In this document: piece after piece, positions 1 through 64,000 of the stretch
Position numbering within the stretch: position 1 is the first letter of the stretch
Layout: each line of letters opens with the position of its first letter
Source: an uncultured Lentisphaerota bacterium
GTDB lineage: Bacteria; Verrucomicrobiota; Kiritimatiellia; CAIQIC01
Direction: 5' to 3'
Length of the DNA: 64,000 nucleotides
Assembly (NCBI GenBank): GCA_903889245.1
Contig: CAISWQ010000038.1
Coordinates: 68,763-132,762 of the forward strand
The notes under the pieces: model-generated
The model's input: only the letters and a program-made list of their open reading frames with translations
What the model was told of the DNA's origin: nothing
Database searches by the model: none
Program-made: the position numbers and the translations under genes

Positions 1-1
1 G

Positions 2-1420
2 ATCACCGATGATCTGGTCGCGCTGGCCGGGACGCTGCGGCAGGCCGTACACGAGGTGTCGCCGGAGACGCGGCTGGGGCACATGCATGCCGGCGCGGTG
101 ATTCACGATGTGGCCCGCGTGGCGCGGGCCTTGGCGGGCGACAAGCGTCCGTTTGTGCGGCCGCAAATCCAGCTCTACCGCGAAGAGATTCCGCTCACGG
201 ACTATCCGGGTCGCTTCTGGGAATTGGATGCGTGGCAGGCGCGCCTGCCGGCGGCCTTCGAGCTTTTCCCGGAATGCGAGAACTATCCCTACGATCCGGC
301 TCTCAAGTCGCCGGTGGCGGCCTTTGCCCATCATGCCTATATTTTATCCGTCGGTGAACCGCGGGTGGCCTTGAGTCTGAATGCCGCTTTCGGGGGAAAG
401 GTGCCCGCGTCCGAGTCGCGTGCGTTGGTCGACTACTTTGCGGAACGTCGTGGTCAGTTGCAGGCCGTCTCGAAATGGTTGCAAGGTGCCACGCAGCCGG
501 CGGGCGTAGCCGTCTGGCAGGATCACGAGCTGCTGAACCTGGGCCTCGTGCGCAGGACGCCCCTGAAGGCGCTGCAGGCACGCGGTGTGCCGCTGTGTTG
601 CGCCCGGACTCCTGATGCCGGCGCACTCCACTGGGGCGAGTCGCTGCAGTCTGTGAGCGAGGCCCACCTCGATGAAATTCTGAAACACGGCGCCTTCCTC
701 GACCTGCGCGCCTTGCAGGTGCTGCAAAGCCGCGGTCGGTTGGCGCAGCTCGGCCTGACGCTTGGGGAACGCTGTACGGCCACGGAGGTGATGCATCTGC
801 GCTACGAACGGCAGGACGGCGGGGTCGAGTTGTGGCCCTATTATTATTTCGTCGGCCGTTTGCCGGGCCGGGAGCATCTGCCGTGTCGGGTGCAGGCGCC
901 GGCGGGCAGGGCGCTCGCCACCTACCTTGATGCGCAACGGCACGCGAGCGCGCCGCATGTGTTCATCTGGACGAGCCCTGGGGGTGCACGCTTTGCGCTG
1001 CTGAATGCCTCGACCGATGCCGCGACGGGCGACTCGCTGTTGAGCCGCTGGAGTGCAGGGTGTCTGGCGCGCGCCCTTGAGTGGGTGGAGGGACGGCCTG
1101 TATTGGCGCGGGTGACGTCCGAGGGCGCCTTCCTGCTCAAGGCGTTATGGCTTGAGGCAGGCGCTGCCATCATGCTGACGCTTTGGAACTTGAGTACGGC
1201 TCCGGCTGCAGCGGCGACGCTTCGTCTGGCACCCCAGATTTCCGCGTGGCAGTGGGCGCGCATAGGAAGTGCTGGCCGTTTGCAACCGGTGACGATCCGT
1301 TCCGTGAATGGTGAACCTTGCCTCGTCTTGGAGCGGCCCATGGCTTCGCTGGAGTGCTGCTTCTTGGTGGCACGACGGGCCGCTGATCTGCCGGTAGATA
1401 AGGATCAAACTGTGCCATGA
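2..1420 (+). CDS. hypothetical protein; 5' end probably upstream of window
   Basis: The reading frame is open from position 2 and runs through ORF 56..1420. Codon usage is GC-rich. I recognise no signature motifs. Confidence 0.5.
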   Translation: MTDDLVALAGTLRQAVHEVSPETRLGHMHAGAVIHDVARVARALAGDKRPFVRPQIQLYREEIPLTDYPGRFWELDAWQARLPAAFELFPECENYPYDPALKSPVAAFAHHAYILSVGEPRVALSLNAAFGGKVPASESRALVDYFAERRGQLQAVSKWLQGATQPAGVAVWQDHELLNLGLVRRTPLKALQARGVPLCCARTPDAGALHWGESLQSVSEAHLDEILKHGAFLDLRALQVLQSRGRLAQLGLTLGERCTATEVMHLRYERQDGGVELWPYYYFVGRLPGREHLPCRVQAPAGRALATYLDAQRHASAPHVFIWTSPGGARFALLNASTDAATGDSLLSRWSAGCLARALEWVEGRPVLARVTSEGAFLLKALWLEAGAAIMLTLWNLSTAPAAAATLRLAPQISAWQWARIGSAGRLQPVTIRSVNGEPCLVLERPMASLECCFLVARRAADLPVDKDQTVP

Positions 1421-3189
1421 AACACCATCTCTATCATGCCGCCATTCTGCTGTCCGTGATGTTACGGGCGGCCGGTGCCGCCGGGACATCCTACGACCTC
1501 TATCAGCCGGCGGTGAAGCACGTCACGATCCACGAGGGCCAGCTCGCGCCGGGGCATTTCGCCTATAACCACATGGCGTCGGTGGAATGGTTCGACGGCC
1601 AGTTCCATTGCGTCTGGGGCGCGCACGCCGAAACGCATCTGGAAGGCAAGCCGGGCCAGCTCAACATCTGGGCGACGAGTCCGGATTTCGAGACGTGGAG
1701 CGCGCCGCAGCCGCTGGCGCATACGGGCGCGCATGCGCTGGCGCGCGATCCGCAGTGCGTGCAATGGCAGCCGAACCTGCTGAACTATCACGACCGCCAG
1801 CTCTGGTGCGTGTGGTCGTTCAACAGCAAGAACACCGAACTCGACGGGCTCTGGTTGAGCACGCTGGACAAAAGTTCCAAGGCTTGGAAACACCGGCGCA
1901 TCCAGCGGCGGCAGGAGGCCAACGGCGTGCCGTGTTCCATCTTCGCGAGCCAGAATCCCGTACTGCTCGCCTCCGGCCGCGTGCTCGCGCCGGTGACCCT
2001 GAACTACCGTGGCGGCAGCACCAACTCTGTCCGGCGCTGGAACGCCTGCTTCTATACCGATGATGGCGGCGCGACGTGGGCCTGCTCGAACCCGATCAGT
2101 TCCGTGGACGATGCCGAGGCGCAGTGGGAGCCGTTCTTCTATGAGCAGGCCGATGGGAAAATCCGCGCCTACATGCGCAACTTCACCAAGGGCGTCGCCT
2201 ATCCCACGCACTGGCGGCTGACGACCACCGGCACCGGCGCGGCCAAGGGCACGCCGGTCAGATTCCCGGACGACCCGGTTTATTCATTCATGGAGACGGT
2301 CAACTGCCGCCCGCAGATTTTCCGACTCGAAGGCGGCCGCTACTGCCTGCTGCAGCAGGATGCGTTCGTGAACCACCGCGACTACTCGACGCGGCTGAAT
2401 ATCGCGCTGAACTTCAGCCGCAGCGGCGCGGACGATTTCGTCGCCGGCCCGCCGGTCTCGCGGCCGGAGGTGATCAGTGCCTACCCGCAGGGCGTCGCGC
2501 ATGGCGGCAACCTCTACCTCGCCTACAGCGCCGGGCCTGGCAACGAGGCGCGCAGCATCGAGGGCGCGATCGTCACGCCCGCGCCGCGCGGCGCTGTCCA
2601 CTACGTCTGGCCGCGCTCGAAGGAACTGATCAAGATGCAGGAAGAGAAGGACGCGGCCGGCAAAAAGAAAGTCGTCCGCACCAATCCCGACGCGCGCACG
2701 GCGCTGCCGAAGATCAAGACGGTGGACCAGCGCAAGATGATCCAGTTCAGCGCGCGCGCCAGCGCCGGCGTTGACCTCGATCCGGTTGATTTCGCCGCCG
2801 GCCAGTCGCTGGCTTTTAAGTTTGAGACCAAGGTACTGCGGCTGCAGCCGGTCGGGCGGCTGGTCTTCTGCTCGCTTGGCGACCGCTTCCCGATCCGGCT
2901 GGGCATGATGGCCAACCGGCCCGACCAGCTCTATGTCTACACGCGCAACCAGTGGGAGCCGGTCTGCGCTTTCCCGATGCAGCAGTGGCACACGGTCCAG
3001 CTCACCGTGCGCGGCGCGGACTTCTCGGTGGCCGTGGATAGCCAGCCGGCAAAAACTTTTCCGAATCCGCTCGTCAACCCGACGCCGCGCCTCTATCTGG
3101 GCGACGGCTTCGAGGTGGACTATGTCTACAGCCTGTCCGGCTCCGAGTTCCTGGTGGACCTCGGCTCGCTGAGCAGCGAGGTGAAGTGA
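1417..3189 (+). CDS. secreted BNR/sialidase-like (six-bladed beta-propeller glycosidase-like) protein
   Basis: N-terminal signal peptide MKHHLYHAAILLSVMLRAAGAAG. There are repeated S/T-x-D-x-G-x-T/W-W Asp-box-like segments (TDDGGATWACS, FHCVWG, LWCVWS). The start overlaps the previous stop. Confidence 0.55.
   Translation: MKHHLYHAAILLSVMLRAAGAAGTSYDLYQPAVKHVTIHEGQLAPGHFAYNHMASVEWFDGQFHCVWGAHAETHLEGKPGQLNIWATSPDFETWSAPQPLAHTGAHALARDPQCVQWQPNLLNYHDRQLWCVWSFNSKNTELDGLWLSTLDKSSKAWKHRRIQRRQEANGVPCSIFASQNPVLLASGRVLAPVTLNYRGGSTNSVRRWNACFYTDDGGATWACSNPISSVDDAEAQWEPFFYEQADGKIRAYMRNFTKGVAYPTHWRLTTTGTGAAKGTPVRFPDDPVYSFMETVNCRPQIFRLEGGRYCLLQQDAFVNHRDYSTRLNIALNFSRSGADDFVAGPPVSRPEVISAYPQGVAHGGNLYLAYSAGPGNEARSIEGAIVTPAPRGAVHYVWPRSKELIKMQEEKDAAGKKKVVRTNPDARTALPKIKTVDQRKMIQFSARASAGVDLDPVDFAAGQSLAFKFETKVLRLQPVGRLVFCSLGDRFPIRLGMMANRPDQLYVYTRNQWEPVCAFPMQQWHTVQLTVRGADFSVAVDSQPAKTFPNPLVNPTPRLYLGDGFEVDYVYSLSGSEFLVDLGSLSSEVK
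1873..1891. repeat. single copy of palindrome AGTTCCAAGGCTTGGAAAC inside the CDS
   Basis: Exact 15-bp core TTCCAAGGCTTGGAA, translated KAWK in frame. Confidence 0.6.
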
Positions 3190-3199
3190 GGAGGCGATC

Positions 3200-4399
3200 A
3201 TGAAACGCGAACTGCAACGACGTGAAGTGCTGAAAGCGGCGCTCGCCGCCGGGCTCGGCAGCGTGGCCGCACTGCCCGCGCGCGCCGAAACTCCGGCGCG
3301 CGTGGCGACCGGCGGCGCGGTACCGGTGGTTCACGCGACCGACCTGTTCCATCCGCATGGCGACCCGGATGATCACTTTGATCTCGCCTGCGCCTATGCG
3401 CTCGCGCAGCGCGGGCGGTTCGATTTGCGCGGCTTGGTCATCGACTATCCGCCGGACTTCCGCGAGGGCGATCCGGCCGTGGTCGCCGTGGCGCAGATGA
3501 ACTGGCTGACCGTACGGTCCGTGCCCGTCTCCATCGGGACGCCGCGCCGGCTGGCGCATCGCAAGGACGCGCTCGCCGGCGCGCCGGCGCAGGAGTTGGC
3601 GGCGGTCGAGTTCATCCTTGGCCAGTTGCGCGCGGCTGACCGGCCCGTGGCGGTGGTGTGCGTGGGTTCCGCGGCGGATGTCATCGCCGCCGCGTTGCGC
3701 GAGCCGCGCCTGTTCAAGGAGAAATGCAGTGGCGTCTATCTGAACAGCGGCTCGGCGCACGATAATCCAAGCAAGCCCGCGCAACTGGAGTTCAACGTCC
3801 GCCTCGATCCCGCCGCCTACGCGGCGATGTTCGACCTGCCGTGTCCGCTCTACTGGTTCCCCTGCTGGCATACGACCGAGGTCCGGCAGAGCGGCGAGTC
3901 GGGCAGCTTCTACTGGCTGCCGCACCGCGAGACGCTCGCGAAGGCATCGCCGGGGCTCGCGCATTTTTTCACCCACATGTTCGAGAAATCCACGAACCCC
4001 AAGTGGCTGCGCGCGATGAAAACGCCGCCCAAGGCGGAGACTTGGCGGAAAATTCTGGAAGGCAAACGCGGCATGTGGTCCACCGCCAGTCAGTTCGTCG
4101 CGGCCGGCCTGACCGTCACACACGATGGCAACCTTGTCCCGGCAGCCGGGGCTGGCGACGCCGCCGTCTTCAAGATGCAGGCGGTGGAAGTCACCTGCGC
4201 CGATGATGGCCGCACGACGTGGCGACCGGCGGACAAGGACACCGGCCGCTGGATGCTGCGCGTCACCGACGTGGAAAAATATCCGGCCGCAATGACGCGG
4301 GCCGTGGCCGAGCTGTTCAGCACGCTCAACGGTGGGCCGGCGGATACACCTGGCCCGCGTCGGGAGAGGGGTGTGGGGCTTTCTTCTAAACGACTTTAG
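3200..4399 (+). CDS. Tat-signal secreted hypothetical protein (possibly a nucleoside-hydrolase-like fold)
   Basis: Twin-arginine motif RREVLKAALAAGLG. DPDDHFDLA resembles the DxDxxxDD motif of nucleoside hydrolases; this resemblance is weak. Confidence 0.55.
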   Translation: MKRELQRREVLKAALAAGLGSVAALPARAETPARVATGGAVPVVHATDLFHPHGDPDDHFDLACAYALAQRGRFDLRGLVIDYPPDFREGDPAVVAVAQMNWLTVRSVPVSIGTPRRLAHRKDALAGAPAQELAAVEFILGQLRAADRPVAVVCVGSAADVIAAALREPRLFKEKCSGVYLNSGSAHDNPSKPAQLEFNVRLDPAAYAAMFDLPCPLYWFPCWHTTEVRQSGESGSFYWLPHRETLAKASPGLAHFFTHMFEKSTNPKWLRAMKTPPKAETWRKILEGKRGMWSTASQFVAAGLTVTHDGNLVPAAGAGDAAVFKMQAVEVTCADDGRTTWRPADKDTGRWMLRVTDVEKYPAAMTRAVAELFSTLNGGPADTPGPRRERGVGLSSKRL

Positions 4400-4437
4400 G
4401 ATTGCGTTTGGTAGAACTAAATGCTGTCATATGGCCT

Positions 4438-5592
4438 ATGAAAACACGGCATTATTGGATGGAATTGATTGAGAAAACCTGGCGGGAGCGTTCCGTCATC
4501 TGGTTGGCTGGTGTGCGCCGGGTTGGCAAAACCTGCCTGTGCCGGTCGTTGTCCGATGTGGACTATTTCGACTGCGAGTTACCACGTGTGCGTCGGGAAC
4601 TGGCGGATCCGGAGGCCTTCCTGCGCGGGTCGCGGGGGAAACGGGTAGTACTCGACGAGATTCATCGGCTGGCCAATCCCGCGGAGTTGCTCAAGATCGC
4701 AGCGGATCATTTCCCTCAAATCCGCGTCTTGGCCACGGGTTCCTCGACGCTGGGTGCCTCGGCCAAATTCAAGGACACATTGACAGGGCGCAAGCGCGAT
4801 CTGCGTCTCACGCCCATGACGGTGAGCGATTTGGATGATTTCGGCCGGCCCGACCAGCGCCACCGGTTGTTGCGGGGTGGGCTGCCGCCGTTTTTTCTGG
4901 CCGACGAATTGCCGGAAAAAGATTTCCAGGAGTGGATGGATGCCTACTGGGCCAAGGATATTCAGGAGCTGTTCCGGCTGGAGCGGCGCAGTTCCTTTCA
5001 AAAATTCTTTGAGTTACTCATGGCCCAAAGCGGCGGCATTTTTGAGGCAACACGGTTCGCCACCCCGTGCGAGGTCAGCCGCCAGACCATCACCAACTAT
5101 CTCGCCGTGTTGGAGGCCACCTTTGTCGTGCATGTCCTGCGGCCCTTCAGCACCCGGCGGGCGACAGAAATAGTGGCCGCGCCCAAGGTCTATGGTTTCG
5201 ACAGCGGCTTTGTCTGTTATCACCGTGGCTGGCATAGCCTGCGCAGCGATGATCTGGGCCCGCTTTGGGAGCATTTTGTCCTCAACGAAATCCAGGCCCG
5301 GCTACCCGGCCAGCCGGTGCTCTACTGGCGCGACAAAAGCCTGCACGAGGTGGATTTTGTCCTGCAACGGCGCGGCGCAGCGCCTTTGGCCATCGAATGC
5401 AAATGGAGCGCAGACGGCTTTGACCCGACGAACCTGCTGGCTTTCCGCCATCAATATCCGCAGGGCCGAAATTTTGTCGTGTGCAACGATGTGGAACGGA
5501 TCAGTCGCCGGCAGCACCGTAACATCGAGGTGGAATTTGTGAATCTACCCCAGCTTGTTGACCGGCTGACAGAGGGAGCAAAACGACTATGA
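4438..5592 (+). CDS. AAA+ ATPase, AAA_14/DUF4143 family
   Basis: Walker A GVRRVGKT and Walker B VVLDEIH, plus a C-terminal DUF4143-like region (YLAVLEATFVVHVLRPF...GFDSGF). GC is visibly lower than in the neighbouring genes. The start could instead be 4402. Confidence 0.75.
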   Translation: MKTRHYWMELIEKTWRERSVIWLAGVRRVGKTCLCRSLSDVDYFDCELPRVRRELADPEAFLRGSRGKRVVLDEIHRLANPAELLKIAADHFPQIRVLATGSSTLGASAKFKDTLTGRKRDLRLTPMTVSDLDDFGRPDQRHRLLRGGLPPFFLADELPEKDFQEWMDAYWAKDIQELFRLERRSSFQKFFELLMAQSGGIFEATRFATPCEVSRQTITNYLAVLEATFVVHVLRPFSTRRATEIVAAPKVYGFDSGFVCYHRGWHSLRSDDLGPLWEHFVLNEIQARLPGQPVLYWRDKSLHEVDFVLQRRGAAPLAIECKWSADGFDPTNLLAFRHQYPQGRNFVVCNDVERISRRQHRNIEVEFVNLPQLVDRLTEGAKRL

Positions 5593-6350
5593 GCAAAACA
5601 AAATCCAAACTCAAACAGGGCCGGAGTGTGCTGGGCGGATGGACGCTGACGGGGCATCCGGCGGTCGCCGAGATCATGGCGGCCGAGGGCTTCGACTTCA
5701 TCGGCGTGGACATGGAGCACACCGCGACGGACGTCGAGGGCTTCTATCACAACGTGCTCGCGGCGAAGAGCACCGACTGCGACGTGCTCGCGCGCCTGCC
5801 CGCGTGCGATCCGGTGCTCGCGAAGCAGGTGCTCGATATGGGCGCGGCGGGCATCATCGTGCCCTCGGTGAATTCGCCGGAGGAGGCCGCGCTCTCCGTG
5901 GCGATGGCGAAGTTCCCGCCCGAGGGTATCCGCGGCGCCTCGCTCTGCCGCGCGACAGGCTTCGGCAAAAACTTCGCCGGCTACTTCGCGCAGCACAACC
6001 GCGAGGTGCTCGTCGTCGTGATGCTGGAGCACATCAAGGCCGTGGAGCAGGCCGACGCGATCCTCGCGACGCCGGGACTCGACGCCGCGTTCATCGGCCC
6101 CTATGATCTCTCGGCCTCGATGAACCTGGCCGGTCAGCTCGACCATCCCGCGGTACAGGAGGCGCAGCAGAAAATTCTCGCCGCGTGCCGCCGCCACGGC
6201 GTCGCGCCCGGCGTCCACGTGGTGCCGCTCGATGCGGGCGAGGTTCACCGCCGCCTCACCGAAGGCTTCCGGTTCATCGCCTGCGGGCTCGACACGGGTT
6301 TCATCCAGGCCGGCTGCCGGCAGATGCTCAAGGCACGGGAGGTCCAATGA
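5589..6350 (+). CDS. HpcH/HpaI-family aldolase (2-keto-3-deoxy-sugar-acid aldolase, plausibly 2-keto-3-deoxy-L-rhamnonate aldolase)
   Basis: Family-typical GWTLTGHPAVAEIMAAEGFDFIGVDMEH and a GIRGAS segment. The gene lies in a locus with GH78 rhamnosidases. Confidence 0.8.
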   Translation: MSKTKSKLKQGRSVLGGWTLTGHPAVAEIMAAEGFDFIGVDMEHTATDVEGFYHNVLAAKSTDCDVLARLPACDPVLAKQVLDMGAAGIIVPSVNSPEEAALSVAMAKFPPEGIRGASLCRATGFGKNFAGYFAQHNREVLVVVMLEHIKAVEQADAILATPGLDAAFIGPYDLSASMNLAGQLDHPAVQEAQQKILAACRRHGVAPGVHVVPLDAGEVHRRLTEGFRFIACGLDTGFIQAGCRQMLKAREVQ

Positions 6351-7327
6351 GCGCGCGCGAAATCATTTTGATTGATGAGGGTGTTTACACAAAAGGCGAG
6401 TCGGTCTTCCGCGCTGCCACCGATGTGGACTGCGTGCAGACGCCAGCCGCCGAGGCCGCGCTGGCCGCGGCGGTGCTGGAGCAGGGCACGCGCGCGGTGA
6501 TCGTGGGAACGAAGCCCTATACCGGTCCGCTCTACGAGGCGCTGGGGAAAAAAGCCAGCACGCTGATTGCGCGCTTCGGGGTGGGGCACGATAGCATCAA
6601 CAAAGACCTCGCGCGCCGCCATGGCATTCTCGTCACCAACACACCCGGCGTGCTCGATGTGAGTGTGGCGGAACACACGGTCGGCCTGTTGTGCAGCCTC
6701 GCGCGGCATATTGCGGCGACGCACGCGGACATGCGCGACGGGAAGTTCGCGCCCCAGACGGGGCTGGAACTGCACGGCAAGACGCTCGGCATCCTCGGCT
6801 TCGGCAACATCGGCCGGCGGGTCGCCGCCAGCGCGCACTTCGGGCTCGGTATGGAGGTGATCGCGTGCGACCAGGTCGCCGCGCCCGCCAACCTCGCGGC
6901 GCTCGGCGTTGCGCGCTACACGAACGACGCCGAGGAATGCTTCCGCCAGTCCGACGCCATCAGCATCCACCTGCCCGCGCTGGCCAGCACGCAGAAGTTC
7001 ATCAACGCCGCACGGCTCGCGTGGCTCAAACCCACGGCGCTGCTGATCAACACCGCGCGCGGTGCGGTGCTTGATGAAGTTGCGCTCTTCGAGGCGCTCG
7101 CCGCCGGCCGCCTCGCCGGCGCGGCGCTCGACGTGTTTGAGCGTGAGCCCTACGTGCCTGCGCAACCCGACAAAGATCTGCGTACGCTCGCCAACGTCGT
7201 GCTCACGCCGCACATCGGCTCGAACACGCGCGAGGCCAACGTCCGCATGGCGGAGGGCGCGCTGGAGAACGTCCGCCACTTCCTCGCCGGCCGCCTTGAC
7301 CTGCTCAACCGCGTAGCCGGCGGCTGA
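6347..7327 (+). CDS. D-isomer-specific 2-hydroxyacid dehydrogenase, NAD-binding
   Basis: GxGxxG motif LGILGFGNIGRRV, LINTARGAVLDE and a catalytic region PHIGSNTREA. There is an ATGA start/stop overlap with the upstream gene. Confidence 0.85.
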   Translation: MSAREIILIDEGVYTKGESVFRAATDVDCVQTPAAEAALAAAVLEQGTRAVIVGTKPYTGPLYEALGKKASTLIARFGVGHDSINKDLARRHGILVTNTPGVLDVSVAEHTVGLLCSLARHIAATHADMRDGKFAPQTGLELHGKTLGILGFGNIGRRVAASAHFGLGMEVIACDQVAAPANLAALGVARYTNDAEECFRQSDAISIHLPALASTQKFINAARLAWLKPTALLINTARGAVLDEVALFEALAAGRLAGAALDVFEREPYVPAQPDKDLRTLANVVLTPHIGSNTREANVRMAEGALENVRHFLAGRLDLLNRVAGG

Positions 7328-7329
7328 AG

Positions 7330-7473
7330 TTTTCCAGGGATTGGAAAACACAACGCCGGTTTTTCCAGGGATGGGAAGATTTCGCGCCCAGCTTTTCCAA
7401 GCCTTGGAAACTCTCGCTGAATTTTTCCCGAGGCCTGGAAAAAGCCGCCGTGAATTTTCCGGGCCTTGGAAAA
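7330..7473. repeat. array of 5 palindromic units (TTTTCCARGNNTGGAAAA-like) at 30-32 bp period
   Basis: The units start at about 7330, 7362, 7393, 7423 and 7455. Copies 3 and 5 are near-perfect; copies 2 and 4 are degenerate. Confidence 0.9.
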
Positions 7474-7507
7474 CCCAGTTGCACACCTCTTGAGGTGTGC
7501 AACTGGG
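7474..7507. promoter_or_regulatory. perfect inverted repeat CCCAGTTGCACACCTC-TT-GAGGTGTGCAACTGGG (15-16 bp stem)
   Basis: The two arms are exact reverse complements. The structure lies between the palindrome array and the kinase start. No T-tract follows. Confidence 0.6.
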
Positions 7508-7558
7508 CGGCGGCAGATGGCGGTTGCGCTTTGGGGCGGCAGCGGCTAGCGTGCGCGC

Positions 7559-10500
7559 GTGATGAAATCGTGGCGTCAAGTGAGGCTGGGGGCCGGCCTC
7601 GCGCTGCTGCTGGCCGGCGGCGTGGCCGGGGCCGCGCCGCAGGACCGGCTTGCCGATCGTTACTCGTGGCGGCTCTGGGGCCGCGAGCAGGATTTCCCCG
7701 ATACGCGGATCCGCGCGCTGGATTTCGATGAGCAGGGACGGCTGTGGTTGGCCACGCCACAGGGCATGGCGCGGTTCGATGGCGTGCGTTTCAATGTCGT
7801 CACCAACCTGCCGCCGGGCATTGCGCCGGTGCGCGGCTGGCTGCCGGACGCGGGCGGGACGCCGTGGGTCTTTGGCGTCGGCGGCGTAGCGCACCTGACG
7901 CGGACGGGCTGGCAGAAGGTGGGCGCCCAAGCGGTGGGGCCGGTGCATGTGCAGGCGGTATTCACGAATGCCACCGGTGGACTGTGGTTGGTTGGCGAGA
8001 AGACGCTGTGGTTTTATCAACACGGCAAACTGACGCGGGTGGAGTGGCCGCCCGGCATGGGTGAGGACGCCCGGATCACGAGCGCCGCCCTGGATGCCGG
8101 GCAGGTCGTCTGGCTGGTGGTGGAGGGCCGGCTGCTGGCGTTTCATGAAGACCACTGGCTGTCCGAGGAGGAGGCGCGCATAGGTCACTGGGAACATGTC
8201 GCGCTGGTGCGTGCGGAGGATCATGGCACGCTGGTGGTGGTGGAACGCGAGGGCCTGCATGTCCGGCGCGGGGGACGCTGGCGAAACCTACCGCTGCCGC
8301 CGCCGGCGGTGGCCGGCGATGCGGCTTTGCTGCGGCCGACGGCGGTGCTGGAGGAAGCCAACGGCAACAACATCTGGTTGGGAACGGCCCACGCGCTCTA
8401 TCGCTGGTCGCGTGGCACGTGGTTGAACCTGACGGATAACGACATCGGTGTGCCGCTGGCCGTGAATGTGCTCGAGCTGGATCGTTACGGCGATGTCTGG
8501 GCGGGGCTGGACAGCGGGTTGCTGTGTTTGCATCGCCGGGCGGTGACGATGCTGCGGACGGGTGAGGCCGCGCAGGACGAACCGATCACGTGTCTGTTTG
8601 CGCTGGCCGCGGGGCAGGTCTGGGCCGGCATCAAGGAGCGTGGCTTGTGGGTGGTCCGGCGCAACGGGTTGGAGCCGCTGGAACTGCCGCTGAAAAGCAA
8701 CCAGACCGTCACGGCGGTGGCGCCGGGCGAGGGTGGCTGGTGGGTGGGTACGCATGGCGATGGCCTGTTCTGGATGACGACCACGCAACTGGTGCCCGTC
8801 GCGTCCACCACCGCTCCCGGATCGCAGACGATCACCGCTTTGCAACGAACACGCGACGGGCGGCTCTGGGTGGGGACGTGGGCAGGATTGTATTGGTTGC
8901 CAGCAGCGGCGCCGGGCACCGGGCAACAGCCGGAGTTGCGGGGTGTCCCCGGTGGCCAGAAGTGGAATGTAACCGCGCTGGCCGTCGAGGGGACGGGCAC
9001 CTTGTGGGTGGCCACGGCGGGGCAGGGACCTTCGCGCCTGGAGCCAGATGGCACCCTGCATTATTTCGGCGAGCGCGATGGCGTCCCCCCCACGGCGCTA
9101 CTTTGCCTGCAGGCCGATCGCGATGGCCGGTTGTGGGCCGGTTGCGCCCGCGGGCTGATCCGGTGGGATGGCCAGCGCTGGCAGGCCTGTGATCTGCGCA
9201 AGGATTTCATCGTGCGCCATCTCTATCATGATGATAGAGGCCGGCTGTGGTGCGGCACGGCACAGGGGCTGCACTGTCTGCGGCCCGACGCGGTCAGGGA
9301 TGCCCTCGCGCAGCGCTCGGTTTCCGGTCGTTATTTTCGCATGGGCGCGGCGGATGGTCTGCCCGCCGCCGAGTGTGTCGCGCAGGTCAGCCAGGCGGTC
9401 ACGAGCGCCGGCAACGAACTCTTCCTGGCCACCCCCGATGGGGTGGCGCGGCTTTCGCTCAACATCGCGCAGACCGGCCGCCGGCCGCAGGCAATGGACA
9501 TCGAGACCGTGAGCGCCGTCGGCCGGCTGCTCTGGAACCGGCTCGGGTGCGTGCCGGGCGAGCCGCTGCCCGGCACGCCGCTCCTCAAGCTGCCGCCGGG
9601 CAGCGAGCCGGTCACCTTTGAGTACGCGATGCCGGAACTGTTCTGGCCGGACCGCATCCGCTATGACTACCAGTGGAAACTGGAGGGCTTGAACGAGGCC
9701 TGGTCGCCCGCCACCACGGAGCCGCGGGTGACCTTCGAGCAACTGCCCCCGGGCGACTACAGCTTCCGGGTGCGCGGCCGGCGCGAGGGCGACTGGTGCG
9801 AGGTGGCGCAGCCGGTGCGTTTGCGCGTGCTGCCGTTCTTCTGGCAGGCCTTGTGGTTCCGCGCGGTCGTCGCCGCGCTGGCGCTGGTCACGACGGTGCT
9901 GGTGGCGTGGCGGTTGCTGCGCGCCCGGTATCGCCGGCGCTTGCTGCGCGCCCAGCAGGCGCAGGCGTTGGCGCAGGAGCGCACGCGCATCGCGCAGGAT
10001 CTGCACGACGAGATGGGCGCGGGCCTCACAGAAATCAGCCTGCTGGGCGATCTGGCCACGACGGAAGCGCACGGCCCCACGCGCACCGAGAACATTTCGT
10101 TGCTGACCCAGCGCGCCCGCGCGCTGGTGACCAAGCTCGACGAGATCGTCTGGGCCGTCAACCCGCGCCACGACCGGCTCGAAGCGGTGAGTGATTTTTT
10201 TGGCAGCTATGCGCAGCAGTTCCTGCGGCCCGCCGGCATCGCGTGCGCGCTGGAGGTGGCCGAGGCCCTGCCGGAACTGCCGCTGGAGGCGCGGGTACGG
10301 CATCAACTCTTCCTGGCCTTCAAGGAGGCGCTGACCAACTTGGTCCGCCATTCCGGCGCGACGCAGGCGCGGTTGCGGATCGCGGTCGAGGCCGGCGGGC
10401 TGACGATCAGCGTGAGCGACAACGGGCGCGGCCTGAAGGCGGAGGGCGCGGCCGGCCTGCATGATGGGTTGCGCAGCATGTGCGCGCGCCTGGAAAAACT

Positions 10501-10588
10501 GGGTGGCGCCTGTGAGGTCGCGTCGCCGGCCGGCGGCGGCGTGACGGTGCTGCTGCGGTTGCCCTTGAAAACGGAGAAGCCAACATGA
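7559..10588 (+). CDS. sensor histidine kinase with periplasmic two-component-regulator propeller repeats and a Y_Y_Y domain, a TM helix, and HisKA_3 plus HATPase_c domains
   Basis: The N-terminus has repeated propeller segments (LATPQGMARFDG, LWVGTWAGLYW) typical of HTCS-like sensors. A TM helix follows (FRAVVAALALVTTVLVAW). The H-box is ERTRIAQDLHDEMGAGL and the ATPase region includes VSDNGRGL. Confidence 0.85.
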   Translation: MMKSWRQVRLGAGLALLLAGGVAGAAPQDRLADRYSWRLWGREQDFPDTRIRALDFDEQGRLWLATPQGMARFDGVRFNVVTNLPPGIAPVRGWLPDAGGTPWVFGVGGVAHLTRTGWQKVGAQAVGPVHVQAVFTNATGGLWLVGEKTLWFYQHGKLTRVEWPPGMGEDARITSAALDAGQVVWLVVEGRLLAFHEDHWLSEEEARIGHWEHVALVRAEDHGTLVVVEREGLHVRRGGRWRNLPLPPPAVAGDAALLRPTAVLEEANGNNIWLGTAHALYRWSRGTWLNLTDNDIGVPLAVNVLELDRYGDVWAGLDSGLLCLHRRAVTMLRTGEAAQDEPITCLFALAAGQVWAGIKERGLWVVRRNGLEPLELPLKSNQTVTAVAPGEGGWWVGTHGDGLFWMTTTQLVPVASTTAPGSQTITALQRTRDGRLWVGTWAGLYWLPAAAPGTGQQPELRGVPGGQKWNVTALAVEGTGTLWVATAGQGPSRLEPDGTLHYFGERDGVPPTALLCLQADRDGRLWAGCARGLIRWDGQRWQACDLRKDFIVRHLYHDDRGRLWCGTAQGLHCLRPDAVRDALAQRSVSGRYFRMGAADGLPAAECVAQVSQAVTSAGNELFLATPDGVARLSLNIAQTGRRPQAMDIETVSAVGRLLWNRLGCVPGEPLPGTPLLKLPPGSEPVTFEYAMPELFWPDRIRYDYQWKLEGLNEAWSPATTEPRVTFEQLPPGDYSFRVRGRREGDWCEVAQPVRLRVLPFFWQALWFRAVVAALALVTTVLVAWRLLRARYRRRLLRAQQAQALAQERTRIAQDLHDEMGAGLTEISLLGDLATTEAHGPTRTENISLLTQRARALVTKLDEIVWAVNPRHDRLEAVSDFFGSYAQQFLRPAGIACALEVAEALPELPLEARVRHQLFLAFKEALTNLVRHSGATQARLRIAVEAGGLTISVSDNGRGLKAEGAAGLHDGLRSMCARLEKLGGACEVASPAGGGVTVLLRLPLKTEKPT

Positions 10589-11223
10589 TCAAGGTGGCCC
10601 TGGTGGATGATCAGGAAAATGTACGGCGTACCTTGTGTCGCGTCCTGGCGGCCGATGGCGGGATGAAATGTGTCGCCGCCTGCGCCACTGGCGAGGAGGC
10701 CGTGCGGCAGCTCCCCGCCGCCGCGCCCGATGTGGTGCTGATGGATTTGGAGATGCCGGGCATGAAAGGCCACGAGGCCACAGCCCGGCTGCTGGAAAAA
10801 ATGCCCGACCTTGATGTGCTCGTGCTGACCGTGCACGACGACACGGAGCGGATTTTCCAGGCCTTGCGCGCCGGGGCCTGCGGCTACCTGCTCAAGCGCA
10901 CGCCGGCCGCCGGCATCCTCGCCGCCATCCGCGAGGCGCACCGCGGCGGCGCGCCGATGACCGGCGCGATTGCGCGCAAGATTTTGACCGCGTTCCACAA
11001 ACCTGCCCCCGCCGCCGCCAGCGCGCCGGCCGATGAGCACCTCTCGCAGCGCGAGCAGAGCATCCTCCACCTCCTCGCGCAGGGGCAGAGCAACAAGGAG
11101 ATCGCCGAGCACCTCAAGCTCGCGGTCGAGACCGTTTGCTGGAACCTCAAGCGCATCTACCGCAAGCTCCACGTCCAGAGCCGCACCCAGGCGATGCTCA
11201 AATACCGCCCGCCCGCCACCTGA
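10585..11223 (+). CDS. NarL/FixJ-family response regulator (REC domain plus LuxR-type HTH)
   Basis: REC residues VALVDDQ...VLMDLEMPGMKG. The C-terminal HTH is LSQREQSILHLLAQGQSNKEIAEHLKLAVETV. There is an ATGA overlap with the kinase gene. Confidence 0.9.
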   Translation: MIKVALVDDQENVRRTLCRVLAADGGMKCVAACATGEEAVRQLPAAAPDVVLMDLEMPGMKGHEATARLLEKMPDLDVLVLTVHDDTERIFQALRAGACGYLLKRTPAAGILAAIREAHRGGAPMTGAIARKILTAFHKPAPAAASAPADEHLSQREQSILHLLAQGQSNKEIAEHLKLAVETVCWNLKRIYRKLHVQSRTQAMLKYRPPAT

Positions 11224-11346
11224 CCCGCCGCCCGGCCTCCCCCCCATTTTTGGGGGATGGCGCGCCGGCCCGCCCGGCTGCTAAACACCCGCCGTCTTTT
11301 TGCACGTCAGGCGATGAGCGGCGAACGCGACATAGGGCCGGCCGGA

Positions 11347-11397
11347 TTTTTCCAAGGGTTGGAAAAATTTCCGGCGTTTTTTCCAAGGCTTGGAAAA
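11347..11397. repeat. palindrome doublet (2 units, 31 bp apart)
   Basis: TTTTTCCAAGGGTTGGAAAAA and TTTTTTCCAAGGCTTGGAAAA, about 45 bp upstream of the PEP-CTERM gene start. Confidence 0.9.
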
Positions 11398-11439
11398 GCC
11401 ACGGCGGTGAAGCTGGGTGCGCACATGAAGGAGTACACG

Positions 11440-13683
11440 ATGAAGAAACAGGAATGCGGCAGGGCGGGTCTGTGGATGCTGGTGTGGGCGGGGATGCTGG
11501 CGCTGGGCGCGCAGGCGGCGACGACGAACAACCTGGCCAATTACGGCGTCATCACCGGCAACTGGAACACGGTGGGCACCTGGGTCGGCGGGGTCATCCC
11601 GAACGGCGTGGATGTCTTCGCCAATCTGGCGGGCAGCTATGGCGCCGCCGCGGGACAGCGCACCAACATGCTCGATACCTCGGTCTCGCTGGGCGGCATC
11701 CTCATTGGCTGCACCTCAGGCAACGTCAAGTACAGGATCATTGAAGTCACCGGCGGCAACACCATCACGCTGACCAACAGCAGCGGGACGGCCTTCTTGG
11801 AGAAGGCCATCAATGTCAACTCGGGGGTGACCGGGACGGATGATATCCGCCCGCAGCTCATCCTGGCCTCCGATCTCACGATCAGCAACAATAGCGGCTA
11901 TGGCGGCCTGCAGATTTCCGGGAACATCACCGAGGTGGGTCCCGCGCGCTCGCTCTCCATCGGCACGATTTCCAACGCCAACAAGGGTGTGACCCTCGCG
12001 GGCACGAACAGCTACACCGGGACGACGACCATCAACAGCGGGAGCTTGACGATCGGTGGCGCCGGCTTGCTGGGCAGCGGCGGCCTGTATGCGGGCAACA
12101 TCATCAACAACGGCGCGCTCAACTACAACAGCACGGCGTCGCAAACCTTGTCGGGCGCTATCTCCGGCAGCGGTTCGGTGCGGAACGGCGGCAATGGCAC
12201 CCTGGTCCTCGCCGGCGACAACTCGTTCACGGGCGACTTCGGCTGGAGCGCCTCGGGCACCAGCAAGATTTACGTTTCGGCCGAGACCAACATGGGCGCT
12301 GGCGCCAACATCTATATCAAGCAGAACAATCAACTGCACACGACGGCGTCCTTCGCCACGTCCAAGAATGTCATCCTGAATGGCGCGAGTGCCCTCAACC
12401 AGGATTTTTATGTGGACGCCGGTACGTTCACCATCAACGGGCTGATCAGCGACCTCGCGGCGGCCACGGGAGCGCACGTGCGGAAACTGGGTGTGGGCAC
12501 GCTGGTGCTGGGCAATGACGTCAATACCTTCGGCGAAGTGGTGGTCGCCGGCAACGGGGTGTTGAGTGTCGGTACCATCGGGAACGCCGGGGCGAACAGT
12601 GCGCTCGGCACCAACGGCCTCATCAAAATCGGCCAGGGCGTCCTCTCGGGCAACCTCACCTACACGGGCGCGGGGGAAATCAGCGACAAGGTGGTGGATC
12701 TCTTTGGGAGCACGGGCAACGCGACGCTGGACCAGTCGGGCGCCGGCTTGCTCAAGTTCTCCAGCAACCTTTCGAGCTCCGGTTTAGGCGCAAAGACCCT
12801 GACGCTGCAAGGCTCCACGGCGGGCAGCGGCGAACTCGCCGGCGCCCTCACCAACAATGCCAGCGGCGCGCTGGCCCTGATCAAGGATGGGACGGGTTCC
12901 TGGACTCTTTCCGCGGTGAACACCTACAGCGGCGGCACGACGATCAATGCCGGACTCCTGGCGTTGACCGGGGCCGGCAGCCTGGGCAGCGGGCCGATCA
13001 GCATCGCTTCCGCCGGTACGCTGGCGCTAACCGGCTCCGACCTGACGCTGGCCAGCGGCCAGAGCCTGACCAACCGCGGGTTGGTGACGGGCGGCCTGAT
13101 TGTCAGCAGCGGCGCGTTCGCCACTGGCGGCGGCCGGTACCAGAACGTCACCAACGCGCTGGGCGGCACCCTGACGCCCGGCATCGGTGGCGACACGAAC
13201 TATTTCGCCGCCCTGACGCTGGCCGGCGGCTCGACCAACCTCTTCTGGATCGGCAGCGCCGCGACGCATGACATGACCGTCACCACCAACAGCCTCACCT
13301 ACAGCGGCGATGGCGTGGCCATGCCGCAACTGGCGCTGAACATGGGCAGCTATACCTGGCAGATGGGCGATCAACTCGTGCTTTTCAACAACACCTTCGC
13401 CGGCCTGAGCGCCTTTGATGGCACCAACCGCTGGTTCCAACTGCAGGACGCTTTTGGCGCCGTGACCAACCTCTATAACAATGTGCTCTTCAGCGCCGTC
13501 ACCGGCGGCAGCGCCACCAATCTCTTCAGCATCCGGTATGACTTCAACAACGATGGCACCGCCAATGACATTCTGATCACCGCGATTCCGGAGCCGGCCT
13601 CGCTCAACCTGCTGCTGATGTTGGGCGCGGCCTACTGGCTGCGACGGCGCTGGCATGGTCAGAAACGCCGCTGGAACGGATAA
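11440..13683 (+). CDS. PEP-CTERM sorting-domain protein with autotransporter-associated beta-strand (PATR-like) repeats
   Basis: Signal peptide MKKQECGRAGLWMLVWAGMLALGAQAA. The body is a long Gly/Thr/Asn-rich repeat region. The C-terminus IPEPASLNLLLMLGAAYWLRRR is a canonical PEP motif followed by a TM helix and an Arg cluster. The start is 11425 or 11440. Confidence 0.75.
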   Translation: MKKQECGRAGLWMLVWAGMLALGAQAATTNNLANYGVITGNWNTVGTWVGGVIPNGVDVFANLAGSYGAAAGQRTNMLDTSVSLGGILIGCTSGNVKYRIIEVTGGNTITLTNSSGTAFLEKAINVNSGVTGTDDIRPQLILASDLTISNNSGYGGLQISGNITEVGPARSLSIGTISNANKGVTLAGTNSYTGTTTINSGSLTIGGAGLLGSGGLYAGNIINNGALNYNSTASQTLSGAISGSGSVRNGGNGTLVLAGDNSFTGDFGWSASGTSKIYVSAETNMGAGANIYIKQNNQLHTTASFATSKNVILNGASALNQDFYVDAGTFTINGLISDLAAATGAHVRKLGVGTLVLGNDVNTFGEVVVAGNGVLSVGTIGNAGANSALGTNGLIKIGQGVLSGNLTYTGAGEISDKVVDLFGSTGNATLDQSGAGLLKFSSNLSSSGLGAKTLTLQGSTAGSGELAGALTNNASGALALIKDGTGSWTLSAVNTYSGGTTINAGLLALTGAGSLGSGPISIASAGTLALTGSDLTLASGQSLTNRGLVTGGLIVSSGAFATGGGRYQNVTNALGGTLTPGIGGDTNYFAALTLAGGSTNLFWIGSAATHDMTVTTNSLTYSGDGVAMPQLALNMGSYTWQMGDQLVLFNNTFAGLSAFDGTNRWFQLQDAFGAVTNLYNNVLFSAVTGGSATNLFSIRYDFNNDGTANDILITAIPEPASLNLLLMLGAAYWLRRRWHGQKRRWNG

Positions 13684-13734
13684 GAAATTGCTTCTAGGCA
13701 GGACACACACACGCCGGCCGGCCCCGGCCATCCC

Positions 13735-13761
13735 CTGACCGCGGGCCGGTCGGTTTCTTTT
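13735..13761 (+). terminator. weak intrinsic terminator candidate
   Basis: A 5-bp GC stem GACCG-CGGGC-CGGTC is followed by GGTTTCTTTT, downstream of the PEP-CTERM gene. Confidence 0.3.
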
Positions 13762-13837
13762 GGCAGGCGGTGGTTGCAGTGCATGCCACTGGATAGCCGG
13801 GGGAAACACTGGGTCGCGACGCGCAGGCATATTGCCC

Positions 13838-14497
13838 ATGATGATGAAACAAACGGACCGGCGGGCGTTCACGATGATCGAGTTGCTGGTGGTCATTGTC
13901 ATCATCGCCATTCTGGCCGGGCTCCTGTTGCCGGCGGTTATCGGTGGCCTCAAGAAAGCGGATATCACCCAGGCGCAGGCCGAGATTCGCATGATCGAGG
14001 CGGCCCTCCGGGCCTACCGCGTGGATTATGGCAAATATCCCAACGAGGGGCAGGGCAACGACGAACTTTATTGGGGCTATGACTCGCTCATAGACACGTT
14101 ATGCGGAAGCAATAAGACTGGCTCGGTGGCGGACCTGCTTTGCATCGGCGGGTGCAACTGGCGGAATCAGAATCCGCGCCAGCGGGTGTATCTGCAGGTT
14201 CACGGCAGGAGCATCCAGACCAATGCGCCCTCCGCCAGTACGATCTGGATCACGGTCGGCAAAAACGACCTCTATGTGGAAGCGCGGCGCGGCGAGTTCG
14301 CGGATCCGTGGGGGAACCGCTATGTCGTGTCCGTCTCCATGAATCACGACGGCAAAGTGGGCAACGCGCGCCCGGACTTTGGCGATGGCGAGGTGGTTCA
14401 AAACGAGGTGGCCGTCTGGTCGTGGGGGCCGACCAACCAGGCCAGCCAGTGCAAACCCAACAAGGATGACAAAACCCATATCCGCTCGTGGCGCTGA
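13838..14497 (+). CDS. prepilin-type N-terminal cleavage/methylation domain protein (pseudopilin-like)
   Basis: N-terminus RRAFTMIELLVVIVIIAILAGLLLPA, a classic type IV pilin-like leader and hydrophobic helix. Confidence 0.7.
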   Translation: MMMKQTDRRAFTMIELLVVIVIIAILAGLLLPAVIGGLKKADITQAQAEIRMIEAALRAYRVDYGKYPNEGQGNDELYWGYDSLIDTLCGSNKTGSVADLLCIGGCNWRNQNPRQRVYLQVHGRSIQTNAPSASTIWITVGKNDLYVEARRGEFADPWGNRYVVSVSMNHDGKVGNARPDFGDGEVVQNEVAVWSWGPTNQASQCKPNKDDKTHIRSWR

Positions 14498-14678
14498 CAA
14501 GCCCCGCACCCAACGGGCGCATACAAGTTTTTTCGCATCAGGGGGAATCCCCGCGCAATAGGAACCGGCCCGCTCCGTTATGAATGGATGGCATTGGCCC
14601 TGCGCTGGTGACCACAGGCGAGCAGATGAACTTCACCCGTTCGTTGTCGCCGTTGGTGCCGGGAAGCTGGCTGCTGGG

Positions 14679-14730
14679 TTTTCCAATGCTTGGAAAAAGC
14701 GCTGATGCCACTTTCCAATCCTTGGAAAAA
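14679..14730. repeat. palindrome doublet (2 units, 32 bp apart)
   Basis: TTTTCCAATGCTTGGAAAAA and CTTTCCAATCCTTGGAAAAA, 50-100 bp upstream of the GH78 start. The 57-bp unit including its spacer is about 85% identical to the unit inside sulfatase 17624-17676. Confidence 0.9.
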
Positions 14731-14779
14731 CTCGCCGGCGCGGTATGACCACGACCCCGTTACGTCCGGGAAAGGGACT

Positions 14780-17575
14780 ATGAAAACTGTCTGCCGGGTG
14801 CTGGTGTGCGTGGCCGCGCTGCTTTCATGCGCGGCGGCGGAGACGGAGTTGCGAGTGGTGGAGTTGACGTGCGAACACGCCCGTGATCCGCTGGGCATCG
14901 CGCTGCGCGCGCCCCGCTTGAGCTGGCAGTTGGTGTCTGCCGCGCGCGGGCAGAGCCAGACGGCGTACCGGATTCTGGCGGCGCGCAGCCGGGAGGCGCT
15001 CGCGGCGGGGCGTGGCGACGCGTGGGATTCCGGCAAGGTGGCCTCGGCGGGAAGTGTGCTGGTGCCATGCGGCGGGAAGCTGCCCAAGGCTGGCGAGCGC
15101 GTCTGGTGGCAGGTGCAAGTCTGGGATCGGGAGAACCGCGCTTCGCCGTGGTCGGAGCCGGCGTTCTTCGAGGTCGGCCTGCTCAACGCGGCAGACTGGG
15201 GTGGTGCGCAGTGGATCCGGCTTGCCGGCGATCCGCGCTCCTCGGAACTTGCCGAGCGCAAGCTACAGACGAAAAACATGAAGGCGCCCGTGACACGTCG
15301 CGCGTTTCCCGCGCCGCTGTTGCGGCGCGAATTTGCGGTGCGGCAGGGAGTGGCGCGCGCCCGCGCCTATGTCTGTGGCTTGGGCCTGCATGAGTTGTTC
15401 ATCAATGGCCAGCGGATGGGCCATGATGTTTTGCAGCCGGCGGTAACGACGTATGACGAGCGTGCGTTCGCCGTTGCCTATGATGTGACGGCGGCGCTCA
15501 CGCCGGGACGCAACGCGATGGGGCTGGCGCTGGGCAACGGCTTCTTCGGCCAGAATCTGGCGTTCACCGTGAATTTCCTGCACTGGGGCCCGCCGGTGGC
15601 ACTGGCCAAACTCGTCATTGAGTATGGCGATGGCACCAGCGAGACGATCATCAGCGATGCCGCTTGGCACGCGGGCACCGGGCCGGTGGTCTTCGACAAT
15701 CTCTATGCCGGCGAAAGCTTCGACGCGCGGCTCGCCGTGGACGGCTGGTCACGGGCCGGCTTTGATGACAAAACTTGGAAAACCGTCGAGGTGGTGCCTG
15801 CGCCGACGAAGCGCGTCGAGATGCAAATGCTCCAGCCGTGCCGACGGATCAGCGAACTCAAACCGGTGAGCGTCAAGCGGACACCGGATGGCCGCTGGTT
15901 GGTGGATCTGGGCCGCAACATCGCCGGCTGGGTCCGTTTGCGGGTGACGCAGCCGGCGGGTACGCGCCTCACGTTGCGTTTCGCCGAAATTTTGAGCCAC
16001 GACGGTACGCGGTTGGAGACGGGCTCCACGGGCCACTTCGCCACCGGCTGCGAGCAGGCCGACCTCTACGTCTGCCGCGGCGGCGGCGTGGAAACGTGGG
16101 AGCCGCGCTTCACCTATCACGGTTTCCGTCACGTGGAAATCGCCGGTTGCGCCACGGAGCCGGATGTGACCGGCGTCGTGGTCAATACGGCGTTGGAGGC
16201 GCAGGGTGCCTTCACCTGCCCGGACCCGCTGCTCAAGCGCATCTATGATGTTTCGCTCTGGACGATCGAGGGCAACCTCCACGGTACGACCGAGGACTGT
16301 CCGCACCGCGAGCGGTGCGCGTGGCTTGGCGATGCGCATGCACAGGCGGCGACCACGCTGCTGAACTACAAGGCAGCGCCGCTCTTCGCCAAGTTCATGG
16401 ACGATGTCGAGACCGTGCTCGGGCGCGGCGGCCAGACCTACGAGAAAAAGCCGGCCACGCCCGGTATTCCGTGCAACATCGCCGTCGGCCGGCGGCTGTG
16501 TCAGGAGGCGCGCCCCGACTGGGGCGTGGCGGTCGTCCTGCTGCCGTGGGAGGTCTATCGCTACACCGGCGACGACAGCGTGATCCGCACCCACTATCCG
16601 CTGATGACGCGGTGGGTGGACTATGTATCGGCAATGGCCGTCGAGGACATCGTCAACCAAGGTTATGGCGACTGGTGTCCGCCCGGCGGCAACGAGCACA
16701 TCGAATGCCCCGTGCCGCTCTCCTCGACGGCGTTGCATATCGCCGCGCTGCGGTTGATGGCCGACGCCGCGCGTCTGCTGGAGAAGCCGGCGGAGGCCGA
16801 ATGTTTTGCGGCTGCGGCCCAGCGCTTCCACGCGGCCTTCAACCGGCGCTTCTACGATGTCAAGGCGCACTCCTACGGCAGCCAGACGGCCAATGTGCTC
16901 GCGCTGCGCTTTGGTCTGGCGCCGGAGGGCGCGCGGCTGGCGGTCGGCGCCGCGCTGGCGCGCGAGGTGGGCGAGCGCCATCAGGGCCATCCGTTCATCG
17001 GCATCCATGGCGGCGTTGGACTCTTTACGCTGTTGGGCGATACCGGTCATGCCGATGTCGCGTGGCGCGCGCTGAACGTGGCCGGCTATCCGGGCTTCAA
17101 GTTTGTGCTCGGCCTGGGCCTGACCACGTGGCCGGAACGCTATGACGCCGACTTTGATCCGGCCACCGCCCGCTCGCTCAATCACCCGATGCAGTCGGGT
17201 TTCGCCACGTGGTTCCATGAAGCGGTCGGCGGCCTGCGCCCGCTCGCGCCCGGCTTCCGCCAGTTCGAACTGCGCCCGCAGATGATGCGTTGGCTCGACG
17301 CGGCGCGCGTCGAGCACCGCTCGCCCTACGGCGCGATCATCAGCGACTACCACCGCGCAGGCGGCAATATGCACTGGAGCGTCACCGTGCCCGTGGGCAC
17401 CGAAGCCTTCGTCACGCTACCGGCCGACAACGCCGACGCTGTGCGCGAGTCCGGCCAACCGCTCGCGCAAGCCCGCGGAATTTCCGCCGTCCGCGCCGCA
17501 AACCAAACGGTGGGTTTCACGCTCGCCTCTGGTAGTTTTGCTTTTGTGTTGCCGTTAGCCAGCGCAGGGAAATAA
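14780..17575 (+). CDS. alpha-L-rhamnosidase, glycoside hydrolase family 78
   Basis: Signal peptide MKTVCRVLVCVAALLSCAAA. The N-terminal RLSWQL...QTAYRI block, the DCPHRERCAWLGD block (GH78 DCPxRxER-GW-GD region) and a C-terminal beta-sandwich are clearly paralogous to the gene at 47282. Confidence 0.8.
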   Translation: MKTVCRVLVCVAALLSCAAAETELRVVELTCEHARDPLGIALRAPRLSWQLVSAARGQSQTAYRILAARSREALAAGRGDAWDSGKVASAGSVLVPCGGKLPKAGERVWWQVQVWDRENRASPWSEPAFFEVGLLNAADWGGAQWIRLAGDPRSSELAERKLQTKNMKAPVTRRAFPAPLLRREFAVRQGVARARAYVCGLGLHELFINGQRMGHDVLQPAVTTYDERAFAVAYDVTAALTPGRNAMGLALGNGFFGQNLAFTVNFLHWGPPVALAKLVIEYGDGTSETIISDAAWHAGTGPVVFDNLYAGESFDARLAVDGWSRAGFDDKTWKTVEVVPAPTKRVEMQMLQPCRRISELKPVSVKRTPDGRWLVDLGRNIAGWVRLRVTQPAGTRLTLRFAEILSHDGTRLETGSTGHFATGCEQADLYVCRGGGVETWEPRFTYHGFRHVEIAGCATEPDVTGVVVNTALEAQGAFTCPDPLLKRIYDVSLWTIEGNLHGTTEDCPHRERCAWLGDAHAQAATTLLNYKAAPLFAKFMDDVETVLGRGGQTYEKKPATPGIPCNIAVGRRLCQEARPDWGVAVVLLPWEVYRYTGDDSVIRTHYPLMTRWVDYVSAMAVEDIVNQGYGDWCPPGGNEHIECPVPLSSTALHIAALRLMADAARLLEKPAEAECFAAAAQRFHAAFNRRFYDVKAHSYGSQTANVLALRFGLAPEGARLAVGAALAREVGERHQGHPFIGIHGGVGLFTLLGDTGHADVAWRALNVAGYPGFKFVLGLGLTTWPERYDADFDPATARSLNHPMQSGFATWFHEAVGGLRPLAPGFRQFELRPQMMRWLDAARVEHRSPYGAIISDYHRAGGNMHWSVTVPVGTEAFVTLPADNADAVRESGQPLAQARGISAVRAANQTVGFTLASGSFAFVLPLASAGK

Positions 17576-17586
17576 TCAACCTCACC

Positions 17587-19026
17587 ATGAAAACATTGCC
17601 TGCCATTCTTACGGTGTTTTGCGTTTTTCCAATGCTTGGAAAAAGTGCCGACTCCACTTTCCAACCCTTGGAAAAACCGCCGCGCCCGAACATCGTCTAT
17701 ATCCTCGCCGATGATCTTGGCTTCGCCGACGTGGGTTTCCACGGGCCGGAGATCAAGACGCCGCACATCGACAAGCTCGCCGCCGCCGGCACGAAGCTGG
17801 AAGCGTTCTACGTCCTGCCGGTCTGCACGCCGACGCGCTCGGCGCTGATGACCGGCCGCTACCCGATCCGCTACGGCCGCCAGTACAACGTCATCCGCCC
17901 CGGCTCGCAGGTCGGGCTCGCGCTCGAAGAGCGCCTGCTGCCGCAGGCCCTGCGCGAGGCCGGCTACGCGACGGCGCTGTGCGGCAAGTGGCACCTTGGC
18001 GATTTCAAGGCGGAATATCTGCCGATGGCGCGCGGCTTCGAGCACCAGTTCGGCTTCTGCTCGCACGGCGAAAAATTCACGCACTTCCCGAAAGGCGACT
18101 GCGGCTTGATGCGCGACCAGAAGCCGATCACCGAAGAAGGCTACCTCGCGCACATGACCGCCAACGAGGCGATCCGCCAGATCGAACAGCGTGATGTGAA
18201 CAAGCCGCTCTTCCTCTACGTCGCGTTCAACGCGGTACACAATCCGCTGGAGTGTCCGCCAGAATATGCCAAACCCTATGCAGCGCTCGGCCCGACGCGC
18301 AGCCTCTACGCTGGCATGACCGCCGCGATGGATGAGGACATCGGGAAAATCCTCGAGGCTATCGGGCGCGCCGGCATGGCCAGCAACACGCTCATCATCT
18401 TCCACAGCGACAACGGCGGGCTGACCACCAAGGGCAAGATCGCCAGCAACGCGCCGCTGCGCGGCGGCAAGGGCTCGCTCTATGAGGGCGGCGTCCGTGC
18501 CTGCGCCTGCGCCACGTGGCCCGTCCATATCCCGGCCGGCGCGGCGCTCAAGGAGCCGCTGCACGTCGTGGACTGGTATCCCACGCTGCTCAAGCTCGCG
18601 GGCGCCGCGCTCGAGCAGAAGCAACCGCTCGATGGACGCGATATCTGGCCGGTGCTCACCCAGAACAAACCTTCGCCGCACGATGTGCTCCTGCTCAACA
18701 CCGTCGGCCGCACCGGCGCCGTGCGCATGGGCGACTGGAAGCTCGTCCGCAATGGCAAGTGGGACGACGACGAGGACAGCAGCGGCGCGAAGCCGACGCG
18801 CGAGGAGAAGCAGAAGCAGCGGCTGGCGCGGCGCGACGCGCCCGACACCTTCGAGCTGTTCAACCTCGCGCAGGACCTCGGCGAAAAAAATAATCTGGCC
18901 CAGCAGCAACCCGACAAGGTGAAGGAACTCACCGCGCGGCTGGACGCCTTCGCCAAGGAGGCGGTCCCGCCGGACCTGGGGCCGCGGCCCGCCGGCGCGA
19001 AGAAGGGCAAGACTTCCGAAAAATGA
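17587..19026 (+). CDS. sulfatase (arylsulfatase-like, formylglycine-dependent)
   Basis: IVYILADDLGFADVGFHG, the CTPTRSALMTGRYP C-x-P-x-R motif, and GKWHLG. Confidence 0.9.
   Translation: MKTLPAILTVFCVFPMLGKSADSTFQPLEKPPRPNIVYILADDLGFADVGFHGPEIKTPHIDKLAAAGTKLEAFYVLPVCTPTRSALMTGRYPIRYGRQYNVIRPGSQVGLALEERLLPQALREAGYATALCGKWHLGDFKAEYLPMARGFEHQFGFCSHGEKFTHFPKGDCGLMRDQKPITEEGYLAHMTANEAIRQIEQRDVNKPLFLYVAFNAVHNPLECPPEYAKPYAALGPTRSLYAGMTAAMDEDIGKILEAIGRAGMASNTLIIFHSDNGGLTTKGKIASNAPLRGGKGSLYEGGVRACACATWPVHIPAGAALKEPLHVVDWYPTLLKLAGAALEQKQPLDGRDIWPVLTQNKPSPHDVLLLNTVGRTGAVRMGDWKLVRNGKWDDDEDSSGAKPTREEKQKQRLARRDAPDTFELFNLAQDLGEKNNLAQQQPDKVKELTARLDAFAKEAVPPDLGPRPAGAKKGKTSEK
17624..17676. repeat. palindrome doublet embedded in the sulfatase 5' coding region (translated FPMLGKS....FQPLEK)
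   Basis: TTTTTCCAATGCTTGGAAAAA and CTTTCCAACCCTTGGAAAAA, 32 bp apart, lying between the signal peptide and the mature sulfatase domain. Confidence 0.9.
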
Positions 19027-19036
19027 AAGGCACACC

Positions 19037-20512
19037 ATGAATTCCCGTCGTGATTTTCTGAAACTCGCCGGCCTCGGCGCGGTCGGCGCCGCGCTTTTTC
19101 CAAGGGTTGGAAAAAGTGCGGCCCCGGTTTTCCAGGGCTTGGAAAAAGGCAAGCGCCCGAGCGTGTTGTTCCTCATCGTGGACGACATGACGACGACGCT
19201 CGGCTGCTACGGCGACCGTGACGCGCGTACGCCGCACATGGATGCGCTCGCCGCGCGCGGCGTCCGCTTCGACCGCGCCTACACGCAATTCTCGCTCTGC
19301 AATCCCTCGCGCTGCTCGTTCCTCACCGGCTGCTACCCGGAGCGCACGAAGGTGTTCGATCTCGTCACGAGTTTGCGCGTGGCGCTGCCGGACGAGGTGA
19401 CGCTGCCGCAGCACTTCAAGAACGCCGGCTACACCGCCGGCCGCATCGGCAAGGTCTTCCACGTGCCCGATCCGAAGACCAAGCCCGATGTCACGCTGGG
19501 GGTGGCACTGCACAAGGATCAGGCGATCCTCGACGAGGCCAAGCTCGCCGAGCGCAGCGAGGGCGACCTTTCCGATCCGCCGCACAAGTCGGGGCGGGAA
19601 GGCAATCAATACAACCGTTGCTATGCGCCGTCACCGCATCCCGACAAGGATTTCACCGACTACCAGATCGCCGAGGAGGCGCTCGCGACGCTGGAGCAGT
19701 TCAAGGACAAGCCGTTCTTCCTCGCGGTCGGTTTCATCCGTCCGCACACGCCCTACGTGGCGCCGCGCCGGTTCTTCGACGCCATTGATCCAACGAAGAT
19801 CGCCATGCCCGCCTTCTATCAGTCCGGCGGCGAGGATCGCGCGAAAATTCCGAACCCCGCGCTGCGGCCGAACAACAATGTCTTCAGGTTCGCCGCGCCG
19901 TCGCCCAAGGAAGCGCGCGAGGCGCGTCGCGCCTATCACGCTTCGACCGCGTGGGTGGATTCCCAGGTCGGCCGCGTGCTCGCCAAGCTCAAGGAGCTGA
20001 AACTCGACGAGAACACCTACGTGCTGCTCACCGGCGACCACGGCTACCAGCTTGGCGAGCACGGCCTGTGGGCGAAGCAGACGCTGTTCGAGGAGGGCAC
20101 GCACGTGCCGCTGCTCGTCGCCGGGCCCGGCATCAAGCCCGGCACCTGTACGGGCCTCGTCGAGCAGGTGGATATTTTCCCGACGCTCGCCGCGCTCGCG
20201 GGGCTAGACATCCCGAAGAGCGTGCAAGGCATGTCGTTGAAGGAGCAGATCGCTGACCCAACCAAGGCGGGCAAGCCGGCGGTCTTCAGCACGATGGTCT
20301 CGACGCACACCAAGCTGATGGGACGCAGCGTGCGCGACGAACGCTTCCGTTACATCGAGTGGGATGAGGGCCGCGCCGGCCGCCAGCTCTATGACCACGA
20401 GGGCGATCCTCACGAGTTGACCAACCTGGCCGATCTGCCGCAACATGCCGCGCGTGTCGGGCAGATGCACGCCCTGCTGGCGCAGCACCTTGAAAAAGTA
20501 AGGAGCAAGTGA
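19037..20512 (+). CDS. sulfatase (iduronate-2-sulfatase-like), Tat-secreted
   Basis: Tat motif SRRDFLKLAGLGA. VLFLIVDD and CNPSRCSFLTGCYP (C-x-P-x-R). Confidence 0.9.
   Translation: MNSRRDFLKLAGLGAVGAALFPRVGKSAAPVFQGLEKGKRPSVLFLIVDDMTTTLGCYGDRDARTPHMDALAARGVRFDRAYTQFSLCNPSRCSFLTGCYPERTKVFDLVTSLRVALPDEVTLPQHFKNAGYTAGRIGKVFHVPDPKTKPDVTLGVALHKDQAILDEAKLAERSEGDLSDPPHKSGREGNQYNRCYAPSPHPDKDFTDYQIAEEALATLEQFKDKPFFLAVGFIRPHTPYVAPRRFFDAIDPTKIAMPAFYQSGGEDRAKIPNPALRPNNNVFRFAAPSPKEAREARRAYHASTAWVDSQVGRVLAKLKELKLDENTYVLLTGDHGYQLGEHGLWAKQTLFEEGTHVPLLVAGPGIKPGTCTGLVEQVDIFPTLAALAGLDIPKSVQGMSLKEQIADPTKAGKPAVFSTMVSTHTKLMGRSVRDERFRYIEWDEGRAGRQLYDHEGDPHELTNLADLPQHAARVGQMHALLAQHLEKVRSK
19095..19147. repeat. palindrome doublet embedded in coding (translated FPRVGKS....FQGLEK)
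   Basis: TTTTTCCAAGGGTTGGAAAAA and GTTTTCCAGGGCTTGGAAAAA, 32 bp apart, immediately after the Tat signal. Confidence 0.9.
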
Positions 20513-20514
20513 CC

Positions 20515-22188
20515 ATGAAGAAGATCATCCTGTCGGTGTTCGTATTCAGTCTCGCCTGCGGCGCCGCGCCGCTGAAGGTCGTCAACGGCGACTTCAGCGA
20601 TCTCGCCGGGCTGACGCAGAAGAGCGATGGCTGGTATGCCGGCCTGCCGAAGGGCTGGACCGGTTCCGAGGGCAGCTATGCCCTCCACACCAAGCGCGGC
20701 GCGACCGCGCCGACGTGCAATCCCTCCACGCTGGGCTTCTTCCGCCAGCAGGTCGGCGTGCTCGAGGCGGCGTCGGACGTCACGCTGACGTTCGATGTTT
20801 CCGATCCTTGGAAACCGGACGTGCTGCTCAACGCCGCGATTCTCGACGGGGACTTGATGGAATTGGCCACCGGCGATTTCAAGGTCGGCACAAAGCAGCA
20901 GCTTGTGGCGCGCGGCGTCCCCGCCGGCACGACGATCATCATCGGTTATCAAGCCGCGAAGTCCACGCCGGGGCTCGACAACGTTTCCGTCGCGGTGCAG
21001 CCGGCGACGGCCGCGCCCGCCGGCGTGGCGGCGAAGGCGAACGCGAAGATCACCGTCGCGAGCTACTACTTCGGCAACTACCATCTGGGCGATCCGCGCA
21101 ACGTGAAAATGAAAGGCAGGGATTGGTGCGAGTGGGAGCTGGTCAAGGCCGCCAAGCCGCGCTTCCCCGGCCACCACCAGCCGAACGTGCCGCTCTGGGG
21201 CTACACCGATGAGTCGGACCCGAAGGCGATGGAGCAGAAGATCGCCGCCGCCGCCGACCACGGCATCGAGGCGTTTATCTTCGACTGGTATTACTACGAT
21301 GACGGCCCGTTCCTCGACCGGCCAATCGATATCGGTTTCCTCAAGGCCGCGAACAACAGCCGCCTCAAGTTCTCCTTCATGTGGGCAAATCACGACTGGA
21401 TCGAGCTGCATCCCTACACGAAGGGCGCACCGCGCAAGGTGCTGTTCCCCGGCAAGGTTTCGCCGGAGAGCTTCGAGAAAATCTGCGCGCACGTCATCAA
21501 CGACTACTTCAAGCATCCGTCCTACTGGAAGATCGAGGGCCAGCCCTACTTCTCGTTCTATGACCTGACCCGGCTGCTGGAGAATTTCGGCTCGGTGGAG
21601 GCGGCGCGCGCCGCGCTGGATAAATTCCGCGCGGCGGTCAAGGCCGCCGGCTTCCCCGGCTTGCACCTCAACGCCGTGGCGTGGGGCCAGCCGATTTTGC
21701 CCAACGAGAAAGTGCCGGTGGATTCCGCCAAGCTCGTGCGCGACCTCGGCTTCGATTCCGTCACCTCCTACGTCTGGATTCATCACGTGCCGCTGCCGCA
21801 GCAGGCGACCGACTACAACCTCGTCCGCGACGGATACTTCAAATATTGGAACAGTGCGGTGAAAAAATTCGGCCTGCCATTCTTCCCGAACGTGACGATG
21901 GGGTGGGATCCCAGCCCGCGCTGCGATCAGCGCGACAAGTTCGACGCGTCCGGCTACCCGTTTACCAACACCATCGGCGGCAACACGCCGGAGCGGTTCA
22001 AGGAAGCGCTCGCGATGACCAAGCGTCGCCTGCTCGCGCAACCGGAGTCCGCCGGCCCGCGCATCCTGAATATCAACTGCTGGAACGAATGGACCGAGGG
22101 TAGTTACCTTGAGCCCGACCAGCGCAACGGAATGAAATATCTTGAGGCCGTCCGCGACGTCTTCGGCGTCCACGCGGCGGCCCCGTGA
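20515..22188 (+). CDS. WbsX/GH99-like family protein (putative glycoside hydrolase), secreted
   Basis: Signal peptide MKKIILSVFVFSLACGAA. Conserved blocks FIFDWYYYDD, FMWANHDW and NINCWNEWTEGSYLEPD are shared with the next gene. The family assignment is from memory and not verified. Confidence 0.55.
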   Translation: MKKIILSVFVFSLACGAAPLKVVNGDFSDLAGLTQKSDGWYAGLPKGWTGSEGSYALHTKRGATAPTCNPSTLGFFRQQVGVLEAASDVTLTFDVSDPWKPDVLLNAAILDGDLMELATGDFKVGTKQQLVARGVPAGTTIIIGYQAAKSTPGLDNVSVAVQPATAAPAGVAAKANAKITVASYYFGNYHLGDPRNVKMKGRDWCEWELVKAAKPRFPGHHQPNVPLWGYTDESDPKAMEQKIAAAADHGIEAFIFDWYYYDDGPFLDRPIDIGFLKAANNSRLKFSFMWANHDWIELHPYTKGAPRKVLFPGKVSPESFEKICAHVINDYFKHPSYWKIEGQPYFSFYDLTRLLENFGSVEAARAALDKFRAAVKAAGFPGLHLNAVAWGQPILPNEKVPVDSAKLVRDLGFDSVTSYVWIHHVPLPQQATDYNLVRDGYFKYWNSAVKKFGLPFFPNVTMGWDPSPRCDQRDKFDASGYPFTNTIGGNTPERFKEALAMTKRRLLAQPESAGPRILNINCWNEWTEGSYLEPDQRNGMKYLEAVRDVFGVHAAAP

Positions 22189-22217
22189 AGACCCCTCATC
22201 ATCAGGAGAATCAAACC

Positions 22218-23429
22218 ATGAAATACATGACCGGAATCGTCGCCATGCTGTTGCTCGTCGCCGGCCCGCTGCGCGCGCAAACCGCCGCTGCGCCGCAAAA
22301 GATCTATGACATCGCCGCGTTCGTCTGGCCGTCCTATCACCCGGACGACCGCGCCAAGATTTTCTGGCCCGACGGCATCGGCGAGTGGCAGACGGTGCTC
22401 CACAACCAGCCCAAGTTCGAGGGCCATGACCAACCACGCTTCCCGCTCTGGGGGCCGGTCAACGAGGCCGACCGCTACGTCATGGAGATGCAGATCGCCG
22501 CCGCTGCCGACCACGGCGTCAACGTCTTCATCTACGACTGGTATTGGTATGACCGGATGCCGTTCCTCGAGGGCTGCCTCAACGACGGCTTCCTCAAGGC
22601 GGGCAACAACCACCGGATGAAGTTCTACCTCATGTGGGCCAACCACGACGTGGGCCTCAACTGGGACAAGCGCAACGCCGATGACGCCTTCACCAAAAAG
22701 AACAAGGCGCTGGTCTGGAAGGGCAGCCTCGACCGCGCCGAGTTCGAGAAGATCGCGCACCGCTGGATCGAGAAATATTTCTCCCAGCCCACCTACTACA
22801 AGATCAACGGCAAGCCCGTCTTCATGCTCTACGACCTCAACAAATTCATCGAAGGCCTCGGCGGCGTTGAGCAGGCGAAGGACGCCCTCGCCTGGTTCCG
22901 CGCCGAGGTGCAGAAGGCCGGCTTCCCCGGGCTGGAGTTGCAGCTCTCCATGCGCCGCGACAACAAGAAGAACCTCTCCGGCGTGGCCGGCGACAACATC
23001 GGCACGCAGAAGGACCTTGTGGAGAAGCTCGGCTTCGACTCGCTCACGCACTACCAGTTCTGCCATTGCGTGGATGTGAACCGCGACTACAACGCCATCA
23101 TGAAGGACGTGGTGCCGCTCTGGAACGAAATCGCCGCCGGCTACAAGGCCAGGTATTACGCGCACGTCTCCGTCGGCTGGGACAGCAGCCCGCGGTCCTA
23201 CCACGTCAAGGGCGCGATCGTGAAGAACAACACGCCCGACAACTTCGAGCAGGCGCTGCGCGCGGCCAAGGCCTATGTGGATGCGCACCCCGGCCAGGCG
23301 CCGCTCATCACCATCAATAGTTGGAACGAGTGGACCGAGACCAGCTACCTCGAGCCCGACACCAAGTATGGCTACGGCTATCTCGAGGCCGTGCGTAATG
23401 TCTTCGGCGGTGCACCCGCCACGAAGTGA
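22218..23429 (+). CDS. WbsX/GH99-like family protein, paralog of the preceding gene
   Basis: Signal peptide MKYMTGIVAMLLLVAGPLRA. It has the same blocks (FIYDWYWYD, LMWANHD, INSWNEWTETSYLEPD). Confidence 0.55.
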   Translation: MKYMTGIVAMLLLVAGPLRAQTAAAPQKIYDIAAFVWPSYHPDDRAKIFWPDGIGEWQTVLHNQPKFEGHDQPRFPLWGPVNEADRYVMEMQIAAAADHGVNVFIYDWYWYDRMPFLEGCLNDGFLKAGNNHRMKFYLMWANHDVGLNWDKRNADDAFTKKNKALVWKGSLDRAEFEKIAHRWIEKYFSQPTYYKINGKPVFMLYDLNKFIEGLGGVEQAKDALAWFRAEVQKAGFPGLELQLSMRRDNKKNLSGVAGDNIGTQKDLVEKLGFDSLTHYQFCHCVDVNRDYNAIMKDVVPLWNEIAAGYKARYYAHVSVGWDSSPRSYHVKGAIVKNNTPDNFEQALRAAKAYVDAHPGQAPLITINSWNEWTETSYLEPDTKYGYGYLEAVRNVFGGAPATK

Positions 23430-23442
23430 AACCGGACCGACC

Positions 23443-26292
23443 ATGAAAAAAATCCTGCTGCTGCTGGCGTGCCTCGGCACGCTCTCCGGGACGGCGCTGG
23501 CCGCCGCCCGCCCGGACATCCTGCTGATCGTTGCCGATGATCTCGGTTACGGCGACATGAGCGCCTACGGGTGCAAGGAGTTCGCGACGCCGCATCTCGA
23601 CCGCCTCGCCGCGCAGGGGCTGCGCTTCTCCAGTGGCTACGTGGCCGCGCCCGTGTGCGGGCCGTCGCGCGCGGGCCTGCTCACGGGCCGTCATCCGAGT
23701 CGCATTCCGTTCCATGGAAACCCCGCGCCTGGCTCGGAGTCCGGCCTGCCGCTGGAACACAAGACGATGGCGGATCATCTAAAGGCCGCAGGCTATCGCA
23801 CGGCAGCGCTCGGCAAATGGCACCTCGGTGAGACGCCGCAGCATCACCCGATGTCGCGCGGGTTCGACGAGTTCTTCGGCTTCCTCTCCGGGATGCACAG
23901 CTATTTCAAAGCCGAGGACGCCGCGTGGGGACCGGTGTTGCGCGGACGCGAAAAGGCGGAGCTGAAGCAGTACCTGACGTTCGCGCTGGCCGACGAGGCG
24001 TGCGCGTTCATTCGCCGGCAAAAGGCCGATCCGTTTTTCCTCTACCTTGCCTTCAACGCGCCGCACGTGCCACTGGAGGCGCCGGACAATTATCTCGCGA
24101 AGACGCAGCACCTCGCCGACCCGCGCCGGAAAATTTGCGCGGCGATGATCCTCGCGCTCGATGACGCCATCGGTCGCGTGCTCGCCGCACTGCGCGAGAG
24201 CGGGCGCGCGGAGAACACGCTCGTCGTTTTTCTTAGCGATAACGGCGCGGCGCTGATTCCCGGCTCCGCCGAGAACGGAGGCAGCAATGCGCCGCTGCGC
24301 GGCTCGAAGGCGCAGCTCTGGGAAGGCGGCGTGCGCGTGCCGTTCTGTATCCAGTGGCCCGGCCACATCAAGGCTGGCGGCGTCAGCGACACGCCGGTCA
24401 GCTCGCTCGACCTGCTGCCGACGTTCCTCGCCGCGGCCCAAAGTGGTCATCTCGCTCCGCGTGATGTGATCTTCGATGGCGTCAACCTGCTCCCCTGGCT
24501 CGAAGGCAAAGCCGAGCCGCCGGTGCGCGAGCATCTCTTCTGGAAATTCGGCGCGCGCCAGATGGCCATTCGCGGCGCCGAGGTGAAACTCGTACAGGTG
24601 GACGCGGACAAAGGTTTGTTCAATCTTCGTCAGGACATCGCCGAAACCAAGGATATCACGGCGAAACGGCCGGTGCTGGCGCGGCAACTGGAAGCTGCGT
24701 GGAAGAAATGGGACGCGGCCAATCTCGTCACCACGCGCACGCCGCGCGCGAAGCCGGCGGCGCCGCCGGTGACGTTCGTGCACAGCAATCTCCCGAACAT
24801 TGTTTTGGTTCTGGCCGATGACCTCGGCTATGGCGATGTGTCGTGTTACAACCCGCAGGCGAAATTCAAGACGCCCAACGTGGACCGGCTCGCTGCGCAG
24901 GGCACGCGCTTCACCGATGTACACACGCCCACGAGCGTCTGCACGCCGACGCGCTACGGCATTCTCACGGGCCGGCATTCGTGGCGCACGCGGCTCCAGC
25001 GCGGCGTGCTTAATGACTATGATCCGCCCCTGATTGCCCCGGATCGCCTCACGCTGCCCGCGCTGCTCGCGCAGCACGGCTACCGCACGGCCTGCGTGGG
25101 CAAGTGGCACCTCGGCTTCGACTGGAACATCGCGGAGCGCGATCTGCCGCTCTTCAAGTTCGGCTATCGCAAGGGTGCGCCGGGCGCAGCCACAGAGGCG
25201 CATCGCGCGGCGTGGCAGGCCGCGTTTTCGCAACTGCTCCGCGGCGGTCCGGTGGATCACGGCTTTCAATCCTATTTCGGCCCCGACGTGCCGAACATGC
25301 CGCCCTACGGTTTTATCCGCGACGACAAACTTATCACGGTGCCCACGGTGCTGAAACAGGCGGGCGATGTCTCCGACACCGGCAACAAGACCACCACCGG
25401 CCCGGCGGGGCCGATGGTCGCGGGCTATCAGTTCGATCAGATCATGCCATCGCTCGTGCGCGAGGCCGAGGCGGTGATCGCGCGCCACGCCGCCGCCAAG
25501 CAGCCGTTCTTCCTCTACTTCCCGCTGACCGCGCCGCATTTCCCGGTGGTGCCTTCGGCGGACTTCATGGGGAAGAGCGGGGTCTGTCCGCTCGCCGACT
25601 TTATCCTCGAGACCGATGCCGCACTTGGCAGCGTCATGGCCGCGCTGGAGAAGAATGGCGTGGCTGATAACACCCTGCTGATTTTCACCAGCGACAACGG
25701 GCCCGCCCACAACAGCCGTGCGCCACTCGAACAGGCTGGCCACAACGGCAGCGGCCCGTTGCGCGGCTCGAAGGCCTCGATCTATGAGGGTGGCCACCGC
25801 GTCCCGTTTGTCGCGCGCTGGCCCGGCCACACGCCCGTCGGGGCCGTCTCCGCTGAACTTATCTGCCAGACCACGTTCATGGCGACGTGCGCCGAATTGC
25901 TCGGCGCGAAGCTGCCGGACGCAGCCGCCGAGGACAGCTACAGCATCCTCCCGCTGTTGCGCGGCGCGCAGCCGGCACAACCGACGCATCCCGCCGTGAT
26001 TCATAATCCCGGCGCGCGTCTGTTCGCCATCCGGCAAGGTCCGCTGAAGCAGATCGTGATGCCGGATGGCAAGGATGAACTCTATGACCTCGCCAGCGAC
26101 CTCGGCGAAACGAAGAACGTGATCGCCGAGCATCGCGAGAAGGCCGCGGAACTCACCGCGCTGCTCAAGCGCTGGCTCGAATCCGGACGCAGCACGCCCG
26201 GAGCGCCGCAACAAAACGACGTGCCAGTGGCGCTGCGCGATCCCACCGCGCCGGTCAACGACCGCGCACAATCCCTCCGGTCCGCCCCATGA
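23443..26292 (+). CDS. tandem two-domain sulfatase (two complete sulfatase modules in one ORF)
   Basis: Signal peptide MKKILLLLACLGTLSG. Module 1 has ILLIVADDLGYGD and CGPSRAGLLTGRHP. Module 2 starts near residue 500 with IVLVLADDLGYGD and CTPTRYGILTGRHS. Both have GKWHLG. Confidence 0.85.
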   Translation: MKKILLLLACLGTLSGTALAAARPDILLIVADDLGYGDMSAYGCKEFATPHLDRLAAQGLRFSSGYVAAPVCGPSRAGLLTGRHPSRIPFHGNPAPGSESGLPLEHKTMADHLKAAGYRTAALGKWHLGETPQHHPMSRGFDEFFGFLSGMHSYFKAEDAAWGPVLRGREKAELKQYLTFALADEACAFIRRQKADPFFLYLAFNAPHVPLEAPDNYLAKTQHLADPRRKICAAMILALDDAIGRVLAALRESGRAENTLVVFLSDNGAALIPGSAENGGSNAPLRGSKAQLWEGGVRVPFCIQWPGHIKAGGVSDTPVSSLDLLPTFLAAAQSGHLAPRDVIFDGVNLLPWLEGKAEPPVREHLFWKFGARQMAIRGAEVKLVQVDADKGLFNLRQDIAETKDITAKRPVLARQLEAAWKKWDAANLVTTRTPRAKPAAPPVTFVHSNLPNIVLVLADDLGYGDVSCYNPQAKFKTPNVDRLAAQGTRFTDVHTPTSVCTPTRYGILTGRHSWRTRLQRGVLNDYDPPLIAPDRLTLPALLAQHGYRTACVGKWHLGFDWNIAERDLPLFKFGYRKGAPGAATEAHRAAWQAAFSQLLRGGPVDHGFQSYFGPDVPNMPPYGFIRDDKLITVPTVLKQAGDVSDTGNKTTTGPAGPMVAGYQFDQIMPSLVREAEAVIARHAAAKQPFFLYFPLTAPHFPVVPSADFMGKSGVCPLADFILETDAALGSVMAALEKNGVADNTLLIFTSDNGPAHNSRAPLEQAGHNGSGPLRGSKASIYEGGHRVPFVARWPGHTPVGAVSAELICQTTFMATCAELLGAKLPDAAAEDSYSILPLLRGAQPAQPTHPAVIHNPGARLFAIRQGPLKQIVMPDGKDELYDLASDLGETKNVIAEHREKAAELTALLKRWLESGRSTPGAPQQNDVPVALRDPTAPVNDRAQSLRSAP

Positions 26293-28565
26293 AACTGCAC
26301 GCGGCCATCGCCATCGCGTCGCTGCTCGCGCTCAGCGGTGCATCTGCGGATTTCTGCGTGCAAGACTTCGGTGCAAAAGGCGATGGCTTCACCGATGACG
26401 GCCCGGCGGTTCAAAGAACAGTTGCTGCCGCCGTGTCAGCGCGCAAGCCATCGCGGATCGTTTTCGCGCCGGGGAAAACGTACCGGCTGCTTACTCCTCG
26501 GTCGGTCAAAATGCACGACGCTAGACTGCTTGAGCTTCAGAACGTGAACGACCTCACCATTGATGGCGGCGGTAGCCTTTTTCTCCTCCATCCAGATGTG
26601 CAATTTCTACAGGCATCAAATTGTCAGCGGCTCGTTGTCTCGAATTTGGGAATTGATTTCTCACCGCTGCCGTTTGTGCCCGGCGTGATCACTGCGGTGG
26701 ACAAGTCCACGCACGCGGTTGATGTCGAGATACTGCCGGGTTTTGATTTGCCCGCCGCGGACGGCCGGAAGACGCAGCGACATCCTCCGTTCTTCGGCTG
26801 GTTGCATCCGTCGGAAATAAATTCGCCATCAGCCCGCTACCACTATTACGTAGAGAAGATCACCGAAACCGGCAGCCCGCTCCAGCGAAGGGTTCGGTTG
26901 TTTGCCCAAGAAGAGTCGTTCGGAAAATTCGAGGGTGCCGGCATCGCGGTGGGCACAAAAATATCTGTTCCGATTCCCGGTGCGGCGCATGCGGAACGGG
27001 GACTTGTGGGCATCACCGATTGCGCCGAAGTCACCCTCGCGAATTGGTCGGTGTGGGCGGCACCCTATTTCACCTTCTCGCTGGCCAGAAACAGCGGCAC
27101 CATCCTTGTGACAAATGTGACGCTCGCGCCGAAGCCGGGCACCGGGCGGATGATGTCGTCGGGTCGCGACGGCTTTCACTGCAAAGGGAATCGCGGCCAG
27201 ATGATCTTCGATGGTTGCACGGTGTGCGGACTCGGCGACGACAGTTTCAATATCTCGTCCATGACCGCGGGACTTCACCGTCAGGAATCCGCAAGCACCA
27301 TCGTCGCCCTTCGGCGATTCTGGCCGTCAGCGGGATATCCCGATTTCTCACCGGGCGACCTGCTCTCGTTCTTCGACCCGGCTGGGAAGAGTATCATCTT
27401 CTCTGCGCGCGCTACCGCTGTGGAGTTATTCGAGGAAAAGTCGCTGAAGCTCGTGCGGCTATCGTTCACGAATATGTTGCCTGCGCTGCCGGCCAATTGC
27501 CTGATCTACAACATGGCCATTGCAGCCCCCGGCACGATCATCCGCAATTCGCACATCACGGGAAGCTGCCGGATGCGCGCCCCGCTGCTCATCGAACATT
27601 CAATGTTCACCGGTTTCAACTGGTACTACGGCGACGACATCGAAGGGCCGTTCCCCCGGCGTGTGATGATCCGCCAGTCGCATTTTGTGAATGGCGACAC
27701 GCAGAACAATCGCGGTGATACGCTCCTCTTCGCTTCACCCCGGTTTTCCGCCACGACCAAGGCGACGGAATACGATGCCGATGACATCATCCTTGAAAAC
27801 AACATCTTCGACGGCGCGGTTGTTTTCGATCACTGCCGGAATCTCGCCGTGATCGGAAACCAGTTCAACTACACCAATCGGTTCATCGCGACCGGGCTCG
27901 AAAACGCGCTGTTTCGCGACAATGCCTTCGGCGGACGCGAAATGGCCGTTCTGCCAAACTCGAAGGCACACTCTGCGCAGCTTTCGGAAAAGAAGGTCAT
28001 GGTGACCGGCTCAACACGTAACGCGGCGACGCAGTCCTTGATGAAGCCCTTCACCTTTTTCATGGGGCGCTTGAGCGGCGGAGAGCCCAGCCGCCACATT
28101 TCCGCCGTGGGCAACGGCGCTTCCGGGAAGTACGTCGGCGCGGTTTCCATGTTTGGGAAAACGGTTGAGAGCTATGAACTGATTCCGCCGGGCCATGCAT
28201 CAACGGGTGCTGATGTTGCGATTGAGGAAGACATCGCCCCGCGCTTCTCCCGCCTCACGTTCCTTGCCGCGCCAGGTGATGACGCTGCTCGTTTCGCTGT
28301 CTATGCCGTGGATTCGACAAACACCGCGCGTCGCGAGATCGCCTCCGGCGCGCTTCCCGCCGGCCAGTGGACCGAAATCGCCGTTGATCTTTCATCGGCC
28401 GCACCCGGCCGCGATGGCTGCCGGCGGATCAACATTTCGTTACCCACCGCATCGGGCAAAACATCGCCCGTTTTCATCGGCGGTATCACCGTCATTGAAG
28501 ACGGCGCGACGGCGCCGCGGCGTGATCCCGCAGCATTGGTCAAGGAGCCTGTGAAACCAATATGA
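26289..28565 (+). CDS. right-handed parallel beta-helix (pectin-lyase-fold / Pectate_lyase_3-like) secreted protein
   Basis: Signal peptide. The N-terminal VQDFGAKGDGFTDDGPAVQ motif is typical of this fold. Confidence 0.6.
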   Translation: MKLHAAIAIASLLALSGASADFCVQDFGAKGDGFTDDGPAVQRTVAAAVSARKPSRIVFAPGKTYRLLTPRSVKMHDARLLELQNVNDLTIDGGGSLFLLHPDVQFLQASNCQRLVVSNLGIDFSPLPFVPGVITAVDKSTHAVDVEILPGFDLPAADGRKTQRHPPFFGWLHPSEINSPSARYHYYVEKITETGSPLQRRVRLFAQEESFGKFEGAGIAVGTKISVPIPGAAHAERGLVGITDCAEVTLANWSVWAAPYFTFSLARNSGTILVTNVTLAPKPGTGRMMSSGRDGFHCKGNRGQMIFDGCTVCGLGDDSFNISSMTAGLHRQESASTIVALRRFWPSAGYPDFSPGDLLSFFDPAGKSIIFSARATAVELFEEKSLKLVRLSFTNMLPALPANCLIYNMAIAAPGTIIRNSHITGSCRMRAPLLIEHSMFTGFNWYYGDDIEGPFPRRVMIRQSHFVNGDTQNNRGDTLLFASPRFSATTKATEYDADDIILENNIFDGAVVFDHCRNLAVIGNQFNYTNRFIATGLENALFRDNAFGGREMAVLPNSKAHSAQLSEKKVMVTGSTRNAATQSLMKPFTFFMGRLSGGEPSRHISAVGNGASGKYVGAVSMFGKTVESYELIPPGHASTGADVAIEEDIAPRFSRLTFLAAPGDDAARFAVYAVDSTNTARREIASGALPAGQWTEIAVDLSSAAPGRDGCRRINISLPTASGKTSPVFIGGITVIEDGATAPRRDPAALVKEPVKPI

Positions 28566-29929
28566 CATCCGACAACCAACATTTCTTGCTCACGCGGCCC
28601 CGTGCCGTCTTGTCACTGGTGGTAATGCTTGCATTCACTGGCAACATTGCCGGGAGAGCTGAACCCGCGCCGCCGTTCATCTCCGCGGTGCTCACCGACT
28701 ACGGCGCGGATGCGCGCGGCGAGCGCGATTCGTCCGAGGCCTTCGCCCGCGTGCTGACCGCCGCCGGGACCAACCGGCACATTCGCATCAGCATCCCTCC
28801 GGGCCGCTACCGCCTCGCCAGTCGCGTGCTGCTCACCGCCGCGGGCAACAGCAGCAATTACGGTCTGCACATCCAGGGCGCGGGCGAGAATGTCACCGAG
28901 CTGGTGGTGGATAACGCCGAGGGTGGCCTCGCGTTCGTCGGCAAGCATCTCACGCGCATGAGCGTGATCGTCTCCGATCTCTCGCTCGTCGCGGCGCGCA
29001 ACGGCGCGGGCACGGCGCTGGCGTTCGATACCGCCAACGCCGGCGTGCAGAACGACCGCCAGTTCACCGCACGCGACCTCACCATCCGCGGCGAGAAATT
29101 CGACCGCGGCCACTTCAACACCGCCGTCCATGTCCGCAACGCGTGGTTCACGCTGCTGCACAACATCAAGGTCACGCAACAATATCAGCCGGCGATCCGC
29201 GACCAGGCGTTCAACACCGAATACAATTTCCTGCTGGAGGATTGCTACAGCCCCAGCCTCACCGACTGCCGCGCGCTCGGCGGTCGTTACGGCCTCGTCC
29301 ATCGCGCCGTGAACATGAAACCGGATGCGCCCGAGGACGGCATCATCCGCGGCTGCTATTTCGTCGGGCAGGCCGAAGGCGTTGTCATCGACATGAAGAA
29401 GGGCGCGGGCGAATGGCCGGAGCCGGGGCTGCACATGGACAACTGCCACGTCGCCTATCGCGATCAAGGCCTCAACATCCGGGGGGTGCAGCAGGCGAAC
29501 ATCAGCCACTGCCTGTTCTATTGCCTCGACCGCACCGGTACGCCGTGGCATGTGCCCGATGTGATGCCCGTGCCGGGCGGCACGAAAGAGAAACGCCGCG
29601 ACTACGCGCCGTGCGACATCAACTTCGAGTTCGGCGCCAACATCGTCGTGGATGGCAACATCTTCACCGAGCCGGCGAATCCCAATCGTGTCGCCGTGCG
29701 CATTGGCCCGCGCTCCGGCCACATTTTGATTTCCGGCAATCAATTCAACGTGAGCGGCACCGCCATCAAAAACGAATCGCGCGAGCCGAGCTATGCCTCC
29801 GGCAACACCTTTGGCGGCAAACCCGACTGGTCCGCCGGCCTCACGCCCTATGCCGACGCGCCGCACACCTTGGCCACGCGCGATTTCCCGCCGCCGCCCC
29901 GCGCGCCATCAACCGGAGGCCGGCCGTGA
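28562..29929 (+). CDS. right-handed beta-helix (pectin-lyase-fold) secreted protein
   Basis: Signal peptide. Repetitive beta-helix-like segments with many Gly/Asn/Asp turns. The first ATG overlaps the previous stop. Confidence 0.55.
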   Translation: MTSDNQHFLLTRPRAVLSLVVMLAFTGNIAGRAEPAPPFISAVLTDYGADARGERDSSEAFARVLTAAGTNRHIRISIPPGRYRLASRVLLTAAGNSSNYGLHIQGAGENVTELVVDNAEGGLAFVGKHLTRMSVIVSDLSLVAARNGAGTALAFDTANAGVQNDRQFTARDLTIRGEKFDRGHFNTAVHVRNAWFTLLHNIKVTQQYQPAIRDQAFNTEYNFLLEDCYSPSLTDCRALGGRYGLVHRAVNMKPDAPEDGIIRGCYFVGQAEGVVIDMKKGAGEWPEPGLHMDNCHVAYRDQGLNIRGVQQANISHCLFYCLDRTGTPWHVPDVMPVPGGTKEKRRDYAPCDINFEFGANIVVDGNIFTEPANPNRVAVRIGPRSGHILISGNQFNVSGTAIKNESREPSYASGNTFGGKPDWSAGLTPYADAPHTLATRDFPPPPRAPSTGGRP

Positions 29930-29995
29930 TTTACCACCTTGTACCGTTGCGCTGGGTCGGTGACCCGGCCCGCAGTAAGCGAAAGCAAATCTGTT

Positions 29996-30022
29996 GTAGG
30001 CCGCGTGACCTCACGCGGCGTC
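29996..30022. repeat. REP-like element GTAGGCCGCGTGACCTCACGCGGCGTC (9-bp palindromic stem)
   Basis: GCCGCGTGA-CC-TCACGCGGC is a perfect inverted repeat with a 5' GTAG head. A second copy lies at 43222-43248. Confidence 0.7.
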
Positions 30023-30045
30023 TGACGCGACTGGGGGTGGCGGCG

Positions 30046-31443
30046 TCAATGTTTGGCGCCCTAAACGCCGCGGATTTCCAAGCCTTGGAAAAATCCGCGG
30101 AAAAAGTTCCAAGCCTTGGAAAAAATGAGCCGGAAATTTCCAAGGCCTGGAAAAACGGCGGAAATAATTTCCAATCCTTGGAAAACGTCGCCGGTGTGCA
30201 GGCCGTGCTTGCGCACATCCAGCAGGGTTTTCCGCAATCCATCAAGGTGGACACGAAGGGCGACGCCGATGTCGTCGGCCTGCCGCAGCCCTATACGGCG
30301 CCGTGCATCAAGGAGGGTTTCCAGCAGCAGTTTTACTGGGATACCTATTTCATCAACCAAGGGCTGCTGCGCATCGGCATGGCGGAGCAGGCGCGGCACA
30401 ACGTCAACAATCTACTGCTGCTGACCGACCAGTTCGGCATCGTGCCCTCGGCCAACCGGCGCTCGATGGCGAACCGGTCGCAGACGCCGTTTCTCTCGCA
30501 GATGGTGCGCGACTCCTACGAGCACCAGCCCGACGCCGCATGGTTGAAGGGCGCCGTTGCGGTGCTGAAGAAGGATTACCAGTTCTGGATGACGAAACGG
30601 CTCGCGCCGTGCGGGCTGAACCGCAGCGGCAACGACGCGACGGAGCAGTACCTGATGGCCTTTTATTATTACCTCGCGAAGGAGCGCTTCAAGGGGCTCG
30701 CGCTGGCGACGAAGGCGGAGCAACTCGCGTTCAGCAGCCAGGCGTTGAGCGAGGCGGAGACGTGGGACTTCACGCCGCGCTACGACCGCCGCGCCGAGGA
30801 ATTCTGTCCGCTCGACCTCAACAGCAATCTCTATATCTACGAGATGAACTTCGCGTGGTTCAGCAAGATTCTCGGCGCTGGCGAGGAAACGGCGTGGCTG
30901 GCGAAAGCGGAACAGCGCAAGGCGTTGATGCAGGAGTTGCTCTGGAACGAGAAGCTCGGCTGCTATGGCGACTATGACTGGAAGAACAGGAAGCAGGGCG
31001 ACCTCGTCAGTTGCGCCACGCTCTATCCGCTGGTCGCCGGTTTCGCCACGCCGCAGCAGGCGGAGCGGGTCGTCGCGAAGATGCGCGCGGTGCTCGAATG
31101 CGAGCACGGACTCGCGACGTGCGAGCAGCGCAAACATCCGTTCTCCTATCAGTGGGACTTCCCCAACGCGTGGCCGCCGCTACAACTGCTCGCGATCCAG
31201 GGGCTGGACCGCTACGGCTTCAAGGCCGATGCCCAGCGCATCGCCCGCAAGTACGTGGACACCGTCGTGCGGAATTTTGTGAAGACCGGCGACTTGTGGG
31301 AGAAGTACAACGCGGTCACGGGAACGATTGAGGTGAAGGACGAATACCAGATGCCGCGCATGATGGGCTGGACCGCCGGCGTGTTTGTCTGCGCGGCCGA
31401 CTATCTGCACCTGCGAAACAAAACCGGAGAACACAAACCATGA
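30046..31443 (+). CDS. trehalase-like glycoside hydrolase (GH37); start codon uncertain
   Basis: QQQFYWDTYFINQGLL matches trehalase signature 1. QWDFPNAWPPLQ matches signature 2 (QWD-x-PN-x-W-x-P). DLNSNLYIYE is also present. The first in-frame ATG at 30046 would place the palindrome array in coding; the alternative start is GTG near 30196. The N-terminal region is short compared with typical trehalases. Confidence 0.6.
   Translation, partial: SMFGALNAADFQALEKSAEKVPSLGKNEPEISKAWKNGGNNFQSLENVAGVQAVLAHIQQGFPQSIKVDTKGDADVVGLPQPYTAPCIKEGFQQQFYWDTYFINQGLLRIGMAEQARHNVNNLLLLTDQFGIVPSANRRSMANRSQTPFLSQMVRDSYEHQPDAAWLKGAVAVLKKDYQFWMTKRLAPCGLNRSGNDATEQYLMAFYYYLAKERFKGLALATKAEQLAFSSQALSEAETWDFTPRYDRRAEEFCPLDLNSNLYIYEMNFAWFSKILGAGEETAWLAKAEQRKALMQELLWNEKLGCYGDYDWKNRKQGDLVSCATLYPLVAGFATPQQAERVVAKMRAVLECEHGLATCEQRKHPFSYQWDFPNAWPPLQLLAIQGLDRYGFKADAQRIARKYVDTVVRNFVKTGDLWEKYNAVTGTIEVKDEYQMPRMMGWTAGVFVCAADYLHLRNKTGEHKP
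30074..30186. repeat. array of 4 palindromic units at 31 bp period
   Basis: ATTTCCAAGCCTTGGAAAAA, AGTTCCAAGCCTTGGAAAAAA, AATTTCCAAGGCCTGGAAAAA and AATTTCCAATCCTTGGAAAAC. Consecutive copies are read in different frames. Confidence 0.9.
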
Positions 31444-32321
31444 ACAAGAAACTGCTGCTGGCCGCGATGCTCCTTGGCGCCGGCCTGTCTGCGCTCGCCA
31501 TCGGGCCGGCGACGGAACCGGGCAAGAAGTTCGTCTATAAGCAATCGGCTGGCGCGCCGCAGGACATGGAGGTCTATTTCCCGCCGGACTGGAAGGCAGG
31601 CGGGCCGAAGGTGCCGGGCGTGCTGCTGTTCCACGGCGGCAGTTGGGTCGGCGGAACGCTGGACCAGTTCCGCAACGCGGCGCACTACTTCGCCAGCCGC
31701 GGGCTCGTGGCGGCGACGGCCAACTACCGGATGCTCAAGAAGGGCGCAGGCAAAAATTCCCATGGCGTGATTGAGTCCAAGCGCGTCTGCCTCACCGATG
31801 CCAAGAGCGCCCTCCGCTGGTTCAAGCAGCACGCCGACGAACTCGGCCTTGATCCGCAGCGCGTCATCATCGGCGGCGGCTCGGCGGGCGGCCACCTCGC
31901 CGTGCTCGCGACGCTGAATCCGGGCCTGAACGATCCCAACGACCCAAAGGATTTCGATACCAGCGTCGCGGCCTACGTCCTCTTCAACCCCGCGTTCTCG
32001 CCGCAGGACAGCGCCGATGCCGAGGTGGATGTGCTCAAGCAACTCAAGGTTCCGTTCGCGCCGGCGATCATGTTCTTTGGCACGCAGGATACGTGGAAGC
32101 CCGGCGCCGACGCCGCGCTCAAACGTCTCAAGGAGCTCGGCAACACGACCACCGAGCTGTGGTTGGCGGAGGGCGAGAAGCACAGCTTTTTCAATAAGCA
32201 GCCGTGGCAGGACGTGACGCTCGCTGCCGCCGATAAATTTCTCGTCGAGCGCGGCCTTCTGAAAGGCCAGTGTACGCTCACGCCGCCGGCGGGCGGCGAG
32301 AAGCTCATCAAGGCGCCGTGA
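31440..32321 (+). CDS. alpha/beta-hydrolase-fold esterase (fold-3 / carbohydrate-esterase-like)
   Basis: Signal peptide. The HGGSW oxyanion region and the GGGSAGGHLA nucleophile elbow are present. Confidence 0.75.
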   Translation: MNKKLLLAAMLLGAGLSALAIGPATEPGKKFVYKQSAGAPQDMEVYFPPDWKAGGPKVPGVLLFHGGSWVGGTLDQFRNAAHYFASRGLVAATANYRMLKKGAGKNSHGVIESKRVCLTDAKSALRWFKQHADELGLDPQRVIIGGGSAGGHLAVLATLNPGLNDPNDPKDFDTSVAAYVLFNPAFSPQDSADAEVDVLKQLKVPFAPAIMFFGTQDTWKPGADAALKRLKELGNTTTELWLAEGEKHSFFNKQPWQDVTLAAADKFLVERGLLKGQCTLTPPAGGEKLIKAP

Positions 32322-32334
32322 TCTTGGAGGAACT

Positions 32335-33750
32335 ATGAAAACACGAAAGCTCTTGCAAGCCGCGCTGGGTGTTGTGGCGGCGCTCTCTCTGGCCGCACAG
32401 GCGCAGGCGCCGGTGAAGCTGCTCTTCTCCACGGCGCAGGACCTCACCAACACCTGGGGCCAGCTCCAGTTTGGCGTCACGCCGCTCCACCTCGTCACCA
32501 ACTGCGCGAACCCCGGGTTCGAGTTGAGTTGCTGCCTGCCGCGCGCCGACGGCGCGTGGGATGTCTACGGCCAGGTCTTCAAGCAGGTCTCGCCGCACAA
32601 CGACCAAGTCAGGGAGACGAGCGTCTGGTCGGTGGTGCATGCGACGACGCGCGACGGTGTGAAGTTCGAGAACATCGAGACGGTGTTCACCGCCGAGCCC
32701 GGCCCGTGGACGTTCAACCACGCGCTGGCCTACAACTCCGACAAAAAGGAATTCCTGCTCCTGAAGTTGAAGATGGATAACTACGGTTTCCGCTACACCG
32801 CGTTCTTCAGCCCCGATGGCCGCAACTGGCAGGAGCATCCGAAGAGTCCGCTGTTCTACGATGGCGACGCGATCAGCCTGTTCTGGAGCACCGCGCTGCA
32901 CCGCTTCGTCCTCGTCTCGAAAAGCCTGCAACCCTACGCCAAGCGTTTCCGCGATCACGGCGGCGCGACGCCGAGCCTGAAGAACGAGAACCTGCGCGAC
33001 CGTCGCGTCCTCGCGTTCCGCACGAGCGCCGACGGCCGCGCGTGGGAACCCTCCGACTCGATGGCGGATGTCTGGAACCGCGGCGGACAAAAGAAGCCGC
33101 GGCCCGATGGCGTGCTGACCATGCCCGACGCCAGTGATCCGCCGGACCTGGAGTTCTACAGCGGCAACGGCTTCTGGTATCACGACCGCTGCTATCTGAT
33201 GGTGCTCAACTACGCCGCCAGCCCGCTCGCCATCCGCAAACACGGGCCGCAACTGGATACCGAGTGGTGGGTGGGGCACGACGGTCTGCGCTGGGAGCGG
33301 CCCGGCCGCGGCGTCAACGCGACCGGCGCGGAGGTCACGCGCCTGACGCACAACCCGCTGCTCATCGGCGACCAGTTGCTGCTCCACTACGGCAACCGCC
33401 TGCTCGGCATGCCGCGCGACCGCGTCAGCTTCGTCAGCGCGCGGGCCAACGCGGAATTTTCCACGCGCGCCTTCACGATGCCGCAGGCCGACCTTGTGCT
33501 CAACGCCGCGATCCCCGCGCCGGAGCGCGCGTTCGTGGCCGCGAGCGCCTACGTGATGGCCGACGTGCTCGACGAGCACGGCCAGATCATCCCCGGCTTC
33601 GAGGCGGAGAAGTGCGTGCTGCAAAAAGCCGACGCGATTGACCTGCCACTGCGCTGGGCCGGCAAGTCGGCGCGCGAACTCGCCGGCCGCACCATCAGCC
33701 TGCGCTTCCACCTGCGCAGTGCCAACCTCTACGCCGTCACATCGAAATGA
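32335..33750 (+). CDS. secreted hypothetical protein with Asp-box-like repeats (possible beta-propeller glycosidase)
   Basis: Signal peptide MKTRKLLQAALGVVAALSLAAQAQA. Repeated S-x-DG-x-x-W segments (SPDGRNWQE, SADGRAWEP, GHDGLRWER). Confidence 0.5.
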   Translation: MKTRKLLQAALGVVAALSLAAQAQAPVKLLFSTAQDLTNTWGQLQFGVTPLHLVTNCANPGFELSCCLPRADGAWDVYGQVFKQVSPHNDQVRETSVWSVVHATTRDGVKFENIETVFTAEPGPWTFNHALAYNSDKKEFLLLKLKMDNYGFRYTAFFSPDGRNWQEHPKSPLFYDGDAISLFWSTALHRFVLVSKSLQPYAKRFRDHGGATPSLKNENLRDRRVLAFRTSADGRAWEPSDSMADVWNRGGQKKPRPDGVLTMPDASDPPDLEFYSGNGFWYHDRCYLMVLNYAASPLAIRKHGPQLDTEWWVGHDGLRWERPGRGVNATGAEVTRLTHNPLLIGDQLLLHYGNRLLGMPRDRVSFVSARANAEFSTRAFTMPQADLVLNAAIPAPERAFVAASAYVMADVLDEHGQIIPGFEAEKCVLQKADAIDLPLRWAGKSARELAGRTISLRFHLRSANLYAVTSK

Positions 33751-33940
33751 AAAGGCGAACAGGTGGACAGAAAAACAAGAGACAAAAAAACGCCGCTGTT
33801 GGTAGCCCCGCCGCGAGGCGGGCGCGGCCGGTTTTCCAAGACGGGATGGAGCAGTCGTGGTTGTGACCAAGCAGGCCTAAATAGCGCCTTGCTGGAGTAA
33901 GTTGGTTTTGTTAAAAAGCACGCAGTTTTAGGAGGCGGAT

Positions 33941-35515
33941 ATGCCAAGCAGTAGGCAGCGGCGGGCGGAGGTTTTGGTGGTAGTCGGTCTGGCGGCGACT
34001 GCGGTCCTTGCGCAAGCCCCTTCGTGGTGGACCAGCCGCGCCGTCCTGCTCACCGGTCCCGGCGTCGTGACCAATGACTTCTCGCTGGTCAATCAGGGGC
34101 AGGTGAAGTGGATGGCCACGCAGGCCAAGGCGGAGTTCGACGAGAAGCTGCAACTGATCGGCGGCGCGGGTAGCAACGTCAACGCGCTCGTCGGTTCGTT
34201 TGTCAATGCCAACAATTACCGCCCGGTCAACGCCGGCATGCTCAAGAACACCGTCGCTCCCTTCTATGAACGGCTGCTGGCGCTGGGCCTGACCAACTGC
34301 TATCCGGCAGGCGCGGGTCGGCCCTATCCATGGAGCAATTCAACCAATCCACCGCGCGATTTCTCGATTGTCAATATTGGTCAGACGAAATACGTGTACA
34401 GCTTCAACACCGAGGTGGACAGCGACGGCGATGGCATTCCGGACATGTGGGAGCGCAGCCTTGGCTCCGATCCCTACCTGCACGACGCGCAGGCGGTGAA
34501 CACCAACGCATGGGCGCAGGGGCTGACGAACCTGGAGCTTTATCAGGGGATGAGCAGCCTCACGATCCCCAACGCCTGGGCCGTCTATACCAACACCAGC
34601 CAAGTCGCGGTGGTCGCGGACATCCGCTCGCGCAACCGCTACCTCACGGTGAAGGCGGCGGAATTCTTCCTCGACACCACCAACGGCGTCACCTTTGGCA
34701 CTGGTACGGCGATGAGCGCGATGGATGGCGCCTTCAACTCGACCAACGAAATGGCGCAGGCGATTTTCACGCCCACCTTCCCCGCCGGCGAGCGCCACGA
34801 AATTTTCATCCACGCCCAAGACAACGCCAACCACTGGTGTCCCTTCGTCAAAGTCATCGTCAACCCCAACATCAACGACATCCTCGACCGGATTCAGGCG
34901 AACTATTCAGCCATCCACGATTTGCAATTCAAGGTGGTGTTCACCGAGACCAAGGATGGCGTTATGACCCGCAGCGATATTGTCGCCGTCAAGATGAAAG
35001 GGCCATATAAGACTCGCAGTGAATATTCAACCGGGCTTTGCGTCATTCAAAATGAGAACACAGAATGGTGGTTTAAGCCATCGCTCGGTGGCCACGCCAT
35101 GCAGACGGCCTTGAACGATGACTTCGATCCCAACGCCAATCGCAATGCCGACATTTTTTGGGACATACCTCTTTGGCGGAGTCGGATGACCAGCAGTATC
35201 GCGGGTGCCCCCACGCCAGGGATATTTGACGTGGCCATGTCGCCGACAGGGGGATCCATTTGGCAACCACAAACCATGCGCGTGGATTTCTCGCGTGGAT
35301 TCGTCACGCAGTTGAACATAAATGACACAGATATTTCTGCCTCGATAAACTACTCGAACCCTCTGGAAGTTGCGCCTGGTGTCTGGTTGTTCACCAGCCA
35401 CCATCATGTCCTCCAGTTTAGCGGTGGTTTCCAGATGATTACCGATTTTATCCTGACCGATATCAAGGTGAATCAAGGTTTGAATGACTCGCTGTTCACC
35501 ATCCCGACGGAGTGA
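33941..35515 (+). CDS. secreted hypothetical protein with a DxDxDG calcium-binding-like motif and a LolA-like C-terminal region
   Basis: A strong RBS AGGAGG precedes the ATG. Signal peptide. DSDGDGIPDMWE is present. GC content is lower than in the upstream genes. Confidence 0.5.
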   Translation: MPSSRQRRAEVLVVVGLAATAVLAQAPSWWTSRAVLLTGPGVVTNDFSLVNQGQVKWMATQAKAEFDEKLQLIGGAGSNVNALVGSFVNANNYRPVNAGMLKNTVAPFYERLLALGLTNCYPAGAGRPYPWSNSTNPPRDFSIVNIGQTKYVYSFNTEVDSDGDGIPDMWERSLGSDPYLHDAQAVNTNAWAQGLTNLELYQGMSSLTIPNAWAVYTNTSQVAVVADIRSRNRYLTVKAAEFFLDTTNGVTFGTGTAMSAMDGAFNSTNEMAQAIFTPTFPAGERHEIFIHAQDNANHWCPFVKVIVNPNINDILDRIQANYSAIHDLQFKVVFTETKDGVMTRSDIVAVKMKGPYKTRSEYSTGLCVIQNENTEWWFKPSLGGHAMQTALNDDFDPNANRNADIFWDIPLWRSRMTSSIAGAPTPGIFDVAMSPTGGSIWQPQTMRVDFSRGFVTQLNINDTDISASINYSNPLEVAPGVWLFTSHHHVLQFSGGFQMITDFILTDIKVNQGLNDSLFTIPTE

Positions 35516-35576
35516 GAATGAAAAACAACGCAAAACAGATTCTTCCTTCGGTGAACCACGCAAAGGCATCTTTGAT

Positions 35577-35629
35577 CTTTTCCAAGCCCTGGGAAAGGCG
35601 GCCTTGTCTTTTTCCAAGGTTTGGAAGCT
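35577..35629. repeat. palindrome doublet (degenerate, 32 bp apart)
   Basis: CTTTTCCAAGCCCTGGGAAAG and TTTTTCCAAGGTTTGGAAGCT, 25-80 bp upstream of the TolB-like start. Confidence 0.8.
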
Positions 35630-35655
35630 TGGTGGCTGCGCTATGCTCGCGGCAC

Positions 35656-36738
35656 ATGGCTGTGGCATTCCTTCTGATAGCCGTGCAGTCCTTCTGCGGG
35701 AACGTATCGGCGCAGGACTTCAACAACCTCGAATACCTCTGCTGCGATTGGGGGCCAGCAATGACACTGCCGACCAAACCCAACGAGGCGGCGCAATTCA
35801 ACGATACCGAGGATGAAGTCTATTTTCTCAAGCAGGCGACTTCCTTCACCCGCAGGAAACGCTTGGGCAAGGATTTGTTCAGCGGGCGGGATTATGAGGA
35901 CATCGGCAAGGGTTTGAGCATTTACCTCTGCAAGATGAGGGCCGATGGTAGTGCCAAGACGGAGATCAAGGAACTCTGGAAGAATCCCGCGTACCCGATT
36001 GACACACAGGGACAATCCACCTGGATGGATGTGAACCGGAAGACGCACAAAATAGTATTTTCCATCACCTTCGCAGGTAGTGACATTACCGGACTTTGGA
36101 CCGTGGATTTGGATGGGCGTGGGTTGAAAAGGGTCATTACCCCAGACCGTAATGCTAAGTATCTCCAAGCCATCAACCATCCGAGTTGGACGCCCGATGG
36201 CGAGTGGATCTTTTATGAAGAGGAACTGCGCGGGATGAATCCCAACCGATTCAATATCGGGAAATGCGATGTAAGGGGATCAGGCTGTTCAAGAATATTT
36301 GAGGCGACAGAAAAGATTCAATACCAACATCCCTGTGTCTCACCTGATGGCAAGAAACTTGCCTTCCTACGGTTGCCTTATGGCTATCCGGGAGCTCCGT
36401 TTGTGTGGATTGCAAATTTAGGTGGAACTACCGCAGCACCAGTTGGTGGTAAAGAGACAATCCAGAATTGCGGTTCCGCCCCAGCTTGGAGTCCGGATGG
36501 GAAGCAGATTTTTTTGAGAGGGAGGGTGCTCGACGCACAGTGTGGGGATATACTACGTTCTGGGACTCCACTGCGTGATGGGAAGGCTCATTCAGAAGGG
36601 TGGGTTCATTGGGGTCGCTTTGGGTTTATTGGATTCAATCTCTCCGGCATTCTATTTACGGACAAGGAACTTAAGAATTCAAAATTGATTGGCGTCCCTC
36701 GTTTGGTTGAAAAAGGGGGCACCACATGCGCCTGGTGA
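35656..36738 (+). CDS. TolB-like / WD40-like (PD40) beta-propeller periplasmic protein
   Basis: Signal peptide MAVAFLLIAVQSFCGNVSA. Repeated PD40-like segments (PSWTPDGEWIFY, CVSPDGKKLAFL, PAWSPDGKQIFL). GC content is lower. Confidence 0.7.
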   Translation: MAVAFLLIAVQSFCGNVSAQDFNNLEYLCCDWGPAMTLPTKPNEAAQFNDTEDEVYFLKQATSFTRRKRLGKDLFSGRDYEDIGKGLSIYLCKMRADGSAKTEIKELWKNPAYPIDTQGQSTWMDVNRKTHKIVFSITFAGSDITGLWTVDLDGRGLKRVITPDRNAKYLQAINHPSWTPDGEWIFYEEELRGMNPNRFNIGKCDVRGSGCSRIFEATEKIQYQHPCVSPDGKKLAFLRLPYGYPGAPFVWIANLGGTTAAPVGGKETIQNCGSAPAWSPDGKQIFLRGRVLDAQCGDILRSGTPLRDGKAHSEGWVHWGRFGFIGFNLSGILFTDKELKNSKLIGVPRLVEKGGTTCAW

Positions 36739-39700
36739 TTCATCAAGTACTGCGTTTATTCGTAGTTGCTATCCTGCCTGGGTTAGGGTTTGCGCAACAA
36801 TCCAGAGTGTTGGCATGGAAACCAACGATAGATGATCCCAGCGAGACAATGCTGTATCGCCCAGAGCCAATTCTTTTCGTTCATGGAATAAATGACAATG
36901 ACTCCGGATGGGCTGCTGCCATTGAAGCACTTCAACCTTCGTTTTCCGGCTACTACATATCGCGTGATATTGACGACTTTTCGCGTGAACAGACGAATGG
37001 ACTCAATGCTGTGCAGCAACCTTATCTCCACACCTTTAACTATGGCAACTACGTGAGGGCAAATCTGCCGGACAACGCGCAGTCCTTTGACCACATCGAA
37101 TGGAACGCGTGGGAAGCAGACATGAAAAGCCGTGCGTTCACCAATGCCTTTCTGCGATCGGTCTCCACCAACATCACTGTTCGCAAGTGGCAATGGAATA
37201 ACGATGAAAATAAATGGGACTGGGTGTCTGAAACTGTAACGCTTCCGCCAGATCCAGAACATCTTCATCCGCCGATTAACGACAATCGCAAAACGCTACA
37301 GCAGAGAATCGATGACCTGCGTCAGGCATATCGCATCTTCACAAACGTCCCGAACAATGTCCTCGTCGCCCACTCGATGGGCGGCTTGCTCTCGCACTAT
37401 TATCTCTGCAAAAAGGAAGAAGCCGCCCAAGACTCCGGCGTGCGGCGGCTGGTGACGTTGGCGACCCCGCATTGCGGATCGCCGGTGGCCAATGACCAGT
37501 TTAAGAGCTTGGTCATAAATCCAGTGGATCGCATTGCCCACGGCGCAAACATGACGATTTGGTACAAATTTGCCCGGACGATCACGTTTGGCAGGAAGGA
37601 TCCCGTGGGTTACACACGCTATTCGGCAGGCGGCGCCTTGGAGGACTTGACGGTTTCGATTTCCGGTGGCGGATATCTCGCCTATGCCAACGATCTGCAA
37701 ACCTTTTTTGAGACTCACAGCGTGCCGACCCTTGAATATGTCTTCAATGGTTACACGATGCCGACCTTCACGCTGTACAAGACCTACAGATTATTTGGTG
37801 GAAATGCGGCGGCGTGGAGCGATGTAAAGATTGGTGATGGCGTCGTCTCCTTGAAAAGCGCCGCGGGCAAAAGCTCTAATGACGCTTCTTCCATCTGGAC
37901 AGGGCAAGATCCGGTTGTCTTTCAACCTTGGACTGGTCAGGACCACAGCGATGCTAACAAACACATCCCGTCACTTTTCGCCTCCCTCTTCGGCGTTCCC
38001 AATCAATGGCCTGGCCCGCCGGCACGACCGCCGGTATACGAGAATGTGATCCCGTCCTATGCGAGAACCTATGGCGAGAACCAAAGCTTTGGCAAATATC
38101 TCCCATGGTGGTGGGGATGGTGGAATGAGAACGAAGCTTACTGGGCCTCTGATGAACCGGGAATTGGCGATGTGACGCTGTTGTGCGAGCGGCCACAAGG
38201 CAACGCCCTTGTTATCTCGGCGCTTAATACATGGGGCCTGACGAACGACAATGTCACCGGCTTTAATTTGCCGAAAAAGCTGCACACGGCTCATTCAAAT
38301 CTCGTCGCTCATCAAATCCTCGGCGACCCACAGGCGCAACTCCGTGTGCTGGCGCTGGCAGGAGCGAAGAATCACGCACGCATCCCTTTTGGCATGGACG
38401 GAACCAATTTCTGGGCAGTAGATGGCAATGAGTATCTGCCCGCCAGTTTGCAAGTGAGGTATGCCGCCAGTACCGCCCCGATAGACACAATCACCAATCC
38501 CTTTCAGTCCGGTTGCATTGCATCAACTGTGACGTTGCTCGACACCAACGATGCGCCACAATTTCAGTATGGCTTGTTTGATCGCGCCTTCAATTCCACC
38601 GCCTATCGCCCGCAAGCGCCCAACACCGTTTACTTCGCTATGGAAGCCACCAATCTGGCCGGTTTCTTCACACCCCAGGCCGAGCGCGGGTTCGATGTAC
38701 CGGTGAATTCGGCGACGGTGGTGAATCTGCTCTGCGGCATCAACGAGCGCGAGGCGGCGGCGGGTGTCGGCCAAACGCACTGGATGACCTGGGTTACTGA
38801 ATGGATTGATTTATCCCCCACGAATACTACGATCACGCTGAATTTCTTCCCCAAAGATGACCCGAATACCTGGGGCTTTTGGTTGGAAGATGCATTCACC
38901 GACACACTTTACGAAGACTGGACCGCCTACGATAACGTCAGCAAAAAGTTCACCATTCCGCCACCGGATGCGCAGCGCTGCCTGAAGGTCACATATGAGG
39001 CCTATCTCGGCGGCCTGGCCAGTTTCACCAACCTCTACGAGGGCAGCACCAATTTTTGCGTCGTCCCGCCCCTGACCAACGCCTCCGCGCTGGCGGGTAT
39101 CCCGGCAACACCCGAATTCGTCCAGCAGATGAAAGACGCGTTGTATCGTCTGTTCCCGCGATATGTTGATCACACCTTGGCTGCGGAAGGTAATTTCAAC
39201 AATTGGCTGGCCACCCACCCAACAGCCGCGGACTTGCCCATGCTGGCGGCCACGAATCTTGCGGGTGTGACTCCCAACTACTGTTGGGACTGCACGACCA
39301 ACATGCTCTCCGGTCAAGACTTTGTTGAATTGCACACCGCGTCAACCAATTTGCAATGGATCCGCTTCAAGGGCGATTGGAACTCATTGGGGATGACCAA
39401 TACAGCGTTTGGGGTTGGATGGACGAATAGTTTCCAGGCGAATGCGTGGTGCGCTTCAAAAACGCTGGCGGAGTCAGATTTCCAAACCAATCGGTGGGAA
39501 GGTGGAGATCCCAACTGGATTGCCGCGCCACATGCGGGCAGCTATGGCGAGGTCGCTGATGGCGGCTGGGGTGGCCTCTGGAGTGTTTATTCTTCGCACC
39601 TCACGCGCTCCTATTGTTCCTTTGGCGGGAACAATCTCCCCTTGGCGACGAACGTTTCGGCGCAGTTGTATTTCCCGGTGTTTACGTATGCCTCGCCGTG

Positions 39701-39962
39701 GGGCCTCACCAACGCTGTTTTTCATGATAATGGCGACAACGTGCTGCTCGCCACTAATGCCGCCGGAGTCATGCAAAGGTCTTTTACGTATGATGGGAGT
39801 GGCACCAACTGGACCAGCATAGGCAATGCCTCGCTGCCTGTCCCCACCTGGTGCGACGAACCGCCCGGTTCGCCCACCTACGGTACGACAGCCAAAGGTT
39901 ATCAAGCCGGAAGCCGCGCCATCTTGCTCCTCAAGGTCAGTGAGAGTTTCAACTTCAAATGA
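36726..39962 (+). CDS. large secreted protein with an N-terminal alpha/beta-hydrolase (lipase/PGAP1-like) domain
   Basis: Signal peptide. ILFVHGINDNDSGW and the nucleophile elbow VAHSMGGLLSHYY (G-H-S-M-G) are present. A long C-terminal region follows with no recognised motifs. This has the lowest GC in the window. Confidence 0.65.
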   Translation: MRLVIHQVLRLFVVAILPGLGFAQQSRVLAWKPTIDDPSETMLYRPEPILFVHGINDNDSGWAAAIEALQPSFSGYYISRDIDDFSREQTNGLNAVQQPYLHTFNYGNYVRANLPDNAQSFDHIEWNAWEADMKSRAFTNAFLRSVSTNITVRKWQWNNDENKWDWVSETVTLPPDPEHLHPPINDNRKTLQQRIDDLRQAYRIFTNVPNNVLVAHSMGGLLSHYYLCKKEEAAQDSGVRRLVTLATPHCGSPVANDQFKSLVINPVDRIAHGANMTIWYKFARTITFGRKDPVGYTRYSAGGALEDLTVSISGGGYLAYANDLQTFFETHSVPTLEYVFNGYTMPTFTLYKTYRLFGGNAAAWSDVKIGDGVVSLKSAAGKSSNDASSIWTGQDPVVFQPWTGQDHSDANKHIPSLFASLFGVPNQWPGPPARPPVYENVIPSYARTYGENQSFGKYLPWWWGWWNENEAYWASDEPGIGDVTLLCERPQGNALVISALNTWGLTNDNVTGFNLPKKLHTAHSNLVAHQILGDPQAQLRVLALAGAKNHARIPFGMDGTNFWAVDGNEYLPASLQVRYAASTAPIDTITNPFQSGCIASTVTLLDTNDAPQFQYGLFDRAFNSTAYRPQAPNTVYFAMEATNLAGFFTPQAERGFDVPVNSATVVNLLCGINEREAAAGVGQTHWMTWVTEWIDLSPTNTTITLNFFPKDDPNTWGFWLEDAFTDTLYEDWTAYDNVSKKFTIPPPDAQRCLKVTYEAYLGGLASFTNLYEGSTNFCVVPPLTNASALAGIPATPEFVQQMKDALYRLFPRYVDHTLAAEGNFNNWLATHPTAADLPMLAATNLAGVTPNYCWDCTTNMLSGQDFVELHTASTNLQWIRFKGDWNSLGMTNTAFGVGWTNSFQANAWCASKTLAESDFQTNRWEGGDPNWIAAPHAGSYGEVADGGWGGLWSVYSSHLTRSYCSFGGNNLPLATNVSAQLYFPVFTYASPWGLTNAVFHDNGDNVLLATNAAGVMQRSFTYDGSGTNWTSIGNASLPVPTWCDEPPGSPTYGTTAKGYQAGSRAILLLKVSESFNFK

Positions 39963-40057
39963 GCCCATCTTGCTTGGCCCGGCATGCCTTTGGAAAACGA
40001 GAAGTTCGGGCTTCCAATCCCGCTGCTGCGGGACAAGTCCTTGGAAGAGGTGAAAAC

Positions 40058-41680
40058 ATGAAAGCTCTGGCGATGATGTTGCTGGCGGGGGTTCAGGCGT
40101 CGGCGGCCAACGAGGTGGCGACCGATGCGGCGCTGCGCGCGCGCGCGGCGCGGGAGAGCGCCGTGCCGGTGCGGCCGGGCGTGCCGGGCGCGCAGCCGTT
40201 CTGGAACGAGAAGGCGGTACAGTTCCTCTACGCGCCGGCGTTCGACTTCAAAGAAGTCGCGGGCGCGCAGAAGTACCGCTTCGTCGTCACGCCGGACAAA
40301 GGCAAGGAACTTTCCTTCGAGGCGGAGAAGCCCTTTGCGCCGCTCACGCCGATCTGGGCGAAGCTGAACGCGGGCGAGGCGAAGCTGGTGGTGACTGCGC
40401 TCGACGCGCAGGGTGGGGCGGTCGGGCAGCCGCAGTCGCGCGCGTTCCACCGCGCGATGGTGCTCGGCAGGGAATATCCCGCGCCGTCGCTTCCGTGGCG
40501 CGAGAGCGCACGCCAGGCGTTGGCGGCGCTCGTGCACTCGCCCGACCTGCGCTGCTGGTTCACCAACGGCGTGCCGGCGGAGCCGTTCCATCTCTATCGT
40601 TATCCCTCGAAGATCGTCGGTGCGGCCGCGTCGGCGCTCGCCACCTATGCGGCGCAGACGCCGCCGCCCGCCGACGCGGTCGGGGCGCTCGCGGCGGCGC
40701 GGCGCGCAGCGGACTATCTGCTCGCGATGAGCGAGCCGGCGGAGTCGGTGTGGGCGTTCCATCCGCCGACCTATCACCCGACGCTCTTCGGCAACCGGCT
40801 GCGCGGCCACATGCAGCCGGGCCGCTACATGACGCTCTGCGGTGGGGAGACCGGTCAGTATTACCTCGACGTTTTCGCCGCGACCAAGGATACGAAATAT
40901 CGCGACGCCGCCGTGCGCATCGCCGAGACCTACGCGAAGCGACAGTTGCCGGAGGGGAGCTGGCTGCAGTTTGTCATCGCGCGCGATGGCCAGCCGGTGA
41001 CGGACAACGTGCTCGTGCCGACCGTGGTCGTCAGCTTCCTCGACCGGCTCGCGCAGGTGACCGGCGAGACGCGGTTCGACGCGATGCGTGCCAAGGCCGT
41101 CGCGTGGATCGGGCAGCACCCGGTGCGGACGTGGAACTGGCAGGGCCAGTTCGAGGACGTACAGCCGCTGCCGCCGTACCAGAATTTGACCAAGCACGAT
41201 GCGTGCGACTTCGCGATCCATCTGTTCCAGACGGCGGCCAAGGACCCGGCGCAGCAGGCGCTCGCGCTCGACCTGCTGCGCTTCTCCGAGGACCAGTTCG
41301 TCATCTGGGGTCAGCCGCCGACGGCCTCGCCGACGAAGCAGAACCCCGATGGCAAGGCCGGCGCGCGGGTGAACAGGTGGATGTTGCCGTGCGTACTCGA
41401 GCAGTACCGCTGCTACGCGCCGGTGTGCGCGAGTTCGGCCAAGCTCATCCGCACCTATCTCGCCGCCTTTGCCGCGACGCAGGACCGCCTGCACTTGGAG
41501 AAGGCGAAGGCGCTCGCCGGCACGCTGACGCACACGCAGGGGAGCAAGGCCGCGCCGGGCCGCTATCTCACGTGGCTGATGCAGCCGAGCGGTCCGATGT
41601 GGTTCAACTGCGAACTCTCCGCCCTCCGCGCGATGGAGGAGCTCGCACAGGCGGATCAACCCGAGGGAGCCAGCCGATGA
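40058..41680 (+). CDS. secreted hypothetical protein
   Basis: Signal peptide MKALAMMLLAGVQASAA. GC-rich codon usage. No recognised motif. Confidence 0.55.
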   Translation: MKALAMMLLAGVQASAANEVATDAALRARAARESAVPVRPGVPGAQPFWNEKAVQFLYAPAFDFKEVAGAQKYRFVVTPDKGKELSFEAEKPFAPLTPIWAKLNAGEAKLVVTALDAQGGAVGQPQSRAFHRAMVLGREYPAPSLPWRESARQALAALVHSPDLRCWFTNGVPAEPFHLYRYPSKIVGAAASALATYAAQTPPPADAVGALAAARRAADYLLAMSEPAESVWAFHPPTYHPTLFGNRLRGHMQPGRYMTLCGGETGQYYLDVFAATKDTKYRDAAVRIAETYAKRQLPEGSWLQFVIARDGQPVTDNVLVPTVVVSFLDRLAQVTGETRFDAMRAKAVAWIGQHPVRTWNWQGQFEDVQPLPPYQNLTKHDACDFAIHLFQTAAKDPAQQALALDLLRFSEDQFVIWGQPPTASPTKQNPDGKAGARVNRWMLPCVLEQYRCYAPVCASSAKLIRTYLAAFAATQDRLHLEKAKALAGTLTHTQGSKAAPGRYLTWLMQPSGPMWFNCELSALRAMEELAQADQPEGASR

Positions 41681-43116
41681 AATTGATCTCACCAGTTCTG
41701 GGGTTGCTGTTCGCGGCGGTGGTTGCGCGCGCGGGCTTCGTCTCGGTGGAGCAGGAGGCGGGCGTGTGGTGGTTCAAGTCGCCGGAGGGGAAGCCGTTCG
41801 TTTCCATCGGCGCTAATCACGTGGAGCCGGTCTACTGGCAGTCGCCGAACAACAAGACGTTCATCGCGGAGACGTACGGGCCGGAACTCTTCGCGGCGGA
41901 TGGTGGCTTGCGCGAGGGTTCGCCGGCGGCGGCGAAGTGGGGCCGGCGCGTGGCGCAGAATTTCGACGCGTGGGGTTTCAACACGCTGGGCTTCCACAAT
42001 CCGCTGTCGAAAAGTCTCCAGTCGGCGGGCGCCGCCTATTACGTCATCGAGCTGGACCTGCACGTGCCGTGGGGCTGGAACTCGCCGCGCTCGGCGCTGG
42101 TGCGCGCCTTCCGCCGGAATCCGCTCGATGTCTTCGGCGACGAGTTCGTGGCCGCGGTCAACGCCAACGCCGCCGCCGTGGTGCAGCCCTACGCCGATGA
42201 CCCGCGCGTGCTGGGCTATGCCTACACCGATGGCCCGCCGTGGACGGTGGACGACGACACCGGCGACGCCGCGTTCCAGAAACTTTCCGTCGCCGGGAAG
42301 AAAATACATCCGTGGTCGCTCGCGCTGATGTCGTTGCCCGCGACGGCCAAGGGCAAGCAAGCGTGGCTGGCGCTGATGAAGGAGCGCTATCCCGCGCCCG
42401 ACAAAGCCGGCGCGACCTACGCGCTGACGATCACGAGTTGGGACGAACTCGCTGCGCACACGACGTGGACGAAGCTCGGCGACGCCGCCCGCGCCGCGGA
42501 GGATGGCCAGGCGTTCCTGCTGAAGATCATGCAGCAGTGGTACGCGGTGCGAAAAGCGGGCATCCGCAAGTACGATGCGAACCACCTCATCCTCGGCGAC
42601 AAGCTGAACATGAATCGCGACTCGCGACATCCCGCCGAGCTGACGCAGAGCCTGCGCGTGATGAAGCCGCATGTGGACGTGATCAACATCCAGTACTACG
42701 GCTACTTCGAGAAGCAGCGCGAGGCGCTCGCGTTGCTCCACCGCGAGACGCAACTGCCGATCCTCAACGGCGACACGACCTTCACGCCCTACTGGAAAGA
42801 CCCCGGTGCGGACGCGGCGGACTATTACCGTCAGCTCGGCGAAGCCTACGCGGGCGAGCTGACCAAGCTGTTCACGCTGCCCTATTTCATCGGCTGGCAC
42901 CACTGCGGCTATGTGCGCGGGCTGCGGCCACCCTATGCGGCGGCGCTCAAGCGTGGCGATCAAAAGGCCGCCGAGGAATTCGTGAAGGGCCGGCACACGC
43001 TGCGCGAGGGGTTCATCACCGAGACCGAGGAGCCCATCGCGCCGCTGCTCACGCCGCTGGTCGCCGCGTGGAAGAAATGCGCAGCGGTGCACCGCGCCGG
43101 GGGAGCGACGAAATGA
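41677..43116 (+). CDS. secreted hypothetical protein (possible TIM-barrel glycosidase-like)
   Basis: ATGA overlap with the previous gene. Signal peptide MKLISPVLGLLFAAVVARA. The track's longer ORF starting at 40495 is an upstream extension overlapping the previous gene and is not used. Confidence 0.55.
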   Translation: MKLISPVLGLLFAAVVARAGFVSVEQEAGVWWFKSPEGKPFVSIGANHVEPVYWQSPNNKTFIAETYGPELFAADGGLREGSPAAAKWGRRVAQNFDAWGFNTLGFHNPLSKSLQSAGAAYYVIELDLHVPWGWNSPRSALVRAFRRNPLDVFGDEFVAAVNANAAAVVQPYADDPRVLGYAYTDGPPWTVDDDTGDAAFQKLSVAGKKIHPWSLALMSLPATAKGKQAWLALMKERYPAPDKAGATYALTITSWDELAAHTTWTKLGDAARAAEDGQAFLLKIMQQWYAVRKAGIRKYDANHLILGDKLNMNRDSRHPAELTQSLRVMKPHVDVINIQYYGYFEKQREALALLHRETQLPILNGDTTFTPYWKDPGADAADYYRQLGEAYAGELTKLFTLPYFIGWHHCGYVRGLRPPYAAALKRGDQKAAEEFVKGRHTLREGFITETEEPIAPLLTPLVAAWKKCAAVHRAGGATK

Positions 43117-43221
43117 AAAACCGATTTCGATGGCAGGCTTCGCCGGGATTCCCCGAAAATCATTTCCGCCGGGTCGGTGCCCCGGCCTACAGTCCGGACG
43201 CCGCTGTTCCGGTGGCGTGCT

Positions 43222-43248
43222 GTAGGCCGCGTGACCTTACGCGGCGTC
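43222..43248. repeat. REP-like element GTAGGCCGCGTGACCTTACGCGGCGTC (second copy)
   Basis: Identical to the element at 29996-30022 except for one C-to-T change that preserves pairing as a G-U wobble. A second small hairpin CCTCACGC-TCC-GCGTGAGG follows at about 43274-43292. Confidence 0.7.
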
Positions 43249-43317
43249 CGCTGCGGCTGGCGGCGCAACGAAGTCCTCACGCTCCGCGTGAGGTCCTGTC
43301 GCGGCATAGCCGCGTCA

Positions 43318-43454
43318 GTTTTCCAAGGCTTGGAAAATTTTCCGCGCGTTTTTCCAAGGCTTGGAAAAGTGGCGCCGGGTTGTTGCTGGCGGCGGGCCTG
43401 CTTTTTCCAATGCCTGGAAAAACGGCTGCCGCGACTTTCCAATCCTTGGAAAAC
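43318..43454. repeat. 4 palindromic units arranged as two doublets
   Basis: Units at about 43318, 43349, 43402 and 43435. The first two are noncoding; the last two are read as FPMPGKT....FQSLEN at the sulfatase N-terminus. Confidence 0.9.
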
Positions 43455-44858
43455 AAGACGCCGCCCAACGTGCTGTTCATCGCGATTGACGACCTGAACG
43501 ACTGGGTGGGTTGCCTCGGCGGTCACCCGCAAGCGCATACGCCCCACCTCGATGCGCTCGCGGCGCGCGGCACGCTGTTTGGCAACGCGCATTGCCAGTC
43601 GCCGCTGTGCAACCCATCGCGCACCAGCCTGCTGACGGGGCTGCGCCCCTCGGCGACGGGCATCTACGGCCTGCTGCCGGGCCTGCGCGATGTCGCCGCG
43701 ACGCGGGACTGCGTCACGCTGCCGCAGTACTTCGCGGCGCACGGCTATTTCACGGCCACTTTCGGCAAGGTGTATCACGATGGCTCGATTCCGCCGGCGC
43801 TGCGCACGAATGAGTGCAGTGTGTGGGGTAGCGCGCCGGGCATGCCGCTGCCGCCGAAAAAATTCGTGGCGACGCCTGACCCGATGCGGGTGATGGACTG
43901 GGGCGTCTTCCCCGCCGACGACCGCGAGCAGGCGGATTGGAAAATCGCCGACGCCACGATCGCGCAGCTCAAGGCGCGCCCGGCGGGCCGGCCGTTTTTC
44001 ATCGCGTGCGGGTTCCGGCTGCCGCATGTGCCGTGCTTCGCGTCGCAAAAGTGGTTCGACCTGCTGCCGCCGGAAAACGAGATCGTGCTGCCGCCGGTCA
44101 AGGAGCGCGAGCGCGAGGGCACGCCGGAGTTTGCGTGGTACCTGCACTGGAAGCTGCCGGAGCCGCGGCTCACGTGGCTGAAAAAAGCCGGCCAGTGGCG
44201 GCCGCTCGTCCGCGCCTACCTCGCCAGCACGGCGTTCATGGATAGCCAGCTCGGGCGCGTGCTGGCGGCGCTCCAGGCGGAGGGCGTCGCGGAGCGGACC
44301 ATCGTGGTGCTGTGGTCGGACAACGCGTGGCATCTGGGCGAGAAAGGGATCACCGGCAAGACGACGCTGTGGGAGCGGTCAACGCATGTGCCGCTGATCT
44401 TTGCGGGGCCGGGCGTGACGCGCGGCGCGAAGTGCGGACAGCCGGCGGAGTTGCTCGATATCTATCCCACGCTCCTCGAACTCTGCGGCCTGCCGGCGAA
44501 GGGCGGGCTGGCCGGGCACAGCCTGATGCCGCAGTTGCGTAACGCGGCCGCGCCGCGGCCGTGGCCCGCGCTGACGACGCACAATCCGGGGAATCACGGC
44601 GTGCGTTCCGAGCACTGGCGCTACATCCGGTACGCCGATGGCTCGGAGGAACTGTATGACCTGCGCGCCGACCCGCACGAGTGGAACAACCTCGCCAGGG
44701 AGCCGCGCTATGCCGACGTGGTCCGCGACCACGCGCGCTGGCTGCCCAGGGAAAATGCGCCGCTCGCGCCCGGCAGCGCCGCGCGGATTCTGGAGCAGAG
44801 GAACGGCGTCTGGTTTTGGGAAGGCCAGCCGATTGACCCGGCGCAAAAAGAGGAATGA
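43380..44858 (+). CDS. sulfatase (iduronate-2-sulfatase-like); start uncertain (TTG 43380 or ATG 43410)
   Basis: VLFIAIDD and CNPSRTSLLTGLRP (C-x-P-x-R). The reading frame is open far upstream, so the true start is ambiguous. A short hydrophobic segment LLLAAGLLF precedes the motif doublet. Confidence 0.8.
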   Translation: MLLAAGLLFPMPGKTAAATFQSLENKTPPNVLFIAIDDLNDWVGCLGGHPQAHTPHLDALAARGTLFGNAHCQSPLCNPSRTSLLTGLRPSATGIYGLLPGLRDVAATRDCVTLPQYFAAHGYFTATFGKVYHDGSIPPALRTNECSVWGSAPGMPLPPKKFVATPDPMRVMDWGVFPADDREQADWKIADATIAQLKARPAGRPFFIACGFRLPHVPCFASQKWFDLLPPENEIVLPPVKEREREGTPEFAWYLHWKLPEPRLTWLKKAGQWRPLVRAYLASTAFMDSQLGRVLAALQAEGVAERTIVVLWSDNAWHLGEKGITGKTTLWERSTHVPLIFAGPGVTRGAKCGQPAELLDIYPTLLELCGLPAKGGLAGHSLMPQLRNAAAPRPWPALTTHNPGNHGVRSEHWRYIRYADGSEELYDLRADPHEWNNLAREPRYADVVRDHARWLPRENAPLAPGSAARILEQRNGVWFWEGQPIDPAQKEE

Positions 44859-44894
44859 TCAGGCATTGACCATGAATCAACGGAGCGCATCCAC

Positions 44895-47285
44895 ATGAAA
44901 AAGATACGACGGAACGTCATGCTTGCATGTTTCGGACTGCTGGTCAGCGTGCCGGCCGCGTTCGCGGGGCCGGTCTATCAGTTCCTGCGGGTCGGCGAGG
45001 TGCAGCCGCGCGGCTGGCTGCAGGAACAGATCTGCATGGATGTGACCAATGGCTACGGGCCGCACCTGGACAAGCTGACGACGCGCATCGCCACCAAGAA
45101 TTTCGACAGCCGCCACAAGAGCGAGCTGGTCAAGCCGAAGATCGGCGCGGACTGGTGGGATGGCGAGACGACCGGCAACTGGTTCGATGGGTTCGTCCGC
45201 TCCGCCTATCTCTCCGGCGATGCGGCGGCGAAAAAGCGTGCGGATGCCTACGTGGCCGAGTTCCTCGCGATGCAGGACGACGACGGCTATCTCGGCATCT
45301 ATCCGCGGGCGCAGCGCTTCGCCTCGCCGATCGGGGTGCAGAACGGCGAGTTCTGGACGCAGGCGTGCCTGTTCCGCGGGCTGCTGGCCTACTATGAAAT
45401 GACCGGGCGCGCCGACGTGCTCGCCGCCGTGCAGCGCGCGACGAAGCTGATGCTGTCGAAGTATGGCGCGGACCGGCCGTACTGGCGCGAGACCATCGGC
45501 GGCGGCGGGCCGGGCCACAACATCATGTTCGTGGATATCTGCGAGTGGCTGCACCGCCTCACGGGCGAGGCCGACTACGTGAAGTTCGCGAAGTTCCTCT
45601 ACGATGGCTACTGCCAGCCCACCGAGGTGCGCGACGCCGATGTGCAGTTGCGGAATCTGTGCGACCTGAACAAGCCGTTCCAGGGCCACGGTGCGCACGT
45701 GATGGAGCACCTCCGCGTGCCGCTGTTCCTCGCGGCGGCCACAGGCGAGGCGCAGTACCGCATGGCCGCCGACAACTTCTTCCCGAAGACCGCGCGCCAC
45801 CTGACCGCCGGCGGCGCGTGCATCAGCGACGAGAACGTGCGCGGCCGGCCCGGCAGCCCGGTCATCGGCTGCGAATACTGCACGATGCTGGAACTGCTCC
45901 ACGCGCTGCAGTCGGCGGTGGAGAAATCCGGGCGCGCGCCGCTGGCCGACGCCATCGAGGTGCTCGCGTTCAACGCCGCCGAGGGCGCGCGGCAGCGCGA
46001 CGGCCGGGCGATCCAGTATTGCTCCTCCGACAACCAGCTCGAGATCAACGGCAAGGCGTTTGGCCGGCGGATGAAGCTCTCTCCCACGCACGAGGACGTC
46101 GCCGTCTGCTGCCCGGTGACGGCGCTGAAATTTTTCCCCTACTTTGTCAACGAGCTGTGGATGAAGACCGCGGCGGGCGATGGCCTCGTGGCGGTGAACT
46201 ACGCGCCGAACGAACTCACGACGAAAATCAACGGCGTGGGCGTGCGCATCACGAGCGACACCGCCTATCCCTTCGAGGACGAGGTGCGCCTGACCATCAC
46301 GCCGGAAAAACCGCTGACGTGCCCGCTCAAGCTGCGCGTGCCGGGGTGGGCGGGGACGATGAGCGTGGCCGCGCCCGGCGCGCGCGTGAGCGAGAGCGCG
46401 GGTTGGCGCGAGGTCACCAAGGAATGGCGCGCGGGCGACCGCCTCGTCATCACGTTCCAACCGGAGGTCCAGCGCAAGGCGCTGGCCGGCGGCGAAATCT
46501 TCTGGCAGCGCGGCCCGCTGGTCTATGCGCTGCCGTTGCCCTCCGAATGCAAACAGATCAAAAGCTACCCCGTCGCCGGCTTCGGCGACTTTGAACTCAC
46601 GCCGGGCGCCGGTGCGCATTGGAATTACGCGATGGAGGAGCAGGGTGGGGCGTTCCAGTTTGCGCGCGCCGTCACGCAGGGCAATCCGTGGATCAACCCG
46701 CCGGTACGGTTGAACGGGAAGCTCGTCAACGCCAAGTCAGGCCAAAGTGAGCCGGTGGAGTTGGTGCCGATGGGCGCGAGCCTGCTGCGGCGCGTCACGT
46801 TCCCGGATGCCCAAGCGCTGCGCGCCGTCGCTGCGCTGGCCGAGGCGTTGAAAGGCGGGCAGAATCTCGCGCGCCAGTCGCGCGTGACCGCGTCCACCTC
46901 GGCGAAGGGCTATGCGCCGCAGGCCGTCGCGGATGGCGTCGTGGAAGGCTTCCCCGATAATCTTGCCGCCGAGTGGGCGAGCAATCGCGAAACGGTCAGC
47001 GCGAAGGTGAAGCTGACGTGGGAGAAACCTGTGACGGTTGGCAGCGTGTGGCTCTTCGACCGGCCGAATCCCGCCGACCATGTGGTCGCCGCCAAAATTA
47101 ATTTCAGCGATGGCACCAGCGAGACGGTCGGCGAGTTGCCCAACGATGGTGCGACGCCGCTGAAGCTGAACTTCGCCGCGAAGCGCATCACGTGGATGGA
47201 AATCGTTGTCGCCAAGGTTGGAGACAAAACCAAAAATGTCGGCTTCGCGGAGATCGCCGTATTCGAGAAGGAGCCCAAACCATGA
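44895..47285 (+). CDS. putative glycoside hydrolase (six-hairpin/GH127-like) with a C-terminal F5/8-type-C (discoidin/CBM32-like) domain
   Basis: Signal peptide MKKIRRNVMLACFGLLVSVPAAFA. The C-terminal ~130 aa resemble an F5/8-type-C (discoidin) domain. The GH family assignment is tentative. Confidence 0.5.
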   Translation: MKKIRRNVMLACFGLLVSVPAAFAGPVYQFLRVGEVQPRGWLQEQICMDVTNGYGPHLDKLTTRIATKNFDSRHKSELVKPKIGADWWDGETTGNWFDGFVRSAYLSGDAAAKKRADAYVAEFLAMQDDDGYLGIYPRAQRFASPIGVQNGEFWTQACLFRGLLAYYEMTGRADVLAAVQRATKLMLSKYGADRPYWRETIGGGGPGHNIMFVDICEWLHRLTGEADYVKFAKFLYDGYCQPTEVRDADVQLRNLCDLNKPFQGHGAHVMEHLRVPLFLAAATGEAQYRMAADNFFPKTARHLTAGGACISDENVRGRPGSPVIGCEYCTMLELLHALQSAVEKSGRAPLADAIEVLAFNAAEGARQRDGRAIQYCSSDNQLEINGKAFGRRMKLSPTHEDVAVCCPVTALKFFPYFVNELWMKTAAGDGLVAVNYAPNELTTKINGVGVRITSDTAYPFEDEVRLTITPEKPLTCPLKLRVPGWAGTMSVAAPGARVSESAGWREVTKEWRAGDRLVITFQPEVQRKALAGGEIFWQRGPLVYALPLPSECKQIKSYPVAGFGDFELTPGAGAHWNYAMEEQGGAFQFARAVTQGNPWINPPVRLNGKLVNAKSGQSEPVELVPMGASLLRRVTFPDAQALRAVAALAEALKGGQNLARQSRVTASTSAKGYAPQAVADGVVEGFPDNLAAEWASNRETVSAKVKLTWEKPVTVGSVWLFDRPNPADHVVAAKINFSDGTSETVGELPNDGATPLKLNFAAKRITWMEIVVAKVGDKTKNVGFAEIAVFEKEPKP

Positions 47286-50200
47286 GCCTGAAAAAAAACC
47301 TGTGTGGTATCGCGTGCCTGTCGCTGGTGTGTTCGGCGGCGGAGGTGCAACTGGAAAAGCTGCGCTGCGAATATCTGGAGAATCCGGCCGCCATCGCGGA
47401 ACCGCAGCCGCGCTTGAGCTGGTTGCTCAATGCGGACCAACGCGGCCAGCGTCAGACCGCGTGGCAGGTGCTGGTTGCCAGCAGCACGGAGTTGTTGCAA
47501 AAGGATACCGGCGATCTCTGGGACACGGGGCGCGTCGCGTCCGACCAGTCCATTCACGTGCGCTACGCCGGCAAGCCGCTGGCGTCGCGACAGCAGTGTT
47601 TCTGGAAGGTGCGCGTCTGGGATAAAGACAACAAGGCTTCGGACTGGAGCCAGCCGGCGGCGTGGGGCATGGGTCTGCTGCAACCCGGCGACTGGACCGG
47701 CAAGTGGATCGGCAAGTACGAGCCGGAGAGCGAAACACTGCTCGTGGGGCCGCAGTGGATTTGGTTCCCCGAACCCGGCCCGCCGCCGGGCAAGCGCTAT
47801 TTCCGGCGCGTCTTTGATCTGCCGGAGGGCCGCGCGGTCAAGTCGGCGCGCCTGCTGGTCGCGGCCGACAATCTTTCCACGATCCATCTCAACGAACTGC
47901 AGCTCGGCCAGGCCAATCACGCGACTGTGGCCGGCGCGTTCGATGTCGCGGAGCACCTCAAGCCCGGCCGCAATGTGCTGGCGGTGCTGGTGGATAACCT
48001 GGGCACCGGTCCCAATCCGGCGGGCCTGCTGGTGAAGCTGCAGGTGGAGTTTGCCAGCGGCGAGCCGCTGACGTTGCTGACCGACGGCACATGGAAAGCG
48101 GCGCAGCCCGAAACGGAAGGCTGGACGAAAGCGGATTTCAACGACAGCACGTGGACGGCCGCGAAGGTCCTCGGTCCGGCGGGTGGCCTGATCTGGGGCA
48201 AGGTGCGCGAGCCGGAAAACCGCCGCCTGCCCGCGCGCTGGCTGCGGAAGGAATTTCAGGTGATCCATCCGGTCCGTCGCGCGGTGGTTTCGTTCGCCGG
48301 CCTCGGCCTCTCGGAGCTGCATCTCAACGGCGGCAAGATCGGCGACGCGGTGCTCTCGCCGGGGCTGACGGAATATCCCAAGCGCGTCTTCTATGTGACG
48401 CACGATGTGACGGCACAGGTGCGGCAGGGCACGAACGCCATCGGCGTCGTGCTCGGCAACGGCCGCTATTTCGCGCCGCGCCTGTTCTCGCCGATGAAGA
48501 CGGCGACCTACGGCTGCCCGAAGCTGCTGCTCCAGATGCGCATCGAGTACGCGGATGGTGCCGCCGCCACCGAGCTGGTCAGCGATGAAACCTGGCGGCT
48601 GACGACGAGCGGGCCGATCCTCGCGAACAACGAATACGACGGCGAGGACTACGACGCGCGCTTGGAACTCGCCGGCTGGTCGCAGCCGGGCTTCGATGCG
48701 TCGGGCTGGTCGCCGCCGATGATCGCCGCCGCGCCGGGGGGCGTGCTGGCGCCGGAGCCGATTGCGCCGATTCGCGTCATCGAAACGCTCACGCCCCGCG
48801 CCGTGACGGAGCCGAAACCGGGCGTCTTCATCTTCGACATGGGCCAGAACATGGTCGGCTGGTGCCGCCTGCGCGTCCGCGGCCCGGCGGGGACGGAAAT
48901 CTCGCTGCGCCACTCGGAGACGCTGAAGCCCGATGGCACGCTCTATCTGGACAACATCCGCGACGCGAAGGTGACCGACCGGTACACGCTCAAGGGCGGC
49001 GGCGAGGAGACCTGGGAGCCGCGGTTCACCTATCACGGCTTCCGGTTCGTCGAGGTGCGCGGCTGGCCGGGCCGGCCGGCCGCCGCAGCGCTCGAGGGCC
49101 GCGTGGTACACGACGACCTGCCGCGCGCCGGCGGGTGGAGTTGCTCGCATCCGCTGCTGAATCGCATCTACTCAAATGTCCTGTGGGGTACGCGCGGCAA
49201 CTACCGCAGCATCCCCACCGATTGCCCGCAGCGCGACGAACGGCAGGGCTGGCTCGGCGACCGCTCCGCCGAGGCGCGCGGCGAGAGCTTCCTGTTCGAC
49301 ACGGCCGCATTCTACGCGAAGTGGCTGCAGGACATCGCCGACGCGCAGCGCGCCGATGGCGCGGTGCCGAATGTCGCGCCGCCCTACTGGCCGCTCTTCG
49401 AGGCGAACGTCACGTGGCCCAGCAGTTTCGTCATCATCCCCGGCCATCTGCTCGACCAGTACGGCGACACGGCCACCCTCGCGCGCCAGTGGCCGGCGCT
49501 GACGAAGTGGATGGCCTTCATCGGCGCCTCGATGACCAACGACCTCGTGATGCTGGACCGCTACGGCGACTGGTGCGTGCCGCCGGAGGATCTGCACGCG
49601 ATCCATTCGCTCGATCCCGCGCGTAAGACCGCGCCCGCGATTCTCGGCACGGCCTACTATTTCCACTGCTGCCGCCTGATGGAGCGCTACGCGACGGCGC
49701 TCGGCAAACCCGACGAGGCGCGCCAATACCGCGCGCGCGCCGACAAACTGAAGGCCGCCCTCAACCGCGACTTTTTCAAGCGCGACGCCGGCTATTACGA
49801 CAACGGCTCGCAGACCGCGTGTGTGCTGCCGCTGGCGCTGGACCTTGCGCCCGCCGACCAGCGCGCGCGCGTGATGGCGCGGCTGGTCGCGAAGATCGCC
49901 GACGAAAGCAGGAACCACGTCGGCACCGGGCTGATCGGCGGGCAGTGGCTGATGCGGACGCTGACGCGCAACGGCCGCGGCGACCTCGCCTACACGCTCG
50001 CCACGCAGGAAACCTATCCGAGTTGGGGCTATATGCTCGGCCGCGGCGCGACCACGATCTGGGAACTGTGGAACGGCGACACCGCGAACCCCGCGATGAA
50101 CTCCGGCAACCACGTCATGCTTATCGGCGACCTCGTCACGTGGTTCCACGAAGACCTCGCCGGCATCAAGTCCGACGAAGCGCAGCCCGGCTTCAAGCAC

Positions 50201-50512
50201 ATCCTGATGCGCCCGCAGCCGGTCGGCGCCCTGACGTGGGTGAGCGCCACGCACCGCTCGCCCTACGGCCTCATCGCCAGCGCGTGGCGGATCGAGGGCG
50301 GCCAGTTCCGCTGGCACATCACCGTGCCCGCGAACTCCGGCGCCACCGTGTGGCTGCCGGCCGCCGACGCCGCGGCCATCCGCGAAGGCAGCCAGCCGCT
50401 GGCGAAAGCCGTTGGGCTGAAGGTGCTCCGCACCGAGCCCGGCGCGGTCGTCTGCGAGGTGGCCTCCGGCAGCTATGACTTTGAACTTCCGTGGCAGGCG
50501 GTGGCGCGGTGA
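47282..50512 (+). CDS. alpha-L-rhamnosidase, glycoside hydrolase family 78
   Basis: Signal peptide. RLSWLL...QTAWQVLVA N-terminal block. DCPQRDERQGWLGD matches the GH78 signature block. ATGA overlap with the upstream gene. Confidence 0.85.
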   Translation: MSLKKNLCGIACLSLVCSAAEVQLEKLRCEYLENPAAIAEPQPRLSWLLNADQRGQRQTAWQVLVASSTELLQKDTGDLWDTGRVASDQSIHVRYAGKPLASRQQCFWKVRVWDKDNKASDWSQPAAWGMGLLQPGDWTGKWIGKYEPESETLLVGPQWIWFPEPGPPPGKRYFRRVFDLPEGRAVKSARLLVAADNLSTIHLNELQLGQANHATVAGAFDVAEHLKPGRNVLAVLVDNLGTGPNPAGLLVKLQVEFASGEPLTLLTDGTWKAAQPETEGWTKADFNDSTWTAAKVLGPAGGLIWGKVREPENRRLPARWLRKEFQVIHPVRRAVVSFAGLGLSELHLNGGKIGDAVLSPGLTEYPKRVFYVTHDVTAQVRQGTNAIGVVLGNGRYFAPRLFSPMKTATYGCPKLLLQMRIEYADGAAATELVSDETWRLTTSGPILANNEYDGEDYDARLELAGWSQPGFDASGWSPPMIAAAPGGVLAPEPIAPIRVIETLTPRAVTEPKPGVFIFDMGQNMVGWCRLRVRGPAGTEISLRHSETLKPDGTLYLDNIRDAKVTDRYTLKGGGEETWEPRFTYHGFRFVEVRGWPGRPAAAALEGRVVHDDLPRAGGWSCSHPLLNRIYSNVLWGTRGNYRSIPTDCPQRDERQGWLGDRSAEARGESFLFDTAAFYAKWLQDIADAQRADGAVPNVAPPYWPLFEANVTWPSSFVIIPGHLLDQYGDTATLARQWPALTKWMAFIGASMTNDLVMLDRYGDWCVPPEDLHAIHSLDPARKTAPAILGTAYYFHCCRLMERYATALGKPDEARQYRARADKLKAALNRDFFKRDAGYYDNGSQTACVLPLALDLAPADQRARVMARLVAKIADESRNHVGTGLIGGQWLMRTLTRNGRGDLAYTLATQETYPSWGYMLGRGATTIWELWNGDTANPAMNSGNHVMLIGDLVTWFHEDLAGIKSDEAQPGFKHILMRPQPVGALTWVSATHRSPYGLIASAWRIEGGQFRWHITVPANSGATVWLPAADAAAIREGSQPLAKAVGLKVLRTEPGAVVCEVASGSYDFELPWQAVAR

Positions 50513-50517
50513 TTGGA

Positions 50518-50568
50518 TTTTTCCAAGGGTTGGAAAACGAAACACGAATTTTTCCAAGCCTTGGAAAC
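50518..50568. repeat. palindrome doublet (31 bp apart)
   Basis: TTTTTCCAAGGGTTGGAAAAC and TTTTTCCAAGCCTTGGAAAC, beginning 6 bp after the GH78 stop and 25-75 bp upstream of the URO-D-family start. Confidence 0.9.
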
Positions 50569-50592
50569 GGAGAGCAAGGGAAGGTGGCGAAC

Positions 50593-51726
50593 ATGAACAG
50601 TCGGGAACGGGTCTTGAGCGCGTTCGAGCGGCGCGGCTATGACCGCCTGCCGGTGAAGCACGAGGGCACGCCGGAGATCAACCGGATGCTGATGGAGCAC
50701 TTCGGCCTCGTCAATCAGGAGCAGCTGCTGCTGATGCTCGGCGATGATTTCCGCTACGTGGAGCCGCCCTACATCGGTCCGGAGCTGCGCACGTTCCCCG
50801 ATGGCAGCGTCGAGGGCTACTGGGGCGAGCACTACCGCTACGCCGAGTTCGCGGGCGGGCGCTACCTCGAGTCCTGCCATCAGCCGTTCGCCGGCGTCGA
50901 GCGGCTGGAGGACCTCGACCGCTCGCATTTCCCCTCGGCCGACTGGTTCGACTACTCGACGGTCCGCGCGCAGTGCGCCGCGCTGCGGCAGCGCGGCTTC
51001 GCCGTCTGCTTCGGCACGGCGGGCGACATGGATTTCATCAACAGCATCGCCCGCGCGCGCGGCACCGAACAGGTGCTGATCGATCTGGTCACCGATGATC
51101 CCGTCTATCTGGAGATCATGGAGGCGCGCTTCCGTTTCTATTTCGAGATGCACCGGCGCGTGCTGGAGGCGGCGGGCGGGCTGGTGGATTTCACGCACAT
51201 CGGCGAGGACCTTGGCACGCAGACGGCGCAGGTCATCAGCCACGAGGTTTTCGAGAAGCATTTCGCGCCGAAGTTCGGCGCCTACTTCGCGATGGTCCAC
51301 GCTCACGGCGCGCGCACGATGATGCACATGTGCGGCTGCTCGGCGGCCTTCCTGCCGCGGCTGATCGAGCTCGGGCTGGATGTCTATGACGTGGTCCAGC
51401 CCACCACGCCACAGACGGACATCGCCGTGCTGCAGCAGAAATTCGGCGACCGGCTGACCTTCTGCGGTAGCGTCTGCGTGCAGACGACGCTGGCGTTCGG
51501 CACGCCCGCGCAGGCCGCGGCCGAGGTCCGGCGGCGCCAGCACCTGTTCCCCAAGGGCGGCCTGTTCCTCGGCCCGACGCACGCGATCCAGGTCGGCTCG
51601 CCGCTGGAGAACATCCTGGCTCTCTATCGCACGGCGGGCAGCCTGCGGGAGACGGTGGATGAGGCCGTCCGCGCCGCCGGCGGCGCGGCGGCGGAAACCA
51701 AGGTCAACATGTCGAAGCTGTTTTAG
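50593..51726 (+). CDS. uroporphyrinogen-decarboxylase (URO-D) family protein
   Basis: N-terminus MNSRERVLSAFERRGYDRLPV. The whole protein resembles URO-D-like TIM-barrel enzymes. Confidence 0.7.
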   Translation: MNSRERVLSAFERRGYDRLPVKHEGTPEINRMLMEHFGLVNQEQLLLMLGDDFRYVEPPYIGPELRTFPDGSVEGYWGEHYRYAEFAGGRYLESCHQPFAGVERLEDLDRSHFPSADWFDYSTVRAQCAALRQRGFAVCFGTAGDMDFINSIARARGTEQVLIDLVTDDPVYLEIMEARFRFYFEMHRRVLEAAGGLVDFTHIGEDLGTQTAQVISHEVFEKHFAPKFGAYFAMVHAHGARTMMHMCGCSAAFLPRLIELGLDVYDVVQPTTPQTDIAVLQQKFGDRLTFCGSVCVQTTLAFGTPAQAAAEVRRRQHLFPKGGLFLGPTHAIQVGSPLENILALYRTAGSLRETVDEAVRAAGGAAAETKVNMSKLF

Positions 51727-51743
51727 AAAAACTGGAGCGCACC

Positions 51744-53387
51744 ATGATGGCAACCTCGCGACGCGACTTCCTGAAATTGGCCGGCCTCGGCGCGCTGGCT
51801 TTTCCAAGCCTTGGAAAAACTGCCCCCGCCGGTTTCCAACCCTTGGAAAAGTCGCGCCCCAACTTTCTCATCATCCTCGCCGACGACATGGGGTTCTCGG
51901 ACGCGGGCTGCTACGGCAGTGACATCCGCACGCCGCACCTCGACCAACTCGCCGCGCGCGGGTTGCGGTTCACGCAGTTCTATAACACCGGCCGCTGCTG
52001 GCCGACGCGCAGCGCGCTGATCACCGGCTACTACCCGCAGCAGATTCACATGGACCCGCCGCGCGGCCGGCTGCCGCCGTGGACGCGTACGCTGGCACAT
52101 CGCCTCAAGCCGCTCGGCTACCGCAGCTATCACTCCGGCAAGTGGCACGTGAACGGCGCGCCGCGCCCCGTGGCCGAGGGCGGGTTCGAACACTCCTACG
52201 ACCTGGAAGACCACGACCGGAATTTCAATCCGCAGAAAATTTTGCAGGACGACCAGCCGCTGCCGCCGGTGGCGAAGGGCAGCGGTTATTACACGACCAC
52301 GGCGTTCTGTGACCACGCGATCAAATGCCTGAAGGAGCACGCGGAAAAATATTCTGCGCAGCCGTTCTTCTCTTATCTCGCGTTCACGGTGCCGCATTTC
52401 CCGTTGCAGGCGCCGCCGGAAGACATCGCGCGCTACCGTGACCGTTACCTCATGGGCTGGGACAAGGTGCGCGAGGAGCGCTGGCAGAAATTGCGGGAGC
52501 TGAAGATCGTCGCTTGCGGCCTCGCGCCGCTGGAGCCGGGTTTTGCGCCGCGCTACTTCAAGCCGGATGTGCTCGCCAAGCTGGGACCCGGCGAGTCGAA
52601 GCACGCGGTGCCATGGGTGCAGCTGACGGACGAGCAGAAGCAGTATCAGGCGACGAAGATGGCGATCCACGCCGCGATGATCGACCGCATGGATGCCGAG
52701 ATCGGCCGCGTGCTTGCGCAGGTGCGCGCGATGGGCGCCTGGGAGAACACGGTCATCTTCTTCCTTTCCGATAACGGCACCGATGCGACGCTGCTCGTGC
52801 GCGGCGATGGCCACGACCGCGCGGCGGCGCCCGGCTCGGCGGGCTCGTTCCTCTGCCTCGGCCCCGGCTGGTCGAGCGCGGGCAATGCGCCGTTCCGCCG
52901 CCACAAGGTTTGGACGCACGAGGGCGGCATCTCGACGCCGCTGATCGTACACTGGCCCAAGGGCATTGCCGCGCAGGGCGAGCTGCGGCGCGACGTGGGG
53001 CACGTCACTGATTTCGTACCGACGCTGCTCGAGCTTGCTGGCGATACGGCCGCGCCGGCGGCGGGCGCGCCACCGCTGCCGGGCCGGAGTCTCGTCCCGG
53101 CGTTTGGCAGGGACGGCAGCGTGACGCGCGACGAGGTCTTCTTCCATCACGAGGGCAATCGCGCGCTCCGGCAGGGCAACTTCAAGCTTGTCTCGGCGTG
53201 CGAAGACCACAATGAATGGGAACTATTCGATCTGGCGGGCGACCGGTGCGAGCAGCGCAATCTCGCCGCTGCGCAGCCGGAGCGGGTCCGCGCCATGGCC
53301 GCGCGCTGGCAGCAGCTGCAGGAGCAGTTCACGCGCGACGCCGGTCCGGATCTGCCGTTTGCGAAGAAGACCAGAAACGATGATTGA
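51744..53387 (+). CDS. sulfatase (arylsulfatase-like), Tat-secreted
   Basis: Tat motif SRRDFLKLAGLGALA. FLIILADDMGFSDAGCYG and CWPTRSALITGYYP (C-x-P-x-R). Confidence 0.9.
   Translation: MMATSRRDFLKLAGLGALAFPSLGKTAPAGFQPLEKSRPNFLIILADDMGFSDAGCYGSDIRTPHLDQLAARGLRFTQFYNTGRCWPTRSALITGYYPQQIHMDPPRGRLPPWTRTLAHRLKPLGYRSYHSGKWHVNGAPRPVAEGGFEHSYDLEDHDRNFNPQKILQDDQPLPPVAKGSGYYTTTAFCDHAIKCLKEHAEKYSAQPFFSYLAFTVPHFPLQAPPEDIARYRDRYLMGWDKVREERWQKLRELKIVACGLAPLEPGFAPRYFKPDVLAKLGPGESKHAVPWVQLTDEQKQYQATKMAIHAAMIDRMDAEIGRVLAQVRAMGAWENTVIFFLSDNGTDATLLVRGDGHDRAAAPGSAGSFLCLGPGWSSAGNAPFRRHKVWTHEGGISTPLIVHWPKGIAAQGELRRDVGHVTDFVPTLLELAGDTAAPAAGAPPLPGRSLVPAFGRDGSVTRDEVFFHHEGNRALRQGNFKLVSACEDHNEWELFDLAGDRCEQRNLAAAQPERVRAMAARWQQLQEQFTRDAGPDLPFAKKTRNDD
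51800..51850. repeat. palindrome doublet embedded in coding (translated FPSLGKT....FQPLEK)
   Basis: CTTTTCCAAGCCTTGGAAAAA and GGTTTCCAACCCTTGGAAAAG, 32 bp apart, directly after the Tat signal. Confidence 0.9.
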
Positions 53388-53400
53388 GAGGAGCAGGCGC

Positions 53401-53705
53401 ATGAAAAAAACAATCTGGCTTGCGGGTCTGATGACGCTGGCGGCGGCGGCGCGACTTGGGCGAAAGCCGAGTATCAATCCATCCACGGAGTCATCAAATG
53501 CGACTGGAAGATCGAGGCGGGCAGATTCACGCTCCGCGCCACCGTGCCGCCGAACACCACCGCGACCATTCGCGTGCCCACGACCGCTGCGGCGAAAATC
53601 ACTGAAGGCGGCAAGCCTGTGTCGCCCGCAAGCACCACGTCTGACTGCGCGGTGTTCGAGGTCGGCTCGGGCAGCTTTGAATTCGTCTCGCCATTCAGCC
53701 GGTGA
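53401..53705 (+). pseudogene. gene remnant: a signal-peptide start fused out of frame to the last ~80 codons of a GH78 rhamnosidase
   Basis: ATG...MKKTIWLAGLMTLAAAA is followed, in a different frame, by AEYQSIHGVIKCDWKIEAGRFTLRATVPPNTTATIRVP...GSGSFEFV. That second part aligns with the C-termini of the GH78 genes at 14780 and 47282. Confidence 0.6.
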
Positions 53706-53746
53706 AAAAATCGCCGACCATGACATGGATATCAAAAGATAGAACG

Positions 53747-56700
53747 ATGAAAAGTTATTGCACGGCTGCACTCACCTTCCTTCTGCTCGGCTTCCAACTC
53801 ATTGCAGCCGTCAATCCTCGCGGCGGTTCTTGTGCTCCTTTCGATCTGACCACCGAGATGCAGGCGACTCCGCTGGGCATTGACCTCGACCAGGTCCGGG
53901 CGTCCTGGAAGATGCCGGTGCGGCTGGATGCCAAAGGGGCGGTTACACGCGACCAGCGGCAAACGGCCTATCAAATCCGCGTCGCCGCTTCGGCGCAGGC
54001 GCTGGAGAAAAGTCCGGCGGAACTGCTGTGGGACTCGGGCCGCATCGAGTCGAACGCCAGCCAGCTGGTGGCGCTGCCCGTGAAGCTTGATTCATTCCGG
54101 CGCTATTTTTGGACTGTCCGCGTTTGGGATGAGAACCAGCGCCCCGGCGATTATGCGCCGGCGACCTGGTTTGAAACCGGCGCGATCCGTCCCGCCGACT
54201 GGCAGCTTGGCGCTGCCTGCAAATGGATTCAGTCGCCGCTGACGCCGGTGGAAGACGAGAAGTTCCGCACATGGGCGAAGTTCGCCATCTTTCCGCTCCA
54301 GCCGCAGCTCGACAGATCGTGGACGATGTCGCCCGAAGACCTCGCCAAAGCGGACAAGGAATATTACGAACTGTTCCGCGACACGGCCTGGCCGGCGTCC
54401 CTGTTCCGGCGCGAGTTCGCGATCAGGAGTCCGCTGGTCCGGGCCAGACTCTACATTTCGGGGCTGGGCTATTACCGCGCGTTCTTGAACGGCCAAAAGC
54501 TGGGCGAGCGGGATTTAGCTCCCAGCGATTCGCATTTCGGGGTCAAGGTGAACTACCAGGTTTTCGATCTCACCTCGCAGTTGAACAGCGGCACGAACTG
54601 TCTGGGCGTGGAGGCGGTGACGGGTCGGCTGCGGGCCTGGCTGGGGCACACGCCGGAGCAATACCACGACCGCCCGGTGTTGCTGGCGCGGCTGGCGCTG
54701 GAGTATGCCGACGGATCGCAGGAAATCATTTCGTCCGACGAGTCGTGGCAATGTGGCGGCGGCGGGATTGAGCGGCAGAAGTTCTGGTGCGGCGAACTCT
54801 TCGACGCCAACACCGAACCGGTGGGTTGGAAACTGTCCGGCTTTGACGCGCGTGGCTGGGTCGCCGCCGAGGCAGCGAAACCCACACAGCCGCTGGGAGA
54901 ATTGCGATGGGATGCCATGCCGCCCGAGAAAATCGTCGAGCAAGGTCATCCGCTGAAGCGGACGAATCCTATGCCGGGAGTCTGGGTTTACGATTTCGGC
55001 AAACAATTGGCTGGCCGCGTGCGGCTGCACTTCAAGAATCTGCAAAAAGGCCAGACAGTGATTGTGCGTTATGCCGAGGCGATTGGCGGACAGGCCGAAG
55101 GGGTGCAACACAGCCTGGCCTACTACGATGGTTTTGGGAACACCGCACAGAAGCCGGGTACGCTCAAGTTCAAGCGCCGCGGCAGCGATGGCGCGTTCCG
55201 TTGGGCGGACGTCACCTTGCCCGGTGGAATAAAGCAAAGAGTGAATCAATGTTTCGGCGGACTGGCTTACACGGATATGTTTGTCTCCGCCGGCAAACCA
55301 GAGGAAGTTTGGTCGCCGTCGTTCACCTACACCGGCTTTCGTTATATCGAGGTGCTGGGGCTGCAAACGCCGCTGGAACTCGAAGCGGTGGACGGGTTCA
55401 ACCTGATCACCGTCTCGCCGCGCGTCGGCGACCTGACCACGGATAACACCAAGCTGAACCGCGTGCTGAAGGCGGTTCAGGACACGCTGGAGCTGAATTA
55501 CCATTCCCAGTTGCAGGACAACAACGGCGCTGAGCGCGGGCCGAACAGCGAGATGCCTGCGTTGAACAATCTCAACGTTGCCTACTGGCTGGGTCATCAC
55601 GCCCTCTTGAGCAAGCTGCTGGATGACAACATCAGGATGAGCGAGAAAACCCGCTGGCCGATCACTTTCGGTTGCGGCGCGCGGGCCACCACCGCCAACG
55701 CGCAGAATCACCACATTCTGCTTATAGACATGGATCATTACGGCCAGACGCCATCGGACTTGATGGCGTTCTATGGCGACCAGCGTTTGCTCGAACCGTT
55801 CATTCCGTGGATGAAAACTTTCATCCGGGAGGTGACCGAATACACCATCTGGAACCGGGTCACCCATTACGGCGATCACATCGCGTTGAGCGCGCAGGTG
55901 GATGTGCCGGAGCTGCGCGGCGAATACAAGACCCTTCCGGAAATGTTCGCGCAATGCGACGTGGCGATGCGCATCGGCCACCGGATGACGGACTTGCTGC
56001 AAGCGGTCGGGCGGCAATCGGAAGCCAAGGAAATCCAAGGCATCATGGATCGTTTCCAGCAGGATTGCTCCAGCCGTTTCTTCGATGCCCAGACTGGCGC
56101 GTGGTTGCCGATGCTTTACACCCGCCAGCAGTTGAACGCGGCCTTGGACGACGGCGGTTTCGAGCCACGTCCGTCGCGTGAGACGATGGCGAAAGAGATT
56201 GTGGAAGAATTCAAAACCAAGACCAAAGGCCACCTGATCACCGGCTCGCGGTTGAGCGATCCCATGCTGCACCTGCTCAGTCAGGGCGGCCAGGCCGACA
56301 CCGCCTGCGACATCCTGCTCCGCGAAGAATTTCCGAGCATCCTGAACATGATCAGCGGAACGGGCAACACAATCCGCGAAAGCTGGGGCGAAAACGACGC
56401 CTTCTCCCAGATCGAAGGCGTCACCGCGATGGGCAACTGGTTCTATCGTGACCTGGTGGGAATCGCCCCCGACCTCCGCCAGCCGGCGTTTGCGCACTTT
56501 GTGCTGCGGCCCATCCTGCCGCGTCAGTTGAACTCGGTGAAGTTCAGCTACGAAAGTCCGCGCGGTTTGATCCAGAGCCGGATGCTCCGCCAGAAAAAAC
56601 GTTTGCAGTGGGACGTGACCGTGCCGCCCAACACCACCGCCACCGTCTCGTTTCCCGCCGCCGCGCTCAACCAGATCACGGAGTCTGGCAAGCCGGTGCT

Positions 56701-56794
56701 GAAGGTCAGCGGGGTCGCTGCCGCCGCAGACACCAATGGGCAGCCGTCGGTGCAGCTCGGATCGGGAACTTACCACTTTGAAATGCCGCAATGA
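53747..56794 (+). CDS. GH78-family alpha-L-rhamnosidase-like protein (third paralog)
   Basis: Signal peptide MKSYCTAALTFLLLGFQLIAA. An RASWKM...QTAYQIRVA N-terminal block is homologous to the other two GH78 genes and the length is similar (about 1015 aa). The track ORF starts at 53702. Confidence 0.75.
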   Translation: MKSYCTAALTFLLLGFQLIAAVNPRGGSCAPFDLTTEMQATPLGIDLDQVRASWKMPVRLDAKGAVTRDQRQTAYQIRVAASAQALEKSPAELLWDSGRIESNASQLVALPVKLDSFRRYFWTVRVWDENQRPGDYAPATWFETGAIRPADWQLGAACKWIQSPLTPVEDEKFRTWAKFAIFPLQPQLDRSWTMSPEDLAKADKEYYELFRDTAWPASLFRREFAIRSPLVRARLYISGLGYYRAFLNGQKLGERDLAPSDSHFGVKVNYQVFDLTSQLNSGTNCLGVEAVTGRLRAWLGHTPEQYHDRPVLLARLALEYADGSQEIISSDESWQCGGGGIERQKFWCGELFDANTEPVGWKLSGFDARGWVAAEAAKPTQPLGELRWDAMPPEKIVEQGHPLKRTNPMPGVWVYDFGKQLAGRVRLHFKNLQKGQTVIVRYAEAIGGQAEGVQHSLAYYDGFGNTAQKPGTLKFKRRGSDGAFRWADVTLPGGIKQRVNQCFGGLAYTDMFVSAGKPEEVWSPSFTYTGFRYIEVLGLQTPLELEAVDGFNLITVSPRVGDLTTDNTKLNRVLKAVQDTLELNYHSQLQDNNGAERGPNSEMPALNNLNVAYWLGHHALLSKLLDDNIRMSEKTRWPITFGCGARATTANAQNHHILLIDMDHYGQTPSDLMAFYGDQRLLEPFIPWMKTFIREVTEYTIWNRVTHYGDHIALSAQVDVPELRGEYKTLPEMFAQCDVAMRIGHRMTDLLQAVGRQSEAKEIQGIMDRFQQDCSSRFFDAQTGAWLPMLYTRQQLNAALDDGGFEPRPSRETMAKEIVEEFKTKTKGHLITGSRLSDPMLHLLSQGGQADTACDILLREEFPSILNMISGTGNTIRESWGENDAFSQIEGVTAMGNWFYRDLVGIAPDLRQPAFAHFVLRPILPRQLNSVKFSYESPRGLIQSRMLRQKKRLQWDVTVPPNTTATVSFPAAALNQITESGKPVLKVSGVAAAADTNGQPSVQLGSGTYHFEMPQ

Positions 56795-56949
56795 ATCCAA
56801 CTATCCAACGCCTTTCAGCCGCCGTTCCCCGGGGCAGAGTTCTGTCTTCGCCGGCGCAACTGGCCGGCTGCGACACCGACGGGCTCGGCTACAAAAGCTT
56901 TCGGCCCGACGAGGTGGTGATTCCGGCGGACGCGGAAAAGTTAATTGCA

Positions 56950-57131
56950 GCTGTGGGCGCGGCGCGCATGGCTACATCCCCACGGCGAAGGCCTTCGCCG
57001 GCGGCAGCTACGAAACGTGGTTCGGCGAGCACTCCTACCTCATCACGCGCGCCGGCGAGATCACCGAGAGGGAAGCGTTGGACATCCTGGAGCGTTTGAA
57101 AGGCGCGGCGCAAAACAAAACCCGACGATGA
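56950..57131 (+). pseudogene. 3' fragment of a neutral-ceramidase-like gene (C-terminal ~55 codons only)
   Basis: The fragment encodes GAHGYIPTAKAFAGGSYETWFGEHSYLITRAGEITEREALDILERLK. It is about 85-90% identical at nucleotide level to 59390-59530, the C-terminus of the gene at 58195-59547. No upstream part of the gene is present. Confidence 0.6.
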
Positions 57132-58198
57132 ACACTACGCAACCAGTCCGCATGAAGACACGCTGCTGCATAGTGGCACTGCTGGCCGTAGGGTGCAGTT
57201 TGGCCCGGGGCGCAGAACTGCTGGACCGGCCCAAGAGCCTGTTCATCTCGCCATCCGCGCTGTGGAACATACCGGACGCGAAAATCCGCGAATGGTTCGA
57301 GCACATCTCCGCGCACCACCGGACGCCGGGCAGTCCGCAACGGATTGATGCGCTCGTGTTGTCGGACATCGCCGATGTTGATCCCGGCGACCCTTCGGGT
57401 TCCAGCGCGCGCCTGCTCGCGACGCCGGCAGCGGGCATGCCCACCAACTGGTGCCATCCGCTCAATCACAAGCTCGATGTCATCGCGCCACACTTCAAGA
57501 ACTTCGACGCCGTCTATGTGGGGACGGCCCACATCGCTTGGAAGGGCGCGGGCAACGCCTATGACACGGGAATTCTCGACGCAGGTTTCCGGCAGAAGAA
57601 TCTGCGGATCGCCACCAACGCGCTGGACCGCTTCATTGCGCGCTACCCGGACTTGAACTTCAAGTGGTATATCTCCTATGAGGCCAACCTGAACTGCTTC
57701 ACCGACCCCAAGATCAAGGATGCCTATGTCGCCTATCTCGCGGAACTGTGCCGGCAGATGAGGGCGCGCCGCGAGGCCCCCATCCTCTGGTCGCCGAACT
57801 GCTGGTCGAAATTCGATTCGCTGTCGGAAACGAATCGCGCCGCGCTCGTCGTCAGCCTAAAGGATTTCTTCGCGCGCGTCCCCATCACCGACCTGCACTA
57901 TCAGGATTTCATGGGCGGCAGTTCCGCGTCCGGCCCGTATCGCTTCACGCCACAGGATGTCAAAGGCTACTACGACCTGCTCGCCGGCCTGGGCGGCCCG
58001 CGCGTCCGTGTCAACGTGGAGATGTTCGTCGTCACCGACCTGAAAAGCTTCTCGCTCGCGCCGATGAGCCACGCCGACTATGTGCAGCGCATGCGGGACT
58101 ACGACAAGCTGCAACTGCCGCTCGGTGCCTCGTGGGAAATCCGCTACTGGTATCCGGCGCATCAGGGCGCTGCGCCCTGCAGAGGAACAAAACCATGA
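57128..58198 (+). CDS. secreted hypothetical protein
   Basis: ATGA overlap with the fragment ORF. Signal peptide MKTRCCIVALLAVGCSLARGA. No recognised motif. Confidence 0.55.
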   Translation: MNTTQPVRMKTRCCIVALLAVGCSLARGAELLDRPKSLFISPSALWNIPDAKIREWFEHISAHHRTPGSPQRIDALVLSDIADVDPGDPSGSSARLLATPAAGMPTNWCHPLNHKLDVIAPHFKNFDAVYVGTAHIAWKGAGNAYDTGILDAGFRQKNLRIATNALDRFIARYPDLNFKWYISYEANLNCFTDPKIKDAYVAYLAELCRQMRARREAPILWSPNCWSKFDSLSETNRAALVVSLKDFFARVPITDLHYQDFMGGSSASGPYRFTPQDVKGYYDLLAGLGGPRVRVNVEMFVVTDLKSFSLAPMSHADYVQRMRDYDKLQLPLGASWEIRYWYPAHQGAAPCRGTKP

Positions 58199-59547
58199 CA
58201 ACCCGGCAACGTTTCCAAGGATGGGAAATTGAAAGCAGTGGTTTTTCCACGCCTTGGAAACTGCTGCCGCTCGCGCTGCTGGCGGTGTGGCCGGCGCTGG
58301 CCAGTGACACGATCAAGGCGGGCGTGGGCATGGTGGACATCACACCGGCCGAGCCGGTCGTGCTGGCGGGTTCGCCGACCAGGCTGAAGTCCACGGCGGT
58401 CGGCACGCATCTCTATGCGAAAGCGCTGGTGCTGGCCGGCAATGGGTAGCGGGTGGCGATCGTCACCTTGGACACGTTGAAATATCCCGTGGACTGCGTC
58501 GTGCGGGCGCGCCAGGCCGTCGAGCAGGCCACCGGCATCGCAGCGAGCAACGTCATCATCTGTGCCTCGCACACGCACCGCGGTCCGCTGTGGCCCTCTT
58601 ACAAGGATCAACTCGTGACGCCCATCGCCGACGCGGTGGCGCAGGCGGCGCGCGACCTCGCGCCGTGTACGCTCGGTGTGGCGCAGGGCAGGGTCGAGGG
58701 CGTGAGCAAATGCCGCCGCGTGATCAAGGAAGGGCACGCTTGGAACCGCTGGCAGTTGCCGGCGGCGGAGCAGGAAAAATATCCGGCGGAGAGCGCGCTC
58801 GATCCCGCAGTGGGGGTACTGGCGGTGACCGGCCAGGACGGAAAGTATAAGGCAGTCGTGTTCAACTTTGCGTGTCACGCCGCCAACACGCGCGCCCTCG
58901 CGGTCTCGGCGGATTTTCCGGGCGATGCGCAGCAGGTGGTGCAAAAGAAATTGGGCTATGCCGTGCCCACGCTGTTTCTCACCGGCGCCTGTGGCGATGT
59001 GAATCCCATCTACAGCGCGAAACGCGAATTGTTCGGCGAGAAGCTCGGTGGCGAAATCATGCGCTGCCTGGGCCGGCTTGAACCGATCCAGAAGCCGACG
59101 CTGGCGCTGGAATGCCGCGAGTTGCACATGCCGGGCCGCGAGCAGCCGGAATTCAAGGAGGCGGAGGTGATCCGCAACTGGCCCGGCCAGCTTGAGCACT
59201 ACAGAAAATCGTTCAGCGACATGAAGCAGCGGGCCAAGCCGGCCTATCCATTTTTCATCACCAGCCTGCGTCTGGGCGAGGACTTCACCATCGTGACCAA
59301 TCCCGACGAGCTGTTCTGCGAAATCGGTTTGAGCATCAAGCAGCAGTCGCCCTTCAAGCACACGCTGGTCGTCGAGCAGGTCAACGGCGCGCACGGCTAC
59401 ATCCCCACGGCGAAGGCGTTCGCCGGCGGCAGCTACGAGACGTGGTTCGGCGAGCACTCCTATCTCACCACGCGCGCCGGCGACATCATCGAAAAGGAAT
59501 CGCTGGACATCCTGAATCGCTTGAAGCACGCTGAACACAAGCCCTAG
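58195..59547 (+). pseudogene. neutral/alkaline ceramidase-like gene interrupted by an in-frame TAG at 58447-58449 (pseudogene, sequencing error or stop-codon readthrough)
   Basis: The two track ORFs 57748..58449 and 58453..59547 are in the same frame. Read together they align across the TAG with the intact paralog at 60948: ...AKALVLAGNG*RVAIVTLD versus ...AQAVIIASGGKRLAIVGVD. The downstream segment ICASHTHRGP matches the ceramidase catalytic region. Confidence 0.55.
58211..58261. repeat. palindrome doublet (degenerate, 32 bp apart) at the 5' end of the ceramidase-like gene
   Basis: GTTTCCAAGGATGGGAAAT and GTTTTTCCACGCCTTGGAAAC. If the ATG at 58195 is the start, they are read as RFQGWEI....FSTPWK before the hydrophobic signal segment. 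Confidence 0.75.
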
Positions 59548-59636
59548 CAGCTCTCCGCGCTGCCTGTTGCCGGGCCACCGGCGCGGGCGCGCGTTGGCGG
59601 CGGAAAAATTACTGAAGAAAGTTTCTGGAACAACAC

Positions 59637-60941
59637 ATGAACAACAAGCACAGCCAGACGAGCCGGCGGACTTTTTTGAAAAAAATCACCGCGGCTACCG
59701 GCGCGGTGATGTGCCCAGCTTTCATCCCCGCGCCGGTCTTGGGACGCGGCGGTGCGGTGGCGCCGAGCGAAAAAATCGGGCTGGGCGTGATCGGGATGGG
59801 CTCACGCTGCGCGGTGGTGCTGGATTCGATGCTGGGCGAACCGGATGTGCGTTGCCTCGCGGTGTGCGATGTGCAGGCTGGCCGCCGTACGAGCGCGAAG
59901 GCGATGGTGGACTCCCGCAATGGCGCCAAGGATTGCGCCACCTACGGCGATTTTCGCGAGCTGCTGGCGCGGCCGGACATCGATGCCGTGCTCATCGCCA
60001 CCGGCGATCGCTGGCACGCGCTGGCCTCGATCCTGGCGGCGCGCGCCGGCAAGGATATTTACAGCGAGAAACCGTGCGGGATCAACAGCGCCGAGTGCGC
60101 GCTGATCGAGACGACGATGCGCCAGTGCGGGCGGGTCTATCAGGGCGGCACGCAGCGCCGCAGCGTGGCTAATTTCCAGAAGGCGGTCCAACTGGCCCAC
60201 AGCGGCAAGCTCGGCCGGCTGCGCACGCTCCATGCGTCCGTCTATGAACCCTTCATCAATCTCGCCTGTCTGCCGGCCGAGCCGGAGCCGCCGCGCGCGG
60301 AGCTGGATTGGGACATGTGGCTCGGCCCCGCGCCGTGGCGGCCCTACAACCACCGCTACGTCGCCGGCCGCGGCTGGCAAGGCTACGAGGATTTCACCGC
60401 GGGCGCCAACCTGATGGATTGGGGCGCGCACACGGTGGATATCTGCCAGTGGGCCAACCGCGCCGACGCCAGCGGCCCCGTCGAGTTCGAACTGGCTCCC
60501 GACAAAATCCTGGCGCGCTATGCCAACGGCGTCGTGCTCGAACTCAACTACGAGCGGCGCGTGCCGCAGCAGAGCCAGTTGAACCTGGGCACGTGCCCGG
60601 TGCGGTTCGTCGGCGACGAGGGCTGGGTGGAAACCGGCGATACCGGCGAGATCGCCGTCTATCCCGCTTCGCTGGAGAGTGCCCTGCACCGCGGACAGAA
60701 AGTCACGGGCCTCGACGCGGGCGGCCACGCGCGGAATTTCTTCGACTGCGTCCGCTCCCGCGCAGCGCCGGTCGTCAATCCCACCGTGATGAAGCACAGC
60801 CACAACGCCTGTCTCGCCGCCGCCACCGCGTGGCAGCTCAACCGCAAAATGACATTCGATCCGGTGAAGGCCGAGTTCATCAACGACGACGAAGCCAACC
60901 GGCTGCGTTCCCGCGCCATGCGCGAGCCGTGGATCATCTGA
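59637..60941 (+). CDS. Gfo/Idh/MocA-family NAD-dependent oxidoreductase with Tat signal (GH109-like architecture)
   Basis: Tat motif SRRTFLKKITAATGAV. Rossmann region GLGVIGMGSRCA and DAVLIATGDRWHA. Confidence 0.8.
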   Translation: MNNKHSQTSRRTFLKKITAATGAVMCPAFIPAPVLGRGGAVAPSEKIGLGVIGMGSRCAVVLDSMLGEPDVRCLAVCDVQAGRRTSAKAMVDSRNGAKDCATYGDFRELLARPDIDAVLIATGDRWHALASILAARAGKDIYSEKPCGINSAECALIETTMRQCGRVYQGGTQRRSVANFQKAVQLAHSGKLGRLRTLHASVYEPFINLACLPAEPEPPRAELDWDMWLGPAPWRPYNHRYVAGRGWQGYEDFTAGANLMDWGAHTVDICQWANRADASGPVEFELAPDKILARYANGVVLELNYERRVPQQSQLNLGTCPVRFVGDEGWVETGDTGEIAVYPASLESALHRGQKVTGLDAGGHARNFFDCVRSRAAPVVNPTVMKHSHNACLAAATAWQLNRKMTFDPVKAEFINDDEANRLRSRAMREPWII

Positions 60942-60947
60942 GCACAC

Positions 60948-62297
60948 ATGAAACACGTCCTCACCATCCTCGCCGCCTGGCTGCTTTGGCCGCTGGCGGC
61001 GGCTTCATCCGAAAGCAGTCTTGAGGTCGGCTTTGGTCAAGTGGATATCACGCCGCCGGTCGGGGGCATCATCACGGGGCCGGCCTCGCCGGTGAGCACG
61101 GGCACGGATGATCCGCTCAAGGCGCAGGCGGTGATCATCGCGAGCGGCGGGAAAAGGCTGGCCATCGTGGGCGTGGACCTGGTGAAGATCCGCCACGATC
61201 TGGCCGAGGCCGCCATCACGCAGGCCGCGCAGCGGGCGGGGCTCGCGCGCGAAGCGGTGCTGATCTGCCCGAGCCACAACCATAGCTCGCCGCTGATCCC
61301 GGCGCACGGCGACAAGAACACCATCAACCGCGACTATATCGCCACGCTGCCGAAGGCGATTGCCGACAGCATCGAGCAGGCGAACAAAAACCTGCAGCCC
61401 GCGCGCCTCTCCATCGGCCGCTCGCTGGTCTACGAGGGCCACATCAACCGCCGCGTGCTTTCCAAGGCGGACGGGCTCGCGCTGAACGTGTGGCTGAAAA
61501 AAGTGAACGACCTCAAGCAGGTGCCGCAGGTGCTGGGGACGGAAGGCCCGATCGATCCCGAGCTGTGGGTGGTCCGGTTCGATGCGCCCGATGGAAAAAT
61601 GCTCGGGGCGCTGGTGAACTTCACCTGTCATCCGTGCCTGCATGACCGCATCCAAACGCACAACTGGTCGGCGGACTACCCCGGCGTCATCGCGGCGCAG
61701 CTCGCGCAGGCGTTCGGGCCGCAGGCGAAGTGCATCTTCATGCAGGGCAGCGCCGGCAACATCCAGCCGGCGGTCACGTTCACGCCCGACTGGCTGGAGC
61801 GCGCGTCGGTGTTCGCGCGCGCCGCGGTCGAGGCCGCCAGTAACGCCGTCGCCGTCGCGGGGCCCATCGCCGTTGACTATGCGCGGCGCGACGTGGCGGT
61901 GCCGCGCTGCAATCCCGCGGCCCAGCGCGAGGGCGCCATCGAGCGCCTCGGCTGGCGGCCGGAAGCCTTCGAGGGCACCAAGCGCACTGCCGCCGCGCTG
62001 CCCGCCATGCTGACGGTCCCCGTGAGCGCCGCGCGCCTCGGCCCGTTCGCGCTCGCGACCAATCCCGGCGAGCTCTTCGTCGAGTGGGGACTGGACATCA
62101 AGAAACGCTCGCCGTTCCCGCACACCATCGTGAGCGAACTGACCAACGAGTCGATCGGCTACGAGCCCACCGCACTGGCCTTCCAGCACGAAGGCTATGA
62201 AACGCTCTCCGGCGTCAACTACGTCGCGCTCGCAGGCATCCAGCAACTGGTGGATACAGCGGTGGAGCTGTTGCAGCAGTTATGGGCGCAGAAATGA
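60948..62297 (+). CDS. neutral/alkaline ceramidase-like hydrolase (intact paralog)
   Basis: Signal peptide MKHVLTILAAWLLWPLAAA. GFGQVDITPP, LICPSHNHSSP and a C-terminal ESIGYEPTALAFQHEGYET. Collinear with the gene at 58195-59547. Confidence 0.75.
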   Translation: MKHVLTILAAWLLWPLAAASSESSLEVGFGQVDITPPVGGIITGPASPVSTGTDDPLKAQAVIIASGGKRLAIVGVDLVKIRHDLAEAAITQAAQRAGLAREAVLICPSHNHSSPLIPAHGDKNTINRDYIATLPKAIADSIEQANKNLQPARLSIGRSLVYEGHINRRVLSKADGLALNVWLKKVNDLKQVPQVLGTEGPIDPELWVVRFDAPDGKMLGALVNFTCHPCLHDRIQTHNWSADYPGVIAAQLAQAFGPQAKCIFMQGSAGNIQPAVTFTPDWLERASVFARAAVEAASNAVAVAGPIAVDYARRDVAVPRCNPAAQREGAIERLGWRPEAFEGTKRTAAALPAMLTVPVSAARLGPFALATNPGELFVEWGLDIKKRSPFPHTIVSELTNESIGYEPTALAFQHEGYETLSGVNYVALAGIQQLVDTAVELLQQLWAQK

Positions 62298-62315
62298 CCC
62301 AGAACTGGCAGAAAC

Positions 62316-62433
62316 TTTTCCAAGGATTGGTCCCGACCTCGCAGCGCGTCGGGATTCCAAGCCTTGGGAAATCCCCGGCGCTTTTTTCCAAGCCTTGGAA
62401 AAAACGGCCGAAAATTTTCCAAGCCTTGGAAAG
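62316..62433. repeat. array of 4 palindromic units lying between convergent gene ends
   Basis: Units at about 62316 (degenerate), 62352, 62383 and 62414. The last two are near-perfect (TTTTTTCCAAGCCTTGGAAAAAA and ATTTTCCAAGCCTTGGAAAG). Confidence 0.9.
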
Positions 62434-62476
62434 CGCCGACGGATATTTGTTTTACCGCGGGTGAACCGCGCCGGTT

Positions 62477-63105
62477 TCAGTCGAGATGGATGATGCCCTG
62501 CCGGATGGCTTCGATGGCCGCCTGGGTACGGCTCGTGACGCCGAGCTTCATGAACAGGTCGCGCAGGTGCGTCTTGACACTTTCATCGCCGATGGCCAGC
62601 GCGGTGGCGATTTCCTTGTTGCTCAGGCCGTTGACCAGATGCTGTAACACTTCGAGTTCGCGCGGCGAGAGGTCCTTGCGCCGGCTGCGTTCGCGCTGGC
62701 GCGCGGCGGCGTCGGGCGGCATGACGCGCCCGCCACGATGGATGGTGCGCACGGCGGTGACCAGTTCGGCGCTGGTGAGATCCTTGAGGACATAGCCGCT
62801 CGCGCCGGCCTGCAGGGCGCGATAGATATCCTCATCGCCGTCATAGACCGTGACGATCAACACGTGCGTGGCGGGCCAGCGCTTGCGGATGGCGAGTGTG
62901 GCCTCGACGCCGCCGCCACCGGGCAACCGCAAATCCATCAGCACGACATCGGGCTGGTGGCGCGCACACTGCGCCAGCGCCTCGGGTACGTCGCCGGCTT
63001 CGGCCACCACGCGCATGTCGGGTTGGCCGCTAAGAATGGTGCCGAGTCCGACGCGCAGCGCCGGATGATCATCCACGATCAGGATGGAGATGGTGTCAGG
63101 CATGT
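62477..63105 (-). CDS. NarL/FixJ-family response regulator (REC plus LuxR-type HTH)
   Basis: MPDTISILIVDDHPALRVGL...VLMDLRLPGGGG. HTH LSPRELEVLQHLVNGLSNKEIATALAIGDESVKTHL. The internal ATG at 63103 is preferred over the track's longer ORF. Confidence 0.85.
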
Positions 63106-64000
63106 GGCACGGTGAGTTCGATGGTGGTGCCCGCGTTGGGCGCGCTGCGGATGTGCAAGTTGGCGTGGAGCGCGCTGGCGCGGGCGCGCATGCCGGGCAG
63201 GCCGAAGCCGCCGTGGTCGGAAGCCGGCGGGGTGGCGTCCAGTCCGCGGCCATCGTCGCTGACCGCCAGGCGCACGGCGGCTTCCTGATAGTCCAACGTC
63301 AGCGTGATTTTTTTGGCCTGCGCGTGGCGCACCGCATTCGTCAGGGCTTCCTGTCCGATGCGCAGGAGGTCGTTCTCCATCTGGGCCGGCAGCGGGCGTG
63401 GCGTGCCGCCCGGGCGGAACTCGAACGCGACAGCGCTGCCTTCGGTGAGCTGGCGGCCGAGCCGTTCGAGGGCTGCGCCGAGCGAGCCTTCTTCGAGCGC
63501 CTGCGCGCGCAGCGCCCAGACGGTGTGCCGTGCCTCGGCGAGGCTCTGGCGTACCAGTTGGCGCGCGAGGTCGAGATGGCGGCGCGCGGCGTCGGGGATT
63601 TCTCCCAGCCGGTCACCGAGCGCTTCGAGTTGGATGCTGATGCCGGCGAAGCCCTGGGCTAGGGTGTCGTGAATTTCGCGCGCCATGCGGTTGCGCTCGG
63701 CGAAGACCGCCGTGAACTGCGCCCGCGCCGCGGCCCGCGCCTGCCGTTCCTCGCGTAAGCGCCGCCACGCGCGCAACCAGAGCGCGCCGAGTGCGACGGC
63801 GAGGATGGCGGCGACGGCAGCGGCGATCCGCAGAGGTGTCCACCACGATGGCGCGGCCAGCAAGGTCACGTCGGCGAAGCCGCGCGCGAGCAGGATGAAG
63901 CCCTGCGGTTTGCGGTGCGTGACGAACGCCTCCCAACTCCCGACCTCGGCCTCGCAGACGCCGCGCACGGCCAGTTCGCTGCCGATACGCCACGGCAGTT
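63096..64000 (-). CDS. sensor histidine kinase (HisKA_3 plus HATPase_c), C-terminal part; N-terminus beyond the window end
   Basis: TM helix LRIAAAVAAILAVALGALWL. H-box ERNRMAREIHDTLAQGF. The ATPase region includes VSDDGRGL. The frame is open to the window edge. The gene overlaps the regulator start by about 10 nt. Confidence 0.8.
   Translation of the reverse strand, partial: LPWRIGSELAVRGVCEAEVGSWEAFVTHRKPQGFILLARGFADVTLLAAPSWWTPLRIAAAVAAILAVALGALWLRAWRRLREERQARAAARAQFTAVFAERNRMAREIHDTLAQGFAGISIQLEALGDRLGEIPDAARRHLDLARQLVRQSLAEARHTVWALRAQALEEGSLGAALERLGRQLTEGSAVAFEFRPGGTPRPLPAQMENDLLRIGQEALTNAVRHAQAKKITLTLDYQEAAVRLAVSDDGRGLDATPPASDHGGFGLPGMRARASALHANLHIRSAPNAGTTIELTVPHA

Follow-up and report, generated by a model that had tools for sequence, protein, structure and literature searches.

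The stretch of DNA analysed here (the window, 64 kb) carries a lone gene for a predicted AAA+ ATPase-nuclease between two host genes, one encoding a nucleoside-hydrolase-like protein and the other an aldolase of the HpcH/HpaI family (Table 1). NCBIfam GarL/HpaI-like models also matched the aldolase, below their cut-off. A preliminary description had singled out the gene at 4438-5592 as a lower-GC DUF4143 AAA+ ATPase gene bracketed on the left by AT-rich sequence, and had read a short direct repeat at its edges as a target-site duplication. Pfam searches and base composition bear out the gene and its AT-rich bracket (4384-4437), but the duplication does not survive comparison with related loci.

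Table 1. Features of the locus, with positions in the window
Feature	Position	Strand	Remarks
Nucleoside-hydrolase-like gene (IU_nuc_hydro), upstream host gene	3200..4399	+	Pfam PF01156; 399 aa
GC-rich (73.6%) segment, host or hitch-hiking DNA	4331..4383	+	Not in empty sites
Conserved non-coding cassette control block	4384..4437	+	38.9% GC; ~55 nt
Half-site 1, CTAAACGAC	4386-4394		TTGCRTWTRGT-type motif
Left repeat copy, AAACGACTTT	4388..4397	+	Half-site 1 and the start of its loop; then the upstream gene's stop codon
Half-site 2, TTGCGTTTGGTAG	4402-4414		TTGCRTWTRGT-type motif
Half-site 3	4415-4424		TTGCRTWTRGT-type motif
AAA+ ATPase / helical-wHTH / PD-(D/E)xK nuclease gene, PDC-S01 type	4438..5592	+	384 aa
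Walker A	4510-4533	+	Within ATPase gene
Walker B (DE)	4654-4659	+	Within ATPase gene
Putative wHTH	about 5029-5157	+	Within ATPase gene
Nuclease D306	5353-5355	+	Within ATPase gene
Nuclease E320-x-K322	5395-5403	+	Within ATPase gene
Non-conserved ORF tail and right junction zone, ACAGAGGGAGCAAAACGACT	5572..5588	+	Host or cassette DNA
Right repeat copy, AAACGACTAT	5581..5590	+	Overlaps the aldolase ATG (5589) and the ATPase TGA (5590-5592)
HpcH/HpaI-family aldolase, downstream host gene	5589..6350	+	Pfam PF03328

The open reading frame passes the Pfam gathering scores for AAA_14 (PF13173; 1.6e-19, 70.6 bits, cut-off 27) and DUF4143 (PF13635; 2.1e-33, 115.8 bits, cut-off 28.1), and its protein is matched by the PADLOC PDC-S01 profile HMMs PDLC04790 (2.1e-54) and PDLC04789 (1.4e-51, residues 7-349). 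DUF4143 is included in the list of the PD-(D/E)XK superfamily (PMC3424549). PDC-S01, an ATPase fused to a PD-(D/E)XK domain, is very widespread and reported to be among the commonest putative defence genes in prokaryotes, but it has not been validated, validation being pending for most PDC systems (PMC12988326). Because homologues begin with MKTRHFWLELI, the ATG at 4438 is favoured, not the start that the gene caller placed at 4459. In 49 aligned homologues, residues G25, K31, T32, D73, E74, E278, E284, D306, E320, and K322 are invariant or nearly so, and in the window protein Walker A, Walker B, and the D...ExK nuclease motif are all intact. The C-termini of 120 homologues place the last residues of the conserved core at ...QLVDRL (5571), beyond which they carry tails of 0-15 aa that are mutually unrelated. 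An AlphaFold2 model of the protein (pLDDT 76, with a low-confidence middle part at 43-66) gave Foldseek matches to AAA+ ATPases that handle DNA and to a nuclease (RFC, RuvB, Cdc6/Orc1, MuB, 2qen, and the nuclease Card1), as well as to McrBC (7vsr); no sequence relative of the protein was found in the PDB. Judged by its domains and by the candidate status of its family, the protein is most likely an ATP-driven DNA-binding nuclease acting against invading DNA. The sub-clade to which it belongs retains about 70% amino acid identity across phyla and numbers over 7,900 cluster representatives (E<1e-30). Among plasmid and phage sequences the only relatives were at 31% identity or less, and a 67% relative occurred in two of 2.9 million viral contigs.

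The composition of the gene (58.7% GC, GC3 0.70) departs from that of the genes beside it (65-69% GC, GC3 0.74-0.88; flanks about 67.7%), and over 4384-5580 the GC content is 58.1%, with 67.8% and 67.7% in the flanks. A windowed calculation agreed that the gene is lower in GC than its neighbours, but placed it only at the 10th percentile among 1155-bp windows of the 64-kb stretch. The region from 33.9 to 40 kb is even lower in GC than the ATPase gene. Among about 80 loci, the window gene shows the largest GC deficit with respect to its host; because the GC content of the ATPase gene follows that of the host in most other genomes, composition alone is weak evidence.

Relatives in which the site is empty speak more directly to the origin of the gene. 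Two MAGs, L003 and L013, whose flanking proteins are 75-87% identical to those of the window, keep the order BNR, hydrolase, aldolase, dehydrogenase and have no ATPase gene between hydrolase and aldolase. Closer relatives of the window genome were not found, with no protein above 87% identity to the hydrolase among 5.8 billion. The nearest homologues of the ATPase (84% aa) sit at another locus, beside a URO-D gene. Together with the deviating composition, these observations uphold the earlier proposal that the DNA was inserted. The form proposed for the ancestral site fared less well: the empty sites read ...TCAACGAAATAG CTTGAAAGGAATCCTT ATGAAC, with a 16-nt spacer, no ATGA overlap, and no AAACGACT, and neither the predicted junction ...TTCTTCTAAACGACTATGAGC... 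nor the corresponding ancestral ...AAACGACTATGAGC was seen in L003 or L013.

Similarity of the hydrolase gene to L003 and L013 ends after GAGCTGTTC, at about position 4320, and similarity to the empty sites starts again at the aldolase ATG. The final 22 codons of the hydrolase (4331-4396) form an atypical extension. Among the 79 homologues listed, those bearing the GRWM motif mostly end 28-36 aa past it (the norm for the family being about 29 aa), whereas the window protein continues for 51 aa; its KRL* end falls within this abnormal extension, and its TAG stop codon (4397-4399) lies within the control block of the cassette. The GC-rich segment that precedes the block holds a weak terminator-like hairpin (4354-4377) followed by GCTTTCTTCT and has no similarity to the DNA upstream of the closest cassettes (L150, L070), to which blastn similarity of the window starts at 4384. 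On the right, the zone between the conserved core and the aldolase start contains the likely ribosome-binding site of the aldolase, GAGGGAG. The left boundary of the inserted DNA lies between 4331 and 4384 and the right boundary between 5572 and 5588.

The same comparison could be read in the opposite direction, with the ATPase gene ancestral at this site and precisely deleted in the L003/L013 lineage, its GC content reflecting constraints on the gene itself and the repeat being coincidental. That only two relatives are empty, and these possibly sister lineages, is in keeping with such a history, as is the general tendency of ATPase GC to follow the host. We nevertheless consider it very unlikely, given that cassettes demonstrably move among contexts that have nothing in common (see below), that the GC deficit in the window is the largest of the loci compared, that the closest homologues sit elsewhere, and that the hydrolase reading frame runs into the cassette and so has a derived, atypical C-terminus. 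As the empty-site relatives share only about 85% protein identity with the window, these arguments against deletion are indirect.

Directly upstream of the ATPase gene lies a block of non-coding DNA that is kept upstream of its homologues, as two alignments with 73 and 64 distinct loci show. When the block was made into an nhmmer profile, the profile matched immediately before 82 ATPase starts and at no other place in the window. Its half-sites repeat in alternating orientation and the block is palindromic; in relatives, half-site 1 reads CYAAACGCC. The arrangement resembles a promoter, with TTGCGT (4402-4407), a 17-nt spacer, and TGC then TGTCAT (4425-4430), 7 nt before the ATG, corresponding to a general layout TTGCRT-17 nt-TGn-nAnnnT that ends 7-8 nt before the start codon. 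The window hexamer TGTCAT lacks the A usual at position 2 of a -10 element. Because simple sigma-70 consensus scans did not flag the block, the promoter is a putative one. There is no Shine-Dalgarno sequence before the ATG, and we infer from this arrangement that the transcript is probably leaderless and that the protein's own putative winged-helix domain may auto-repress its mRNA.

Pair counts across the block are compatible with either an RNA hairpin or a DNA operator. The arms are 61-71% complementary by Watson-Crick pairing, and G-U pairs outnumber A-C pairs only for the pairing of half-sites 2 and 3 (83 vs 21), an excess that base composition can explain. Rfam covariance models gave no relevant match over 4250-5750 at E<=10. 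When operator and protein columns were compared by mutual information, the top columns were scattered and none lay in the putative wHTH, nor did operator type covary with the residues of that domain. A fifth half-site was sought downstream of the genes, where the best matches were no better than those within the gene (mean of 2.80 mismatches, against 2.90), in a weak comparison in which half-site 1 performed poorly as positive control. No description of the block was found in the literature searched.

The repeat that had suggested a target-site duplication is real as a sequence match. AAACGACT occurs in the 64-kb window only at 4388 and 5581, spaced by 1193 nt, and over AAACGACT(T/A)T the copies agree at nine of ten positions. 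As the preliminary description had it, the upstream gene ends in TCTAAACGACTTTAG and the ATPase gene in GCAAAACGACTATGA, both encoding KRL*, the aldolase ATG overlaps the ATPase TGA, and ATGA overlaps are common in the window (1417, 6347, 10585, 26289, 31440). The expectation by chance varies with the freedom allowed in placing the repeat: an 8-nt word is shared by 20% of random 80-nt zone pairs at a spacing of 1193 nt and by 1.4% of 24-nt zone pairs, and in a fixed register the probability is about 3e-5.

Duplication of about 10 bp of target is not supported, given where the left copy lies and how rarely cassettes of the family have short edge repeats. The block conserved in 64 loci contains the left copy, at which the closest cassettes have TTCCAAACGCCTTCAGACTTGCG and CTCTAAACGCCTTTCCGCTTGCG and the window has TTCTAAACGACTTTAGGATTGCG, and the right copy lies in the non-conserved tail. 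Edge matches of at least 8 nt were present in 3 of 69 cassettes compared with 2.8% of mismatched left-edge/right-edge pairs, so that short edge repeats are not enriched in the family. It is accordingly highly improbable that the site ...AAACGACT|ATGAGC received a small transposon-like element with duplication of 8-10 bp of target. Such an event would account for an 8-mer confined to the two edges and placed in matching register ahead of each stop codon; the frequent ATGA overlaps of this genome would suit it, and the 3' ends of the hydrolase genes in L003 and L013 (TCAACGAAATAG, TCAAAGCAGTAG) are loosely like TCTAAACGACTTTAG. Against it stand not only the left copy, which belongs to the cassette, and the background rate of edge matches, but also the 16-nt spacer of the empty sites, which contains no such junction, and the lack of transposition machinery: the ATPase gene is the only gene of the element (by Pfam), and no inverted pair was found between its left end (4331-4440) and right end (5560-5600), in line with the earlier remark that transposase and terminal inverted repeats are absent.

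An alternative use for the same 8 nt would be as microhomology in a single crossover between half-site 1, on a cassette copy in circular or looped form, and a chance AAACGACT before the aldolase ATG. The topology fits, as one copy is the left end of the cassette and the other adjoins host sequence, and the same topology with long homology would explain the 3'-end duplications at other loci described below. This route is unlikely for the window, however, since about 3% of cassette edge pairs match over 8 nt by chance, two short contigs that were checked showed no circular form, and the hydrolase would need a native 22-aa extension that is atypical of its family. The AAACGACT match is a coincidence or, at most, the microhomology of such a crossover, a role that the 8-mer may have had.

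Related loci show how cassettes of this kind are distributed. In pairs such as L092/L093, L110/L142, L110/L147, L101/L121, L126/L149, and L105/L120, DNA identity of 90-96% is confined to a stretch that starts at about -45 to -95 relative to the ATG and ends near the stop codon, and the flanks are unrelated. Because cassettes so nearly identical have unrelated flanks, the cassette appears to be a discrete mobile unit without a recombinase gene of its own. Homologues of the ATPase had been suggested as a guide to a mobile-element context, but no transposase or integrase was found in the ATPase (Pfam) or among the neighbour genes of related loci, and no tyrosine or serine recombinase in the window region or at those loci. 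At about 16 independent loci, direct duplications of 50-175 nt of the adjacent gene's end surround the cassette (for example, 83-91 nt in L150, 146 nt in L117, and 175 nt in L093). These long repeats look like att sites, with no enzyme present to act on them.

Differences between repeat copies fall mostly at codon position 3 (17, against 4 and 7 at positions 1 and 2). The sole duplication compared with empty sites in relatives is that of L093, and L156, L157, and L158, which are empty, contain a single copy of the segment. The two L093 copies are as distant from each other as from the orthologue of another genome (164-166 of 175 identical) and bear allele-specific downstream bases, and this divergence and these bases point to imported homologous DNA rather than de novo duplication. 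Two contigs of about 1.4 kb with homologues, considered as possible free circles, have host flanks and no terminal overlap. The main text of a preprint on embedding (10.1101/2024.01.29.577857) names neither PDC-S01 nor duplications. No long direct repeat was found in the flanks in the window, where the best flank-to-flank local alignment (9) lies within the null range, so that the mechanism of the family is applied to the window only by analogy.

Taken together, the evidence makes it likely that the window holds a horizontally acquired single-gene cassette of the PDC-S01 type, equipped with its own control block and put between sugar-metabolism genes, and that target-site duplication does not account for the repeat. 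The cassette would begin near 4384 and end near 5571-5588, perhaps preceded by 53 nt of hitch-hiking DNA that starts at 4331. It would have entered a series of carbohydrate-metabolism genes arranged like an operon, at the place where the hydrolase ends and the aldolase starts, extending the hydrolase reading frame by 22 codons into the cassette. Its TTGCRTWTRGT-like half-sites would wrap a promoter-like layout driving a leaderless mRNA, under auto-repression by the winged-helix domain of the ATPase-nuclease itself. The cassette is proposed to move as a unit through the recombination and repair machinery of the cell rather than by transposition, a movement that would duplicate long stretches from the 3' end of the adjacent gene elsewhere and left no such duplication in the window. 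The left copy of the repeat would then be half-site 1, and the right copy junction or tail sequence.

A bolder extension of this scheme would make the sub-clade an autonomous, recombinase-less selfish cassette whose own ATPase-nuclease binds the half-site array and drives spread into the 3' ends of genes, by DNA breakage or by looped-out circles in which part of the neighbouring gene is included. We consider this unlikely. If it were true, the long target duplications would be its trace, with the 8-nt repeat in the window as a microhomology version, and it would offer a mechanism by which single-gene "defence" units embed in operons across phyla. On the favoured reading of a horizontally acquired cassette, the case in the window is itself routine, a foreign single-gene defence candidate in a metabolic operon with a look-alike transposon footprint explained away. 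The features of the family are of moderate interest: the sub-clade travels as a 1.2-kb unit with sharp boundaries, often between long duplications of the neighbouring gene's end, and carries a conserved palindromic control block that, to judge from its sequence, probably serves a leaderless transcript. The half-sites and the pairs of empty and filled sites are concrete, testable handles on the function and movement of PDC-S01.

Several known systems share parts of this organization. McrBC-type (Type IV) restriction employs an AAA+ NTPase acting with a PD-(D/E)xK nuclease, and the window protein likewise combines an AAA+ motor with a nuclease of that kind. At the sequence level it is unrelated to McrB and McrC, and unlike McrBC it is a single chain of 384 aa in which both predicted activities are fused and whose middle is wHTH-like. 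In phages, free-standing homing endonuclease genes (for example, seg and mob of T4) are lone nuclease genes with their own promoter among conserved genes, and they too are present or absent among relatives without inverted repeats or target duplications. For the window protein, cutting of the cognate empty site would be hypothetical; the insertion sites of the cassette differ widely between genomes, unlike those of homing endonucleases, and the window protein differs from GIY-YIG and HNH homing enzymes in its AAA+ ATPase module and its nuclease family.

Insertion with long target duplication has been described for restriction-modification and other nuclease-bearing units flanked by direct repeats of more than 30 bp, in which the 3' end of an adjacent gene is often included (Nobusato et al., 2000; Furuta, Abe and Kobayashi, 2010, PMC2853133). 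The cassette family is similar in bearing a nuclease without a transposase or integrase and in its direct repeats at about 16 loci, whereas the window copy has no long duplication and its gene is not a restriction-modification system. Finally, PDC-S01 (AAA_14 plus DUF4143, COG1373) has the same domain architecture, and the window gene is likewise single and embedded between unrelated genes. Unlike PDC-S01 at large, the tightly conserved sub-clade to which the window gene belongs has a conserved upstream block of its own.

The ATPase gene is the third of five plus-strand genes in a row, preceded by genes for a BNR-repeat protein and a nucleoside-hydrolase-like protein and followed by genes for an aldolase and a dehydrogenase (see table). 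Its low GC content, noted in the preliminary description, is real and moderate: windowed calculation gave 58.7% GC (GC3 0.70) vs 65-69% (GC3 0.74-0.88) for its neighbours, the 10th percentile among equal-sized windows of the 64-kb window. The repeat claimed at both edges, AAACGACT, was found at 4388 and 5581 only in the 64 kb, and the upstream gene ends in TCTAAACGACTTTAG and the ATPase gene in GCAAAACGACTATGA. Since composition, gene ends and two-copy 8-mer are all present, the observation as described is confirmed. The public gene call starts the ATPase at 4459 (377 aa); homologues begin MKTRHFWLELI, which supports the ATG at 4438 (384 aa). Elsewhere in the window, a segment of three genes (51-57% GC; window mean 64%) is larger and compositionally more deviant than the ATPase gene, and may be another foreign segment.

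Coordinates of features in the window and at loci in other genomes
Locus	Feature	Coordinates	Strand	Remark
Window	BNR-repeat protein	1417-3189	+	
Window	Nucleoside-hydrolase-like protein	3200-4399	+	
Window	Weak terminator-like hairpin	4354-4377		Followed by GCTTTCTTCT
Window	ATPase	4438-5592	+	AAA_14 and DUF4143 matches
Window	HpcH/HpaI aldolase	5589-6350	+	
Window	2-hydroxyacid dehydrogenase	~6347-7327	+	
Window	Low-GC segment	33941-39962	+	TSP3-repeat protein, PD40 beta-propeller protein, large alpha/beta hydrolase
L084	Solo control block	3171-3215		
L146	Solo control block	3062-3105		
L093	Three copies of one gene's 3' end	1785-1959, 3382-3556, ~3704-3749		Around a single cassette
L126	Second DUF4143 paralogue	7156-8118		
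L128	Second DUF4143 paralogue	5821-6756		
L150	URO-D 3'-end remnant	2129-2212		Downstream of ATPase
L153	URO-D 3'-end remnant	~7176-7265		Downstream of ATPase

The claim that the gene is an insertion was upheld by related genomes. A hydrolase protein scan, limited to one genome per species, returned 67 loci. Two MAGs from lakes, L003 and L013, both labelled Lentisphaerae, retain the BNR, hydrolase, aldolase and dehydrogenase genes in the same order at 75-87% protein identity, and the ATPase is absent. Their junction reads ...TCAACGAAATAG CTTGAAAGGAATCCTT ATGAACAAAAC, with 16 nt containing a ribosome-binding site between the hydrolase stop and the aldolase start; aligned to it, the window loses homology past GAGCTGTTC (~4320) and regains it at the aldolase ATG. 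The C-terminal end of the window hydrolase is abnormal: it runs 51 aa past the GRWM motif to a stop codon within the cassette control block, and carriers of this motif among the 79 hydrolase homologues listed mostly end 28-36 aa past it (...LFKEFA*). The hairpin lies within this extension, just 5' of the cassette block. The closest ATPase homologues (84% at the amino acid level) adjoin a URO-D gene, in genomes rich in BNR and PhoD, and so occupy a different locus from the window's. Across ~80 homologous loci, ATPase GC usually tracks that of the flanks, and the largest deficit is the window's. Because of the empty sites, the abnormal hydrolase end, the homologues elsewhere and this deficit, gain in the window lineage is much better supported than loss in L003 and L013. 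The gain reading falls short of airtight, as the protein database holds no closer relative of the window genome than these two.

While insertion is supported, the accompanying claims of a ~10-bp target-site duplication and a reconstructed ancestral junction, AAACGACTATGAGC, are not. Since TTCTAAACGACTTTAGGATTGCGTTTGGTAGAACTAAATGC in the window matches the nearest cassettes (TTCCAAACGCCTTCAGACTTGCG... and CTCTAAACGCCTTTCCGCTTGCG...) base for base, and blastn homology to them begins at 4384, the left repeat copy (4388-4397) is itself conserved cassette sequence, the first of several half-sites that alternate in orientation. The right copy is located downstream of the conserved protein end ...QLVDRL, where homologue tails are 0-15 aa and mutually unrelated. 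Exact left-right edge matches of at least 8 nt occur at 3/69 loci, the level of mismatched pairs (2.8%). The cassette ends have no terminal inverted repeats and a Pfam search of genes in the window region detected no transposase, both as described before; with the position of the left copy and the edge-repeat frequency, this led us to reject target-site duplication. The predicted junction differs from that of L003 and L013, which are too distant to settle the sequence of the window's ancestor. Single crossover of a circular cassette copy, at microhomology of half-site 1 with a host AAACGACT, would give the 8-mer a role, and we consider this route rather improbable.

The inserted cassette carries a non-coding block 5' of the ATG, which recurs at 73 distinct loci and again in another alignment, of 64 loci. 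The consensus, GTACCAAACG CAAnTAnnn TTGCATTTAGTAGCACTATATGCAAnnATnnTTGCnT ATG, has the invariant or near-invariant positions TTGC-T, 17 nt, TG-n-nAnnnT, 7-8 nt, ATG, and contains no Shine-Dalgarno sequence. From this we infer an extended -10 promoter producing a leaderless mRNA. A consensus promoter scan did not flag the block, and it has no match in Rfam. Half-sites read ACCAAACGCAA and TTGCGTTTGGT (variants ACTATATGCAA and TTGCATATAGT); they straddle the -35 element and the spacer, and at many loci also the start codon. Block and gene are conserved jointly across phyla, which is most economically explained if the cassette's own protein binds the block (putative autoregulation).

The window protein matches the PADLOC PDC-S01 models at 2.1e-54 and 1.4e-51. 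PDC-S01, a fusion of an ATPase and a PD-(D/E)XK domain, is among the commonest putative defence systems and is as yet without validation (PMC12988326; PMC13356809); DUF4143/COG1373 has been placed in the PD-(D/E)XK superfamily (PMC3424549). Walker A, Walker B, E278, E284, D306 and E320-x-K322 are all invariant in 49 aligned homologues. The AlphaFold2 model (pLDDT 76, weak in the middle region) matches RFC, RuvB, clamp-loader, Cdc6/Orc1 and MuB ATPases, the archaeal Walker ATPase 2qen and the nuclease Card1; the PDB holds no sequence relative of the ATPase. Its sub-clade comprises >7,900 cluster representatives at E<1e-30 and is unusually conserved, with ~70% aa identity in proteins labelled Betaproteobacteria, NC10 and Krumholzibacteria. 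The window object is most probably a horizontally acquired single-gene cassette of PDC-S01 type, a candidate defence family. L126 and L128 each have a further, distantly related DUF4143 paralogue (26-28% aa) within a few kb of a conserved-clade cassette, and DUF4143 genes therefore cluster there.

In an all-against-all DNA comparison of cassette loci, many pairs were 90-96% identical across the cassette only, in unrelated flanks far from contig ends; L092/L093, for example, are 93.8% identical from -86 to +11 (likewise L110/L142, L110/L147, L101/L121, L126/L149 and L105/L120 over the cassette). The cassette is therefore a discrete unit whose context has changed recently. Long direct repeats (50-175 nt, 78-94% identical) flank it at ~16 independent loci, and where a reading frame is assignable the repeated stretch typically corresponds to the 3'-terminal portion of the neighbouring gene, ending at its stop codon; differences between copies concentrate at codon position 3. 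Three empty sites for L093 (L156-L158) each hold the duplicated segment in single copy. Two of the three L093 copies and the orthologue in L157 are equally far from one another (164-166/175 identical), one copy has the post-stop bases of the L156 allele, and the third, a short one, agrees with the L157 allele. As the copies differ in allele-specific bases past the stop codon, they suggest two nested insertions at the same stop codon. This pattern fits a model in which the cassette would be carried along with part of an adjoining gene and integrate through a single homologous crossover. At L084 and L146 a control block without an ATPase gene precedes an intact cassette by 1.1-1.9 kb. These solo blocks may be relics of former cassettes at that position, and apparently show that cassettes also decay in place. 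Plasmids, phages and viral contigs seldom carry close relatives of the cassette; only two viral-collection contigs (L159 and L160, IMG/VR, 82 and 178 kb) carry a close (67% aa) ATPase relative. At L150 and L153, two diverged genomes, the URO-D remnant is kept as an ATG-initiated ORF of 28-29 codons (...MVRACHEFGRY*), which could reflect gene conversion from the intact copy or retention of a small peptide.

Neither the literature consulted nor Rfam describes the conserved control block, the sharp boundaries of the unit or the long duplications of gene ends. These family-level features, which rest on comparison rather than experiment, are the interesting part of the result. Restriction-modification and other nuclease genes that lack mobility genes have been described as undergoing "insertion with long target duplication" (PMC2853133). 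The window copy differs in that no long flanking duplication was found, and its insertion route is therefore inferred, whereas the pattern of the cassette family at other loci is close to that system.

Follow-up and report, generated by a model that had tools for sequence, protein, structure and literature searches.

Helically phased palindrome doublets iterated across Kiritimatiellia genomes as putative protein-binding sites

The 64,000-nucleotide stretch of DNA from an uncultured Lentisphaerota bacterium analyzed here (the window) carries a short palindrome that recurs many times, mostly in pairs. An earlier note on this DNA had placed the copies at the 5′ ends of at least 12 genes and read them as the operators of a regulon of sulfatase, rhamnosidase and two-component genes. 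Does the palindrome serve the genes of this locus, or does it belong to something more widespread?

Count, spacing and position in the window

Searching the whole window for TTCCAAGNCTTGGAA with up to two mismatches returned 32 matches where 0.09 were expected, a number reached by none of 100 shuffles. Together with degenerate copies lying in register at 7363, 7426 and 62318, the total comes to about 35 (~0.6 copies per kb), in agreement with the ~34 counted in the earlier note, and every cluster listed there was found in its place (Table 1). The strict 31–32 bp pairing was also borne out, as neighbors were separated by 31 bp in nine cases and by 32 bp in eight, and nearly all copies are members of a doublet or an array. 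The conserved core is TTCCAA-NSN-TTGGAA, flanked by a T-run and an A-run, which together with the spacing supports the earlier view of a protein-binding type of palindrome phased at three helical turns. An additional weak single copy, absent from the earlier list, lies at 20799.

Table 1 Copies of the palindrome in the window and their surroundings.
Feature	Coordinates	Strand	Spacing	Context
Single perfect copy	1873..1891	.		Within the CDS of a BNR-repeat protein (1417-3189), read SSKAWK
Array, 5 copies (7332, 7363, 7395, 7426, 7457)	7330..7473	.	31/32-bp period	3 nt past 2-hydroxyacid dehydrogenase stop; upstream of Reg_prop/Y_Y_Y histidine kinase gene
Doublet	11347..11397	.	31 bp	Non-coding, between GerE-type response regulator gene and PATR/PEP-CTERM gene (ATG 11439)
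Doublet	14679..14730	.	32 bp	Upstream of GH78 gene (ATG ~14780); readable as a short open frame ...FPMLGKSADATFQSLEKLAGAV (stop); 78% identity over 68 nt with the sulfatase N-terminal module at 17624
Doublet	17624..17676	+	32 bp	Within sulfatase CDS (17587-19026), read FPMLGKSADSTFQPLEK, between signal-peptide hydrophobic region and mature enzyme; missing in the L110 and L111 orthologues
Doublet	19095..19147	+	32 bp	Within Tat-signal sulfatase CDS (19037-20512), read FPRVGKSAAPVFQGLEK; missing in the L111 orthologue
Single degenerate copy, 2 mismatches	20797..20815	.		Within WbsX-like gene; possibly fortuitous or decayed
Array, 4 copies	30074..30186	.	31-bp period	Upstream of trehalase-like gene
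Degenerate doublet	35577..35629	.	32 bp	5′ end of PD40/TolB-like gene, bordering a low-GC island
Two doublets, 53 bp apart	43318..43454	.	31 bp (43321/43352); 32 bp (43405/43437)	Second doublet at a sulfatase N-terminus, read FPMPGKTAAATFQSLEN
Doublet	50518..50568	.	31 bp	~6 nt past second GH78 stop (ends 50512), 26 nt before URO-D-family ATG; no doublet at the matching position of the orthologous locus L115
Doublet	51800..51850	+	32 bp	Within Tat-signal sulfatase CDS (51744-53387), read FPSLGKTAPAGFQPLEK
Doublet	58211..58261	+	32 bp	Signal-peptide n-region of ceramidase-like gene; in the other two frames read FQGWEI...FSTPWK
Array, 4 copies, first degenerate	62316..62433	.	37, 31, 31 bp	Fills the convergent gap between ceramidase-like gene (+, ends 62297) and GerE response regulator gene (-, ends 62477)

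Nearly all genes of the window lie on the + strand, so that from the window alone a position at the 5′ end of a gene is indistinguishable from one past the 3′ end of the previous gene. The placement at 5′ ends did not hold throughout: five doublets (17627, 19098, 43405, 51802 and 58213) lie within coding sequences, a sixth (35580) may also be coding, and the array at 62316–62433 sits between convergent gene ends. The doublets borne by sulfatases read FPxLGK(S/T)…FQxLEK between the signal peptide and the mature sulfatase, and the signal peptides concerned are only 7–13 residues longer than those of their orthologues; close sulfatase orthologues, with ~78% nucleotide identity, carry no doublet.

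Beyond the window, coding copies were found in mnmE (two doublets) and aroB. Alignment to solved PDB homologues gave gaps of at most 1–2 residues and no 17-residue insertion across these doublets, which thus arose by substitution. Rickettsia palindromic elements are likewise palindromic repeats translated within protein-coding genes. They are 100–150-bp insertions that add residues, whereas no extra segment appears in the alignments of MnmE and AroB, and this identity was rejected for the present family.

Spread across genomes and gene context

A genome scan recovered the same doublet beside housekeeping genes of all sorts in no fewer than 44 further species-level Kiritimatiellia/PVC genomes, at odds with the proposed regulon. 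All 109 loci that the scan returned, from 44 genomes, belonged to metagenome-assembled genomes of Kiritimatiellia, Verrucomicrobiota or Lentisphaerae, where by our own estimate ~0.004 chance matches were expected for the 24-base pattern in 596 Gb. Loci L001–L109 were picked for containing a doublet, so density estimates come only from the window, L115, L125 and L126. A search of Rfam matched no family to the motif and a literature search found no description of it, in keeping with the earlier remark that it is no known operator; the palindrome-doublet family is apparently undescribed.

The pairing was kept in this wider search (31 bp, n = 116; 32 bp, n = 106), while no specificity for 5′ ends emerged. 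Other short distances in the fetched loci were mainly 21–22 bp (n = 12), 30 bp (n = 6) and 62–63 bp (n = 3). The distances group near multiples of 10.5 bp, a helical quantization that beyond 31–32 bp draws on ~20 distances and has misfits at 9, 18, 37 and 46 bp. Array members make up 87% of copies, single ones being 65 of 483, and many sites hold 2–6 units.

Each genome has its own variant of center triplet and spacing (a “dialect”), and the orientation of the flanking A/T-runs also varies between genomes. Positional conservation was seen at one junction, plus two weaker cases: four genomes have a doublet immediately upstream of pyrE, and that of L126 has the same spacing and a near-identical spacer with a different word, TTTTACAGACGTTGRAA. 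Spacer edges are conserved A/T tracts and spacer centers are fully diverged, indicating ancient copies under constraint and not recent ones.

The motif strongly favors gene boundaries, and doublets are distributed over convergent, divergent and co-directional gaps in roughly the proportions of the baseline. Arrays lay in convergent gaps in 17 of 123 cases, compared to 65 of 540 baseline gene pairs; six convergent cases were verified with Pfam and two more came from independent gene calls. The motif also adjoins tRNA synthetase, dnaA, tsf, murJ, pyrE and mraY genes, among others, and has sites in the murF-mraY gap. The genes flanking arrays of at least three copies belong to 113 Pfam families, and the ones listed are mostly housekeeping; sulfatases account for 2 of 93 such genes, and no DNA-binding family recurs among the genes flanking the largest arrays.

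Alternative explanations

The family could be a selfish repeat of the REP/BIME or REPIN kind, spread by a RAYT-like transposase or by gene conversion and mostly a passenger in tolerant DNA. The REP/BIME elements of enterobacteria and pseudomonads, REPINs included, likewise number hundreds of short palindromes, mostly extragenic, single or in regular arrays, found downstream of stop codons and in convergent intergenic gaps; IHF and gyrase bind those of E. coli. This account fits the high copy number with its predominance of arrays, the occupation of every intergenic class (including convergent gaps just past stop codons) and the greater length of co-directional gaps that bear arrays (medians of 160–174 nt, compared to 22–34 nt in those without). 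It also fits the variable presence among orthologous loci, the 71–78% mutual identity over 68 nt of the window's five 32-bp modules (family D4), and the uniformity of the center within a genome (TSA in 89 of 94 copies in one of them), which resembles concerted evolution.

We nevertheless consider it unlikely. Copies lie within sulfatase, mnmE and aroB coding sequences, where a REP would be strictly extragenic; those aligned in mnmE and aroB show no insertion, and there are no target-site duplications. The motif logo has an AT-rich core and lacks the GTAG and GC-rich imperfect hairpin of REPs. By inspection, members of a doublet are not mutually complementary as in a REPIN, and the spacers, constant in length, vary in sequence, with unconserved centers even within one array. 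A given REP is usually confined to one species or genus, whereas one core is kept here across 44 genomes and the whole class, and the pyrE position persists through a change of dialect. A separate, classical repeat of GTAG with a GC-rich hairpin co-exists in the same genomes, with window copies at 29996 and 43222. No Y1_Tnp family is among the 25 families listed for array-flanking genes. The mobile module that the earlier note offered as an alternative is only partly right, the within-gene copies without insertion and at least one position conserved across genomes speaking against it.

An element acting in RNA would consist of transcribed hairpins, UUUUCCAA-NSN-UUGGAAAA, serving, for instance, as exonuclease protection at 5′ or 3′ ends, intercistronic processing sites or translational operators beside start codons. 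Folding of each unit scored z = −4 to −5 relative to shuffled sequences; intercistronic sites such as murF-mraY and the 3′ ends in convergent gaps fit transcribed regions, sites often lie 2–16 nt before a start codon, and REPs of E. coli stabilize upstream mRNA. All positions being compatible with transcription, some RNA-level role is conceivable, but compensatory changes are missing in both core and flanks. The arms show no covariation within genomes, the flank pairs giving z ≤ 0 (within-genome permutation), and the core changes were one-sided in 133 cases and compensated in 6, a comparison informative only at core positions that vary. A sequence-reading RNA- or single-stranded DNA-binding protein would likewise leave no covariation. 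Relative to the sense strand, the central base was split between G and C by 124 to 144; this lack of bias, unexpected for an RNA loop, is just what a G:C pair at the dyad of a DNA duplex would produce. Since the orientation of the flanking A/T-runs varies by genome, the extended stem is not conserved, and spacings of 31–32 and 21–22 bp fit turns of B-DNA and have no rationale in single-stranded RNA. A terminator was rejected as well, for in the window an A-run, and no terminator-type T tail, follows stems that are not GC-rich, and terminator-like matches stay at chance level. With no match in Rfam added to this, we find a function in RNA distinctly improbable.

A DNA-uptake or “self” signature resembling USS/DUS would be enriched by molecular drive (biased uptake with recombination, or biased repair) and not by local function. 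Like USS/DUS and the highly iterated palindrome HIP1 of cyanobacteria, the family is a hyper-abundant short word that is conserved, with lineage variants, throughout a large clade, shows no strand bias, and arises in both coding and non-coding DNA by substitution instead of insertion. The window density, the lack of strand or gene-end preference, the substitutions at tolerant positions of conserved genes, the dialects over a common core and the rarity in viral contigs (7 stretches among 2.9 million) all suit such a signature; DUS often follow genes as inverted pairs, and dialects also occur in USS/DUS families. Yet the known uptake sequences are single non-palindromic 9–12-mers, and HIP1, USS and DUS are single 8–12-mers without phased pairing. 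The Kiritimatiellia unit is a 15–19-bp palindrome in strictly phased pairs or arrays at fixed helical spacing, with singles in the minority and a strong preference for gene boundaries, and competence has not been reported in this class. Only a slim chance is left to this explanation.

CRISPR arrays combine repeats of at least ~23 bp and spacers of at least ~21 bp in long arrays with cas genes, which does not describe repeats of 15–19 bp with spacers of 12–17 bp; a Pfam scan of the window found no cas domains.

Under the local-regulon reading, sulfatase, GH78 and related genes would be controlled from the palindromes by a factor such as the LuxR/GerE-type response regulators (10585–11223 and 62477–63253). 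It is suggested by two of the window's four largest arrays adjoining the two response-regulator operons and by the match of core and phased pairs to a GerE-type HTH dimer, which a 19-bp palindrome suits, and to the known layout of tandem boxes 31–32 bp apart; this reading is largely refuted and hardly credible, given that the motif flanks functionally incoherent and largely housekeeping genes (113 Pfam families, with sites at pyrE and murF-mraY) in at least 44 genomes, is not depleted between convergent 3′ ends, occurs within coding sequences, and is absent or differently placed at orthologous sulfatase and URO-D loci.

A putative duplex DNA site for a symmetric protein

The palindromes are best explained as lineage-wide, highly iterated and helically phased sites in Kiritimatiellia (PVC group), not as operators of a polysaccharide-degradation locus. 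They may be genome-wide, cooperative, same-face sites on double-stranded DNA for a co-evolving symmetric oligomeric protein, nucleoid-associated or a global regulator, a proposal to which we give about an even chance. The 15–19-bp unit, (T-run)TTCCAA-NSN-TTGGAA(A-run), would be the site of a symmetric dimer. Neighboring units, 31–32 bp and less often ~21–22, 43, 52–53 or 62–63 bp apart, would align the dimers along the same helical face and allow a cooperative tetramer or larger oligomer.

Two palindromic boxes at 31–32 bp are a known cooperative operator layout: tandem NrdR boxes, like other dimer-of-dimers operators (Lrp/AsnC-type arrays), comprise at least two palindromic ~16-bp boxes with centers 31–32 bp, about three turns, apart, bound cooperatively on the same face (PMC2892513). 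The Kiritimatiellia motif differs from them in sequence, shows no tie to nrd or any gene class, and is not restricted to promoters.

Sites would occur about once per 5–10 kb in all kinds of intergenic gap, and also in tolerant coding segments, for example signal peptides or surface helices, where substitution would have made them and translation would give FPxxGK, FSxxWK or FQxLEK. It is difficult to see why a classical regulator would need sites within mnmE or aroB, which weighs against the duplex-site reading. The sites would co-evolve with a changing protein, leaving a center triplet and spacing particular to each genome; the word would have been exchanged at one conserved site, its position and spacing being kept.

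The weakest step of the proposal is the genome-wide role, which may be that of a nucleoid-associated protein, a global regulator or a marker of transcription-unit boundaries; gene-specific induction is no part of it. If the density of the window holds genome-wide, each genome would carry about a thousand sites, compared to a handful for operators of the NrdR type.

The palindrome in the window and its genes

With a tolerance of two mismatches, TTCCAAGNCTTGGAA matches the window 32 times, where 0.09 matches were expected. All the clusters of the earlier note were found where it had placed them, together with three extra degenerate copies in register with the arrays and a weak single copy absent from its list (see table). 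The copies share the core TTCCAA-NSN-TTGGAA, flanked by a T run on its 5′ side and an A run on its 3′ side, with a G or C at the central base in ~96% of cases and a stop codon in none of the six frames of the word. The strict pairing also held, with neighbours 31 bp apart nine times and 32 bp apart eight times. For the spacing of the arrays along the window, a hand count gave a gap coefficient of variation of ~0.56, a small sample with n = 12 only. A 10.5-bp AT/GC periodicity inside the unit was not seen on re-inspecting the logos.

The gene map combined a GC3 map, a custom codon-model gene caller, whose start codons are approximate, and Pfam. Nearly all genes lie on the + strand, and their content was as first described: sulfatases, three GH78 rhamnosidases, a GH127 enzyme, a trehalase-like gene, PD40/TolB-like, URO-D-family and ceramidase-like genes, a PATR protein with a PEP-CTERM signal at its end, and two LuxR/GerE-type two-component systems. 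The statement that copies sit at the 5′ ends of genes stood only in part: five doublets lie in coding sequence and one array occupies the space between two convergent genes. Because the window is nearly all co-directional, a 5′-end position is inseparable, on the window alone, from a position after a 3′ end.

Four of the coding doublets lie in sulfatases, between the hydrophobic region of the signal peptide and the mature enzyme, and translate as FPxLGK(S/T)xxxxFQxLE(K/N); two of these four sulfatases carry a Tat RRDFLK motif. The motif can mislead gene callers, for instance at the sulfatase near 43.3 kb, where the public call encloses both doublets and probably makes the N-terminus too long, as the motif is stop-free in every frame.

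Several other features of the window were recorded. Over 68 nt, the doublet 5′ of the first GH78 gene matches the sulfatase N-terminal module at 17624 with 78% identity. The spacer differences are mostly at third codon positions and the frame stops behind "LAGAV"; this doublet may be what remains of a sulfatase N-terminus, or else a small upstream ORF. One ORF encodes two complete tandem sulfatase domains and is without a motif doublet. An in-frame TAG divides the ceramidase-like gene, which is two genes in the public annotation, and could reflect a pseudogene, a sequencing error or read-through. The 3′ end of this gene shares a direct repeat with the start of an unannotated gene. A low-GC island, possibly acquired DNA, holds the PD40/TolB-like gene and a 1078-aa PGAP1-like alpha/beta hydrolase; it has a single degenerate doublet, at its edge, followed by 7.7 kb of motif-free sequence.

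A second, classical REP-type family was also seen, in which GTAG precedes a GC-rich hairpin (GTAGGCCGCGTGACCTCACGCGGC). Its window copies are embedded in ~35 nt of near-identical sequence, ~60–80 nt 5′ of the arrays at 30076 and 43321, and the copy in L097, a locus from the genome scan, has a compensatory exchange of C and G in its stem (GCCGGGTGA...TCACCCGGC). Finally, a perfect hairpin (15-bp stem, no T tail; DNA fold −19 kcal/mol, z = −6.9) directly follows the 5-copy array, 5′ of the histidine kinase gene.

Coordinates of motif copies and neighbouring features
Feature	Sequence	Position	Details
32-bp doublets in sulfatase coding sequence	window	17627, 19098, 43405, 51802	gene calls, translation
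Doublet in signal-peptide n-region	window	58213	translated in the other two frames
Array between convergent gene ends	window	62316–62433	
Extra degenerate copies	window	7363, 7426, 62318	
Weak single copy	window	20799	
Public sulfatase gene call	window	~43113–44858	581 aa
Doublet 5′ of first GH78 gene	window	14678–14745	
Tandem sulfatase ORF	window	23275–26292	1005 aa
In-frame TAG	window	58450–58452	
Ceramidase-like gene, first part	window	58195–58449	84 aa, signal peptide
Ceramidase-like gene, second part	window	58453–59547	364 aa
Unannotated gene	window	56945–58198	
Direct repeat	window	56960–57115, 59385–59540	156 nt, 87% identity
Low-GC island	window	~34000–40000	GC 0.51–0.56 vs ~0.65
GTAG-hairpin copies	window	29996–30019, 43222–43245	
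GTAG-hairpin copy	L020	1418	
GTAG-hairpin copy	L097	449	− strand
Perfect hairpin	window	7474–7507	CCCAGTTGCACACCTCTTGAGGTGTGCAACTGGG
Variant doublets	L126	9943–9990, 20339–20386	TTTTACAGACGTTGRAA
Long perfect palindrome	L010	5165–5208	GGGGTCAGAGTACCAGCTTGCTAGTAAGCTGGTACTCTGACCCC

Distribution and genome-specific variants

One genome per bacterial or archaeal species was scanned for TTCCAANNNTTGGAA-N16/17-TTCCAANNNTTGGAA, a 24-base pattern for which we estimate ~0.004 chance matches, and at least 109 loci from at least 44 genomes were recovered. The 109 matches listed, which do not include the window, itself part of a 112-kb ENA metagenome contig, all come from Kiritimatiellia, "Verrucomicrobiota" or "Lentisphaerae" metagenome-assembled genomes, and their habitats are lakes, sediments, rumen and marine sites. 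In these loci, which were picked for containing a doublet, 87% of the copies are in arrays, and neighbours are 31 bp (n = 116) or 32 bp (n = 106) apart, the minor distances being mainly 21–22 (12), 30 (6) and 62–63 bp (3). Independently chosen stretches carry about one doublet or array per 5–10 kb (12 arrays in the 64 kb of the window, 3 doublets or arrays in 14 kb of the URO-D-orthologue locus L115, and 2 in 21 kb of each of the ahcY-pyrE loci L125 and L126, the latter in its own variant). A search for closer relatives of the window led to Logan contigs identical to it. No Rfam family matched the motif, and no description of the word, or of such repeats in Kiritimatiellia, was found in the literature searched.

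The motif varies by genome in centre triplet and spacing. The triplet is TSA in 89 of the 94 copies of the genome CAIVKH; the window has GSC, and other genomes have ACA or ACC. The spacing is 32 bp only in CAIVKH and 31 bp only in RZZM, JBFXGK, CAZBEO and JAQVYB; the window has both distances. Spacers have A/T tracts at their edges and centres that are unrelated even inside one array, a sign that the copies are old and under constraint, not recent.

In three pairs of cross-genome homologues among the loci, the arrays lie at the same end of the gene. At the ahcY-pyrE junction of L047, L010 and L125, the doublet ends 2–38 nt 5′ of the pyrE start codon; in L126, at the same position upstream of pyrE and with 32-bp spacing, the word is replaced by TTTTACAGACGTTGRAA, although the doublet spacer is nearly identical between loci (gtttgttctggccgtt vs gtttgttctcgccgga). 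A second TTTTACAGACGTTGRAA doublet lies 10 kb off. A position kept while the word changes is what would be expected from co-evolution of the sites with a binding protein. TTTTACAGACGTTGRAA is itself a partial palindrome, and all four L126 copies have the same orientation. In L010, a long perfect palindrome stands next to an array of three copies, in the divergent gap 5′ of pyrE.

Genes flanking the arrays

The earlier note had proposed regulon operators at the 5′ ends of at least 12 genes, a reading contradicted by gap classes near baseline, housekeeping flanks and orthologues without a doublet. By our own gene calls, 83 arrays lie in co-directional, 23 in divergent and 17 in convergent gaps, compared with 403, 72 and 65 for all adjacent gene pairs. 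The array begins 4–30 nt after a stop codon in many cases, and several convergent gaps are hardly more than the doublet; in a Pfam check of five convergent cases, 9 of the 10 flanking genes were confirmed, as was the convergent case of the window. The N-termini 3′ of arrays include purM-, valS-, era-, pyrE-, folP- and ribD-like ones, and a Pfam scan of the 93 genes beside arrays of at least three copies gave 113 families, including AlaRS, PheRS, CysRS, DnaA, EF-Ts and MurJ, with sulfatases only twice. No recurrent DNA-binding family was present among the families listed for these 93 genes, and the search for a candidate binding protein as a recurrent neighbour of large arrays gave no lead.

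The contig L115, whose annotation is independent of ours, encodes a URO-D orthologue (86%). Two of its three doublets lie in convergent gaps and the third between a kinase gene and fusA, and none is upstream of URO-D. The sulfatase orthologues of loci L110 and L111 (~78% nucleotide identity) lie within 16–22 kb of motif-free DNA and have ordinary signal peptides, 7 and 13 residues shorter; their nucleotide alignment with the window starts a few bases past the end of the doublet (17676). The motif was likewise not found in ~20 kb each of L116, Pontiella desulfatans (L127) and L128, though the word replacement in L126 implies that such "motif-negative" genomes may hold variants invisible to the search pattern.

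A locus-specific operator was rejected on the results of the genome scan, the gap-class counts and the Pfam survey of flanking genes. The motif could be taken for the signal of a polysaccharide-utilisation regulon, as it had been at first. FPxLGK/FQxLEK was also rejected as a protein sorting signal, since the copies use all three frames, many of them do not lie in coding sequence, and the motif is missing from orthologues.

Recognition, origin and significance

The best-supported reading of these patterns is that a putative symmetric oligomeric protein would bind the phased palindromes cooperatively, on the same face of the DNA; it might be nucleoid-associated, act as a global regulator or mark the boundaries of transcription units. 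Several observations together favour recognition of duplex DNA by such a protein over a selected hairpin. Within genomes, complementarity between the positions that flank one arm and those that flank the other does not exceed that of independent draws (z ≤ 0), and core changes are one-sided in 133 cases and compensated in 6. Relative to the sense strand of co-directional neighbours, the central base is equally G or C (124 vs 144). The flanking runs read TTTT-core-AAAA in the window and AAAAS-core-STTTT in JBFXGK, so an extended stem is not conserved, and short distances are mostly near multiples of 10.5 bp. Instead of a duplex-binding protein, an RNA- or single-stranded-DNA-binding protein that reads the sequence may be involved.

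A sigma-70 promoter was considered, as the right arm is 16–17 nt from the next left arm, but TTCCAA is without key −10 bases, and no promoter-like matches were found inside the arrays. An ECF −35 box was rejected because the GGAAC(T)TTT resemblance at spacer edges occurs in some genomes only.

Regarding the origin of the copies, one genome carries doublets inside mnmE (two) and aroB (one), and these align through to solved homologues with gaps of 1–2 residues only. AroB is shorter at the doublet than its homologues, and SNVWK at an mnmE doublet aligns with PDSWK of Thermotoga MnmE. Without an inserted segment, these alignments indicate that the word was written into existing coding sequence where the protein tolerates change, in contrast to transposition and to the Rickettsia palindromic elements. 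A MITE does not fit, as there are no target-site duplications and the coding sequence is without insertions; neither does a CRISPR-like mini-array, given the size and copy pattern.

Highly iterated palindromic genome repeats are a kind already known. The sites recall REP/BIME, HIP1 and uptake sequences in their genome-wide use, and tandem NrdR boxes in their layout of 31–32 bp (PMC2892513). What is unusual here is the strict helical phasing, the class-wide conservation with genome variants, and the substitution into coding sequence. A broader picture, which we put forward tentatively and consider somewhat less probable than its alternatives, is a genome "punctuation" of Kiritimatiellia, in which a sequence-specific oligomeric DNA-binding protein would occupy a number of phased pairs of the order of a thousand per genome, selection would be strong enough to write the sites into signal peptides and even conserved enzymes by substitution, and the protein and its sites would change together to give each genome its own variant, up to whole-genome replacement of the word as in L126.

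The doublet would be a simple DNA bait for an abundant chromosomal protein of the PVC group. If the best reading holds, the motif would be a clean natural case of dual coding, with a DNA-level signal imposed on protein sequence, and the four window sulfatases would owe their FPxLGK(S/T)…FQxLE(K/N) solely to the DNA word. It would also represent genome-wide co-evolution of a DNA-binding protein with all its sites, in a class barely studied experimentally.

Follow-up and report, generated by a model that had tools for sequence, protein, structure and literature searches.

The closest known kinds of sequence to those described here are the REP/BIME/REPIN repeats and the phased operator arrays of the Lrp type. 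REP/BIME elements are high-copy interspersed palindromes located at gene boundaries and inside operons, where they form arrays with regular linkers and occur in species-specific variants. Their units are about 35–40 bp long, imperfect, GC-rich and extragenic, and they are bound by host proteins. A REPIN consists of two inverted repeats, and its copies are near-identical over the full length (PMC3116915, PMC3337134). REPINs are mobilised by RAYT transposases of the HUH/Y1 type, the single-copy gene of which has the repeats on its flanks. REPIN-RAYT systems are able to persist for very long periods (bioRxiv 10.1101/2021.07.10.451892; PMC3116915).

Operators of the Lrp/AsnC (feast-famine) family are semi-palindromic boxes of 13–17 bp that occur several to a region; one dimer of the octamer contacts each box, and Lrp-type octamers bind 15-bp semi-palindromic sites with the DNA wrapped (PMC10201364). 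Such sites are degenerate, and only particular promoters have them. At the E. coli pap and ilvIH loci, they are spaced by approximately three helical turns. The cre operators of Firmicutes are palindromic roadblocks in the 5′ coding regions of carbohydrate-catabolic genes; they are single, degenerate and tied to the catabolic regulon. Palindromic elements of Rickettsia, which Ogata and colleagues are said to have described in 2000, reportedly lie in frame in protein genes as 100–150 bp insertions that add a peptide segment.

The window, i.e. the whole 64-kb stretch of DNA that we analyzed, contains a palindromic box, TTTTCCAAGSCTTGGAAAA, in clusters of 2–5 copies with a 31/32-bp period. The boxes share with REP/BIME elements the high copy number, the position at gene boundaries and inside operons, the regular linkers and the species-specific variants, and by analogy they may also be bound by a host protein. 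However, they are 17–19 bp long, AT-rich and nearly perfect dyads, their period is strict, many of them are translated, many genomes of one order have the box in common, and divergent (promoter) regions are not avoided. As in REPINs, the doublet rather than the single repeat is unit-like (polarity, within-genome similarity, long-hairpin potential), but each box is itself a full palindrome and the spacers within doublets are almost random. Several dyad boxes at a spacing of about three helical turns recall an Lrp array, and a comparable mode of binding may be supposed by analogy. In contrast to Lrp sites, the near-perfect boxes recur roughly every 2 kb, also at convergent junctions and within genes. 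Like cre sites, they are palindromes within the first codons of carbohydrate-catabolic genes, but they flank housekeeping genes as well. With the Rickettsia elements they share occurrence both in non-coding DNA and in frame within tolerant coding segments, whereas here signal-peptide or linker codons carry the 49 bp with no obvious change in length.

Our literature search on the box sequence and on Kiritimatiellales palindromes found nothing relevant, and the box family is apparently genome-wide, lineage-specific and so far undescribed. In our view it is best explained as a set of interspersed palindromic DNA boxes bound by a putative clade-specific protein, with two of the doublets made alike by local gene conversion. 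We give this explanation about an even chance.

A doublet pair at a GH78 gene and a sulfatase gene

The features of the flagged pair are, in order along the window:

14680–14728, unstranded: flagged doublet 1, two 17-bp palindromic boxes with centres TGC and TCC and a 32-bp period, non-coding
14780–17575, plus strand: GH78 alpha-L-rhamnosidase gene downstream of doublet 1, 100% identical to the public protein P0121
17587–19026, plus strand: S1 sulfatase gene, contains doublet 2
17626–17674, plus strand: flagged doublet 2, two boxes with centres TGC and CCC and a 32-bp period, in frame in sulfatase codons 14–30

The first-pass annotation had singled out these two doublets as about 85% identical over 57 bp, one copy being coding and the other non-coding. 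Its sequences and coordinates were correct within one base, and the 85% was reproduced once the tail was given a 1-nt indel. Without gaps, the core of boxes, spacer and A/T runs is identical at 48/53 positions, and the spacer at 11/15. Doublet 1 consists of box 1 (14680–14696, TTTCCAATGCTTGGAAA), a spacer (14697–14711, AAGCGCTGATGCCAC) and box 2 (14712–14728, TTTCCAATCCTTGGAAA). It is indeed intergenic, situated in a 283-bp gap that extends from a stop at 14497 to the ATG of GH78 at 14780, at a distance of 52 nt from this ATG. The GH78 protein starts with MKTVCRVLVCVAALLSCAAA, a normal signal peptide.

Doublet 2 likewise consists of box 1 (17626–17642, again TTTCCAATGCTTGGAAA), a spacer (17643–17657, AAGTGCCGACTCCAC) and box 2 (17658–17674, TTTCCAACCCTTGGAAA), and it is read in frame as MKTLPAILTVFCV-FPMLGK-SADST-FQPLEK-PPRPNIVYILADD. 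This segment follows the signal-peptide core and precedes the sulfatase domain (Pfam Sulfatase from residue 34), and the doublet is kept in the S1 sulfatase orthologs P0003, P0004, P0018 and P0070. The sulfatase ATG at 17587 lies 11 bp past the GH78 stop, and public gene calls have the identical start. The two spacers differ at four positions, three of which are synonymous in the sulfatase frame. Both first boxes carry the TGC centre, which is rare in the window (3/33 boxes).

A spacer identity of at least 11/15 was reached by 0.24% of 3695 between-genome doublet pairs versus 2.0% of within-genome pairs, and approximately 0.05 such matches are expected among the 21 doublet pairs of the window. 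The similarity of the flagged spacers therefore exceeds what the shared boxes explain. As the five sulfatase-type 32-bp doublets already show a mutual spacer identity of 8–10/15, also across genomes, the excess of the pair over its own class is only about two positions.

The box family and its helical phasing

In total, the window holds about 33 boxes in 14 clusters, with 65 strand hits compared to 0.07 expected. In addition to the flagged pair, the following clusters are referred to below:

1874–1890, unstranded: single box inside a BNR-repeat gene
7331–7472, unstranded: five-box array with periods of 31, 32, 31 and 31 bp, filling the gap from a 2-hydroxyacid dehydrogenase stop (7327) to a sensor kinase gene
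11349–11396, unstranded: 31-bp doublet between a LuxR-type response regulator and a PATR-repeat gene
19097–19145, plus strand: doublet in the Tat signal peptide of the sulfatase that follows (19037–20512), MNSRRDFLKLAGLGAVGAAL-FPRVGK-SAAPV-FQGLEK
20798–20814, unstranded: single box with 1 mismatch, in the part of a WbsX-like gene that encodes an N-terminal extension
30075–30184, unstranded: four boxes at a 31-bp period, located 5′ of a trehalase-like GH gene
35579–35627, unstranded: degenerate 32-bp doublet at the 5′ end of a PD40-repeat gene
43320–43452, plus strand: two doublets 53 bp apart, 43320/43351 at 31 bp and 43404/43436 at 32 bp
50520–50567, unstranded: 31-bp doublet, beginning 7 nt past a GH78 stop and ending about 25 nt short of the next ATG
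51801–51849, plus strand: doublet in the Tat signal peptide of the sulfatase 51744–53387 (FPSLGK-TAPAG-FQPLEK)
58212–58260, plus strand: doublet within the signal-peptide n-region encoded by a ceramidase-like gene, MTTRQR-FQGWEIESSGFSTPWK-LLPLALLAVWPALA
62317–62432, unstranded: four-box array with a degenerate first box, between the convergent ceramidase-like (plus) and LuxR-type regulator (62477–63253, minus) genes

At least five doublets of the window are translated. The one at 43404/43436 reads FPMPGK-TAAAT-FQSLEN immediately N-terminal of a sulfatase domain, and the ceramidase-like gene starts at 58195 with an ATGA overlap. The doublet at 19097–19145 is conserved in L081 and decaying in L084.

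The box consensus is a 17–19-bp AT-rich dyad, TTTTCCAA-GSC-TTGGAAAA. Related loci contained 342 boxes in 0.66 Mb, and a contig scan found them in at least 27 Kiritimatiellales assemblies, a lower bound on the taxonomic range; the scanned viral contigs held no doublets. Box quality is bimodal, with 33 boxes having at most 2 mismatches, 5 having 3 and 9 having 4. The centre triplets and the period are genome-specific (18/18 boxes in one MAG have ACC), and the information per box is far above what a regulator needs. In two genomes whose S1 orthologs show 81 and 73% identity, stretches of 21 kb each were free of boxes, which indicates that the box system is dispensable and lineage-specific.

Neighbouring boxes are most often 32 bp (92 cases) or 31 bp (49 cases) apart, followed by 42/43, 53, 62/63, 73/74 and 83 bp. 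The 31/32-bp period corresponds to three helical turns, and the longer gaps, only 13 distances altogether, are multiples of 10.5 bp, i.e. the boxes are helically phased. We infer that each box would bind a dimer of one clade-specific DNA-binding protein, and that neighbouring dimers would touch along one face of the helix, as in the wrapping by Lrp-type octamers or the protein binding of REP/BIME elements. The candidate protein might have an architectural or insulating role at transcription-unit borders, or it might belong to a repeat-maintenance machinery. As for the boxes as selected sites, genome-specific centres and polar doublets fit copying from a master element equally well or better.

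Gene context and conservation of the arrays

Gene strands were assigned by a codon log-odds model (32/32 and 8/8 correct), which replaced an error-prone caller based on GC3. Of the multi-box arrays, 59 had a co-directional, 12 a convergent and 8 a divergent gene context. They frequently begin 0–10 nt past a stop codon and finish 0–30 nt ahead of an ATG, and their neighbours include housekeeping genes such as SecA, Mur ligase, RuvB and aspartokinase. Where the intergenic space is only 10–18 bp, e.g. before sulfatases, the doublet is overlaid on tolerant signal-peptide codons. MnmE contains a doublet with its protein length unchanged.

At orthologous positions the boxes stay near-perfect matches to the consensus while the spacers drift. 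For instance, S1 orthologs in three genomes have perfect boxes, with spacers only 8–9/15 identical. The GH78 ortholog of L082 (82% amino acid identity) has a 3-box array at the same upstream site, which differs from the window array in box number and spacers. When the two arrays are aligned, the final L082 box (centre TCC) and the sequence that follows it, TATGA included, match the window copy. Comparison of the two sequences shows the GH78 array site to be ancestral, with boxes in place already in the common ancestor with L082.

Unit character of the doublets

The first-pass annotation had proposed to align all doublets and to ask whether spacer similarity follows gene phylogeny. We found higher spacer similarity within genomes than across genomes (Mann-Whitney p = 4e-36), though the excess of inner-spacer similarity over shuffles is small. 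Three L081 sulfatases have near-identical spacers (14/15, 11/15), while the corresponding window sulfatases are only 31–40% identical. Thus, spacer similarity follows the genome and not the gene phylogeny. Simple inheritance among sulfatase paralogs was considered and ruled out, as the mature domains are only 31–40% identical. Inside doublets, asymmetric box centres have the same orientation in 46 cases and the opposite one in 21, and the oriented spacers have a weak consensus, AAsnGCCGnCTCCnY. The doublet consequently has some unit character. Across the family as a whole, most spacers differ from one another, and the spacer part of the symmetrised logo carries about 0 bits.

Such unit character would also be expected of REPIN- or MITE-like selfish replicators, in which the polar doublet would be a non-autonomous unit copied by a RAYT-type or similar transposase and surviving only in harmless places (intergenic DNA and signal-peptide codons), and the flagged pair would be two recent copies. 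Besides the within-genome similarity, the co-oriented centres and the weak spacer consensus, this explanation accounts for the genome-specific subfamilies of centre triplet and period, the very high information content per box and the genomes with close orthologs but no boxes. Furthermore, L034 has an inverted pair of doublets, a single-stranded doublet can fold as one long hairpin, and the known long persistence of REPIN-RAYT systems would fit. On the other hand, spacers are essentially unconserved across the family, and even within genomes few pairs reach 11/15. There are few decayed copies, perfect-box arrays are retained at orthologous sites, the MnmE doublet adds no protein length, and the GH78 site was occupied already in the common ancestor with L082. 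Moreover, no RAYT-like (HUH/Y1) gene was detected among the window ORFs or, with a crude and unvalidated regular expression, in 760 kb around the arrays. We regard such replicators as a possible but unlikely explanation.

Origin of the similarity within the pair

The spacer of the window GH78 doublet is identical to the spacer of the window S1 gene at 11/15 positions, to that of the L084 S1 ortholog at 11/15, and to that of the orthologous L082 GH78 array at 7/15. The window GH78 doublet therefore looks chimeric, with box 1 (TGC) and the spacer resembling the S1 sulfatase and box 2 and the flank resembling GH78. A short tract of gene conversion between two arrays that already existed, at 2.9 kb from each other, would account for such a chimera. 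The earlier annotation had taken the whole doublet as one duplicated or transposed unit. The unit character holds up in the within-genome spacers and the polarity, but because L082 has the orthologous array, the 57 bp did not reach a naive site as a single transposed unit. Judged from these alignments, the similarity most likely reflects local copying (gene conversion) from the sulfatase doublet rather than a 57-bp transposition.

In this scenario, sulfatase box 1 and the adjoining spacer would have been copied by a short conversion tract onto the existing GH78 array 2.9 kb upstream, the perfect boxes providing the homology, and the sulfatase copy would afterwards have gained three synonymous changes and one replacement. 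About six positions are informative on the conversion, in a class of spacers that are similar to begin with.

A 40-codon ORF upstream of GH78, MNFTRSLSPLVPGSWLLGFPMLGKSADATFQSLEKLAGAV followed by a stop, resembled a relic signal peptide. It was considered as an orphaned sulfatase leader, a reading ruled out by the alignment of the sequence preceding the array with the upstream region of the L082 GH78 ortholog.

The pair might also have no shared descent, both spacers having converged on the consensus of the 32-bp class, with chance adding the rest. The S1 spacer is indeed near the oriented family consensus, sulfatase-type spacers of different genomes are alike at 8–11/15 positions, and the pair was picked after the fact. 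However, its 11/15 falls in the top 0.24% of between-genome pairs, and the rare TGC centre is present in both copies. In addition, the GH78 copy is not translated and hence escapes any coding constraint, and its spacer matches two independent S1 spacers better than that of its own ortholog. Convergence is thus improbable, and we favour gene conversion.

The boxes at the DNA, RNA and peptide level

To date, the evidence points to an element that works as double-stranded DNA rather than at the level of RNA hairpins or peptide motifs. The box DNA recurs outside coding sequence and, within it, in each of the three reading frames. When translated, the codons TTT CCA nnn CTT GGA AAA have P = 1.5e-5 in genes with a GC3 of 0.82. 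A protein-level motif of the signal peptide was ruled out by these rare A/T-ending codons, fixed in every copy, together with the non-coding copies.

An RNA-level role, in which box hairpins in the mRNA stabilise, process or tune the translation of flanking cistrons like the REP hairpins of operons, would suit the many arrays in transcribed co-directional junctions, often right after stops or just before starts, and the hairpins are thermodynamically possible. Yet among 178 boxes oriented by gene strand, there was no sense-strand excess of G-U-compatible changes (A>G 30 versus T>C 25, p = 0.59), the CC/GG core is almost invariant, and no compensated base pairs were found. The spacing matches the helical repeat of DNA, arrays also lie between divergent genes, Rfam gave no match either at the gathering cut-off or at E ≤ 1, and there is no terminator-like tail. 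An RNA family or hairpin was rejected on the empty Rfam result, the lack of strand asymmetry and the lack of covariation, and we consider an RNA-level element very improbable.

Three further candidates were rejected. A sigma-70-type promoter is contradicted by the lack of a -10-like element 16–18 nt past the last box, by equal counts in sense and antisense control, and by the 12 convergent arrays. Intrinsic terminators have a GC-rich stem with a U tract behind it; the boxes were not called as such, the consensus-scan count equalled the shuffle count, a terminator-like tail was missing, and arrays occur in divergent regions too. CRISPR arrays are long, with repeats of at least 23 bp, spacers of at least 26 bp and accompanying cas genes, whereas here the repeats are 17 bp, the spacers 14–15 bp and the arrays 2–5 units long; no cas domains were found among the window ORFs.

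Implications for sulfatase and CAZyme loci

Kiritimatiellales are specialist degraders of sulfated polysaccharides with hundreds of sulfatase and glycosidase genes. A near-perfect, phased box at about one per 2 kb offers a handle for finding a major DNA-binding protein of this order. The boxes also account for the odd 'FPxLGK...FQxLEK' stretches in predicted signal peptides, and annotators should be aware that N-termini with boxes are shaped by DNA-level constraints. If the doublets were REPIN-like replicators, REPIN biology would extend to the PVC superphylum in an unusual short-unit form tolerant of in-frame positions.

A wider reading, which we find rather doubtful, is that a box-rich genome would hold upwards of about 2000 boxes (extrapolated from 1 per 2 kb), with a putative oligomerising binder marking or insulating nearly every transcription-unit border. 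The overlay on signal peptides would then arise as boxes must sit at gene starts, and the boxes would act as crossover points swapping leaders and genes among sulfatase and CAZyme loci. The boxes may account for the frequent leader swapping among sulfatase paralogs.

The boxes might also be crossover sites of an integron-like, site-specific or box-guided recombination system that reshuffles modules of gene size and 5′ ends, with the two flagged doublets as junctions of an inserted GH78 segment. The contig of the most syntenic relative (P0001) has PATR directly followed by S1, without the pseudopilin and GH78 genes. The signal peptide of the window S1 up to box 1 is homologous to that of a non-orthologous sulfatase after the GH78 genes in L082, while from the spacer onward it is S1-type, and S1 orthologs of about 80% identity have quite different signal peptides, joined at boxes. 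Nevertheless, dedicated crossover sites are hardly credible. A recombinase is neither known nor was one seen here, and repeats of 17–50 bp would produce such a pattern through ordinary homologous recombination. There are far too many arrays, some of them between convergent genes or inside MnmE, and the DNA upstream of the GH78 array is GH78's own. Whether or not they carry boxes, S1 leaders have similar lengths.

Two similar modules, one noncoding and one translated

The boxes are 17-bp palindromic DNA units that form doublets (box-spacer-box, period 31 or 32 bp) and arrays of two to five. The first-pass annotation had reported two doublet modules of about 85% identity, one noncoding and one read as protein. 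Re-reading of the sequence placed both modules where it had put them:

Box doublets upstream of the GH78 alpha-L-rhamnosidase gene (14780-17575, + strand) and inside the S1 sulfatase gene (17587-19026, + strand)
GH78-upstream module: box 1 TTTCCAATGCTTGGAAA, 14680-14696; spacer AAGCGCTGATGCCAC; box 2 TTTCCAATCCTTGGAAA, 14712-14728
Sulfatase module: box 1 TTTCCAATGCTTGGAAA, 17626-17642; spacer AAGTGCCGACTCCAC; box 2 TTTCCAACCCTTGGAAA, 17658-17674

The modules share 48 of 53 ungapped positions and 11 of 15 spacer positions, which bears out the reported similarity including the spacer; a 1-nt indel separates the two copies in the tail that follows. The coding status also holds. The GH78-upstream module is noncoding, lying in the 283-bp gap that precedes the GH78 start codon (14780), and the sulfatase module is in frame in S1, which starts 11 bp past the GH78 stop, a start on which public gene calls agree. 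The resulting N-terminus is MKTLPAILTVFCV-FPMLGK-SADST-FQPLEK-PPRPNIVYILADD, with the Pfam sulfatase domain from residue 34 onward.

Abundance and position of the boxes

The 17-mer is extremely over-represented in the window, giving 65 strand hits versus 0.07 expected. About 33 boxes are present there in 14 clusters, all at gene boundaries of the CAZyme/sulfatase gene array. When one genome per species was scanned, the doublet pattern turned up in at least 80 loci, and the matches listed all belong to MAGs labelled Kiritimatiellia, Kiritimatiellales or Pontiellaceae, or with the older names 'Verrucomicrobia' or 'Lentisphaerae'. None of the phage contigs scanned carries the pattern. The literature searched contained no description of the family, which thus seems to be a so far undescribed form of interspersed palindromic repeat or phased operator array. 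A notable trait is its overlay on the codons of signal peptides.

Multi-box arrays lie between co-directional genes in 59 cases, convergent genes in 12 and divergent genes in 8; the convergent-gene array of the window is at 62317-62432. The boxes showed neither a -10-like element at a fixed distance after them nor any likeness to terminators. The distance from an upstream stop to the start of an array is often 0-10 nt, and that from its end to the following ATG 0-30 nt, so that arrays take up the intergenic space. If that space is just 10-18 bp, the doublet falls inside coding sequence: of the five window sulfatases, four carry it after the Tat or Sec leader core, and in the ceramidase-like gene it makes up the n-region of the leader. 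Arrays are not specific to polysaccharide genes, being found in other genomes directly before genes for SecA, a Mur ligase, RuvB, aspartokinase and an ABC ATPase. An MnmE-like GTPase gene holds a 32-bp doublet in two related MAGs (contigs L068, 3742-3790, and L012, 962-1010), translated as FPNLGKKLD(A/D)SFQTLE in a linker whose length is unchanged from that of E. coli MnmE.

In some sulfatase leaders, additional short GC-rich inserts occur around the doublet (related contig L082, 13741-13900; public proteins P0001 and P0018). About 33 nt interrupt box 2 in L082 and P0001, and a 'PL(D/G)(G/S)ARGR' segment follows it in all three. Small insertions seem to be concentrated in this part of the leader.

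The boxes act at the DNA level

Among 342 boxes, neighbour distances of 31 bp (49 cases) and 32 bp (92 cases) were found, and the rarer longer gaps (42/43, 53, 62/63, 73/74 and 83 bp) fall at multiples of the helical repeat (10.5 bp). All translated doublets of the window are spaced at 32 bp, whereas its non-coding arrays mostly have 31 bp, the GH78-upstream doublet (32 bp) being the main exception; 32 bp dominates in the non-coding DNA of other genomes too.

For box orientation we built a codon log-odds strand caller (accuracy 32/32 and 8/8), and 178 boxes were oriented by the direction of flanking genes. In these, A>G changes, which would keep a G-U pair in mRNA, were not in excess of the mirror change T>C (30 vs 25), and no compensated pairs occurred. 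An Rfam search of the boxes gave no match. These three results speak against an RNA-level box, and RNA-level roles are among the less likely explanations. The CC/GG core is almost invariant. Boxes in four sulfatases use TTT CCA nnn CTT GGA AAA, a codon choice with a probability of 1.5e-5 in genes with 82% G+C at third positions, and the box is found in all three reading frames. These findings reject a peptide-level box; FPxLGK, FQxLEK and SKxWK thus arise as a side effect of the DNA sequence.

Unit character of the doublet

The symmetrised logo holds no information in the spacer, but other findings suggest that the doublet has unit character. Oriented spacers show a consensus, if a weak one (2.6 bits vs 1.6 shuffled for the 31-bp class; 2.1 vs 1.4 for the 32-bp class). 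The mean spacer match is 6.40 within genomes versus 5.60 between them, and matches of at least 11/15 make up 2.0% versus 0.24%; inner spacer positions alone confirmed the within-genome excess. Centre triplets and preferred period are likewise genome-specific: in one MAG (DAOLCW01; contigs L007, L033, L034, L039, L043, L075 and L079) the centre of all 18 boxes is the asymmetric ACC, and in another 32-bp doublets outnumber 31-bp ones by 42 to 3. Inside doublets, asymmetric centres run in the same direction in 46 cases versus 21. Three different sulfatases on the related contig L081 have nearly one spacer (14/15 and 11/15); the window sulfatases are only 31-40% identical among themselves. Spacer similarity thus follows the genome, not the gene tree, which indicates copying or homogenisation of whole doublets.

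The ACC centres of DAOLCW01 always have one orientation within a doublet, and on L034 two doublets lie in opposite orientation, 31 bp apart.

Conservation and history of the flagged pair

Box quality is bimodal, with 33 boxes at two mismatches or fewer, only 5 at exactly three and 9 at four. S1 orthologs on the related contigs L081 and L084 have both boxes perfect at the same place, with only 8-9/15 of the spacer shared. More distant orthologs retain a single box, degenerate remnants of boxes or simply an ordinary box-free leader, and two contigs with S1 orthologs (81% and 73% identity) lack boxes altogether over 21 kb apiece. In L082, the GH78 ortholog (82% amino acid identity) has a three-box array with different spacers at the orthologous position; judged by this comparison, the GH78-upstream array is ancestral. 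Of the earlier proposal that the doublet is one duplicated or transposed unit, the unit character and a copy event shared by the pair are upheld, but not a 57-bp unit transposed into a naive site.

In the window GH78 doublet, box 2 (centre TCC) and the downstream flank resemble the L082 ortholog, and box 1 (rare centre TGC) and the spacer resemble S1. Its spacer matches those of window S1 and of the L084 S1 ortholog (AAGTGCTGATGCTGT) at 11/15 each, versus 7/15 for the orthologous GH78 spacer. The spacers of the window copies differ at four positions, and three of these differences are silent when read in the sulfatase frame. The pattern would be explained most simply by a short conversion tract, in which the S1 doublet was copied onto the GH78 array 2.9 kb upstream and the S1 copy then gathered mostly synonymous change. 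This reading is only moderately secure, because informative sites are few and sulfatase-type spacers share 8-10/15 anyway. Chance similarity of the pair is a less likely explanation. The window S1 leader up to box 1 is homologous to that of a non-orthologous sulfatase after the GH78 genes in L082, and in a syntenic relative S1 comes immediately after the PATR gene, the pseudopilin and GH78 genes being absent. Together these suggest that boxes may serve as recombination junctions; dedicated site-specific recombination is a less likely explanation of the family.

Candidate mechanism

We favour phased binding of the boxes by a putative dimeric, oligomerising DNA-binding protein, whose role would be architectural, insulating or repeat-maintaining. 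The phasing would resemble the octamer wrapping of DNA by Lrp-type proteins (PMC10201364), and protein binding on boxes would be shared with REP/BIME repeats. Its main competitor as an explanation would be a REPIN-like replicator together with a cognate transposase (PMC3116915). Doublet polarity and genome-specific subfamilies favour this replicator; near-random spacers, scarce decayed copies, arrays retained at orthologous sites and, in a crude test, no HUH/Y1-like ORF near arrays all count against it.

Other features of the window

A second repeat, TGTAGGCCGCGTGACCT(T/C)ACGCGGCGT, with a GC-rich hairpin inside (GCCGCGTGA / TCACGCGGC), occurs at 29995-30021 and 43221-43247. Both four-box regions thus have it 80-100 bp upstream, and it may represent a terminator-like element belonging to the genes before it. 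About 1.7 kb upstream of the 43320 array (41680-43380) has long ORFs on both strands and zero Pfam matches. An AAA_14/DUF4143 ATPase gene (4402-5592) lies amid an otherwise catabolic co-directional gene run. The ceramidase-like gene (58195-59547) starts in an ATGA overlap with the upstream stop and has an in-frame TAG at 58447-58449, beyond which conserved ceramidase sequence continues; this could reflect a pseudogene, a sequencing error or read-through. A 156-nt direct repeat of 87% identity (56960-57115 and 59385-59540) connects the start of an unannotated gene with the end of the ceramidase-like gene.
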